From Aplysia californica (taxonomy: Eukaryota), in contig NW_004797413.1 in NCBI RefSeq assembly GCF_000002075.1, positions 953,455-1,016,548 on the forward strand: a stretch of 63,094 bases of DNA, in the 5' to 3' direction. Positions 1 through 63,094 of this stretch are shown here, one piece after another. Every line of letters begins with the position of its first letter. Position 1 is the first letter of the stretch. The translations under genes were made by a program, and so were the position numbers. The notes below the pieces were generated by a model. That model ran no database searches. It was not told the origin of the DNA and worked only from the letters and a program-made list of their open reading frames with translations.

Positions 1-162
1 TGTGTGGAATATACATACATGTGACTGTGTGGAATATGCATACATGTTACAGTGTGGAATATACATACATGTGACTGTGTGGAATATACATACATGTGAC
101 TGTGTGGAATATACATATGTGTGACAGTGTGGAATATACATACATGTGACTGTGTGGAATAC
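1..162. repeat. 25-bp minisatellite, ~6.5 copies (truncated by window start)
   Basis: Unit TGTGTGGAATATACATACATGTGAC recurs at 1, 26, 51, 76, 101, 126 and partly at 151. Confidence 0.95.
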
Positions 163-445
163 AGCCTGCTGCGCTACCTGCCAACCTGGGCAGTGTCTCC
201 CGCTGGTGGGTAATTAAATTTGCTACTTTTGGTGACGCCCCGCTTGGAAATACATGTAGGTGAGAGGTACGAAAATGTAATTCTCTTAAAGGTGGCAAAA
301 GTGGGCAGTGGCTATACAAAGGTAGTTGTTTACTGTGAACAGTGGAGTTATCGCAGTGGGAAGTTTTATCCTGTCATTTGCTCAGTCTTGCATAGGGTGA
401 TTCAGGCCAAAATTTTTGTGTGAATGTGCAAGGATGTTAGTTTAT

Positions 446-620
446 TATAAGGAAGAGTTTTACCGCACTCGCAACACCAATAGGATCATCCAAGTGCCGA
501 AAATTTAAAAAGTGTTGCTAGAGAGTTACATACAAAAAAAAAAAAGGAAGTGAAGAGAAAAGGATGATGCTCAGAAATTTGACAGGAAGGGAGCAAACCG
601 CACAAGAACACCCACCTGCA
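446..620 (-). mobile_element. Old diverged copy of retroposon family A1
   Basis: Degenerate match to the family tail (GAGTTTTACCGCACTCGCAAC) and body (GGAGCAAACCGCACAAGAACACCCACC) of the A1 copies listed below. Confidence 0.6.
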
Positions 621-1303
621 CGGAAAGTGTCACAATCAACTGACCCCTAGTTGAATGAAAATCTCATGACTCATTCTGTGTCCGACGTATTGTGAAAGAG
701 CAATAACTCTCTACTCCTCTGTTACGTATGGTTAAGATAAAAGAAGGTCAACTTCTTCTCCTCATTTCTTAAAACATGAAGTTGGCAGTGTGTATATAAA
801 TTATAAATAATATGTACAACTTGTTAGAACATTCCTTTCATTTCGTCTCCTTTCATTTTGTCTTTGACTTTGAAGTATTTCATTTTGTGCGGTTAATATA
901 GTTCATGTTTCATTACTTTTTCTTCAGACAACAGCATTGCACATACAGCATTGCACATATTATCAATCTATAACAGAACATTTTGAAAAGATATGGGAAT
1001 CTCTGTCTAGAGCTATTGAAAGCAGAAATTAAACTTGGTGCAAACTGTGTTCCATTGCATGTTCTGAGCTGTAATACTGATTTTCATCTCTGGTTAGATG
1101 ATATATATATGTATTATATAACGTATGGTGCACACAGATGAAATTGAAAGAAATAAACAACAATCATATTCATAGTACCCCTACACCTAGTCCAGGTACT
1201 ACTTTTGTACATATATGTTGGAGATTCCCTCTGTGTGTGTGTCTGTCATTAGTTGTGCAAATTTTTACAGCTTAACACTTTGCCGTCACATCTCACCGAT
1301 GTT

Positions 1304-1651
1304 TAATATAATAATAATTGCTTTTATATAGCACATATCCATGCTCAAGAGCATGCTCTATGCGCTTTACAACTGTTATTACTCCAGCAGACCCTCTGAG
1401 AACACTCAGAAACATTCTTAGCTTCCGCGGAAGCATACAGTGCAAGCTGCGGATTTCACGCGCTCAAACACTATCAAACTGACATGATCGTTCACTGTCT
1501 ATAGCTGGGTACCCATTTCCACCTGGGTGAAGTGAGGAAAATTTGTGTTAAGTGTCTTTCCCAAGGACACAACGTCGGGCCCCTGACGGGATTCGTACCC
1601 ACAACCTTACGGTTGCGAGTCCAAGAGCCTAACCACTAGGCCACCGACGCC
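1304..1651 (-). mobile_element. tRNA-derived SINE with CORE-like central domain
   Basis: Minus strand: A-box TGGCCTAGTGG, B-box GGTACGAATCC, central GTGTCCTTGGGAAAGACACTTAAC...CACCCAGGTGGAAATGGGTACC, and a TGCTATATAAAAGC...(TTA)n tail. Confidence 0.85.
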
Positions 1652-1687
1652 ACCCAGTTTCTTTGGATTTTCCCCAAAATGCCTTTG

Positions 1688-1887
1688 CCTTTGATGGCAA
1701 GGGTTTTACTTTGCCTTTGATGGCAAGGGTTTTTTCTGTATGAACCTTGTGGTGGCAAGGGTTTTTTCTGTATGAACCTTGTGATGGCAAGGGTTTTTTC
1801 TGTATGAACCTTGTGATGGCAAGGGTTTTTTCTGTATGAACCTTGTGATGGCAAGGGTTTTTTCTGTATGAACCTTGTGATGGCAAA
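1688..1887. repeat. 31-32 bp tandem repeat, ~6 copies, derived from the MITE right end
   Basis: Unit GATGGCAAGGGTTTTTTCTGTATGAACCTTGT; a single copy is present in the sister MITE at about 24997-25040. Confidence 0.9.
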
Positions 1888-2160
1888 GCGTTAAGGAAGC
1901 TGAGAAGTGTAGTAGAACAAAAACCACTCCAGTCCAGCCTGTAAAATAAAATTACATGTACGCCAGCAGTACCTCATGATCAAAAGCATGACAGGGTGTG
2001 GTTTAATTTCTCTTGGTAAAACGGTAAGCTTTGTGGAGCATGCTGATGGGATTTCTTCCAGGAATGTGAATGTTTTGCTGTGCTGTGTATGGTTGTCAAT
2101 AGATACACTTATCTTGATTTTTATCATTGTAGAAGGAAAATTAAACAGTGCCAGCATCTT

Positions 2161-2350
2161 TGGTGTAGCAGGTTAAGTGCTTTGGTGTCGTACGCAGGAG
2201 ACCTCAGTTTGATTCCCACATCTCGGTCTTTCTGTGGGATGTTGTTTCCCTCTCAGTAAGGGATGCCCCTGGCAGGCAGGGTCACAAGCCTGTCTCCTAG
2301 ATTATCTAAATTGTGTCGATGATGTAAAAACACCTACATTGAAACAAAAA
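2161..2350 (+). mobile_element. tRNA-derived SINE family E (other copies ~5905-6090 + and ~41545-41757 -)
   Basis: TGGTGTAGCAGGTT A-box-like and GTTTGATTCCC B-box-like head; shared body GGTCTTTCTG(C)TGGGATGTTGT(A/T)TCCCT; GTAAAAACACCTACATT tail shared with the 41.5-kb copy. Confidence 0.7.
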
Positions 2351-3543
2351 AATTAAGCTGTTTTGTTGTGGTGTTAGAGAGTCGATGCTTTTTGGTCGCC
2401 GTGCTTTCAGTTTTGCTTTTTACCTAACTTTTCTCTTTTCTGTTCTCCCTCATGGATTACGACAACATTCTATTTGCAAACCTTCTGAACATCTCCATCT
2501 TGAAACTACAGCGATTTCAAAACCAAGCTATGAAAATCCTGCCTAAAAATCCTCCATTGGCTCCCAATAACAGCTAAATTTACTTACAAAACTGAAGTCC
2601 TTTGCCATAAAGCTCCCTTGTATTTTAGTAAGCAGCCTCATTTAAATATGTACCACAAAGATCTTTAAAGTCAGGAGATCAGTGTGTTTTGGGAGCAACA
2701 AGGAATGGAGGTTAACAAAATCACAGGGGGGTCCTTTAACCAGCTTACTCCATCTGTTTCTTTTTAGAACTCTCTTCCTAAACATTTGAAGGATACAAAG
2801 TCGGGGGCAAATCTTAGTCTTTTGTTCATAATGTGAAGTGTGTATTGTTGTTGATTGTGCCACAGTTGTGTGAATGTTTGCTTTTGTGTGTCAGCATATA
2901 GAGCGTATGTGTGCATGATCATGCAGATGTATTTTGTGTTAAGATACAGGTATTGTAAAGGGCCAAGAGCTGCATTGTACGGGAATGGGTTCCAGAGAAA
3001 TTGACTACATCATTATTATAATTGTCAGTAATAAAAAGCATAGTGGAATGTAAACACCTGTACAGTTGTGCCTGCGAACATTCGTGGATGTCATTCTTCC
3101 AAAAAGCTGGGACCCAAGGTACATTTATTTTTCATCCCAGAAATTTGAATTTGAAATGGTGAGACAGGTTAATATAGATGAAATCAGATGCTCCTGTGTG
3201 GATTGGTTTCATGGTACATCACATTTATCTTGAAGATTTTTAATGCAACAATAGTTGAGGGAAAGAGTGAACATATTTGTATTTAAGGACAGGTTCCAAT
3301 AATATAAATAATTTATATCATGTGTAAGCTTTTTGTAATTAATTCTCCATTCAATCACCAATCTTTTTCATGATGTACCATGCTTCAAAGTCTGAATAAA
3401 AACAAAGTACAAAGTGAATTTTGTTGGACTGTGTTGTATGCCTGTTAAAGTAAAATGTCCGTTTTGTTAAATATTACATTAGTTGTATATTGTCACCCTT
3501 ATGCCTTGTGATAAGACCAGATAACCCTCAAATATCAAATGTT

Positions 3544-3906
3544 CCCCCCGGGGCAGTGCCACTGACTGTAGTGTCTTTAGGCCATTCCCAAAGGGGGGAC
3601 ATTTCTCGTGCAAGCACAGTAGAATTGTAAATGGGCTGATTCATCATGTCATGCTCATAACTCTGCCTGATCTACAATAGGGAACTGCTGCTTTTTCTTT
3701 CCTAGTCCTTACTATTGTCATTTTCCTCTACTTTCCGGGGTGCCTTGATAGTCGAGGCAGACCTTGTGCTGTTGAAGCTAGAGAGGTGAGCAGAATAAGT
3801 CTGATTCCTTGTAGGGACTTCTCTATTGACACCCACCCCTTGGCACTCATATGACCTTATGCAGTTGCGAGTGCTGTAAAACCTTGTACTCAAAAAAAAA
3901 AAAAAA
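3544..3906 (+). mobile_element. Retroposon family A2, full-length copy with internal deletion
   Basis: Starts CCCCCCGGGGCAGTGCC, ends in the GGCACTCATATGACCTTATGCAGTTGCGAGTGCTGTAAAAC tail plus poly(A); TSD ATCAAATGT at 3534-3542 and 3907-3915. Confidence 0.85.
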
Positions 3907-3912
3907 ATCAAA

Positions 3913-4162
3913 TGTGAAGCGTGCTGACAAAATGAGTTATTTCTCGGATTCAAGCCTCACGGAAATAAATTCATCACACTTATAGTTATAGGTGAAGTTT
4001 TTAGAATTTATAAGTATGAAAAAATAAAAGGCATGTTGTAGTTAAAGAATATATATAACATCAATAAAAAAAATCTACAAATTTGACCCTAGTGTCGATT
4101 TTTGGCCAATATCTCCATTTGTAGATTGCAAGAAGTAACTCATTTTGTCAGCACGCCTCACA
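3913..4162. mobile_element. MITE with TGTG...CACA ends (second, degenerate copy from 60732)
   Basis: TIR TGTGAAGCGTGCTGACAAAATGAGTTA / TAACTCATTTTGTCAGCACGCCTCACA. Confidence 0.8.
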
Positions 4163-4452
4163 AACTGTTTCTATTTCACAAATAGATTGTAAATTATCCA
4201 TTTCATACGCTCAGTCTAAGAAAGACAGGTCTGAATTTTGACTGGAAATGCTCCTCAAATGTTAAAAAATTGAACTGGCCACTAGTACTAGGTTGCTGCG
4301 TGATGAAACCATAAATGTTTTTTGCTCCCACTGAAAGATTTACCCCGCTGGGGTCAGCCGGTCTTATCACCCGGACGACGATATACGCCTGTTTTTTTTG
4401 TCTTTGTCCTGCACCAATCTGCTGATGAAGCCCAATCCCACTTCAATTTTAG

Positions 4453-4627
4453 TGGGTGGTTGGCAGACGCTCTGGTGTTGTTTGTACTTTTTTCCTTTCA
4501 AACATCTGTTGTCCTCATCTCTCCTTTCCTCTGTATGTTGCTCTGTAGTGGTAACATCTCTAATCTTTGGCTTTTACAAGACCTATTTGTGTTGCGAATG
4601 CGGTAAAACTCTTACTAAAACTAAATT
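4453..4627 (+). mobile_element. Retroposon family A1 copy
   Basis: TGGGTGGTTGGC 5' end, pyrimidine-rich body, ...GGTAAAACTCTTACTAAAAC tail. Confidence 0.8.
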
Positions 4628-4989
4628 AAACTTCTATGTAGCCTACCCAGAAATATTCTTAACAATTTCTTTGACAAGTCCTATTTTCCAGAGGGTACAA
4701 TATCAAACCACCCCGTTTCTGGTCAAATTATTGGTGAGATATTCCTTTCCTATTCTGTCAATGGTCAATGCTTTATGGCATGTTCTGGCAAGGAGCATCT
4801 GCACCATCTTCATAGGTGATCTAAGTGAGATAAGTTTAAGGCACTGGACGGACAAATCCAAATGAGTTTACCCCATCACTTCACGGAACTTGTACATGTA
4901 TACACTTTTTTACTAAACAGACCATTATAATTATACAATCCAGAAGGATTCTGATTTGGCAAGGTGCATGCTGGTGTATACTTCATATT

Positions 4990-5273
4990 CAGGGTTCATA
5001 CTGAGCAGATTTTTTTCCCAAAGACTTTTCCAAGAGTTTTCAAGACATAACATGTCAATTTGGAAGAAAATTTTTCGTTCAGCATGCAAAAATATATATG
5101 GTACACTTCTGACTGCGTAAAGTCGAGGCCTTCTAAACTTTGAGGAAATATTTTTACAAAAGATCTAGTATCTAGTTTAAAATTTGTTTTTCCAAGACTT
5201 TTGCCAACTTCCCAAAAAAATAAAAACAACATTCCAAGAGTATCCCAGTTTTCCAAGAACCGTACGAACGCTG
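4990..5273. mobile_element. hAT-like MITE (CAGGG termini)
   Basis: TIR CAGGGTTCATAC / GTACGAACGCTG; subterminal TTTTCCAAGA repeats; flanks CATATT / CATATA. Confidence 0.6.
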
Positions 5274-5432
5274 CATATATTGCTAGATGAAGTAAAATGA
5301 CATCTGTATGCACTGATTTTGATTTTGCAATGAGGGAATATTCATGACAATTGAAGAAATCACTGAAAAGTGAAATAAAACTCTAGGCTTCAACAGCATC
5401 GTTTGTTTCTGGGCAGCGGTACGAAAGACTCA

Positions 5433-5825
5433 TTTTTTTTATAGTAGAGGGTTTTATGGCGCTCACAACTGCAAAAGGTCATATATGAGCGCCAAGGGGT
5501 GGGTGTCAACAGAGAAGTCTTTACAGGGAATCAGACTTAGACTGCTCACCTTTCTAGCTTCAACAGCACAAGGTCTGCTTCGACTATCAAGGCACCCCAA
5601 AATAGCAGGTCACAAGAGAGAGACAAACATTTAAAAGAAGCAGAGGAAAATGACAATAGTAAGGATCAGGAAAGAAAAAGAAGCAGTTCCCTGTTGTAGA
5701 TCAGGCACAGTTATGAGCGGTACACGAGTCAGCCCATTACAATTCTACTCTATGCTTGAACGAGAAATGTCCACCCTTTGGGAACGGCCAAAAGACACTT
5801 CAGTTAGTGGCACAGCCCCGGGGGG
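5433..5825 (-). mobile_element. Retroposon family A2, full-length
   Basis: 15-bp TSD GGTACGAAAGACTCA at 5418-5432 and 5826-5840; same ends as the 3544 copy. Confidence 0.9.
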
Positions 5826-6344
5826 GGTACGAAAGACTCAGGAGTTGAGCAAAACTTCCAATCTTCCCACATTCCATTGAAACCTTCCGTGCTCAGGCTA
5901 CCCCTTCTCTAGTGTGGTGGGGTACTTCGCTGTAGCACGCAGGAGACCCAAGTTCAATTCTCAATTCCCAAATGGGGATAATTTTGTTCGAGTATATGGG
6001 TCTTTCTGCTGGGATGTTGTATCCCTATCAGCCCTGGTTGGCCCACACAGGCAAGGTTGATAGGGGATTAAAACTACAATTTTACAAAAAAGATTGTCTT
6101 TTTTTTCAGAGGCGTGAAATAAGTTGAACAGCCAACCCCCAAGAAAAACATCATGCTTCTCATCACAACATGGGCTTATATCGCTCCTCTGATTCAGCCT
6201 TTACAGCCATTTATTAAGCTCTAACGGTAGGCCTCCATATAAAAAAAAATATACCCCCACCAGTAGCAATCACTCAATTTATTGAACAAAGCAGACAAAA
6301 TCAGGGAACTCGACCAACAACTTGAAAGCATTGAATTGTTTAAT

Positions 6345-6470
6345 GTCATACACTTGTGGCACAAGGGGAACTTCCTTCAATGCCACATACACATGTCGTA
6401 ACACGGGCAACTTCCTTCAAAGTCTCACACAATGTCGTAACCAGGGGAACTTTTATTTAATGTTGTAACA
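6345..6470. repeat. ~38-bp degenerate tandem repeat, ~3 copies
   Basis: Recurring GGG(G/C)AACTTCCTTCAA...ATGTCGTAAC. Confidence 0.6.
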
Positions 6471-8174
6471 AGAAGAATCATCAACAAGCATTCTTTACAC
6501 ACACTTTCATGGGGGGGGGGACACCAAACAACAGTACCTACACCACCACACACCAAAATCAAAACAACATGCCTAGATAAAAAATGCATAACATCCATAC
6601 AATCTCCCTGCTAAGTGACAAGTGCCGTGGAAGACTGAACGGAAATTAAAGCCAGAGAAAATCCCCGAAAGTGCTGACAACAACAACAACGCCCTCCTCC
6701 TAATCAAAAAAGCAAAAACTGCAAGAAAATGGAAATACGTTCGCCACAAGGCAAGTAACCGACGTCTTCACGAGCTTATACTTATACAATAACAATAGCT
6801 ACTAAGAAGAAATGGCATCACAGTCCATTGGTATTATGTAAAGTAAAGGTGTCATAAAACAACAACTGTTAGTTGAGATATCAGTGGTCATAAACGCCAC
6901 CACAGAGCCGACCAGCCAGGCGTCAACAGGAACAAGCGTGGACTTGCTTCACACCCACAAACTGATCACTATACTAGACTATAGCTAGTCTAGCCATGAA
7001 AAAACACAATCAAACGTAGGGTTAGTGTTACTAAAGCACACACAACCATGCTGACCAGACATCACAGTTCGCTACTATTCAGTCTCGAGTTGGTCAGACC
7101 TTAATAAGAAAAGTTACCCTTATATAGACGACATCATGCTCACAATTTATCAAAAGAAACGAGATAAAATAATTACTTTTACTTTCACTGTATTTTGTTC
7201 TTTCCTTCAATGTCCTTCCTTTCAAGACCCAATGTCTCAGTGTCCATCGATTTAAGTCACAACTTCAAGAGAGATCATATTATAACGTTCACAGCTCACA
7301 TAACTGCAAAGACTTCCAAGAATAAATCAGAGAATGCGTAAACCCACCTCTCATTCAAACACGAGTGGATTTCCTGAGAAGATGAACCATTTTACACAGG
7401 AGTAAATATATATATATATATGTACCTGATCATAAATAAATGCCCTTTGTTGTTCACAGTATTACAAGTCAGTAGCCAAGCATGACTGTCGTTGAGGTGC
7501 GCTGTCATTCATTAATCTTTCATATTATGTTGAGTCACAACATTTGTACATAATTGACATACACTGACCTTTACGCTATAAATATAATATATAAACACAA
7601 AGAATACATTTACATTATATTGTTCTAACTAAGGAGAGAAGCTAATTCTCCAGAGTTTTTTTCTCTTGGTAAAGAAGAGCAAAATATATTTCCTCTTCAA
7701 TTTGTGCAGCTATTATACATCTAGATCTACACCTCACCAAAACTTTGGAGATGTTGAGCAGACTAGAATTAAAAAGACAAAACTAAAAAAGTTCCAAGTG
7801 TTTACTTAGTTGCTGTTGCAAAGCCAGAAACTGTCTTTCAAACCTGAATCTAATCAAAGAAGAAAAAAAGTCTAGCATGCACATAGCAAAATCAACAGGA
7901 CTTAGAAATCTTTTTACTAATATCATGTACAAATTTCAGGCTATATCACCGGAGAAATACAAAGTTGGACAATTCTGTCCAAATTTTACATGAATTTTGC
8001 TCCAAATTCCATACCAACATGCTTGTTCAGTTGGGTTCATTGTTACTTAGATATGCAGATTTCACAATTTTAGTTTTTGACATTGATTTTTTTATTCCCC
8101 TCTACACGGATCTGCCATTTTTCCTCAACCAAGAAGTCTTTAGGTGTCTTTTGCTCCGCCATGGTCCACTCTTT

Positions 8175-8391
8175 CGCCCCGGCAGGTGGGGAGTCCAATA
8201 GTTTTACTATGGGGGAGCAAAGAATACACCTGCTATGATACTGCGTGTCATAAGAGGCGACTAAAGGTGCATACATCAGGTCACCCGAAAAGTGCCAGTT
8301 TGCGGAGGGCCAACTACCCAACCCAGTAAAAAAGGAAAGTGTTTGTTCGTGGCCTATATCCTGATCCAGGGTGAGAAAGGCAATGATGATG
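8175..8391 (+). mobile_element. Bipartite non-autonomous RTE retroposon (5'UTR-derived head + RTE 3' tail)
   Basis: 14-bp TSD ATGGTCCACTCTTT at 8161-8174 and 8392-8405; RTE-5'UTR-type motifs CTGCGTGTCATAAGAGGCGACTAA and GGGCCAACTACCCAACCCAGTAAAAA; tail GTGGCCTATATCCTGATCCAGGGTGAGAAAGGCA(ATG)n identical to that of the LINE fragment at 59860. Confidence 0.8.
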
Positions 8392-8851
8392 ATGGTCCAC
8401 TCTTTGCTACATCTTCACATAGACCTACTCTTGCAGAACACCGGCAAGCTGCTATGTAATGTTGAGCTTTAATCTATGTTGAAGAAGAAACTCGCTGATA
8501 ATATACATTCCCCAACTGATGCCAGTTTTTTTTGCTATGCATGAATTGTTGACGGTATGCGCACGTTTTGCTGAATACAGAAAATATATATATGAGGAAA
8601 TTTTCAGGACCTGAAAAAATCTGTTTGTGATGTGTTTTTAGCTATGTGCCTGCTAGACTGTACAAAGTAAAGGATCAACCTCAGAGTTTGCACAACTATC
8701 CGTAATCAATATGAAAACAAAGAATGAAGAAAAAACAACAACAAAAAAACAATCCACTTTTTTTCCCTCGCAGATTTCCGAGCTTCTAGGTTCAATCAGG
8801 AAACAATATTTCAAACGCAACAAGACAACAAACGTAGACGAGGGGCTAGTG

Positions 8852-11800
8852 TCAGTGTCTTCCTCCTCTGCCCCTCCCTCGACCTCTTCCTCCGCGGTGT
8901 CCTCCACCTCCTTGATAACCTCCTCCTCCTCCACCTCCTCCTCCTCCTTGATAACCTCCTCCTCCTCCACCTCCTTGATAGCCTCCTCCTCCTCCTTGAT
9001 ATCCCCCTCCCCCTCCTCCTTGATATCCCCCACCTCCCTGGTACCCANNNNNNNNNNNNNNNNNNNNNNNNNNNNNNNNNNNNNNNNNNNNNNNNNNNNN
9101 NNNNNNNNNNNNNNNNNNNNNNNNNNNNNNNNNNNNNNNNNNNNNNNNNNNNNNNNNNNNNNNNNNNNNNNNNNNNNNNNNNNNNNNNNNNNNNNNNNNN
9201 NNNNNNNNNNNNNNNNNNNNNNNNNNNNNNNNNNNNNNNNNNNNNNNNNNNNNNNNNNNNNNNNNNNNNNNNNNNNNNNNCCCCCTCCCTGATAACCCCC
9301 TCCTCCTCCACCTCCCTGGTAGCCCCCGCGGCCACCACCACGGAATCCTCCACCACCCCGACCTGCAACACAAGACAAGTAAAAAAAAATTAGAACTCAT
9401 GTCACTAACAGAATACACAACATTTTTTAAGTTTTACATGTAGCGGGTAGTAACAGTTTTTTTTAAAGTTTTTTTTTGGGGGGGGGGGGTGGCAAGTGTT
9501 TTATGGCCCTCGCAACTGCACAAGGTCATATGAGCGCGCAGGTTTTTGGTTGGGTTTTTTTCGGGGGGGGGTAAGGGTATTACAGCGCTCGCAACTGCAT
9601 AAGGTCATATGAGCACATGGGACACATCAAATATTTGTAGTAACAGTTTAACGGCACTTGCAACACAAATAAGAGTGTATGTCCAAATCACCGAAATGGT
9701 GTGTGTGTGTTTGTGTGTGTGTGGGGGGGGGGGGACTTAACAGACCCTCAATAAGGTACAAACTAGTAGAGACATCAGGGTCTTCAACATTTCAGCAATG
9801 CATACATATTATGTATAGCCTGCTAAAAACATTTGAATGGTAAACTTCCACAGTCACAAATTGTGAATGTTTAAGTACAGCATAAATTTCAAAGATGGTT
9901 ATCTTATCTGGATCAGCATTTCTGTTTAAGAAGGTTTAACTCTTAAATATACAGCAAACCTGCCAGTTCAGCCAGTTCACGACAATGTTCCATTGTTTAC
10001 TGGGGAAACAAACATTTACCAAACCCCAGCAATTTCTTGCTATCTAATATCAAACTGTATGTTTATTACTCAGGTCATTCATTTCCACTCAGTTTGGTGT
10101 TTAATTTATGCAAAGAGATTAAACAGGAGTGGAGTTATAGAGAAGTTTGTGATGCTGCAAACTTGGGACGACAAAACTGGCTGTGTACAAAGGAGAGATA
10201 GCCTATCGTATACGAAGAGTTAAAGCACAACATAAAGGCAGATATAACTCACCCCCAAGCCAGCATCTCTTCATGAAGCCTTAAAGTGCAAGAAAAAGAC
10301 AGAAAATAACTCACCCCCTGAGCTGGCATCTCTCTTCATGAAGCCTTAAAGTGCAAGAAAAAGACAGAAAATAACTCACTCCCTGAGCTGGCATCTCTCT
10401 ATGAAGAGAAGGCTTAAAGTACAAAAGACAGATGTATAACTCACCCCCAGAGCTGGCATCTCTCTTCATGAAGGCTTAAAGTACAAGAAATAGATCAGAT
10501 ATATAACTCACCCCCTGAGTTGGCATCTCTCTATGAAGAGTAGGCTTAAAGTACAAAACTAGAGAAGACATATAACTCACTCCCTCATCTGGCATCTCTC
10601 TAAGAAGAGAAAGTGTTAAGTACAAAACTAGAGAAGACATATAACTCACTCCCTCACCTGGCATCTCTCTAAGAAGAGAAAGTGTTAAGTACAAAACTAG
10701 AGAAGACATATATCTCACTCCCTGAGCTGGCATCTCTCTAAGAAGAGAAGGCTTAGAGTGCAAGAAAAAGACAGATGTAATACAACTCACCCCCCGAGCT
10801 GGCGTCTCTCTTCATGAAGGCTTAGAGTACAAAAGAAAGACAAGACATATAACTCACCCCCTGAGCTGGCGTCTCTCTTCATGAAGGCCGGCATCTCGGG
10901 TGGGGGAGGTTCCAGCTCCCAGGCACGCCCGCCTCTGTCTGGCACCTGGCGTCACAAAACACAATGGACAGTTAGTGACTTGTTTGTTTTAGTAGAGGTT
11001 TTACGGCGCTCGCAACTGCATAAGGTCATATGAGCGCCAGAAGATTAGAGGTGTTACAAGAGAGTAACAAACATAAAAAAGAAGAAGGGGAGATAAGGAC
11101 GATAGATGTTTGATAGGAAAGAAGAAGCAGACCAAACCAGAGCACCCGCCAACCACCCAGTTAGCGAGTTGATTTAGTTCAAATTTTAGTAAGAGTTTTA
11201 CAGCACTTGCTGAAGATTAGAGGTGTTACAAGAGAGTAACAAAGACAAAAAAGAAGGGAGAGATCAGGATGATAGATGTTTCATAGGAATGAAGGAGCAA
11301 ACCACACCAGAGTACCCGCCAACCACCCACATTTTCGTAACGTCCAACAACTTGTATTTCCAAGTGGGGCATAAGATAACACTTGTTATTACAAAATTAT
11401 CGAATTGCTCACTAGTGGACAATATTGCCCAGGTCAGTATGCTAGGCAGTAGACAAAGCACTTTCATATCATAATCCAACATTTGGGCACACTAAAAGTG
11501 GACCTTTTGACAAACTTACCCGGCCAATGAGAACTTTGTTTATTGCACATTTACTCCTCTCTCTCGCCTCTCCACTGCTCGTTTTCTGCAGTCTTGTTAA
11601 ATCTGAAAAAAATAAAATAGATGATGAAACTGCAATGTAGTCTAGGAGTAGGAGGGGGGGAAAAAAGCCAGTCACAGCAAGTATTACGAAGTTGGGAAGC
11701 ACAAACAGGAAGAAGCAACGCGTACATACAGTAGAGTCCACTTGAACCTAAATATGCTGGATCACCCGCTGTTTTATCTTCGGTTTATCCAGGTTTTCAG

Positions 11801-14800
11801 TATGGAGAAGTAGCTCCGAAAACAAAGAAAAAAAAATTGGGGATTCTATTTTCTTTCAACTTACCGCTATTTTCGGATTAACCAAGTTTAGTTTAAGTGG
11901 ACTCCATAGTACAAACAATTTTATGAGATGGAAAAGGGCTCACATAGACAGCACTAGAAAATAAGACTTGTGTTCATGTAAATATTTCACAAAATTCATG
12001 TAACATTCAAGATGGTGTGGTTAACATGTAACACCCCACAAAAAGTAGTTAATGCTTGTGATCCCTCATAAACATTCCATAAAGTCAAGTTAACGTTTCT
12101 TTACCCACATACATAACGTTCCATAACCTATAATTCACATACCATCCCTCGCGGCAAGAATTTGCGGAACTCCAACATTTGTCTTGGACACAAGCAGACG
12201 TCGGATCGGCTGATAGACTCCTGCTATCTTGTTGTCATTACTCTGTCAAAGCAAAAAAAAGGAAAAATGAAGATGACATTTTTTACTCTGAAAAAAAAAA
12301 AATCAAAATAATTGCATAGCACAAATGAAAGAAAGAAAAATGTACAGTACACAAGGATAGATAATTATATGAACATGATAAAACTATCAATACCATAAAA
12401 GCCCTAGAAAAAAAAGACCATGTTCCATTATGCTGCCATAGCAAACACTCAAAAACTGTATTGAACAAGACCAACTCATAGAAACATCTCACTCACTCAG
12501 TGACCATCCCGCAAATGTCAAACTTTTGCGCTACTACACTCCCAATCTGCAAGACCCCCAGTCACAAAATGTTCTTCAGCTTCAGATAAACACTATTATA
12601 AATTTTGAGTAGCTATGTCGTTATGTATTTACAAGAAACTAAAAGAATGTCACAGCCAAAAATGCTCACTTTTTAATTGGAACAGATCAGGACATGATAC
12701 AATTGAAATTGTCTAAGAAGCTTTGAAGGCCGCGCATTGTCGAGGAGAAAAGTGGCTGTGTTAGACAGGTAGACATCTTGGACAGCATCATTATATCCTT
12801 ACAAAAGAGAATAAATGCAGGGGGGGGGGCAGGTAAGAAGTGGTTTTTGAACCGGTGATTGTCTTGGGCAGGTGACCACTTGAGCAGGTTCGACTGTAAT
12901 AAGTTTATAACATTCAAAAAGCGGAAATTCACATCACCATAGAGCCAATGAACCAACGGCTCACAGCCACAAAGATAAAAATTAATTAAAAATACTATTG
13001 AGAGTTGAGATAACTATCAACAGAAAGCACAGCATCAAGCACAGACCACAGCAACAAACACCAATAGGGCAGGATTACAGGAAGAAGGGTCTAGCTGTAC
13101 CTTAGCCTTGTCTGACCACTTGAACGACTGAATGGTCACGTCTAGACGTTTGAGCAACATCTCCCGTCTCACGCGGTATTCGTCCGACAAGATGTCGTTG
13201 ATGGCCAAGATGTGAGTCCACTGTTTGTCCGATAGCCGAGTCTTAAGTAAGGGTTTGCCGATCTGGTTGGGATACTTGGACATGAATTCCTTCACCTGGT
13301 GATGAGAAAGGAACACTTCATTGTCAATAGGGGGGACTGAAATGGAAATCTTAACAACAAAAAAAGGGATGGATCTATAAAGCTGTCCCCGTCGTTTTAT
13401 GCAAGAAAAATTCTGAAATTATGTAAACTGAGAACAAAAATGTGAAATTATACGATTCTGTTAATTTTAACAAAGAAGGATAAAGGAAAATATTCAGAAA
13501 TTATGCCAAAAATGATCAAATTTTACTAAATTATGTGGGGTGCATAAAACCACGGGGACAGATAAAGTGAGTTGCAATGGTACTGGCTCTATTATTTCAT
13601 GAAACAACATCCAGATAAGACAAAATACAGATCCAACTAAAAGGAATAGAGCTCATCGGGGTGCCCATTAACCAACAAAAAATCATTCTGAATCGCAGAA
13701 AGAGGGTAAAATAAGAAAACATTAGGGTACTGCTTTCCCCCTGGGAAAGAGTAAGTTTAGAGATTTGGTTAACTATTTGTCTGTTCAAATCTGTCTTCCA
13801 AAGTTGGGATCATCGCAGATGGCACACATCCATAACTGCCCCCCTTTCTCCTATGGATCCATCTCAAAGTCCATCTGCTTGTAATTCCAATTAGAATCTG
13901 GTTGGAGATCCATCAGGCAGTACCACACCAGTTGTTGAATTTTCCTGCTCCCCTACAGTTCTCCCTCTCTCTCAAAAGACTTGTTCAACCCTATCCATAT
14001 GACCTTAGGTCATTTTGTACCCCCCGCGGTTGTATTCTTCACATTTTAGAATACCTCTAGTACGAAGATCTCTTACACTGAAACTTTCAGTATTTCTCAA
14101 AAAAACATTTTGACACACTGCTATGCAAAGCGTACGGATCGGATTAACGAGTAAACTTCCTCTTTGAAAGTGGTGGCACAGAGTTCCCCACGTCGTCTGG
14201 ATACGATAGTAAAACACAACGTACAGATTGGGTTGACTGCCCAATAAGAGCAATGGGGTAGGGGGGGGAGGGGGAGTACATTTTACTGTCCCCGTGGTTT
14301 TATGCACCCCGCATAATTTAGCAAAATTGTATCATTTTTTGCATAATTTCTGATTATTTTCCTTTATCATTCTTTGTTAAAATTAACAGAACTGCATAAT
14401 TTCACATTTTTGGGCTAAGTTTGCAGAATTTCAGAATTTTTCTTGCATAAAACAACGGGGACAGATTTAAACTGGACAGAAGGTGAGACAAAAACAGACG
14501 AGGCCAAACCTTGCTCTCTATCTTGCTGAACAGCTGAAAACCTGTAATATTGGGAGGAGGCTTGGAAAACTTCAGAGCCATCAACATTTCTCTCAGAGAC
14601 TTGGCCACTTCGCTCTCACTCTGAAAGACAAAGGGAAGAAGAAAGAAAAATGTCATTGCGTGCTGAAAGAGTCGGTTTCTCACATGAGCCTCACATAAAA
14701 CCTGTAGATGAAATAAACTTTGTCGGAAGTTCTAACCTTTATCCATACTTATTCTTCGCTCCCACTCTGAACGACAAAGGGAAGAAGAAAGAAAAATGTC

Positions 14801-17800
14801 ATTGCGTGCTGAAAGAGTTGATTTCTCTCATGAGCCTCAGTTAAACCTGTAGATGAAATAAACTTTGTCGGAAGTTCCAACCTTTATCCATTCTTACTCT
14901 GCTGGTGCCTCTTGTTTTGTCTAATGTTCCTTTTTTTGGGGGGTGCTATGTTAATGATTTTATTTGTATGAGACAATCATTGATTATGGGAATGTGAGTA
15001 AGTACAATGATATTTCAATATTAAGATGAAACAATAAAAGAATATAAATAAGAACGACTGAATATGTTCTGCTGGAGCTGAATTTTACATGACAGAGTGT
15101 TTCTTTTATTTTGGTTTCTTTCTTTTCATCACCGAATGCCTTGAGTAGCACCAACATATTTACTGGTAAGGCCCCAACATTTCCATACTAAAGTACAACT
15201 GATTAGAAATTGGGAATACAAGATAAGATAAACTAACATCAAAGCATGGCAGTTTAAGTCAAAAGAATAATAACTCCCCCCCACCCCCTTAATTTATAAC
15301 TACTTGACCTTGTTGTACACATTATCTGGGTTCACCACGGAGTTATTGTGAAGTTGCAGTTAGGTTTTACACGATACAGAAAACAGATGGCTGTGATCGT
15401 CATGAGGTGCAAAAAAACACCCCAGACGGGTGGGGTATGCTTTGAGTTTATCACTGTTTCCTTAACAAACTAGAAGAGAGCTTATCAGGCCCTACTAGAA
15501 CACTGAACCGTCGACTAGTTCACAATACAACAGAGCAAGTTAGCACTGGTTTCTGAAACTACCCCTGAACTAGAAGAAGAATGTCAGCACTGTACAGAAA
15601 CATACCACAGCAAAGTGCGATTATACTTTTCTTGCTTTAAGAATTTGTTTTTGTAATCTAACACCTTTCCATAAATTCAAACTCTTGAAATACTGTAAAA
15701 ATCCATTAATTTATTGATACATGAACACATCAATTCTCACCGGCTCTGCGACCTCCGTTGGTGTCTTCGACAATGATGCTAGGACTGCGGGCTTTTTCGA
15801 TGCTATCATCTTCACACTAGCCAGCTCCGTAAGCAAGTAGTCTGTTAAAGAATAAAAAATAACCAACATGTTGTAGCATTTTGTAATCTCAAATCAGAAA
15901 TAACAAAAACATGGTTACTACATTACTTGAAAATTCAACACACTCAGGACATATAATAAAAATCCAAGTTGAGTATTACAGAACTTTAAAGAAATTAATT
16001 AATCTAATCATCCGACCAATGTCTTCAATAGTGAAAAAACTTGTCACATCTTCCCACGCTAACCAGGACACCCAGTGACTGTTGTTTCAATCATAGAAGT
16101 ACAAGTAAATATATACAGTGGAGTCTGCTTAAACCAAAATCATCAGGACCGCCGGACTCTTAGGTTTAGAGAGATTACTTGTCTTACAGAAAAGTACTCC
16201 TTAGATCCTGTCAGTCCTGAACTCTGTTCCTCTCCTTACAAGGACAGGGGATGGAAAAACTTCACCAGGCCTGCCGACCACTCCATGATCAAAATTATGA
16301 GTTTCCCTCAGAAAGCAAATAAAGTTATGTATTTTCACATTCTTTCTGTTACGTTATATTCGATCTGACAGAAGTGCAATTCAAGAAAAAAAAGATCAAG
16401 ATTTTATGGAAATCAGATTAGAATTCTTCAACAATCCCAAAAAAATTTTCTAATTATATTTTTTTTAAATTGGAGAACTGTCTTTCTCAGAATGCTTGGC
16501 AGGTCTGTTTCTCTAAAGCAGTACCTTGGCACACAACCTGACCTACAACATTTATCTCATTTAACACCTCCTATCATTACCTGTGGGAGCTACTACCTCA
16601 CACTTACCAAGGAGCTGTAAGCAAGACTCTTTGGTTGCCAATCGACCTTCAATCGGACCTTGCGTCAAAGTGGAATATGGGCAGGCTGATAAAAGAAAGA
16701 AATTTTCTTATTACAAAAGATGATAAAACCAGCCTGGACAAATAAATAACTCGGGCAAACGTAACAAAAATAAAAAAAATTGTACAGAAATGAAACAATA
16801 GACACATCTCCAGTAAAAAAAATAACTTTTTTCCATCTTCTCCTACAAGGTACTTTTAAACCAAAAAAAAAGAGTATTAGATGAGAAGTACATTAATTGG
16901 ATGAAATTTAATGACAGACTGAAGTCAATTTTTTCACTACCAGAGAAGTAGCCAGAAAAGTAATGACTGCATAAAAGCATCAAATACACTTACAAAATTC
17001 TCGCAAGAATCCACTGAGCTCCATAAGAAAGTTGTCTCCATCTCCAGGTCCTAAGGAAAAATAAAGAATTGTCCCATTTTGTTGGTAAGAGCAATGGCCG
17101 TTTAAATTAAAGAATGGAAGACCACATTTTAAAAATAAATGCTACAAAATGTAGTGTAATAGAAGTTTATTAGTTTCTCAAATTTTCTTTCAGCATTTTT
17201 ACAAAAATAGACACAAAATTATGCAATTGAGATCTCCAACACAACCTTACAAAACTTCGTAGAAGTTTCATATTTTTGCTTCTATAATTAATAAGAGACT
17301 AAAGTCAAGTCTCATTTCAGAAACAAAACCCTTTCGGCGTGCCCCGTTGATGCCTTTATCTGCCTTGATCACTGTAGAAATGTGACAGACCTTTGATTAA
17401 AACCACCCAACAACAGCGACTTTTTAAATTATCCACGTATATAAATGCAATTTTAAAAAAAGACTTGTCCGTTGATGAAACTGGCCGATATAGGAGACTT
17501 TAAAAACAAATCAAACTGACTTTTTAAAAGGTACATTTTCAGTAACAGTGAAAAGAAAGCCCCAAACATCAATACTGTCGAACCTGTCCCAACCAACCAT
17601 TACTTGTCCAGGACAATCACCCGTACAAATGACTACATCCCGCTTCCCAGCATTACAATGACACTGTGCAAGATGTCTACCTTTCTAAGACAACCACTTT
17701 TCTCTTTGCCAATGTGTGGACAGCTTGGAAAAATTTAAACTGTATTTGTACAAAAATTTGACAAGAAGGATAGGAAACATGTATACCTTGGATAGCTGAG

Positions 17801-18936
17801 ACCTTCTCATCGATGCCACAGAAGGCAGCGAGCTGAGAGACGATCCATTCTACCAGCTCTGTGTAAGCCACAGACTTAGCTCCTGCCTCAGCAGCCTCAT
17901 TGAGTGCACTCCCATCCAGCAGTGGCCCCGAGTACCTGGCTCACAAATGAATTAAGATTTTTGTTCATTAAAGTAAAGTGAATGCAATTTCTTCCTCTTG
18001 TCCCTACTACAGACAAGAGGCGTGGGCAGTAAATAAATGCAGTTTATTACTAACAGCTGCAAAGTGATGAAAGGTAAAGGTTGCTATAAAATTCTGTGTT
18101 GCAGCAAGGGTGATGTATACAACTGTCCACTTTTGTTTACACAGCATCTGGGTTTGTAGGAAAAAAGTGAAAGCCTCAAAGCTGAGCTTCCTCCCACACC
18201 ACTCGTCACCATATTATATTTTATATATCATTACACAATCAATTGAAGAAGAACATGTAGACTATATCAAATAAGGAAATTAGGTGACAACTCAGCAGTG
18301 ACTACCTAGCCTGGTTGATGTTAATCGCTTCCCGTTAGTAATGTAACGCTTCACATACAATATTACTACTACCGAGTAATAAGAATGGACCAGCAGAGGC
18401 AACTGACTACCTAGGCTACTCGGCTAGGATACTCGTGATCATCAATACTACCTGACTTGACCGAGTCTGTTGAGAGTCATTTGGCATAAATGCATCTATA
18501 TCAGTCACTGTCAGTATCAGCCACAGGCCCAGCCCTAGTGATTTCTAACTTGGATGACAATCCAATGTCAATAGCATAGCCCTAGATTAGCTATGACACA
18601 AGTGACAAAATGGCATTCTTTCTCAAGTAGGCAAATAAACATAATATTTCTCATGCAAAAAGTAAAAGTATTATTTAATAACTAATCAATCAAACTACCT
18701 TTTAAAATAGTATAGATTCTAGACCCTAGATCTAGACTAATGTAGTACAAGTTAATACCAGTATCATTATGATGTCAAGTAGCCTAACTGTAAAAGACCC
18801 TCTAGACAATACTTCATACGTTGTTGACTTGTCATTCAGTTTACCATCAAGAAGAACAAGAAAAGAAAAGATAGTCTATTCAGTCATGAGGTGCATACCC
18901 TAAGTCTTCTAGGGAATCAAGGATGTCGTTTTCCAT
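8852..18936 (-). CDS. FAM98A: FAM98A/B-family protein (DUF2465; tRNA-ligase-complex subunit family) with Gly/RGG/GYQ-rich C-terminus
   Basis: Coding exons (minus): 18899-18936, 17787-17935, 16994-17050, 16608-16685, 15741-15841, 14510-14620, 13101-13295, 12143-12242, 11520-11602, 10858-10945, 8852-9362 (N-gap 9048-9280 inside). All introns GT-AG and phase-consistent. Translation MENDILDSLEDLGYSGPLL...KPPPNIT...EYRVRREMLLKRLDVTIQSFKWSDKAK...TSSGEARERSKCAINKVLIGRVPDRGGR...EPPPPEMP matches recalled FAM98A/B. The A/B/C paralogue assignment is not resolved here. Confidence 0.95.
10220..10890 (-). repeat. 62-72 bp tandem array (10 units) built from the FAM98 exon-10 3' end and its splice donor
   Basis: GTGAG donor copies begin (minus strand) at 10857 (authentic), 10790, 10718, 10649, 10580, 10511, 10444, 10379, 10314 and 10252. 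Confidence 0.95.
10981..11328 (-). mobile_element. Two adjacent family A1 copies (10981-11159; 11184-11328, internally deleted)
   Basis: Both end ...CCCGCCAACCACCCA on the plus strand; the first has a degenerate TSD GTTAG(T/C)GA(C/G)TTG. Confidence 0.9.
11729..11909. mobile_element. Tc1/mariner-type MITE (TA TSD); related ends at ~16115 and ~33921-34085
   Basis: TA-CAGTAGAGTCCACTTGAAC ... GTTTAAGTGGACTCCATAG-TA. Confidence 0.7.
13383..13561. mobile_element. MITE family D, 6-bp TSD
   Basis: TIR CTGTCCCCGT(C/G)GTTTTATGCA; TSD ATAAAG on both sides. Confidence 0.85.
14286..14464. mobile_element. MITE family D, second copy, inverted relative to the 13383 copy
   Basis: Same TIRs; the internal sequence is the reverse complement of 13383-13561; flanks ATTTTA / ATTTAA. 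Confidence 0.85.
14608..14900. repeat. 146-bp tandem duplication spanning the FAM98 exon-6 splice acceptor
   Basis: CTTCGCTC(T/C)CACTCTGAA(A/C)GACAAAGGGAAGAAGAAAG... at 14608 and 14754. Confidence 0.9.
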
Positions 18937-19219
18937 GCTAGCGGAGAGACTGCTTGAATGCGGGACAAACAATACCCAGAAAGGTTGGGGAGAGTATCAA
19001 AACTCTTGGCAGTGCTAGATCTATCAGTTTTTCACACAGCAGACCAATGTTGATCTGTTGGTGAGGAACCGATCCACTCCACCGGAAGTAGCATGTGGAA
19101 TAAAGCAAACCTGAAATTTGACCAATGAACAGGAGGCTGGAATTCACTGCGTTACTACGTTTCTAAATGTTCAACAAATCAAAACACAGTCAAACAGTTT
19201 GTCCGCATTAGTAAACAAG
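18937..19219. promoter_or_regulatory. Compact bidirectional promoter between FAM98 and PSMD8
   Basis: Only 283 bp separate the divergent ATGs; ETS/GABP motif CCGGAAGT at 19082-19089; CCAAT at 19044 and 19122; YY1-like AAGATGGC over the PSMD8 ATG. Confidence 0.8.
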
Positions 19220-21310
19220 ATGGCAGCCAACTTGAAAGAGATTGTCGGAGTGTACCAGAATCTCAAGCGAGTTTGGGATACAAAGCCGCCCAATCTTGAT
19301 AAAGCTGGCGAACTTCTTTCTAAGCTCAAGGTATCAATAAATATGTTCTGTATGGATCTAAAGATCCTGGTTAAAAATATGTGTTGTGTGTCCTTATGTC
19401 AAATGTATGAATGCCTTTTATACCCGTCAGAAACTCAAATTTGCCGTGTCACTTTCATTTTGTCTTTCAGTCTTCTTACGTTCATACTTCAGACTTAATT
19501 ATCGTTCTGATTTAAAATGTTACACCCAGAATGTCTAGATCTAGAAGATCGAGATATCTAGTTCTAGATCTAGCTGTAAACTAATGGAAGCGGCATTTAG
19601 AAAATAATAAGTAGTGCCCAGTGCCCTAACATAGCCACTGTGACTGTCACACTACCGTAGACTACCGCGTAGACTACAGACTAGACTCTAGTCTAGACTA
19701 CCCAGACTGGTGGTCGGCCAGTACTTCCTCCCACTATTATTACTGCTGTGTAGCCTACTTGCCTTCCACTTCAGTTTCTGTGTCAGTGCAAGTAGAAGAG
19801 TTCCAACCAATTTTTTTTTTAATTGCCTTCCTAGCTTTCACAGCTGGTCTAACAAATCCTGCCGTTAGTAGTAGAAACTCTGGCGATTTTGTAGTTTCGT
19901 TCTTTAAAGTCAAGAGAAGGGGGTTTCAGGGGGGCTTGACCTAATACAAATATGTAGGTGGGGGGTTCAGGGGGGCATGCCACCCTGAATTTTATACTAA
20001 TTTGATGTTTTGCAGTTAGGTTGCATCCCTACTCCCTTGTGTAGCCTAATTCGAATAGTATTTGGTCTTCAAGACTTCTTGATTTCTTCTCTGTATGTAA
20101 ACAAATGGATCGTGGACTTAAACGAACGGAACTACAAGATCACCGAAACTCTTTGTATAGAGGCTATTAACCCTCGGGTTTATATGTCACGCGATAAGCC
20201 TATTTCGGCACTATGCCTGCGTTCTGGTCCTGCGTCTGTCTAGCCCCTGGCTCAGCGCACACCTGCCGAGCACCATCTCCCCTTGCATTCGGGTCCTGAG
20301 TCGGATCCGCATTCACGTAGCTCAAGTGTGTGTGCGTCAGTCTGCTTGAGTTTGTCTGCGTTTGTGGCCTTCTTCTTGAACCGCCTTCGTAACTGAGGCA
20401 TACGTCTCATTCAAAACATGCCAAGTTGGTAGCTCTAGATGTTCGTCAAATGAAATTATAGAAGAAATTGGCCCACTTAGACATGAGGAGTTCAAAAGGA
20501 TATAGTCAGGAAATGAGCTTGATTTTGTATGAAATGATACTACCTGATAAAAAATAAGCTTATTTGATAATTTTGAATACCATTGTGCAGGTACAAAGAA
20601 CAATTTGAGTGCAGAACATTCGGAAATTGACCTATAGTGTCCCCTTTCGAACCCCAGGTCATTCATAACAACAAGAGCGTCTAGAAAGGTTATTCGAACG
20701 GGCTTAACTGCTCGTAATGTCTTATCAGCTTATGAGAGGGGGTTATTCATGTGTTTGTAACACTTTATAAATAGAAAGCTATGAAAGATAGAGCGTTATT
20801 TTCATCGTTGATTAACGCACTCCAACTGTATTCATGGCGAAACACACGTTTCCCGGCGCGCGCGTGGGCTGTACACCAACAGTACACACTGAGTGACCCC
20901 GGCGGCCCGCCCGGAACGTCCGACGTAATCGGTTGCTGATAAGATTCGCATCTCAGCACAGACGCAGGACAAGAGTTAATCCACCCTATCCTATAGCCTA
21001 CCATAATGGGAAGTGGCTATTTTCACCGGTGAGAATAAAAATATTATCGACTTCTCTCACCGGGTGAGACTTGCCAGCATTCGCTATTCTCCCCCGGTGA
21101 GAAACAAGACCTATTTTTCCTAATTACTCAATGCTTTCTATCGGTATGAATGATCAAATTGACCAAAAAAAACCCAAAAAATGATGTTTTATAGCACAAA
21201 AGTAAATTAATTTGGTCGTCTACAAAGATGCTACGGCTATTTCACTTTTCTAATCGAGGCGAACTTCACTGGTCACTTTTTCTTTTTGCCTGGAAGTTCT
21301 CGCTACTCCT

Positions 21311-21342
<32 letters not shown>

Positions 21343-24300
21343 NNNNNNNNNNNNNNNNNNNNNNNNNNNNNNNNNNNNNNNNNNNNNNNNNNNNNNNNNN
21401 NNNNNNNNNNNNNNNNNNNNNNNNNNNNNNNNNNNNNNNNNNTCTCTCTCTCTCACTGTCCCCTGACAAAATTGCATGCTTTCAGCCAAAAGGCTCGCCC
21501 TCTCGCCCTGAGTGATCGTCCGAGCCAATGCGCTCAGCGGGTGAGAATAGCCAAAAGGCTCGCCCTCTCACTCCGGGTGAGAGGCCTATAACTGCGCTAT
21601 TCTCACCCGGATGAGAATAGAGGTGGCCTTCATAATGATACTTGAGCGACAGCCTGGCTCATTCAAACCTTTATTATGATACTGGGAAATACAGTTTATA
21701 CACCAGTGGTTTAGATTCAACAAAGTCGCCAGGACTAGCCTTCAATTTAGTTTAATCTGGGTGTTTGTTAATAGCAAATGAGGTTTATGTATGTATTTTA
21801 TAATGTATTCGACTTTCTCAATCAAAAGCAGTTTGTTTTCAAATAAGAGGCATTTTCATTTCCTCTGATACCGAAGAAATGCCTGAAAGTTGCAGGAAAA
21901 TACATTGAACAGTAAACTCTACCAAACACACACTGCAAAAGGACTGATTCCTTCAAATGCACGCCTGTGTCATCCATCATCTATACTTATTGGTTGCCGA
22001 ACAAGTTATGTTGCTGTGTAGAGCCTAGCATACGGCTACGTTTAATTCCACAGTCCAGCCCGCAATTCATTCATAGATCTATGTCAAGATTAGCTTATAT
22101 CATATCAGAGGCTGGGGCAAAAAATAACTTGACGTGTTTGTATCTCCACTGACCTTCTACGTACGGACCTCTTGTACCCCCATCCCCCTAGACCATGGAG
22201 GCCAGATCGCCGGATTTTGCCGGCAAACCGGAATTTTGAACGGTCCGACCAAGCTTTACCGGAATCTCGCCGGCATCAATCGATTGCGATCATACCCCCG
22301 ACGGGGTGGACTTTGCGATTTTGTTCCGTATCTTGTGCTCCCGTCACATGGACGGGAACGGACTCCAGTGCTAGTTTTGCAACTTGTTTCATTTCATGCC
22401 GAGTTTGGCAGAAGTTGCATGGTAGCTTTTTAAGTAATTGAAGGTGAAGGACAGTCACTTCAACTGAGGTTGAACTGACCGGAACTTGCGTTATGGTTTT
22501 TTTTCTATACAGCTGATAGTAATTTGACAGTCACGTCGCGAAGTAACGGTCGAAGAAGTAGCATGAACAAGAATCATATATAATTTCGCTGTTTTCTATA
22601 CTTCTGTTCGTTTTACTAGATCAAGTTTTAGTGACTCAGAATATGATGTGTCTGATAGTTAGGATCCTGGATATGTGCCCGAGTCATAGTTTTAGGGCTA
22701 AATCTCGATCTAGCACTAGAAGATCTCTTGTACTGGTGTTATTGTTTGCGCAATATTGGTCCTGCCTCTGTAAAAATAAAGTGGGCTTTCACCATCGGTA
22801 TCCTGCTTTTGAAATTTGATTTTATTCCAATCTCTTCAAAAGTTGCAGTTGTTTTATAAGTACGTTTTGCTTTGTTTTGATACCTAGTGTCAGTGCCATG
22901 ATTGTGAGTTAAGAATCCCGTCTTTTCTCATTTTGTTCGGCATCAAGACAGAGTTTAATTTAGGTTCAGGCTTCACTTTGTTCTCTTCTTCCCATAAAGT
23001 AGGCTACTTGCATGTCTCAAAGATTCCCACTCGTGAGGACTGGGAACAAACATAGCTAAATCATCTCTCAATACCTAAACCGTTTGCCACATATTTCTTC
23101 TAATCCAGAAATTCTTTTTTGTACAAGATTTCAAGATGCTGTTGCAAATTTCAGTTCATTATGACTTTGTTCTAGTGTACTTGTAATTCATATATATCAT
23201 TATCATATAATATATTGCATTATTTCCGCTTTGAAGATTTTAATTGTAGAGAGGGAGTGGACTGAAAATATTGTTTGTCTTATTTGGATGGAAGTAGAAA
23301 TGAACACCCCTCTCTCCTATCCGCTGAATCTGATGGTATTAACTTCTTCTTCTACAGCTTGCTCTCACCAGTGTCGCCTTTTTACCCACAACAGAATCGA
23401 CTGTGTCAAAGCAAGAACTGCTTATTGCACGTAGGTGTTTCTATTTTGTCTTTGTTTCGTCTTCCTGCACTTTTGGCATGGTTGTATTCTGCTCCAATTT
23501 TTGTTTTAGGACATTTACTGCTTCAGAAACCTATTTGAAATTGTTGGCAACAATAAAAAAAAATTTTTTTTTTTTTTTAAATTAAAAAAAGAAGAAAAGC
23601 TAGTTTTGGGTCAGACCGTCAGATGTGAACATGATTATCATTGGAAAGATGATAAATTTATACTTTTTATGTGTATGTTACCTAAAGTGAAGGATATTTC
23701 GGTTTTGTGTTCCCACTGAGCAGAAGTGAAATTTATAATTGATATTTCTATGAATAACAGAAATTGCATCTTAAAGGCTATGTGTGGCCTTTTCAATGTA
23801 TAGTCGAACCTTTTCAAACAGCTACCTGTATAAACAATTACCTCTACAAATAGCCACTTTCCATTTCTTCCCTTGCATATTTTTATCTTAGACAGTTTCA
23901 ACTGTTTTATAGTTTCCTGGTTATATTTTTTATGTATTTTGGTAAAATAATTTTTTGGTTTATTTTTGTTTTGCAGGAGAGAATTTTTTTCTTAGACAGT
24001 TTCAACTGTGTATAGTTTCCTGATTTTATTTGTATGTATTTTGTTAAAGTAATTTTTTGTTTTGCAGGAGATATTCTGGAAATTGGTGCACAATGGGCGA
24101 TAGCGAAAAAAGATATTCCCGGCTTTGAGAGATACATGGCACAACTGAAATGTTACTACATGGATTACAAGTAAGTTCATTTTTGCTTTCATTCATTTCT
24201 TCTAAGCCTGCTATATGCAGTAGTTTGTTATCATCAAAACTGTTGCGTGTAGGGGCCCTCAGTACATAATTGTGCTGCTGCTACTGAGTTACAGAATGCT

Positions 24301-36339: not shown

Positions 36340-39300
36340 GGGAGTGCTTATTTAGGCCACATATGGCCTAAATAAGGTAAGGGAGGGGGGTTTAGCTTAT
36401 TTAGGCCACAGTGGACTGTGGCCTAAATAAGGTAAGGGAGGGGGGTTTAGCTTATTTAGGCCACACATGCTCAAACTACCCTTTTCAGGCAACTGAGTTC
36501 GTTCCACTTTCATAATAATGGTGCACCTTTCTCATTTAGTACAGTTTTGTCTCAGTGTACAACTTATAAATCATAATCATAATGAATATTGTAAGAACAA
36601 AGCACAATACGCAAAATTTTGCTCAATCCCAATGGTTTGAATGAGGGCCAGATTTTTCCTTCATGGAGGGGCAAAAGCTAGGCTACCATTTTGGCACACT
36701 TTGGTCAAGTGAAAAGGTCAAATCCTCCGAATGGACTTCCGGGTTAAATTTGGAGTATAAAAAGAGTGTACACTACGTGGCTGAGTCAAAGTTACACTAT
36801 CTTTGCCTGAGTGACACTCTCTCGTACTGTCTCGTAGTAGTACATGTAGGCTAGTAGGCCTAGTAGTAGTAGTAGCAAAGATCGTGTAGAGAATATTTGG
36901 TAGTAGATTCTATCTAGTAGGCAGTTTAGTGAACGTGCTCGCGGCAGGGCGAATCGGCCTCGATAAGCCCCGTAGACTTTTGTGATCGGCCACGAAGCCT
37001 CGTGTTTTGATGGGTCTAGATCTAAACAACTCAGTGTTATTCGCACTGCCACATCCGACAGGCCTAGATCTACATCGTTTTAAAAGGAAAAGAAAGATCA
37101 TCAAAATGGTTGAATTCGCGTGAAAATCGATTCGGTAGAACTAGAACTATTAAAATTTGCTTCTGAAAACAAGGCAATTTTTATACGAAGGCCATTTTTA
37201 TAACTCGATGAAATAAAAACTACTGGCTGTGTACTGTGTTATTCTGTATAAAAATAAATTAAGAAACTTCAGGACGTATTATTATTTTCCAGCATCTTTT
37301 GACGCCTGAGCTGTAGAGGTTGAAGTTTTCACAACACTAATAGATCTAGTAAGAGGGTTAGGTAATAGGGCTTTCCGTAAAAAATGCATAGATCTACAAA
37401 AGCCGAACCACCGAATCGACCGGGCACCTTGCTCTCCTCTGCACACTGTGATAACGTGTTGCTGCGGTATCGCATTATTCAACTATTAATACGTGCGGCT
37501 ATGGCAATTGTGATGTACTGACTGAAAAAAAAATTCAGTTTTGTTTTTATTTTACCATATATTTGACTTTAATAGTGCAGGCGATAGCAAGATCTAGATT
37601 CTCTGTCTAGAATCAGTAGTAGCAGGCTTATGCTAGAAGCAGCCAGAGAGCCTACAACTGCTAGATCTAGATCTAACTTATTATTGCTATGCCTTTGGGC
37701 TTTGGAATTGAAATAAAACGAATTGCACAGTTCTAGTTACTTTTAGATTCAGCAAGTAACTGTATTTCCAGAGTCAATAATAACAAATCTCAGCATAACA
37801 ATCACTTTTACTTGTATTAGAATAATTAGATCCAACTTTTTTTTCTAAAATCTGTTTTGCGCAAACTTAATATTTTCTCTACTTGTAGAGCACAGAATTT
37901 ACATTGTAAGCCTCTGCTCAGTNNNNNNNNNNNNNNNNNNNNNNNNNNNNNNNNNNNNNNNNNNNNNNNNNNNNNNNNNNNNNNNNNNNNNNNNNNNNNN
38001 NNNNNNNNNNNNNNNNNNNNNNNNNNNNNNNNNNNNNNNNNNNNNNNNNNNNNNNNNNNNNNNNNNNNNNNNNNNNNNNNNNNNNNNNNNNNNNNNNNNN
38101 NNNNNNNNNNNNNNNNNNNNNNNNNNNNNNNNGTTTTCGGGATATTTTTAAAACTCTTTTTTCAACATGTCATAAAATCAAATTGTGCCATTTTCTTTGA
38201 AAAGAATAGCATTAGCAGTGGACTTTTTAGACAGCGAGTCTCTGATTCAATATTTTTTTTAAAATATGCTAATCAATGAAAATTGCAAATTGATAATAGT
38301 TTAGTCCTGTAGAGGATAGGTGGACTCTGGGGTCTGCAGAGCGAAATACTAGGTTTTAGGATGTGAACACCGGAGTCACCATAGTGAAATAAGGTTTGGT
38401 TTAAGTAAGGATTGGTGGACCCCGGGGTCAACGTAGTGATAAATAAGCAGGTTTAAGGAGGACCCCAGGATCTACCTAGCGAAATACTAGGTTTTAGGAC
38501 AGGTGGACCCCAGGGTCACCGTAGTGAAACAAGTAGGTTTCTTTGAAGATTGGTGGACCCCGGGGTCAGCGTAGTGAAATAAGTAAGGTTAATTTTAAAA
38601 GGATTGGTGGACCCCGGAGTCACCATAGCCGTAGAGGAATAAGAAGGTTTATTTAAGGATTGGTGGACCCCCGGGACACCTTGATTAAACCTACTTATTT
38701 TACTACGGTGACCGCAGGTTCCACCTATTCTAAAAGCCTAACTAGTATTTCGTTAGGTAGACCCTGGGGTCCACCTTAAACCTACTTATTTCACTACGTT
38801 GACTCCAGGGTCCACCAATCCTTAAAATTAAACCTAGATCTACATGTACTTATTTCACTACATTGACTATTGACCCCAGGGTCCACCAATCCTTAATTAA
38901 ACCTAGATCTACTTATAATTTCGCTACGTTGACCACGGGCTCCGCCAGTCCTACTATAAAATAAACTGAGATTTACTTATTTCACTATGTTGACCCCGGG
39001 GTCCACCGATCCTTAGTTAAACCTAGATCTACTACTTATTTCACTACGCTGACTCCGGGATTCACATCCTAAAACCTAGCATTTTGTTAGGTAGACCCCG
39101 GGGTCCACCTATCCTTTTGGCTAGATAGACCCCGTAGTCCGCCTATCCACTTTTTTAAAATAATAACTGAAAACAATACATGCCAGTTGTCATGAATAGT
39201 GAAGAAAAATGACAATGAGGTAGATTATAATTTGTCAAAAAAATTGCAAGTGCAAGTGAAGATCATACAATAATTTTGTTGTTTTCTGATCATCTTTCCC

Positions 39301-39730
39301 GGTTTATAAAAAAATTCCAGTGGGCCTACTACTAGATCTATGTCTCTGAAGAACATTTTGCTTGCCTATATTAGCTTTTTTCATGTACATGAAAGCATAG
39401 AATATATAGTTTCACACATATATATGCACAATACTTTGAAAAAGAAAGATAAGGTCATTGTTGTTTTATTTTTTTACGGAATCTGTTTTACGTTGAGAAA
39501 AGCGGTAAAAACAAGTTTTAAAATTTTAAGAATGCCCATAATATTAGTATTAGGAATCCGAAATTACTACCTAGTTGGCTTACTCTTTAATAACCCTGAG
39601 CAGTTAAGAAAAAAAAGACAATGATATAGGATTTGTCTAAATATGACCATTATGACAGGTGTGGCCTAAATAAGGTAAGGGAGGGGGGTTTAGCTTATTT
39701 AGGCCATATGTGGCCTAAATAAGGTCACCC
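36340..39730. mobile_element. Non-autonomous Mutator-like (MULE) element with an internal foldback satellite
   Basis: 9-bp TSD TAAAATAAA at 36331-36339 and 39731-39739; G-terminal TIRs GGG....CTTATTTAGGCCACATATGGCCTAAATAAG; no transposase ORF seen. Confidence 0.8.
38312..39150. repeat. Inverted (foldback) array of ~50-bp units
   Basis: GGATTGGTGGACCCCGGGGTCAACGTAGTGAAATAAGTAGGTTT-like units run to ~38680, then their reverse complements run to ~39150. Confidence 0.9.
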
Positions 39731-41544
39731 TAAAATAAATTTGTTGAGAAAATAAAAAACTAGTCTTAAGTTTTGCACAGCACAGCAGAAGTCAGCAGCT
39801 GAAACAGCTCACTGTACAAAACTGTACGGTACTAAAATTCTAAAAGATGAATTACATCAAAACAAAAGAACAACCATGAAACTAAACTACAGCCTGACTG
39901 GAAATGAAATTGTCATGAGCAAAGTAAAGATTTTATAATTTTGAGACATTTCTATCGTCACGTTAAAACACTGAGATGCATGCACTACTACTGGCCTCAT
40001 CAATGGTACACATCTTTAATTCTGCATTTGACGAAATTGTGTTTTTAAAAAATCATGAAAATATGGACAAAGTAAATAGTATTTTGTTTCTCTTGAGAAA
40101 ACACACGTTTTGAATGAAAACAGAGCAGGACCACAGTTACAGCTCTCTTACAATAATCTACTCTCTCTCTCTCACGACTGACACACACCTTGCCGACTCA
40201 CACAAGAGCACAAGAGGAATGATACTCCATGACAGTTTACACAGTGAGAGCACACATCACATACACAAGTACACCAACAACTTTAATTAATAACTCTTTT
40301 TTTCTTCTGTATTTGTTTTGAATTTCATCATCATCATCATGATAACCATCATAATAATAACACATGATAATAGGTCATGGCATAAAATATATTGAGTCCA
40401 CGAGAACAAGGGGAATAGTCACAAACTGAAAATTGTGAGGGCATCAATTTTGAACGCTTGCTGATCATTGTATTTCTATTCAACTGTTGGTTGATTATTG
40501 TTGTTTGATTTTCCATTCAACAAACATAACAATAAACCACCAGTCAAACAAATATGAGTCCACAAGCTTTTAAAATTGACACCTTCACAATTTCCAGTTA
40601 GCGACTGCCCGTGGTCTCCTCATATGTCCGCAAATAAATTCTCACAAAACGGTAAGTCATCTGCATGGCAAAGCACAAATGGGACATTTTATCAAGAGAA
40701 ACAGCGACGTGGATATTGCTGATGCAGAACATCACTGCACGGTATGAAACCACCTCCCTCACTTACCATTTCCCAGATTTGAACCGACAGTGAACAGAGG
40801 CTCTTTGGGAAAAGACAATGGTCAAAGTTCGAAGGATAAAGATCGGCCAAACCATGCCCTACCTTTAGGAGTTTCTATAAGACAAAAAATAATACACATA
40901 CAGATGTCAGCTATCAAAAGTAGCCTCACATTTTGTGCAAAGATATCAATATCGTGAGAGAGTGAAACGTGTCAAACAAAAGCAGTCCTTGAGACAGGCG
41001 AGAACTATAAATAACTACCTGAAAACTTGACAAAATTATAATATGGTACAACAGAACACACCCACTGCCTGCCAATAGCAGAGACCTGGGCTCACACTGA
41101 GAGTCATGTATTCCAAAAGTTACACAAGTTTCCTTTTAATTAAGCAATGAGTTCATCAAGTGAGAGAATTCAGAGATTTTTATATTTCATCAAATCGTTC
41201 TTTTATATTAAGCAATGAGTTCACCCAGGGTGGGAATTCAGAGATTTTTATATTTCATCAAATCGTTCTTTTAGGCATGAGTTCACCCAGTAGGGGAGTT
41301 CAGAAATTTTTCAGCGATGTCAGTGCAGCAGTAGAGAGCAAAAGACAGATGCCAGGATGCCCTGTTCCTGAAAGCCTCCACCAAAGAGCACAACCCCAAA
41401 AAGAATGTTCGTTCACAAGATCAGATCGGAAACATTTCTCACTATTGAGATAATCAAATGACTTAGGATTACAGAAGAGACTAACACAACGCTAATGGTA
41501 TAAATTATTAAATAGTAATACACTTGTAAATAAAAATGTCTTTA

Positions 41545-41757
41545 TTAAAATGTAGGTGTTTTTACGCCCATATCAACACAATTTAGAAAATTTAAGAGCT
41601 GGGCTCTGACCCTGCCTGTCAAGGCCAACCTGGGCTGAAAGGGATACAACATCCCAGCAGAAAGACCGAGCTAATAAAAACTCTCCACACTTGAGAATTG
41701 AACCCATGTCACCTGCATACAATGACGAAGAGCCTAATAGCTACACCACAACCATCC
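41545..41757 (-). mobile_element. tRNA-derived SINE family E copy
   Basis: Minus strand GGATGGTTGTGGTGTAGCTATTAGG...GGGTTCAATTCTC head; body and tail shared with 2161-2350. Confidence 0.75.
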
Positions 41758-42752
41758 TAATAGACTTGTATTACAAAAACAACTAACGCAACACTAATAC
41801 TAACAAGAACGCAATCAGAAAAAAAAGTCTTTTGTAGATGCTTCCAAAGTAATACCATGCCATGCCTTTTAAAAATCTTTCCTTATGTTATTTAGCCACA
41901 GATATAAAGCCAGTAGGATCATCATCTTGGCACACAGAGCAATGAAAGAACCAGCCAAAACCAAACCAGACATACGCATCACCAACAAATCAATACAAGC
42001 TCCCTTTTTTCTCAGACTCACTACAGCTTTTATTCCACTCATATTTCTTTAAATGAATGCATANNNNNNNNNNNNNNNNNNNNNNNNNNNNNNNNNNNNN
42101 NNNNNNNNNNNNNNNNNNNNNNNNNNNNNNNNNNNNNNNNNNNNNNNNNNNNNNNNNNNNNNNNNNNNNNNNNNNNNNNNNNNNNNNNNNNNTGTGCACG
42201 CCTGTATATGAGCATGTGTGCAAGAGTCTGAGTTTGAGAAACCTATGATAGAGTCAAGTGTAACATAAAAAAAACAGAATTTTAATAATGAAGCATCCCA
42301 GACCACTATGATTCGATGAACATTGTATCAATAAATATAACTTAATCTCCTTGTCCTTATCTTGAGTGTTGCCTTCTCCCACATACATGTCAAAAATCCT
42401 TTATAAAAAACTCAGCGTAGAACCGTACCAATCTTACCCGATACCCGACATTTTTAAAAAGCATGTTTAAGAGCATTCAAAGTAGCCAGATGGATTCTGA
42501 AAAAGTTCTTCGAAATAAAAAGGAAAGCATCAGTAGAAAAAGAGAAAGAAATCTGGAGACCTACATCTCTCACGTGTTTCTTTTTCATCTGCTGACACAA
42601 CAAGTAGAAGCCATTAGAAAAAGATGTTCATGGAAGAACAAATGAAGAGATCCATGGAAAAACACATTATATCCACTTACTACAAAACTAACAAAAGATG
42701 TTTAAAATATTATTTTTAAAACTTTACCTCTGAAAACAAAAGTATGAATACA

Positions 42753-44235
42753 CAGGGTCCCCACCAAATCCTGGAAAATTTTTTCACGACCCCCAAATTT
42801 TTTTCAAGACCCCAATTCGAGGGAAAAATCAGGCCGCTGCGCGTCAAGAATGATCCCCAAAAAAGCCAATCTATCAAAGATAAAAAGTCAAAATGTCTAT
42901 AAATGAATGCAAATGTACATTTTGTAGTATAGTCTTCAAACAATAGATGACTATAATACTGGGTGACTGCCAAACCAGCTTCTCAATTTTCCAAGGGAGG
43001 GGCCTCATCCATTTTCCAGGAACACGTTACATAACAATGAAAGCGTGTGCTCCATTTATATCTAATATAATACATGTATATGTTTGTGAATACACACACA
43101 CACACACACATGTAGGTACATTATATCCAGTTAACAACATGTCAGTGTGGCACTGGGATCTTGAGAGACTTTGGTATTTCAGTCTGTTCTTACTTATTTA
43201 TATTTTCCCATCATCATATTAGCCAACATAACAAACTATAGGCCCTATATAAAAAAAAAATGAATCCTGTTTTGAGCCTGAAAAAAGACCTAGAACTAGA
43301 AAATCGACTGTCAATAACCAGTCTGGGTGTCACGATTCATATAATAAACGTGAAGACGAAAATCGTTGCTGCAACTCAAAGTAGAGTAATAACTAGAATG
43401 GCTCAAGTACACCTATTCAGTGTGAGAGGTGTAAGAATTGGGGGGGGGGGGGGGGGGGGGGCGTGCAAGATGCAGTGACACTGAAAATCTGCCAATCCTG
43501 AACAGAAAGCTAATAAAATATAGATATAAATTACAATCACCCCATCCAATGAAACGCGAACACTTTAGTTCAATAACAAGGCATGACAGATCCTGATTCC
43601 ACACAAGGCCTGCACCAACGCGCGCTTTGCAGAGAGCTCTAAAGTAGTGATCAAAATGCTAAAAATTTGCTTACAAGTTCAGTTTTTGTCCTCTAGCGTT
43701 GCCTTCAGCTCCCCCCCCCCCCCCAAATCCCCTTCCACGAGTGTATCTTATAAAGGAGTCCTAGGGCTTATACTTCACAGCGCTCAGACCACCGGTACTC
43801 ACAGGTTCATTGACCGGTCACGAGGGCGAACCTGTCAAGACGCTTGTATAACTTCTTTTTCTTTTTTTTTTCCACAAGCGACAGCAGAGGGCAATTTTTA
43901 ATATTGATTTATTTTCAAGGCGACACAGCGTTCATAATGCACAACCTGCATGTTACAAATGTTGCGTTATCTATCAGACTATTACCGGAAAATTTCTGGG
44001 CGGTAACGAAAGCAGATCTTGATTCTTCGCGATCGAGCCTCGGTGTCACACATACTTCCGTCACAACGGATGTTTCAATTACGTTTCCTCTTTAAGACTC
44101 ATCAACCATAAAGTCTAGATAGCTGCACATTACACAGGCCCTATACTTTCCCGACTCACCACAAAATTCCCGACTTTTTCTCGACCTCCCGACCCATCTC
44201 AAAATTCCCGATTTCCCGACCCTGTGGGGACCCTG
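42753..44235. mobile_element. Non-autonomous DNA transposon, CAGGG termini, 7-bp TSD (hAT-subgroup- or P-like)
   Basis: TIR CAGGGTCCCCAC / GTGGGGACCCTG; GAATACA at 42746-42752 and 44236-44242; clustered TCCCGA subterminal repeats at 44149-44220. Confidence 0.8.
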
Positions 44236-45791
44236 GAATACACAGCAAATTTCATCATGTTAGATGTCAAGGGATAAAATGAATTTTGAGAAAAAAAAGT
44301 ATTCTTATGACATGTCTTATCGTATGATACTGGTGTGGATGGGGATTTCCAGAAAAGCCCAAATTTGGCGTACAGTGTGGTTTGCAATGGAACCCTTACA
44401 ATTTCACTGGAATATTTTTTTTAAAAACAACAAAACAAAGAAGACATACATAAAAAAATCTCTACATTTCCTTACAAATGCAATTCTACACATAAAACAA
44501 TCCCAACCACAGCAATAATGTAAACAGTACGTAGAAATATGTCAACATAAAATCTTTTTTAAGTTTTATGAATCAATTTTTTGATCCAATGAATATTTCT
44601 ACTTCAAAAGTAGTATGACAACTTAAGAACAAAAAAACACTGGCTTATTTGACATCCATAAATCATTACCTTATGAGAAATATAAACGGTACAAAAGAAA
44701 TCCGAAATGCACGCAGACGCTATGAGCATGGCTTTTAACTCAATATAATTTCTCTCCCAATCACTATAAAAAGAAAGCACAAAAGTCCCACAGGATCGTC
44801 AGAATTTCACATTATAAGTTGAAATTCCGTGCAGCTGAGAAAAACAATTCTATATCATCCAGAAATTGAACCTCAGCGGACCATCATACCAAAAGATAAA
44901 AATTATCTTGGTACATGTGCCCTGATTTAGGAAATATAAAAAAAATTACAGAGCAAGCCTATGCAATGTAAGACTTTCGCAGAACTGGACACTCTAGAGG
45001 TGAGTGGAGCATACCATCTGCAGGAATACTTGTTAAAAACCTACAGTCTTTTCTTACAGGTATGACCCCTAACCCCTTTCTACATATACAAAAATTAAAC
45101 ACAAAAGTTGAAATTCTGAAGTTATTCTAATTCTTCGCAGTAACAATCTGAAGAGCTTAAACAAGCACAGCTGATGCATTCGCATTTGTGCTACCGTTCA
45201 TCAAGGTAAATAACCAAAGAGACAGTAGTAAGAAGGAGTGACATTGTAAAGAAAAAGATCATAAAGGAGGCAAAGGAAAATGATTGGGGGAAGAAAAACC
45301 TAAAATGAAAAACCAGACATTGTATATTTGCACTTTAAGCACATTTTTAAAATCCTCAACAAATCATTTAACACTTTTTAATGAACTGCTTATTTTACGT
45401 GAACAAGCATCAACTTCCTTACATGGGAAAATTCTTAGATTTCTGTAAATCGTAATACAATTTCAAGGCTTGAGTCCGCATCACCCAATGAGCGTACTAT
45501 CCCACTAAAATCGTCATTTCGTCCACGTACACGTACACAAATTTATAAAAGGATTGACTACAAAACGTCTTTGGTGAAAATTTTATGACGCAAAAGAAAC
45601 AAACACCTCAAAAACAAACCAATTCAACATTACTACAACAGGCTGAATCTTGAGATTTCCCGAGGCATGGCAGTCAACAGTATCGCATTATATATATAAA
45701 AATGCAGTAATAACATTTCACACCTCGCCGCAAGCGCAAACAAACATAACAAGCAAAGAATGTTATCTTTTTTAATTCAGTAAATATCACA

Positions 45792-48700
45792 TCAGTGTTT
45801 GTGGCCCATGGCTAAAACTACCGGAAGCAAAGAGCCTACAACTAGAGCGGCCAGCTCCGATTTTTTAAAACCTTTCTGTTCCCGTACGATAACGGTGCCG
45901 TCTGGCGCCTTGTGTTGCGTGTGGCTGGTGGAGATCTCCGGCAACACGTGCACCGTGGCCACGTACAGGAAGGTGCCTGCGCTGAACAGCATGGCAATCC
46001 CAGTGGTGTGCATGTCCGACAGCGTCTCTTTGTTTTGCTGGAGGAGAAAATGTACACGGTGAAATAAATGTGACGCATTGTTGGAGCTTAAAGTTCAGCA
46101 TGAAATAGATGCGTGAGGATGTAGGTCAAAGTTCAACACGAAATAGATGCCTGAGGATGTAGGTCAAGGTTCAACATGACATAGACGAGTGGGAATGTAG
46201 GTCAAAGTTCAACATGAAATAGACGAGTGAGTATGTGAGTCAAAATTCAATATGAAATAGATGAGTATGGATGTAGGTCAAAGTTCAACACGAGATAGAT
46301 GCTGGACCAAATCTATGAAAGTAAAAAAGTAAATTAGTGTATGGGTTTAACTCCCCGATCAACATGTTAATGTTAATTAAGAGGCAGGACCTCCGAATTT
46401 AACGTTTGTCTCTGACAGGACCCAGCCAAATGGGTAAACAGCCTTGAAAACTCCACAAAAAGACCCAAGTGACATTTTCACAATTTAATAAACACAGTAA
46501 ACGCTTTTTGTAGAGGAGAAAAAGAAAGAAACAACTGTAAAAACTTGACGCGTGAACATTCCCCTAACACCAAACGTACCTGACTGAGACTCAGATATGT
46601 GATGATGGCCAACAATGGAGCGGATGCGGAGAACACAGCCAAATGTTTTCGTATCCTCGCCCGGTCAAGACCTTCGTGGAGCAAAAAGGAAACGAGACCA
46701 AAAGCAGCTGGAGCCTGTGGAGGGAAGACCCGTGGAACTATAAAAAAAAAAAACATCTTTCACAGAAATAGAAAAAGAGAAATCACTTTAATTCAAGACC
46801 AAAATGATTTGAACTTTAAAAAAAGAAAGAAAGAAAGAAAGAAAGAAGGAAAGAAAGAAGGAAGGAAAGAAAGAAAGAATTATCATAATTCTACCCATAT
46901 TCACTGTTACCAACTGTAGAGAATAAGTTTTTACTGACACTGAAATCAGCTAAATGCACAACTTGAATACAATCTTGAAGAGCCGAAACAAATTCTAAGA
47001 AAAATCCTTTCAAGTCAAAATAATCTTAAACACCCAAAGAAAATATATCGCTTGACTCAAGAATCAAGACTGCAATCAATAGTCAGAAAACCAGGGTCTT
47101 GCAGCAAGCCAAACCATTAAGACCTGGTCTAAAATCAATGAAAAGTTGGCACACTCAACTGTGGACTTTTAGAAATTTCAAATTCTTGTGTAGTCTTACG
47201 AAAAAAAACCCCACCACATTTGACTGGACTCGATATGTCATTAGATAGTTAATTCTAACCATAAACCAGCACACTTGCCTTATGTAACATGATAGCAGCA
47301 AAAACAATCATGGTGATGTGATTCTCTGACAAAGTAATTGCAGCACCCAGGGCAATGCCATCAGCTGAAACAGAAAGCTCAGAGTCAAAAATTCTTTCTG
47401 GATAACCTAAACACAGTCTAACCCTATTCTAACGACCACCTACCAGAGACAATCCCCTGTACAAATGACCGCTTCCCACTTCATCCTTTTCGGGTTTTTT
47501 CTATAAATATTCAAATGACACTGCCCAAGAGGACCACAATTCTCCTCAACAAAGGGTGCTTGTCTTGGACAAGTTCGACTGTATACTTATTCCTTCTTTA
47601 TAAATTCACAAGAGTCCACCAACGTTCATGTCATGCAAAACGCCAGTAGATTAATGAGGTGTAAAAACTTGAAAAAGACAGGGTTGTCTTGCTTGTTCTC
47701 AAGCATTTTCCAACACAATGATGTGGTGAAATAAAAAACTTCGCCCAACCCCAAGGGCTATTTGTTAGAGACACTCAGAGGGTAAAAAAAAAAAGTAATA
47801 AATTACGACAAACAACAATGTAACTGGGACAATATGATGCAGCCACAAAGCTCAGAAGTAAACCACTCACCAGCAGCATGCACCACCAGGCCCAGCGTGG
47901 CTGTAATTTTGTTACGGTTCTGGACAGTTCCCGTGGCCTCAGCGTCGTTGCTGACGGAGTGCGAGTGCATGTTGCCCCCAATCTGGTCAACGAGCAGCAT
48001 GAAGATGAACCCTGTGACGAGACTGATGCCGATCTTGGAGTGCTCCTCTCCCATGTCATGATGGTGGTCGCGGTGGAGATCTGCTGTCGCAGCATCATCG
48101 TTTCCCGCTAACGAACCGACCGCGTTCACTACCTCATTTTCTTTGTGTTCAATTTCCTTTAACTGATGGCTGTGCCCTTCATGGTCTGAAACAGAACGTT
48201 GGGAAAAAAAGTGTTGGTTATTTTCTCCAACGTTGAGAAGCAGTTTTTCGGCTTACAATTTGTTATTTTCACTAAAAGTCACATTATCATAAATGAAAGA
48301 AAAGCTAACAACAAAACCTCCATCATGACAAGATGGGATAATATGTTCTTCTTCCAAAGGAGCAGCCTTCTGAATGAGACGAAATTTTATTTTCTTGAAT
48401 ATCCAATACATATTTTTCACTTAACTTTTTGGACCTTGGGAAACATGTGGGTGGCACCTCAAAATTTACATATTTGTGAGGCAGTGTGGTGAAATCAGGT
48501 GCTCGTCAAAATTTTGAAATCCGAGAAATTTGCATTTTTCTGCCAGTTTGGACATTTTTTTGATTTTTTTTTTTTAAACTTTGATTTTTTTAAAAAGGCA
48601 CAAAAAAATGAATTTGCAGTTTCCAAGAAGTCACCAAACTTTGGCAGCCAATTTCTCGCTAATTTTACTTCTGAAACCAGGCGATCCCATCTCCTTCAAT

Positions 48701-50903
48701 TGCACATATCTTGATTTCTATTCAAGATTATAAATGGATATTTTTTTCAGCGAAAGCAAAGCAAATGAAGAACCTTTAAGATGACAATAACAACTCCACA
48801 TGCCCAAAAATTGACGAACGCCTGATTCCACCGCGTCGTGACACATATAAAATTGCCAAATACACTGTGCATCAATACTATTTACATCAGTGTAATATGA
48901 CATTTGCATAATGCATAAGTCAGACAAAATCCAGACAATCTCAGAAATCCGGCTACTCAGATCTATCCAGAAAATTGGTACTTCTTGTACAATACAAGTA
49001 AACTCACTCTCACCTTTTCCATTAGAGTACATGGCATGGACACCCTCTGGAATGATGACAGCAAGGGCAGTGCCGACCAACAAACCAGCTCCCAGGACAG
49101 TCACCATTTTCAACTTTTCCTGAACGTAGAAACAAAGACATATATTTCGTTGCATAAAGTAAAGCATAATTTTCCTTCCAAAAAAAATTGTAAGGGGTAT
49201 AAATCTGTAAAATTGCTTGATAAAAGCTTAAATCCAGTACAAGTCTGAATGTTTGTCCCCATAATACCGACAACCATAAAAAATTGCAATGTAGCATTAA
49301 TCTAATTAAATTCAGGAGCTGTGCAGGTGTAAAATACAAATTTAATAGAGAGAAGGATCACTTGCTCAGGCCAAAGCTAAATATCTTGCGTGATCTCTCC
49401 TTCTGAAGTTATCCGTTAGGTTCTTCCATGTTCTGTTCATATACATCGAGGTTTTAGTTTCATGACTAGCTTTTATGTAGTACAGTCTGTGTCATTTCCT
49501 CTACGCTCTATTAAGAATCTAACATTTTTCTGGGATTCAATTTGGGGGGGGGTGTATTCAATTAATTATTCATCATTTGAATTTGGAATTTCTCCCACTT
49601 TATGTTTGCAATTTCCAATTGGAATTCGTTTCCAATTTGAGTGTGGAGGAGTACATCATGTTCAAATAGTTAATTTTAGACTTCATAGAGTAAAGTTACC
49701 AACAAGACCTCAGAATTATGTATGAAACTGACCTCAGAATTATGTATGAAACTGAAAGCAAAGGAGATTGTAGTCTTGTTTCTTTGTTTTAGTAGAGGTT
49801 TTACAGCGCTCGCAACTGCATTATAAGGTCATATGAGCGCCAGAAGATTAGAGGTGTTACAAGAAGAGAGTGTTACAAACATAAAAAAAGAAGATGGGGA
49901 GATAAGGATGATAGATGTTTGATAGGAAAGAAGAAGCAAACCACACCAGAGCACCCGCCAACCACCCACATTGTAGTCTTGTGAAGTCCGTGTTTGTAAG
50001 ACATTAGAATCTAGAATCTAGATGATAAAAAAATAATGAAGCTACAGCGAGTGCAAGCACCTAGATCTAGATCTAGCAAATCCCTGTGACTGGCCCAAAT
50101 ATAGATGACGTTATTCAAGCACCTTTTCTTGTCGTCTTCTGGGGCTTCCCCCAAGACTATTGGGATTCCTTTGCCGGTAACTATTGACTAGATCTCGCCA
50201 TCTTTGGGGTTGGGTTTTTTTTTGTATTAATTTGTGTTGTCTTTTATATAAACAATCTCAGCAATTCTCATTCCAAATTTACCTTCTTCTTCTAAAAGTT
50301 GTACACGCACACACACTCAAGCACAAGCACGTGAGCGCGCGCACACACACACACACTAACACACAACAAGCGCGCACACACATTAACACACAACAAGCGT
50401 GCGCACACACACACCCACAGCCATAGCAGTCAGCGATGAAACCTAGATCTAGATCTAGATGTGAAGGCAAAGCGGGCCCGCCACGGGCCACCCACAGTGA
50501 GTATTTCTAGATTTCTAGTTAACTTGCGAGGGAAGCCCTGGAAGACGACAAAAATAGACGGCAGAAATACGTGTGCTAGGTGTGCTAGGTGCTCCCTGTA
50601 GTTTCATGTAACAGAAAACAATAGAAGTAGAAACACAACACAATCACAAAATAACAATGTTTGAAGAAAAACAAAACAATCACAATGACTGTGACTGTGA
50701 GAGGATGTGAGAGATGAGGATAAAAAGACTCATTCGATGTTGAAGACTTCAAAAATGCATTCTGGCTAATGATGTGTAATATTCACGTACAGTATATACA
50801 TATTTACCTCAGATAACGTTATTGTTAGGGGTATAACGCCAGCTAAGTAACATCCTACGAGCATAGCAAAAGATAAGCCAAGGAGGGTTACAGCTTCATC
50901 CAT
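45792..50903 (-). CDS. SLC39A9: Zinc transporter ZIP9, 327 aa
   Basis: Exons (minus) 50808-50903, 49014-49119, 47871-48185, 47279-47364, 46580-46714, 45792-46037 (984 nt); intron 4 is GC-AG. Motifs [93 protein letters not shown]-terminal GHKH*. Confidence 0.97.
46088..46303. repeat. 39-bp minisatellite, ~5.5 copies, just upstream of the SLC39A9 last-exon acceptor
   Basis: Unit CAAAGTTCAACATGAAATAGA(T/C)G(C/A)GTGAGGATGTAGGT. Confidence 0.9.
48475..48845. mobile_element. MITE family B copy
   Basis: TGTGAGGCAGTGTGGTGAAATCAGG ... CCTGATTCCACCGCGTCGTGACACA. Confidence 0.85.
49780..49969 (-). mobile_element. Family A1 full-length copy
   Basis: 13-bp TSD ATTGTAGTCTTGT on both flanks. Confidence 0.92.
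50128..50552. mobile_element. Putative MITE with an internal CA-rich tract
   Basis: Inverted ends TTGTCGTCTTCTGGGGCTTCCC / GGGAAGCCCTGGAAGACGACAA. Confidence 0.55.
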
Positions 50904-51469
50904 CTTTATCGTTTTTCACACCAGAACCACGTACATGTTTTGGTTGTTACGCTAGATGGCAGGTGTGGCTTCCGGTGAACTATATAGACATAAATTCTGT
51001 GTAATTCTTGCTTCTTGGCAGCTCCTAATAAAAATGCTTTTCCCCTTACCATTATCAAACTTATATTTGTAGAGTTTCTATTAACCCATATTCTAAATAA
51101 AGTTATCACATCAGAATGAAAACGTTACTCTTATTCAAGAAACAGAATTTAAAATTTCACGAATTTTTGCTAGCTTTGAAACCATAGGTGTGAATATAGC
51201 CAGCTTCCTCTTCTTAGTCGATGATTGTATACAAATCCTCTGCTTGACGTTGACAGTGTGTCTATAAACAGCCTAAGAACAATGGTATGCTTACTGGCAG
51301 TATTATGTATTGTTTTGAAAATTGTTGGCAAAATGAATAGCTTGATGCCCATTTGATTAGAGGATCAATTTGTGTTCCAAACAGTAGTTACAGAGCCCAA
51401 GAACGCCGTAATCCCAATATCGATAATACCCTCCTTGTTCATGTTCCGAGAACACATGAAACCAAAAGT

Positions 51470-51860
51470 AATCAATCGTGCCCACGTCGTGACGACGTGA
51501 CTGCATAACTGATCAGGGAAAGCAGTGAAATTGATCTCTGGAAACTTTAATATGTTGCTTGGGTCTTCTGATATATCATTGGGGAGGAGTTCCGCAGAGG
51601 GCGCCACTTAGCATGACAAGGTCCACTGATTCAGTACTGATTATAAACTAGAGTAGGCCCGCATCACCGCGCTACTGTTTTGGTGCGCAACCCCCGGTCT
51701 CCTGCTTTGTTTTGGATAAGAACAGCGAAAACGAGGTCATTTTCTGTGAGCATGCGCAGAATGCAGCTTATTTCACTTTCGTTTTGGAGGTTCCTGTCAA
51801 CACACGTGATTCTACGGTGTCGGAAAGTTTTGCCCCGTCATTTCATATTAATGGTTTTCG
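51470..51860. promoter_or_regulatory. Probable shared promoter region of SLC39A9 / ERH
   Basis: CpG-rich; CRE-like CACGTCGTGACGACGTGA (~51483), CTCF-like CCGCAGAGGGCGCCA (51592), NRF1-like GCATGCGCAG (~51750), E-box CACGTG (~51803). The TSS cannot be determined from sequence. Confidence 0.45.
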
Positions 51861-53795
51861 TAACCGGTATCGATCAATTTACTAAGCGCTTGAGTAGTCG
51901 ATTATTTAGCACATCTAGCTAATCTAGCTCTAATGTATCGTAGAATGTATACTAGAATCGATAAATACTATCGCAGGCTGCTTCTTAATGCCCAGGAACG
52001 TGCTAGATAGGGTTGCGCACTGAAGCGGACCAAATTTGGGCAGTCCGTTTCGTGCGCAATATCGGCTTTTTTGCTATTTGGCATTGATAGTGTGGCTTCT
52101 AGGCCCTTTGTTTGTTTTACTTATTAAGTTATTTCTCTATGACCTGCATTGTGCACTGAAACAGACTGTTTTCCTTCCATTTGGATGCATTATATTGCCA
52201 TTGGAAGATGATAAGTTAATGTATTCATGTCAAAATTAATTAATATGGAAATATAATCTCCAAAATGTTCAATTTCTTCTTTTCATGTCTTTTTCTTCTT
52301 CTTTTTTGCCCTTTTCCTTAAAGAATACTAGTCTAGGTATAGTCTAATTCTTGTTTTCTTCTTTCACTTCCTTGTGTCCACAGCACCTTTCTTTTTCAAT
52401 TTCTTCTTTTCACGTCTTTTTCTTCTTCTTTTTTGTCCTTTTCCTTCTAAAATACTAGTCTAGGTATAGTCTTATTAAGTTTATTCTTGTTTTCTTCTTT
52501 CCCCTTCTTGTGTCCACAGCACCTTTCTTTTTATCCATTATTATCAAAACACATACACAAGGTGTAAGGAAATCTCCTGTCAGGGGGCGCCCAGCTCCCA
52601 AAAAGAACACGCCTAATTGACCTTGGCCTTCCATTATGGTCAGTACAGGAACTTCTTGCAAGGAAAAGAAGACAAAGCAAGGATAGAGAAAGATGAAAAG
52701 TGTCAGAAAAGAGCTAGATCTAGATCTAGAGCTGTAAACTGTAAACATGGTACTATTGCGCACCCAACAAGACGATATGTTGCACCAAACCAGAAACCTT
52801 GCGCACCAAACCAGACACACGTTACCAAACAAACACCACCACAACATATAGAAATTTTAAACTGCTGTTACAGTAATGCGCTACACCGTATAGAGAGGAA
52901 GTTTTTCTAACTTCTGGTGAAAAAATCATGAAGATCGACCTGTAACTTCCAGAGATATCCACAAAAGATCGCTTACTGTATATCGCACCACAGGATGTAC
53001 TCTAGTAGGGCCACCTCTAGACTCTAGATCTAGATTCTAGATCTAGACTCTATATAGAATCTATTCTCACAGCCGTTAAACGTAGAAAAAAAGCATCTTT
53101 CTGATTGGCTGCTAATTTTAGTACTGAACTGTGATGTCATCACTCCCTGGGATACCCACATGGAACGACGTGTTTTCGGTAACATTTCGGATTTCCTAGA
53201 TCTAATCTAGATTCTAGATAAACCCGGTCCCAGATCTAGAATCTAGATCTAGATATCTAGAGATCTAGATTCTAGAGATCTAGATAGTAGGCCTACTTGG
53301 ACATGATGGAAGACCGCACAAAAATTGCCGTAAAGACGCAGGAGGATCTAGATCTAGATTAGATCTACACCCCCCCCCCCCCCCCCCCCCCACCCTCCTG
53401 CATTTTTAATCACTAACATTTTTTTTTTTTTAACAACAACTTCAAAGCCAAAGCAACTCTACAAATTAGGCCTATAACTATATGGGACTTGGTCAGTCGG
53501 GAGGAAGAGAAGAGAAAAAAAACAACTGTCCGGGACTGGGATCGAACGGCTTCAAAAATCATTGCACGACTTCAAACGCAGACTCGCTGTCGATTGAGCC
53601 ATCAGAACTTCCAAGAGATAGGTACCTGTGTAGATTAATCATGATATTCATGATAGACACTTCCATCTTTGGTGCCATGTGGTTGGCTATACTTAGATGT
53701 AGTCTCGTGATCGGAGGGATATCCTGGTCTGACGTCAAACAAGATGGGCGCCTTACCTAAAAATAGTTTGCGTCTTTCTACGTTTAATCGCATGT

Positions 53796-54560
53796 TATTC
53801 TCACCCCGGGTGAGAATAGCGCAGACGAGTCTTTTGGCTATTCTCACCCGGTGTGCACTCACCGTTAGAGCCTAGATCTAGGCCAACAAATTTTGCGTTC
53901 ACCCTGAACCATAGAATTTTACACTGTGATAACAGAACAATTGTAGAATTCTGTGCCTTGAACAAACGTTCCATTACTACTGTTAGTCTAAAAGCGTACA
54001 ATTTTGTCTGTGGGCAGTGGAGAGAGAGAGAGAGAGGAGTAGTACGAGAACTTCCAGGCAAAACAAAATGGCGACCCGCGTAGTTCGGCTCCATTCGAAA
54101 AGTTAAATAGCCGTAGCATCTTTGGAGACGACCAAATTGATTTACTTTATTGTGTTTTTACATCATTTTTTTACTTTGTTTTGGTCAATTTGATCGTCCA
54201 CACCGATAGACAGTATTCAGAAAGAGTCAGAGAGAGAGAAGAGGGGAGGAGTAGATCTTGCGAGAACTTCTGGGCAAAACAAAATGGCGACCCGCGTAGT
54301 TCGGCTCCATTCGAAAAGTGAAATAGCCGTAGCATCTTTGTAGACGATCAAATTAGCTTACCTTTGAACTATAAAGTAAAGTAATTTTTTCTTTGCTTTT
54401 ATCCATTCGATCATCCACACCGATAGAAAGTATTCCGAAATTAGGAAAAACAGGTTTTGTTTCACACCGTGTGAAAATAGCCAACGGTGGCAAGTCTCAC
54501 CCGGGGTGAGAGGTCGATCGTATTTTTATTCTCACCATGGGTGAGGATAGCCACTTCCAT
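53796..54560 (-). mobile_element. Family C element, second copy, with an internal ~210-bp duplication
   Basis: Reverse-complement match to 21008-21620; the block GAGAACTTC...CAAAATGGCGACCCGCGTAGTTCGGCTCC occurs twice. Confidence 0.75.
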
Positions 54561-54734
54561 AAACTAGACTACTAGGATAGGCCTGGGAGTTAGGGTAAGG
54601 GTTAGGTGTTCTTGGTTGGCGGCCCTCTGCAGAACTCCGTCCTATCGTTGTCTTCTTGCCATGAAATGTATCTAAACTATAATGGCCTATTTTTTAGTTC
54701 TTTTTTTGCTAGTTTCAGGTCTAGTCACTTTTAG

Positions 54735-56590
54735 TGGCGCCCTGAATGCAGTTTGCAGGCGCTGTTGAGGCTACGTTCACGTCACTCAAGCTTCTTTTAG
54801 ACGGAGCGTCCACTGCCAGTTTAATTAACCCACTCAGTACCATAACGGCCGTAGCCGGCCGCTTCCGTTTCATAAACCTTGTACCATTACGGCCGTAGCC
54901 GGCCACGCGCTAGTAGCGTTGTTTCTAGGGAAGTGTACACGCTTAGTAGCCATCGTATTTAACCCGCATTTCGACCAATCAGAAAATAGATAATCATTCT
55001 CTCCTTGAGAGCAGCAGGGACATAACTCTGGAAATTTTAGTTGGACTAAATTCAATGTAAACAAACCAGTTCACACGGGTCGCGCAAGCCAAGATCGAGC
55101 GTTCTTCGCAAGCCACTGGCATCGCGTTCAGACTGATTTAGGCGAACTTTTGGATAATTTTAATGAAAATAACTGTGCTGGGGGAGAAAACCCACAGAAT
55201 GGTAGCAATTTAAGTGGAAGTGACATTGATGGTGATCTAATTGTGCCTTTGGGGGGTGGTTTGGACAATGAGAATGAGGTCAATGAGGAGCATATGGCTA
55301 GATCTAGATCTACAACTCGGCTGATTTTATCTTCAATTATATGAAATACAGTCAACACACACAGTAAACAAGTAATTTATAAATTAAAATTTATTCATTT
55401 GTGAAGAACTTGTTTCAAGATTTTTTTTTGATCAATGGATTGGTTATTTTATAATGATTTTTAAAAAATACCCACTACATCACAAACACGGATTTATTCC
55501 CCTTTGCGTGGTCCTGAGCCATCTTCCCACTGGAAATCCAGTGGTACTGAGTGGGTTAAGTAAGCCGGTTTTAGTCAATGACGACAGTGACGTATATATT
55601 TAATATATTGGCCTGCTTCAAGCGTTCCCTCCCCTGAGATGAAGGAAAACAGCTCTGATCCTTGACCGATCGAGCTTTCGTCGTTTTCCCTGACACTGAG
55701 CTCTGGCTCAGAGCTCGCCAGTACTGTAAAGGAAAACGACGAACTCACAATTACGCAACAACGCATTAGGAATAATGTGACAAAAATGTATATTTTATAC
55801 ACTTACCAAGATGTTTCAATTGCCCTATCTCGCGTCCGGGCGAGACTTGGGTGCGACCTTGTGTTAGCGCGTGACGGCCTGTGATATACGAGTGTAAACA
55901 AACATTCCAGCACTCTCGAGTTGAAAGTGTGCAATTTTGTCCACGGGCAGTGTGTGTGTGTGTGAGATAGAGAGAGGGAGAGAGCGAGAAGGTGGGTGGG
56001 GGGGGGGATGATGCGACACATGTACGGAGAGACAGACAGACAGAAACAGAAAAATAGAGAGAGAATTGGGGGGGGGGGGGGAGAAAGAGAGAAGGAAAGA
56101 GAAAGGGGAGAGAGAGAGACAAACAGAGAAAAGGGGGGTGTGAGTGTTTATAATTATAATAAGAATTTCATATATTTTATTGATTCCTGTCATTTTCTCT
56201 CTGCGTCGGTTCCCAGGCTGACCCATTGGATTACAGTCATTATTGTACACATTTTATGACCAGTCCCATCTTCTGTTTCCCATCTCTCACTCTCACCTCT
56301 TGTGTCCCATGTACCGTATCCAATTTCCGTATTCCCATTATATCCCGACTTTAAATCTGTAAGGGCGCTTCGTTTTCCTTCATCTCATGGGGTGGAACAC
56401 TTGACTTGAAGCTGGCCAAAATATTAAATATGTATACGTCACTGTCCTCACTGACTAAAACCGGCAGTGGATGCACCCCCTAAACGAAGCTTTAGTGCTG
56501 TGAACGTAGCCTCAACAGGGCCTGCAAACTGCATTCAGGGTGCCGTGAACGTAGCCTGCCAATTATGTTGACGGCGCCGCGAACGTAGCC
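54735..56590. mobile_element. Long-TIR (~170 bp) non-autonomous DNA element, left arm interrupted by a piggyBac-like element
   Basis: 54736-54820 plus 55564-55640 are reverse-complementary to ~56380-56545; GAACGTAGCC subterminal repeats. Confidence 0.7.
54829..55555. mobile_element. piggyBac-like internally deleted element
   Basis: TTAA at 54825-54828 and 55556-55559; perfect 14-bp TIR CCCACTCAGTACCA; short acidic ORF remnant (55150-55344, SGSDIDGD...DNENEVNEE) reminiscent of a transposase N-terminus. Confidence 0.85.
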
Positions 56591-57503
56591 AGCTGCATAT
56601 TTTTTATAGATCTTATAATGTGTTGAGATGATTGATGAAGCCATTTTTCCTCTTGAAGTAGGTCTAGAATATATAATATTTGTTCAAATGTTTTCAGAAT
56701 TTTACTTACCCAACACAACTTTACTTTAATTATTGAATACCTGGAAAGTGCGTAAACTAGGTATCACAATCACAGTAGATGTCTAAATCTATCTTTTAAC
56801 TTTTTATTATATAATTATATAATTTTAGGTGAATTAGTTGTATATAACATAACATCATGTAGTGTGTAATCATAGTATATAGTTAGGCTACTGTCTGTGC
56901 ACAGTGTGTAGTGTATGTATTCTGTCGCTATGTTAAGTTTTATCTTCTTCATTAAACCTTAATTGTTATTAACGTTGACTGTTATAGTAAGCTATAAAAA
57001 CTTTAGTATGGTTCTGCTCCTGGCAGTCAGATTTAACGTGTAAGAATGTCAGCACAATTTTCAGTGGTTTTATTTGTGGTAGCCTACGTAGTAGGCCTAC
57101 TTCAATAAAATTGGAGCTGTCCGTCTTTGTTTTTTGGGCCTTTTTTTTTTTTGTCTGCGGAAGAACCCCCTTCAGATTTACATGATGTATAAAAATCTGA
57201 GTCTTCGGGGGTTCTGGAGGCTACGATTATTTTTTTACCCCAAACTCAAAGTTTTAGGGAGAACCTTGAGGAAAAGTTCCATTTTTAGTCATGAGGGGAC
57301 CAACATGTCTGAGGTTATGTTTGTCCAAAAATTTTAGGTCCATTCAATGATTATTTTTGTGTGTGTGTTCGTGTTTGTCTGTGTGTGTGCAAGAGAGAGA
57401 GAGAGAAAGCGTGTGTGTTCATGTAGGTATTTATCATGTGGCAATAAGTTTCTCTCTGTGAAGATTGTTAAAATCTTATAAAATCTCTAATCTTTTTTTT
57501 CAG

Positions 57504-60500
57504 TCTCACACAATTCTCCTTGTGCAGCCGAACCAAAGGCCAGAGACGAGGACATACTCTGATTATGAGTCTTTAAATGAATGTCTGGAAGGTAAGAGCT
57601 AGGCCAGGGCAAGATCGACTCTGGGATCGATTCTTTCGAGTCCAAATGAGGACTCAAAGAATCGATCTTGTTCCCAGACTCTAAGCTTCGAGTCCGCCCA
57701 GGGTCGATGCCTCCCGTCTCCTTTTTTTTTGCCTGATTCCTAGCCTAGACTCCGAGAATCGAGGCAAGAATCTAGATCTCTACCGCACTATTACAGTCCT
57801 GTCGAGTTTTCCGCTTCAAAACAGACACCGCACCAGGACAGGACTGATCCGGCGCATAAGGCGGCTTCTTTGATGTCGGCCTAGGCGGAGTTAAAAATGC
57901 ATTCCAAAAATTTTTTAAATATTGATCTAATTTAAGAAATAATAAGATTTTCGTGATCAGCGACCCAAAATTAGCAAAAATTACGCGGGGAACCCAATTT
58001 AAAGCCCGATTACCAAGTTAAATTAATTTTTGTGAGTTTTGTTTACTTATATGTTTTTTGTTTTTTTCGCTATTTGAATTTGGCGTGCACTAGGCCTTGA
58101 TACATGTATCAAGAAAAAAGAGAAAGAGAAAACAGGGTTAGGTCAGTCATACTGTCCCACCGATGTTGTAGTAATTCACAACTGCTCGGGACCCAATGCA
58201 ACAAAAATGTCACGTCCCAATAATAGGTGCGGTACATTACACTCTAGTTCAAAGGTTTCAAACGTCAGACGGGTCTGTCCCGGGACGAACTTTCGTAGGC
58301 CTGCTGAAGTAGGGGCAAGAAACTGCCAGTCAGTCACTATATCAATTGTTTCACACAACCCCACACCCCACCCCACCTTCCTCTTCCTCTTCCCCGCTAT
58401 GAGTGAATGCTAAACTAGGCCTAGGCCTACTTGTCGTGTCTACCGTGTAGCCCAGTACGAAACCACGCTGCACATAGGCTACTGCTACTTTGAATGTTAT
58501 TGCCCCACCCCCGCCCATCCCAAATTAAATCATTCACTTCCCTTTTCTCTTTCTTTTGTCTTGAACATTAAACGCTTGCTTTTGAATTTCCCTGCACTTT
58601 CATCGTCACTGTACACGTATTCTTTTGTAAATCATATTGTGTGTTTTGAGTTGGTATCAATGAGTCATCATGTCTGGACGTCGATCTTTAGCTTCGGACT
58701 TTTTTTATAAGCTGGAAAACACAGTACTGTTGTTTGTATGATTTGTTTGTAATAATATTTTGGCATACAATAACACAACGTCGACAATAACAAAACATTT
58801 GTCATCAAAGCATGCTTTGACGTATCAGGAAGCAAAGGGTGCAAGAGAGAAGGAACCTGTGCCCCATGCATTGGCAAGAGTGATAAAAGGGAGGCAACAC
58901 ACACACACACACCCACACATGACACACACACGCAAACACACACGACACACACACACACACACACAAATGCGTGAAAGCCAACTTGTCTCTTAGCACGCGC
59001 GCAGGCTTAGCCAGCCACTTCTGTCAAACTCAAGAATCGAGGTCTCATCTTAAGAGCTATTTTTAGCAGTGTTCAAGACTCGAGGTCTCGATCTTAAGAG
59101 CTATTTTTAGCAGTGTTCAAGACTCGTGGTCTCGACCTTAAGAGCTATTTTAGCAGTGTTCAAGTCATGGCCTCTAAACAGCCCACTTGAAGCAGCTTCC
59201 AAAATCGAAAATCGGACTCGATTCCTCGATCTTTTTTCAGTTTTGGGATCGAGGCCTCGAGTCTTTTTGTCGTCGATCTTGCCCTGGCCTAGTAAGAGCT
59301 GGTCTTAAAGTTACATTGTATTGCCTTTCTAAGTTTTTTGTTAGTGAGTGGGTGCTCCGGTGTGGTTTTTGCTTCTTCTTTTCTATCAAACATCTATCGT
59401 CCTTATCTCCCCTTCTTATTTTTTATGTTTGTTTACTCTCTTGTAACGGCTCTAATCTTCTGGCGCTCGTATGACCTTATGCAGTTGTGAGCACCGTAAA
59501 ACCTCCACTAAAATTTTTGTTTGTGAACAAATTACTTTACTACCTCGGAACATGCTTGTTTGCTCCCTTTTTTCCATGTCTATTACGACTATTTTTATAG
59601 CTCTGAAATTCTCACATTAACTTATAATGTTACGAGATTTCTATTTCAGGTTTATAAAAAGCACTTGGGAATATAGGCCTACTATACATTATAATGTTTA
59701 TATTGTGTCCTGACACTTTGGGATCAGGTGCTTCTCCATTTTTTGTGCATATGGCCATAAAGCTAGTTCATTTGTTTCGCTCAAGATGAAAAAAACCCAT
59801 CTATCTTGACTGGAAGTCGAGATGAAGGATGTTGGGGGTTGCCTGGTGTAAGATATAATCATCATCATTGTTATCATTGCCTTTCTCACCCTGGATCAGG
59901 ATATAGGCCACCAAGAAAACCCTTTGCACCTTTTCCTATCCTGGGTTAGTCACTTGATGTCACTCCTTGTCATCCCTCTTTTCTGTACATCCATTTCCGT
60001 GACTCTCCTCCAGGTTCCATGTGGTATTCCCCTTGATCTTTCACCCTGTGGGTTCCAATCTTAACACTTTCCTTGTTATGCAGCTGCTTGAGAGATATAA
60101 TACTATTGGGAAAATGACTGCCAAAATTTGCCGACTTCCAAAGCTTGAATGTCCTTGGAAATTGCAAATTTACATTGTTTGGTGCCTTTGACACGAAATA
60201 TGTTTTTAAGTGGACATAAAAGACTGAGCCCCCCTCCCTAAAAATTTGAAAACGGTTACCCAGCAGGCCGGAAAATTTTTGTTTCTTCGGTTTCGTTGTT
60301 TGACGAGCATCTGATTTCACCACGATACCACTCTTTTATATATTATTTCTATCAGTAAATTACTATGTAATGTTAGTAATAATTTTTTGCCCCTGAGTTG
60401 GAGGAGAGAAATAAATTTTATCTCAAAACATAGAGAGTTCACTTTCACATATTTGCTCATTTTCCCACAGGTATCTGCAAAATCTTTGAGGAGCATTTGA

Positions 60501-60591
60501 AGAGACTGCACCCCCACGATCCATCTATCACATACGATATCTCACAATTGTTTGAGTTCATCGATCAGTTGACAGATCTTAGCTGCCTGGT
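57504..60591 (+). CDS. ERH: Enhancer of rudimentary homolog (partial: exons 2 and 3)
   Basis: Exon 57504-57591 ([30 protein letters not shown]) and exon 60471-60591 ([40 protein letters not shown]), GT-AG and phase-consistent. The ATG-bearing exon 1 is not firmly located (ATG|GT candidates at 51851, 52636, 52747). The final exon (PYNKDWIKEKIY-like) was not found and presumably lies beyond the window. Confidence 0.95.
57600..59291. mobile_element. Non-autonomous hAT element inserted at the ERH exon-2 splice donor
   Basis: 20-bp TIR TAGGCCAGGGCAAGATCGAC; 8-bp TSD GTAAGAGC at 57592-57599 and 59292-59299; internal ~40-bp repeat x3 at ~59040-59165. Confidence 0.9.
59344..59512 (+). mobile_element. 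Family A1 copy
   Basis: Near-consensus body and stem-loop tail. Confidence 0.85.
59860..60092 (-). mobile_element. 5'-truncated RTE-clade LINE 3' end (fossil ORF C-terminus plus tail)
   Basis: Minus strand encodes [50 protein letters not shown] (RTE C-terminal signature, with one frameshift and one stop); (ATG)n tail; TSD AGATATAAT at 59851-59859 and 60093-60101. Confidence 0.85.
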
Positions 60592-61871
60592 GTAAGTACG
60601 CTTTTATGACCAGTTCTCTTTATTTGATGGTTTCGAAATCTGTGGAGATGAAGATTATTTGTGTAGGGTTGTGTTTCCATCAAGGATTAAGTTGAGCGCG
60701 GGTGTCTTGAACACATCGATAGTTTACTAATGTGAAGCGTGCTGACAAAATGAGTTACTTCTCACTGTCTGCAAATTCAGATATTGACCATAAATCAACA
60801 CAGGGGTCAAATTTGTTAATTTTCAACTGACGCCACTTTCTTCAAATTAAAAATTGTACAAACTCAACCTATAAATATATCTATGTCCATAGGACTAAAA
60901 TCCAAGAACCAACTCAATTGCCAGCTTACCTTCCAAATGTGTTGGACACATCCATAGTTCGAGTCAACTGATAAATTAAAAATAAAAGATATTGAAGAAA
61001 ATCAAAGGAAGTATACCTGTGACAGTGTAGTGGTAGGAAAATAATCACTACCATCTTGAAAAATATCTCCTATCAGTAAAAAATTTTTGAGATGGGTGTC
61101 GCTGTTCAGCTCTTGTGTAGTACACACATGACAGGGTGCCATCTTGTCATACACATGTGACACTGTGTTGCTCTCATAGTTCAAACATGACTCTGTTCTG
61201 TGCTGCTCTTTAGTACACACACGATGAGGTGCTGTGCTTGTTGTTTTTGTGTGCCCTTTCATTCTTTTGGCTTGGATTTTTTTCAATGTATGCACATGAT
61301 TACTTTGTAGGTTTTATTTATTACTATAAAGTTGCAGAGAGTTGGGGGTTTTTTCCTTGCTTTTCTGTGGGGCTAGAGAAGGTCAATGACTTTACAGTCT
61401 GGGGATTGGTGCATGACTGCTAGTGCCATCAGAGTTTTTATGGATCATACTTCTGTAATTTCCTGGTTAGATTCTTACTGTTTAGTTTCTTACTTTACTC
61501 GTTTGCAAGGTTAGTAAAGCATATCTTTTTATCCCCCTTTTTTTTTTTTTTGCATGTTGATAGGTGGCTGCTTGCCTCTTATTTTATTTCCCTATTTGTC
61601 AGTTTTGTTTTTTCACTCTAAATGAACTTAATCATGGTTGTATACCTTTTTTTTAAATTCAAACCGAACTTAAACAATCATGTCAGTGCCCAGTTTAAAT
61701 AAAGGGGCTGTGTGCCTGGTTTATATAAATACAGTAGGCTCCACTTGTGTTGAATCTAAACTCGCCTGAGTTGATCTTTTTCTCGTGTCCCAGCCCCTCT
61801 TCATCTTCACAAGTTCCAACAGTTAAGTTGATCTTTGGATGAGTTGATTTTTCACTCCTCTGATGACATCA

Positions 61872-62057
61872 TGGGTGGTTGGCGGGTGCTCTGGTGTGGT
61901 TTGCTTCTTCTTTCCTATCAAACATGTATCGTCCTTATCTCCCCTTCTTCTTTTTTATGTTTGTTACTCTCTTGTAACACCTCTAATCTTCTGGCGCTCA
62001 TATGACCTTATGCAGTTGCGAGCGCCGTAACACATCTACTAAAACTTAAACTTAACA
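61872..62057 (+). mobile_element. Family A1 full-length, young copy
   Basis: 12-bp TSD CTGATGACATCA on both flanks. Confidence 0.92.
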
Positions 62058-62592
62058 CTGATGACATCAACTCGTCCATAGTCGACTGTACAAGTACAAT
62101 TATTTTTTTCCTTCTTTGGACTATTTCAATATTTCTTGGCAGTGCTTTACCCCATGATTTGATTGTTAATTGCTCTCATTTGTTTTCTTGTTTTCTAATT
62201 TAAAATGGTCTCAACCCTTTCAAAACTTCACTAGTTTCGTGAACATTTTGTGAACTGCAGATAAAATAGTGTTTTTTCAGTGGCGATAGGTTTTAAGAGG
62301 GGAAAGGGTTGTGCAAAGTTATGTTTTATAATGACTGAGGACTGAGTCATTTTTTTCCTTGAAATTTGGAATGGACAGGACAGCAAAAAGTTTGGAACAG
62401 TTCATAAATTTGTGCAATGCATTTGTTTGGAAATTTCCTGCTGTTTCTTTGCCACAATCTACTCTCCATTTCTAATTATTGTGATGCCCCTTCGTTGTCA
62501 GGCTGTTTTTTACGTGCGTTGTCTTGCTAGTATCAGTAGACGCTACTAATATATCCCCTTCTATTTTTCTTCACTGTTGTAGCTTTACTTTG

Positions 62593-63094
62593 TGGGTGGT
62601 TGGAGGGTGCTCTAGTGTGGTTTGCTCCTTCCTTTCAAACATCTATCGTCCTTAAATCTCTCCTCCTTCTGTTTTGTTTGTTACTCCCTTGTACAAAAGT
62701 AACATCTCTAATCCTCGATCTTCGGCACTTATATATATGACCTTATAGGGTTGCAAGTGCTGATAAACTTTTACTCTTTAGGCCATTCCCAAAGGGGGGA
62801 CATATCTCGTTCAAGCACAGTAGAATTGTAAATGGGCTGATTCATGTCACGCTCATAACTGCCTGATCTACAACAGGGAACTGCTGCTTTTTCTTTCCTG
62901 ATCCTTACTGTTGTCATTTTCCTCTACTTTTTTTCTGTTTGTCACTCCCTTGTGACCTGCTATTTTGGGGTGCCTTGATAGTCGAAGCAGACCGTGTACT
63001 GTTGAAGCTAGGGAGGTGAGCAGTGTAAGTCTGATTCCCTGTAAAGACTTCTCTGTTGACACCCACCCCTTGGCGCTCATATGACCTAATGCAG
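62593..63094 (+). mobile_element. Family A1 copy (62593-~62776) directly followed by a family A2 copy running off the window
   Basis: A1 body and tail, then TTTAGGCCATTCCCAAAGGGGG...GGCGCTCATATGACCTAATGCAG. Confidence 0.85.

What the first reader, a model, noticed from the sequence alone, without database searches (positions are those of the whole stretch)
8852..60591. FAM98-PSMD8-SLC39A9-ERH: two head-to-head pairs that may preserve a pre-vertebrate gene block
Seen: the order is FAM98(-) PSMD8(+) SLC39A9(-) ERH(+), with no other recognisable gene between them. Established (recalled): human ERH and SLC39A9 are head-to-head on 14q24.1. PSMD8 and FAM98C are near neighbours on 19q13.2 (GGN and SPRED3 between). 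14q24 and 19q13 are paralogous segments (ACTN1/ACTN4, ZFP36L1/ZFP36, NUMB/NUMBL). Inference: this invertebrate keeps in one piece an ancestral bilaterian cluster that vertebrate genome duplication and reciprocal loss split.
Basis: partly seen in the sequence, partly recalled or inferred. Interest (0 to 1): 0.7.

Follow-up and report, generated by a model that had tools for sequence, protein, structure and literature searches.

The report
Two old gene pairs, joined later
The sea hare carries two old head-to-head pairs of housekeeping genes side by side, but in limpet, apple snail, bivalve, annelid and ribbon-worm records the two pairs lie hundreds of gene numbers apart on one chromosome, so the four-gene block is likely a later join in one snail lineage, not a pre-vertebrate relic.

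Summary
The order FAM98(-) PSMD8(+) SLC39A9(-) ERH(+) is real, with no fifth gene found; the window's proteins match Aplysia californica 100%. The ancestral-cluster reading is not supported. By accession and locus-tag order, PSMD8 and SLC39A9 share a scaffold in 9 of 9 heterobranch gastropods (consecutive in 4). They are 321-4824 numbers apart in 8 of 8 other lophotrochozoans with comparable numbers, and on one chromosome in 17 of 17 chromosome-scale non-heterobranch assemblies. In an annelid contig the gene behind PSMD8 is ATG8-like. Each pair is old. ERH-SLC39A9 is already tabulated as an ancient co-regulated pair (PMC7530604, Table S2). FAM98-PSMD8 is adjacent in two bivalves, head-to-head in that annelid contig and five accessions apart in a centipede; I did not find it in print. 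Best reading: two bidirectional-promoter pairs from one ancestral linkage group, joined tail to tail by shuffling within the chromosome in early heterobranchs. The 14q24/19q13 paralogy follows from that shared chromosome. Amphioxus could not be tested. The scan had not noted this block before; two earlier notes on a shark ERH copy were used as a lead only.

The parts
8852..18936 (-). FAM98 (single invertebrate FAM98A/B/C homologue), 11 coding exons, RGG-rich tail with an N stretch at 9048-9280
   Evidence: GT-AG exon chain; Pfam PF10239; PDB 9i8v_D FAM98B, E 7.8e-15
18937..19219 (.). 283 bases between the FAM98 and PSMD8 start codons; predicted shared bidirectional promoter with an ETS-type CCGGAAGT motif near 19083 (motif name recalled)
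   Evidence: sequence; motif count; AT skew changes sign here; no start-site data
19220..29338 (+). PSMD8 (Rpn12), 8 exons, 266 aa
   Evidence: PDB PSMD8, E 1.4e-14; identical to XP_005097023
29339..45791 (.). 16.5-kb tail-to-tail interval: the join between the two pairs; holds both 3' UTRs and repeats, no gene found
   Evidence: strong minus-strand RNA pile at 43.7-44.1 kb fits the SLC39A9 3' end
36340..39730 (.). 3.39-kb young non-autonomous DNA transposon with terminal inverted repeats and a 9-base target-site duplication (Mutator-like by that length; label recalled)
   Evidence: about 30 places at 96-99% over its left 1.5 kb among 30 candidates scored; ends and duplication
45792..50903 (-). 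SLC39A9 (ZIP9), 6 exons, 327 aa; one GC donor
   Evidence: identical to XP_005097024; two spliced joints seen in RNA
51282..51284 (+). predicted ATG-only end of ERH exon 1, 379 bases from the SLC39A9 start
   Evidence: ATG followed by gtatgc, the same donor as FAM98 intron 1; no RNA depth in this bin in 4 of 4 runs, so unconfirmed
51648..53005 (.). 1.36-kb dispersed repeat whose family is transcribed; likely inside ERH intron 1, not a separate gene
   Evidence: RNA depth 31-137 on the minus strand; 38 other places of 1.1 kb or more at 91-98%
57504..60591 (+). ERH coding exons 2 and 3; the last exon is at G000:C143:1016648-1016742, 100 bases past the window
   Evidence: Pfam PF01133; full reading to the stop

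Best explanation
The block is two separately old head-to-head gene pairs, FAM98-PSMD8 and SLC39A9-ERH, that likely came to lie tail to tail through a rearrangement inside one ancestral chromosome in early heterobranch gastropods. Each pair is likely held together by a short shared promoter, because a break between the two starts would disturb both genes; this is inferred from spacing and from published pairs, not measured here. The join between the pairs is convergent, 16.5 kb long and takes transposon insertions, so nothing points to a constraint on it. Both pairs map to paralogous human segments because genes stay on their ancestral linkage group while their order mixes.
For: PSMD8 and SLC39A9 share a scaffold in 9 of 9 heterobranchs with both records: consecutive numbers in Aplysia, Biomphalaria pfeifferi, B. 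glabrata and Elysia chlorotica; 3 tags apart in Bradybaena; the same 0.6-0.9 Mb scaffold in E. marginata, Plakobranchus, Lymnaea and Physella. They are far apart in 8 of 8 others with comparable numbers: Pomacea 606, Patella caerulea 514, Sinanodonta 321, Tegillarca 386, Pinctada 329, Crassostrea angulata 1705, Owenia 979, Tubulanus 4824. They are on one chromosome in 17 of 17 chromosome-scale non-heterobranch assemblies and on different scaffolds in 5 of 5 fragmented ones. Annelid contig L028 shows FAM98(-) 1.15 kb from PSMD8(+), then an ATG8-like gene and no ZIP9 or ERH in 9.7 kb. FAM98-PSMD8 is near in 4 of 6 named species with both records. ERH=SLC39A9 is listed as an ancient co-regulated pair in 3 non-vertebrate species. 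Actinin and Sprouty/SPRED matches are not on this scaffold.
Against: Distances come from accession and locus-tag order, not coordinates; RefSeq numbers (C. angulata, Tubulanus) need not run with position. A second ZIP9 copy beside PSMD8 could be missed where only one copy was in the top 120 hits. No amphioxus, hemichordate, echinoderm or cnidarian distance was obtained. The next gene beyond FAM98 is presenilin, whose human copy PSEN1 is also at 14q24 (recalled). In spotted gar ZNF541 lies 0.2 Mb from RASGRP4, the neighbour of FAM98C, and unchecked notes place a shark ERH copy beside ZNF541. FAM98-PSMD8 is not universal: different scaffolds in Darwinula, different chromosomes for the Tachypleus copies seen, and no FAM98 in 7.8 and 4.0 kb upstream of PSMD8 in two other annelid loci. 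Shared promoters were not shown.
Confidence: 0.85

Rival explanations
1. The four genes were one tight cluster in the bilaterian ancestor; heterobranchs kept it, other protostomes broke it, and vertebrate duplication plus reciprocal loss split it between 14q24 and 19q13.
For: All four genes stay on one chromosome (17 of 17); both human segments belong to paralogon 3; presenilin adjoins the block; gar ZNF541 is 0.2 Mb from RASGRP4.
Against: It needs separate breaks at the same join in caenogastropods, limpets, bivalves, annelids and nemerteans. FAM98B is not beside the 14q24 genes. The join is convergent and repeat-filled.
Confidence: 0.07
2. The two pairs lay in one loose neighbourhood (tens of genes) of the ancestral chromosome; the heterobranch join is new but was favoured by that closeness.
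For: FAM98C is 0.25 Mb from ACTN4 in human and FAM98A 0.5 Mb from ACTN2 in gar, while ERH-SLC39A9 is near ACTN1 (recalled); FAM98B is 1.2 Mb from ACTN1 in Xenopus.
Against: Gaps of 321-979 numbers in six species with GenBank-type numbering fit unrelated places on a chromosome; actinin and SPRED matches are on other Aplysia scaffolds.
Confidence: 0.07
3. The join is a scaffolding artefact of this gap-rich assembly.
For: Two N stretches lie in the join, and a near-duplicate of the ERH end follows 11.5 kb downstream.
Against: Eight other heterobranch assemblies show the same link.
Confidence: 0.01

Closest known systems
Conserved ancestral microsyntenic pairs (CAMPs; Irimia et al. 2012, PMC3514665), including ERH=SLC39A9 (PMC7530604 Table S2)
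   Same: Unrelated genes, head-to-head, short spacing, shared across phyla. ERH-SLC39A9 is itself a listed member; FAM98-PSMD8 works like one.
   Different: Those are pairs; the four-gene run is limited to heterobranchs. FAM98-PSMD8 is not in the supplement I could search (PSMD8: 0 hits), and the human pair is no longer head-to-head (recalled).
Ancestral linkage groups with within-chromosome mixing (PMC13508932; concept of Simakov et al. 2022, recalled)
   Same: Genes stay on one chromosome across phyla while order scrambles; clade-specific close pairs arise.
   Different: I did not assign the named linkage group; the tables holding it were unreadable or had no gene names.
Vertebrate paralogon 3 (Lamb 2021, PMC8040251)
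   Same: FAM98A/B/C, SPRED, RASGRP, ACTN, ZFP36, LTBP and MIDEAS/ZNF541 are in it, with 14q24 and 15q14 as quad C and 19q13 as quad D.
   Different: Paralogy is chromosome-wide and does not imply adjacency; ERH, SLC39A9 and PSMD8 were not searched for in that table.

Membership tests
CAMP (ERH-SLC39A9) | Non-paralogous neighbours linked in several distant lineages | tested here: met
   Listed with 3 non-vertebrate species in PMC7530604 Table S2 (the species code is not explained); adjacent here
CAMP (ERH-SLC39A9) | Head-to-head with under 1 kb between starts | tested here: inconclusive
   Orientation met; ERH exon 1 only predicted at 51282, no RNA depth there
CAMP-like pair (FAM98-PSMD8) | Linked in several distant lineages | tested here: met
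   Gastropods, two bivalves, one annelid contig, centipede five accessions apart; not linked in Darwinula or for the Tachypleus copies seen
CAMP-like pair (FAM98-PSMD8) | Head-to-head orientation conserved | tested here: inconclusive
   Shown in DNA for the window (283 bases) and L028 (1.15 kb); accessions give no strand for the others
CAMP-like pair (FAM98-PSMD8) | Co-expression from a shared promoter | not testable with these tools
Ancestral bilaterian four-gene microsyntenic block | Inner join (PSMD8-SLC39A9) shared by distant protostomes | tested here: not met
   0 of 8 non-heterobranch species with comparable numbers; ATG8-like neighbour in L028
Ancestral bilaterian four-gene microsyntenic block | Inner join present in amphioxus or another invertebrate deuterostome | not testable with these tools
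   Only PSMD8 records were retrieved for these species
Ancestral bilaterian four-gene microsyntenic block | Retained ohnolog at the predicted place (FAM98 beside SLC39A9-ERH) | tested here: not met
   FAM98B is 1.2-80 Mb from ACTN1 in six vertebrates and on another chromosome in human; ACTN1 is a recalled proxy
Shared ancestral linkage group | Same chromosome across phyla | tested here: met
   PSMD8 and ZIP9 records give the same chromosome length in 17 of 17 chromosome-scale non-heterobranch assemblies, among them an annelid, a nemertean and a spider

The most novel reading that the evidence does not exclude
FAM98-PSMD8-SLC39A9-ERH, perhaps with presenilin, was one cluster in the bilaterian ancestor; amphioxus would still show it, and vertebrate duplication dealt its halves to 14q24 and 19q13, with the shark ERH copy beside ZNF541 as a leftover.
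Probability: 0.07. Interest if true: 0.5.

Novelty: new member of a known kind. Interest (0 to 1): 0.22.

Why it matters
Modestly. FAM98-PSMD8 looks like an old head-to-head pair that I did not find in print: it ties a proteasome lid subunit to a tRNA-ligase-complex subunit (function recalled) in molluscs and an annelid. The PSMD8-SLC39A9 join could serve as a rare genomic marker for heterobranch gastropods. The case also shows that neighbours mapping to paralogous human segments is what a shared ancestral chromosome predicts, and is not evidence of an ancestral cluster.

Tried and rejected
A hidden gene at 36.7-37.7 kb (ETS-like motif, TATA-like box, change in AT skew) is a 3.39-kb transposon. 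A hidden transcript at 51.9-52.8 kb (strong RNA pile, 59-codon frame) is a 1.36-kb dispersed repeat; the Atlas could not read the frame. No RNA holder on record was listed for the query stretch; three same-species raw-read runs and one contig set were laid instead, on 42.3-56.0 kb only. A short PSMD8 exon query found only 4 proteins. The PSMD8 family search of the own genome rang nowhere, although the gene is there. The 365-aa centipede PSMD8 record is an internal repeat, not a fusion with ERH. Of 150 FAM98 representatives listed, 12 were looked up; 6 species had a PSMD8 record and the rest were dropped. Of 36 metagenome PSMD8 loci, 5 had over 1.2 kb upstream of exon 1 and 1 showed FAM98; none showed ZIP9, ERH or presenilin. 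Literature searches: ERH+SLC39A9, 5 papers; PSMD8+FAM98C, 3 papers; by title and abstract start, none treats either pair or the block apart from the papers cited. Supplements not seen that may list FAM98-PSMD8 or amphioxus positions: PMC3514665, PMC13689697, the main tables of PMC13508932. The readable supplements of PMC13508932 and PMC8809688 hold none of the gene names.

Full report
Observation. The four genes are there as described. Exon chains with canonical splice sites (one GC donor) give FAM98 (18936-8852, minus), PSMD8 (19220-29338, plus), SLC39A9 (50903-45792, minus) and ERH (57504-60591, plus, last exon just past the window). Pfam and PDB confirm the families. The PSMD8 and ZIP9 models are identical to named Aplysia californica proteins on a contig of the same length as G000:C143. 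The FAM98 and PSMD8 starts are 283 bases apart. The ERH start exon is only predicted, at 51282; RNA did not cover it.

Nothing else was found inside the block. Rfam gave 0 hits. An exon scan trained on these genes gave no convincing chain. Pfam found nothing new in 25 window stretches. Two gene-like signals were followed and proved to be repeats: a 3.39-kb element with inverted ends and a 9-base duplication at 36340-39730, and a transcribed 1.36-kb repeat at 51648-53005. RNA was laid only on 42.3-56.0 kb.

Method for synteny. No other animal genomes were searchable, so I used the contig lengths, locus tags and accession numbers attached to homologues. The method returns the known order for Aplysia (XP_005097023/24) and three in a row for Biomphalaria pfeifferi (KAK0046897-99). 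It is indirect, gives no strand, and is weaker for RefSeq numbers.

The inner join. PSMD8 and SLC39A9 share a scaffold in 9 of 9 heterobranchs with both records: consecutive in four, three tags apart in Bradybaena, and on the same sub-megabase scaffold in four. Outside heterobranchs, 22 species had both records. In the 8 with comparable numbers the gap was 321 to 4824: Pomacea, Patella, four bivalves, Owenia and Tubulanus. Nine more share a chromosome with no distance measured. Five fragmented assemblies (Lottia, Haliotis rubra, Nucella, Nymphon, Araneus) have the genes on different scaffolds. All 17 chromosome-scale assemblies put them on one chromosome. One metagenome contig gives direct DNA: L028 groups with annelids (100/97) and carries an ATG8-like gene, not ZIP9, behind PSMD8.

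The two pairs. ERH=SLC39A9 is one of 52 ancient co-regulated head-to-head pairs in Table S2 of PMC7530604, conserved in 3 non-vertebrate species. FAM98-PSMD8 is consecutive in B. pfeifferi and Sinanodonta, two tags apart in Potamilus and five UniProt accessions apart in Strigamia. It is unlinked in Darwinula and for the Tachypleus copies seen: 4 of 6. L028 shows it head-to-head at 1.15 kb, while two other annelid loci lack FAM98 within 7.8 and 4.0 kb. Human PSMD8 and FAM98C are two genes apart and in the same direction (recalled; the SPRED3 and FAM98C positions are). I did not find this pair in print, but the CAMP supplement was unreadable.

The vertebrate argument. Lamb's tables put FAM98, SPRED, ACTN and ZFP36 in paralogon 3, so the 14q24/19q13 paralogy holds. 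Reciprocal loss from a four-gene block predicts FAM98B beside SLC39A9-ERH. Instead it is 2.5 Mb from ACTN1 in chicken, 1.2 Mb in Xenopus, 18 Mb in gar and on chromosome 15 in human (ACTN1 is a recalled proxy). Some facts lean the other way. Presenilin is the next Aplysia gene beyond FAM98 and PSEN1 is at 14q24 (recalled). Gar ZNF541 is 0.2 Mb from RASGRP4, and unchecked notes put a shark ERH copy beside ZNF541. A shared chromosome explains these too. Actinin and Sprouty-family matches are not on this scaffold.

Mechanism. Shown: gene order, spacing, the narrow spread of the join, the wide spread of the pairs and of the shared chromosome. From the literature: 5'-5' pairs are the most conserved class, with short spacing and co-expression (PMC3514665), and clade-specific close pairs arise by mixing within chromosomes (PMC13508932). 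Inferred: shared promoters hold each pair, and one rearrangement after the caenogastropod-heterobranch split (fossil minimum 390 Ma as cited in bioRxiv 2026.09.02.748897) set them tail to tail. Any two given pairs on a chromosome of 800-2500 genes touch with a chance of 0.08-0.25%, but every rearrangement makes such joins, and this one was noticed after the fact.

What I saw of each paper. PMC3514665: passages and section 5. PMC7530604: passages, supplement part 1 and matching rows. PMC8040251: listing and supplement rows. PMC13508932: passages; supplement search without hits. PMC13689697: term search of the main text; supplement unreadable. PMC8809688: supplement search without hits. bioRxiv 2026.09.02.748897: passages.

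Verdict. One pair is already known, one is a likely addition to a known class, and the four-gene block is likely heterobranch-specific. Amphioxus remains the untested case. Interest 0.22.

Noticed in passing
L016:3144-6065 and L015:7340-7513 (last exon about 2.5 kb before the window): Presenilin on the plus strand is the next gene beyond FAM98, tail to tail; human PSEN1 is also at 14q24 (recalled).
   Followed up: partly
window 36340-39730: Young high-copy non-autonomous DNA transposon with inverted ends and a 9-base target-site duplication; it contains promoter-like motifs.
   Followed up: partly
window 51648-53005: A 1.36-kb dispersed repeat (38 other near-full places at 91-98%) with strong one-strand polyA RNA signal, splice-like sites and a 59-codon frame; an expressed repeat family of unknown class.
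   Followed up: partly
window 53796-54558 and 54825-55560: Two more dispersed repeats of about 0.75 kb between SLC39A9 and ERH exon 2.
   Followed up: no
L005 and L006 (G000:C143 about 1,016,600-1,034,600): An 11.5-kb near-duplicate holding a second ERH last exon with an in-frame stop and a copy of an unidentified minus-strand gene (175-aa frame, no Pfam hit); tandem duplication or uncollapsed haplotype.
   Followed up: no
window 10260-10860: Diverged tandem copies of the 3' end and donor of FAM98 exon 10 in the following intron.
   Followed up: no
L018-L022: Further neighbours: a family-8 glycosyltransferase, a weak AhpC/TSA match, and three near-identical copies of a small signal-peptide-like frame without Pfam hit.
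   Followed up: no
L028:11827-12027: ATG8/LC3-like gene tail to tail with PSMD8 in an annelid contig.
   Followed up: partly

What the first reader, a model, noticed from the sequence alone, without database searches (positions are those of the whole stretch)
10220..10945. FAM98 intron 10 is an array of nine cloned micro-exon cassettes, most of length 3n
Seen: on the sense (minus) strand each 62-72 bp unit reads pyrimidine tract, AG, a copy of the last ~30 nt of exon 10, then a GTGAG donor. Cassettes at 10791-10820, 10445-10474 and 10315-10344 are exactly 30 nt, and 10253-10279 is 27 nt. All four are phase 1-1 and open in the FAM98 frame (A/G-FMKRDASSG; GFMKRCWLG). Cassettes at 10719-10751, 10512-10544 and 10380-10412 are 33 nt and carry an in-frame TAG just before the RGG/GYQ last exon. 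The two remaining units lack the AAG acceptor. Where two AAG-bearing cassettes are adjacent, donor and acceptor are only 32-39 nt apart. Inference: adjacent cassettes are too close to be spliced together, so the array could act as a sterically exclusive micro-exon bank that either lengthens the linker or removes the low-complexity tail/triggers NMD. It could equally be nine silent decoy donors. Caveats: the acceptors are weak AAG type, and the array may be a neutral minisatellite.
Basis: partly seen in the sequence, partly recalled or inferred. Interest (0 to 1): 0.78.

Follow-up and report, generated by a model that had tools for sequence, protein, structure and literature searches.

The report
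Splice-junction minisatellite in sea-hare FAM98
The end of one exon of the sea hare's FAM98 gene, together with its splice signal, has been copied nine more times into the following intron. This is a real repeat of an already described kind (a "mirage" minisatellite), and there is no sign so far that the copies are used as extra mini-exons.

Summary
A 62-72-bp unit made of the last 31 nt of FAM98 exon 10, its GTGAGT donor and about 37 nt of intron is repeated nine more times at the start of intron 10 (10253-10857, minus strand). The cassette lengths (30/33/30/33/30/27 nt), the in-frame TAGs and the 32-39-nt spacings are as described. The array is unique in the genome. It is reproduced by DNA contigs of a second individual and is absent from a distant mollusc's FAM98 locus.

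The functional reading (a sterically exclusive micro-exon bank) has no support:
- The AAG "acceptors" are by-products of the duplication junction. None of the gene's 10 real acceptors is AAG.
- Three cassettes carry stop codons.
- The 3n pattern comes from about three independent events.
- Heterobranch orthologues have a single FMKRDA motif.

The one RNA test allowed was uninformative, with zero depth on FAM98 exons 9-11 in three runs.

The array matches a known kind: amphioxus "mirages" and the human F7 intron-7 VNTR, whose extra donors stay silent. The scan has already found many such arrays elsewhere in this genome, including in the neighbouring presenilin gene. Verdict: an ordinary new member of a known kind, and low interest unless RNA data show cassette use.

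The parts
10858..10945 (-). FAM98 exon 10 (VPDRGGRAWELEPPPPEMPAFMKRDASSG, ending in phase 1). Its last 31 nt (10858-10888) are the source of the repeated exon-like segment.
   Evidence: (DUF2465 positions 277-301).
10852..10857 (-). Authentic 5' splice site GTGAGT of intron 10. It is the first of ten in-register copies.
   Evidence: The frame joins to the RGG exon at 9362.
10253..10857 (-). The mirage array: nine units of 62-72 bp, each made of donor + about 32-39 nt of pyrimidine-rich intron start + a copy of the exon end. It fills 605 of the 1495 nt of intron 10.
   Evidence: Unique in the genome. Present in X1 contigs.
10791..10820 (-). Copy 1 of the exon end, 30 nt, open (AFMKRDASSG). It lies only 37 nt from the authentic donor.
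10719..10751 (-). Copy 2, 33-nt type with an in-frame TAG. It also holds a pyrimidine tract + TAG acceptor-like site that would define a 19-nt piece (10719-10737).
10581..10718 (-). Copies 3 and 4, near-identical units without the AAG. Each has TTAAC + a 14/17 pyrimidine tract + TAG ahead of a 19-nt piece (10650-10668 and 10581-10599). There is an extra GTGAG at 10657.
10512..10544 (-). Copy 5, 33 nt with an in-frame TAG.
10445..10474 (-). Copy 6, 30 nt, open (AFMKRDASSG). It has two synonymous differences from the exon.
10380..10412 (-). Copy 7, 33 nt with an in-frame TAG.
10315..10344 (-). Copy 8, 30 nt, open (GFMKRDASSG).
10253..10279 (-). Copy 9, 27 nt, open but recoded (GFMKRCWLG). Two separate deletions (-2 and -1) sum to -3.
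10184..10252 (-). Last donor copy followed by the unduplicated continuation of the intron. It aligns with the units only as far as ...CTTTAAC, which marks the 3' breakpoint of the duplicated segment.
9281..9362 (-). Start of the last exon (RGG/GYQ tail), with its acceptor ttgcag at 9363-9368. The exon runs on into masked N, which was not filled.

Best explanation
This is a lineage-specific 'mirage' minisatellite.

Origin. A segment of about 68 bp spanning the exon-10/intron-10 boundary of the sea hare's FAM98 gene (31 nt of exon, the GTGAGT donor and about 37 nt of intron) was duplicated in tandem. It then expanded and diversified by slippage or unequal exchange into nine extra units.

Splicing. 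Because every extra unit lies downstream of the authentic donor, splicing from the first donor (10857) to the exon-11 acceptor (9362) removes the whole array with intron 10, and the protein is unchanged. The nine pseudo-donors and the junction-made AAG sites are most likely silent or used only at noise level, as in the human F7 intron-7 VNTR, where the most upstream of identical donors is selected.

Shown here: the anatomy, the origin from the exon end, uniqueness in the genome, presence in a second individual, absence from a distant mollusc, and a single motif in orthologous proteins.

Inferred, not shown: that the pseudo-sites are silent in RNA.
For: - Array anatomy, and a breakpoint that itself creates the AG.
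- Only one copy in the genome.
- The same sequence appears in contigs of another individual.
- Unit pairs range from near-identical (copies 3/4, and the intron parts of 8/9) to about 60% column identity in the pyrimidine tract, which is typical repeat turnover.
- No conserved block is specific to the donors: GTGAG and AGAGA are equally invariant.
- No unusual RNA fold, z = +1.3. No Rfam match.
- Stops in three cassettes.
- The gene's real acceptors are all YAG.
- Orthologues carry one F(M/T)KRDA motif followed directly by the RGG tail.
- A distant mollusc's genomic contig has a longer exon 10 and no repeat.
- Minisatellites are frequent here, about 15 arrays in 63 kb.
- The neighbouring presenilin gene has an acceptor-side array of the same kind.
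- Earlier notes of this scan report many such arrays in this genome.
- Literature: mirages in amphioxus do not disturb splicing (PMC3087553, PMC3902484). The F7 IVS7 pseudo-donors are functional but silent, and the most upstream site is chosen (PMC1557585).
Against: - No RNA read covering FAM98 exons 9-11 was obtained, so silence of the copies is an inference by analogy.
- The pseudo-donors are perfect GTGAGT sites, at least as strong as most real donors of this gene.
- The exon-like part is somewhat better conserved than the intron-like part (0.73 against 0.61 mean column identity).
- All AAG cassettes are 3n.
- Three of four independent substitutions in the open cassettes are synonymous.

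The last three are hints of constraint, or of gene conversion with the exon, and they are too weak to count.
Confidence: 0.75

Rival explanations
1. Leaky decoys. The array is a mirage in origin, but some pseudo-donors or copy 'exons' are used often enough to matter. Exon 10 extended to a later donor runs into TGA at 10787-10789. The 33-nt cassettes bring a TAG. The 19-nt pieces behind the pyrimidine-tract TAG sites shift the frame of the RGG tail. Any of these would lower FAM98 output through NMD, or delay removal of intron 10 as decoy exons do.
For: - There are ten consensus GTGAGT sites within 605 nt.
- Copies 2-5 and 7 have a canonical-looking acceptor: 12-14 of 17 pyrimidines followed by TAG, and a TTAAC branch-like motif in copies 3/4. 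Their mini-introns are 46-53 nt.
- The read-through ORF stops at 10787.
- The decoy-exon model is established in human cells (PMC6097662).
- In F7 the pseudo-sites are functional when the first site is disabled (PMC1557585).
Against: - There are no RNA data either way.
- In the documented analogues the copies stay silent (PMC1557585, PMC3087553, PMC3902484).
- An earlier follow-up on a similar TECR array in this genome reported only the normal message (not checked here).
- Such arrays are so common in this genome that each being regulatory is unlikely.
Confidence: 0.18
2. One of the open 27/30-nt cassettes is spliced in, at most one per transcript because neighbours are 32-39 nt apart. This would add an A/GFMKRDASSG linker repeat before the RGG tail. 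The 33-nt cassettes would serve as poison exons.
For: - All seven AAG cassettes are 3n and phase 1-1, and four are open.
- Three of four independent substitutions in the 30-nt copies are synonymous.
- Spacings are below the roughly 50-nt donor-to-branch-point limit used to call steric exclusion in human mutually exclusive exons (PMC5740500).
Against: - The AAG is a by-product of the duplication junction, and none of the gene's 10 real acceptors is AAG.
- The first cassette is itself only 37 nt from the authentic donor.
- The statistics are weak: p about 0.04 for the 3n pattern counted as three draws, and p about 0.11 for third-position bias. The open copies are also selected after the fact.
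- The 27-nt copy is recoded.
- Orthologues show no repeated motif.
- The array is absent from a distant mollusc.
- A mutually exclusive cluster requires one member in every mRNA, whereas here the default is none.
Confidence: 0.05
3. Assembly artefact: the array is a mis-assembled or collapsed/expanded repeat and is not present as such in the animal.
For: Tandem repeats are error-prone in draft assemblies. Copy number could not be checked with short contigs.
Against: Contigs of run X1 tile the array with zero differences at single-copy-like depth of about 54. X1 carries fixed differences from the reference at 10221 and 11509, so it is another individual.
Confidence: 0.02

Closest known systems
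Human F7 intron 7 (IVS7) 37-bp VNTR minisatellite (Borensztajn et al. 2006, PMC1557585)
   Same: The first repeat element spans the exon/intron boundary, so the authentic donor is followed by several identical pseudo-donors inside the intron. It is a donor-side array, like this one.
   Different: - The F7 unit is 37 bp and too short to hold an acceptor plus a mini-exon. The units here are 62-72 bp and carry junction-made AAG sites and, in five units, pyrimidine-tract TAG sites.
- Silence of the pseudo-sites was shown experimentally for F7 and is only inferred here.
- F7 is polymorphic in copy number. That was not tested here.
'Mirage' minisatellites of amphioxus (Adh3, globins BflGb6/9, troponin C, PGBD5; PMC3087553, PMC3902484)
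   Same: - They are minisatellite-like tandem duplications of an intron/exon boundary.
- Units are 10-160 bp at 81-100% identity.
- Many units keep AG/GT signals.
- They are reported not to disturb normal splicing.
- They show concerted evolution inside the cluster, with diverged edge units.
   Different: - This one is in a different phylum (a gastropod mollusc, not a cephalochordate).
- Haplotype length variation and somatic instability, shown for amphioxus, were not tested here.
[quoted passage not shown] 2011, PMC3265369; Lehmann et al. 2010, PMC2891723; De Grassi & Ciccarelli 2009, PMC2812944, which cites Zhuo et al. 2007)
   Same: A tandem duplication that includes splice signals creates extra usable-looking donors and acceptors in one step. 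Repeats at exon-intron boundaries can give alternative splicing.
   Different: In those cases the duplicated signals are used and a new intron or isoform results. Here no use is shown, and the copies sit wholly inside an existing intron.
Mutually exclusive exons enforced by steric hindrance (survey in PMC5740500)
   Same: Homologous neighbouring exon-like units have a donor-to-next-acceptor distance below about 50 nt.
   Different: - The default FAM98 message needs none of the units.
- Three units carry stops.
- The acceptors are non-canonical AAG.
- No transcript evidence exists.
Decoy exons that promote intron retention (Parra et al. 2018, PMC6097662)
   Same: These are non-coding exon-like elements with splice sites inside an intron of more than 1 kb. 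Their inclusion would trigger NMD.
   Different: Decoy exons are single and deeply conserved, and are shown to cause retention. This array is young, repeated and lineage-specific, with no RNA data.

Membership tests
Mirage / F7-IVS7-type splice-junction minisatellite | Head-to-tail tandem array of short units (tens of bp) | tested here: met
   TRF: period 69, 8.9 copies, 83% matches, score 599. Unit alignment.
Mirage / F7-IVS7-type splice-junction minisatellite | The first unit spans the authentic exon-intron boundary, so each unit repeats the exon end plus the splice site | tested here: met
   The last 31 nt of exon 10 + GTGAGT + about 37 nt of intron are repeated. There are ten in-register GTGAG.
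Mirage / F7-IVS7-type splice-junction minisatellite | Local origin, not a dispersed repeat or transposon | tested here: met
   The only match in the 927-Mb assembly is the array itself.
Mirage / F7-IVS7-type splice-junction minisatellite | Regular splicing is undisturbed and the pseudo-sites are silent | tested here: inconclusive
   Three polyA RNA runs gave zero depth on exons 9-11. Orthologues have a single motif.
Mirage / F7-IVS7-type splice-junction minisatellite | Copy-number instability or polymorphism | tested here: inconclusive
   X1 contigs match the reference units exactly, but short contigs cannot count copies.
Mutually exclusive exon cluster (steric type) | Donor of one exon too close to the branch point or acceptor of the next (under about 50 nt) | tested here: met
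   32-39 nt between a donor and the next AAG. Threshold from PMC5740500.
Mutually exclusive exon cluster (steric type) | Every member is a usable, frame-preserving coding exon | tested here: not met
   Three of seven AAG cassettes have an in-frame TAG, two units lack the AAG, and one is recoded.
Mutually exclusive exon cluster (steric type) | Exactly one member is included in each mature mRNA | not testable with these tools
   There was no RNA coverage. The exon 10 to exon 11 frame is intact with no member included, and orthologues have none.
Decoy exon (intron-retention type) | Intron retained in a share of transcripts, dependent on the decoy's splice sites | not testable with these tools
   No RNA coverage of the locus.
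FAM98 (Pfam DUF2465, PF10239) host gene | DUF2465 domain followed by a Gly/Arg-rich tail | tested here: met
   Five exon pieces hit PF10239 (E = 3.9e-25 to 8e-3) and cover profile positions 14-301. Eleven exons are colinear with mollusc FAM98A proteins. The RGG/GYQ last exon is seen.

The most novel reading that the evidence does not exclude
At least one of the open 30-nt copies, or a TAG-bearing copy, is really spliced into FAM98 mRNA in some tissue, at most one per transcript because neighbours are 32-39 nt apart. A young junction minisatellite would then be caught in the act of becoming a bank of alternative micro-exons or poison exons in front of the RGG tail. That would be a live example of exon birth from a 'mirage'.
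Probability: 0.06. Interest if true: 0.6.

Novelty: new member of a known kind. Interest (0 to 1): 0.22.

Why it matters
As a single locus it matters little. It is one more splice-junction minisatellite, of a kind described in amphioxus and in the human F7 gene, and this scan has already seen it many times in this genome.

Its value is as a clean natural test case. It offers ten identical consensus donors in a row, plus two kinds of acceptor-like site, next to a housekeeping gene. That makes it useful for asking how a mollusc spliceosome picks the first donor, and whether such arrays ever give rise to new exons. If cassette use were shown, it would document exon birth from a repeat. The abundance of these arrays in the sea hare, a non-chordate, also extends the known range of 'mirages'.

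Tried and rejected
1. RNA reads. Reads were laid on three raw polyA RNA runs plus one DNA-like run. The RNA runs covered only the high-copy repeats beside exon 10 (10961-11380 and 9449-9700), with zero depth on FAM98 exons. The many 'joints' between 9668 and about 11040/11208 have non-GT/AG ends and appear in the DNA run too. They are other genomic copies of those repeats, not splicing.

2. Transcript evidence through proteins. I made three word searches (exon-10 ORF, a bivalve FAM98A, and a close relative's mRNA product) and one exhaustive search to obtain a full-length handle. No protein of this species is returned; its own records appear to be withheld. So no isoform information was obtained.

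3. RNA structure. The array does not fold better than shuffles (z = +1.31), and there is no Rfam match. Rejected.

4. Dispersed repeat or transposon origin. Rejected.

5. Selection tests within the array. Column conservation, 3n counting and third-position bias are all too weak with nine related units and are confounded by shared descent.

6. I did not build a joined (spliced) protein model.

7. The masked N in exon 11 were left as they are.

Full report
**What is there**

The window is part of a 927-Mb assembly (contig C143).

A FAM98 gene lies on the minus strand from about 18936 to beyond 9281. Five exon pieces hit Pfam DUF2465. Eleven exons are colinear with mollusc FAM98A proteins. The flanks of the exons show the splice sites.

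Exon 10 (10945-10858) encodes VPDRGGRAWELEPPPPEMPAFMKRDASSG. It ends in phase 1 at a GTGAGT donor (G at 10857). Exon 11 starts at 9362 behind ttgcag and encodes the RGG/GYQ tail, which runs into masked N that I did not fill. Intron 10 is 1495 nt.

**The observation**

Tandem Repeats Finder gives one array at 10275-10878: period 69, 8.9 copies, 83% matches. A regular-expression scan finds ten in-register GTGAG donors and one extra.

Cutting the array donor to donor and aligning the units shows that each unit has three parts:
- the donor;
- about 32-39 nt of pyrimidine-rich intron start ending in ...CTTTAA;
- a copy of the last 31 nt of exon 10 (GCCTTCATGAAGAGAGACGCCAGCTCAGGGG).

- three 30-nt cassettes reading A/G-FMKRDASSG;
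- one 27-nt cassette reading GFMKRCWLG;
- three 33-nt cassettes with an in-frame TAG;
- two units without AAG;
- donor-to-AAG spacings of 32-39 nt.

The array has no other copy in the genome. Contigs of run X1 tile it without a single difference at a depth of about 54. X1 also carries fixed differences from the reference just outside the array (10221, 11509), so the array is real DNA in a second individual.

**How it arose**

The last unit's donor (10252) is followed by the unduplicated intron. That sequence aligns with the units only as far as ...GCTTTAAC. The duplicated segment therefore ran from 31 nt before the donor to about 37 nt after it.

The 'AAG acceptor' is simply the joint between the intron's ...TTTAA and the exon's G. 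It did not evolve as a splice site.

The units fall into two types:
- The 30-nt type is like the exon.
- The 33-nt type has a 5-nt TCTTC duplication and a 2-nt loss in the AGAGAGA run, which creates the TAG.

The 27-nt copy has two further deletions, of 2 nt and 1 nt. Copies 3 and 4 differ at two positions, and the intron parts of copies 8 and 9 are identical. The pyrimidine tract varies most, so turnover is continuing.

**Tests of the functional reading**

1. Acceptors. FAM98's ten real acceptors are nine CAG and one TAG, none AAG.

2. Coding constraint.
   - Three cassettes carry stops and one is recoded.
   - The 3n lengths go back to about three independent events (the breakpoint giving 30, the net +3, the net -3). 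By chance that is about 1/27, and 3n brings no benefit to cassettes with a stop.
   - In the three open 30-nt copies there are four independent substitutions, three of them at third codon positions. The binomial p is about 0.11, and these copies were chosen because they are open.

3. Conservation. Mean column identity is 0.96 for GTGAGT, 0.73 for the exon-like part and 0.61 for the rest. The invariant runs GTGAG and AGAGA are equally long. The variable part is an indel-prone T/C tract. Nothing singles out the splice signals.

4. RNA structure. There is none beyond shuffles (z = +1.31), and there is no Rfam family.

5. Relatives.
   - The Elysia, Physella and Biomphalaria FAM98A proteins, and an mRNA contig of a closer relative (P0172, L006), have one F(M/T)KRDA motif and then the Gly/Arg tail or an alternative end. 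None has a repeated motif.
   - A genomic contig of a more distant mollusc (L002) has a longer exon 10 ending at a GTAAGC donor and no tandem repeat in the next 1 kb.
   - So the array is lineage-specific.

6. RNA.
   - The only read-laying run allowed went to three raw polyA RNA runs. They gave zero depth on exons 9, 10 and 11 and on the array.
   - The reads that did map belong to a young high-copy interspersed repeat next to exon 10 (at least 1051 candidate copies at 95-99% identity).
   - This test is therefore uninformative, and it is not evidence that the copies are silent.
   - Proteins of this species could not be retrieved from the protein collection.

The five 33-nt-type units, including the two set aside for lacking AAG, carry a much more canonical acceptor-like site. 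It has 12-14 pyrimidines in 17 followed by TAG. In copies 3 and 4 it is preceded by TTAAC.

This site lies 46-53 nt from the previous donor and 19 nt before the next donor. If it were ever used, it would give frame-shifting 19-nt pieces. This is read from the sequence only.

Exon 10 extended to any later donor meets TGA at 10787-10789.

**Comparison with what is known**

Tandem repeats that start on an exon-intron boundary and fill the adjoining intron with copies of the splice site are described in several places:
- 'Mirages' occur in amphioxus Adh3, globin, troponin C and PGBD5 genes, and normal splicing is reported unaffected (PMC3087553, PMC3902484).
- The human F7 gene has a 37-bp VNTR whose first element spans the exon 7-IVS7 boundary. 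Its pseudo-donors are functional but silent because the most upstream site is selected (PMC1557585).
- Repeats at boundaries can also create new introns or isoforms (PMC2812944, PMC2891723, PMC3265369).

The FAM98 array meets the structural criteria of this kind. The behavioural criteria (silent copies, length polymorphism) could not be tested.

It fails a defining feature of a mutually exclusive exon cluster, because not all members are usable coding exons. It does meet the spacing criterion (under 50 nt, PMC5740500). Decoy-exon behaviour (PMC6097662) cannot be judged without RNA.

**Context in this genome**

Minisatellites are frequent here, about 15 arrays in 63 kb.

The neighbouring presenilin gene, about 17 kb before the window, has an acceptor-side array of tttccccag plus the first bases of the exon. 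I checked this directly (L007 3202-4121). A partial copy of that exon's end also lies just after its donor.

The scan's notes list 27 findings of 'decoy splice' arrays in this genome. Several follow-ups reached the 'mirage' reading. One, on TECR, had in-frame cassette-like copies and reported only the normal message in RNA assemblies (I did not recheck those claims).

The commonness of the pattern favours a mutational explanation over a locus-specific function.

**Verdict**

The array is a real, well-described structure. It is most likely a neutral junction minisatellite removed with intron 10 (confidence about 0.75). Low-level or regulated use of the decoys is the main rival (about 0.18). The micro-exon bank is unlikely (about 0.05).

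It is a new member of a known kind, and its interest is low to modest. The decisive experiment is junction-level RNA evidence across exon 10 to exon 11.

Noticed in passing
window 10961-11380 and 9449-9700 (core about 10980-11140): A young, very high-copy interspersed repeat (SINE-like) lies about 35 nt upstream of the exon-10 acceptor, with related pieces inside intron 10. The own-genome search gave at least 1051 candidate copies, and the 40 other copies scored are 95-99% identical. It is abundantly present in polyA RNA runs with poly-A/T loose ends, and it has no Rfam match. It explains all RNA reads and 'joints' seen.
   Followed up: partly
L007 3202-4121 (G000:C143, about 17 kb before the window start): The neighbouring presenilin gene has an acceptor-side array of the same kind. 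It holds about 14-20 units of 39-45 bp (higher-order periods of 93 and 110 bp), each with tttcc(c/g)cag plus the first bases of the exon, ending at the real exon (CCTGTACACCCCGTTCCACGAC...).
   Followed up: partly
L007 4285-4335: Just downstream of that presenilin exon's donor there is a partial copy of the exon's end (ctcctgcccctctacaagtatgagtgctacaa). It is a single-copy junction echo on the donor side.
   Followed up: no
window 10581-10737 (units 2-4) and 10380-10398, 10512-10530: The 33-nt-type units contain a canonical-looking acceptor (pyrimidine tract + TAG, with TTAAC upstream in two units). It would define 19-nt frame-shifting micro-exons with 46-53-nt mini-introns.
   Followed up: partly
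L006 1100-1160 (mRNA contig of a related gastropod, protein P0172): In a close relative's transcript the FAM98 reading frame leaves the usual path after ...SFMKRDAGG. It ends in ARSMPRLPQKRKRV*, a short basic tail that looks like a nuclear localisation signal, instead of the RGG tail. This could be an alternative last exon or a retained intron.
   Followed up: no
window 19118-24200 (+ strand): A gene that looks, from memory, like proteasome subunit PSMD8 lies head-to-head with FAM98 (ORFs [38 protein letters not shown]... and ...[24 protein letters not shown]). From memory, human FAM98C and PSMD8 are also neighbours, so the linkage may be ancient. Neither point was tested here.
   Followed up: no
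L002 1508-1690: In a more distant mollusc, exon 10 of FAM98 is longer. It runs on into the first RGG repeats before its donor (…AFKQRHPDGGGVTQRGGRGGGGDGRYGNRGGVQGGTSG|gtaagc). The position of intron 10 therefore differs between mollusc lineages.
   Followed up: no
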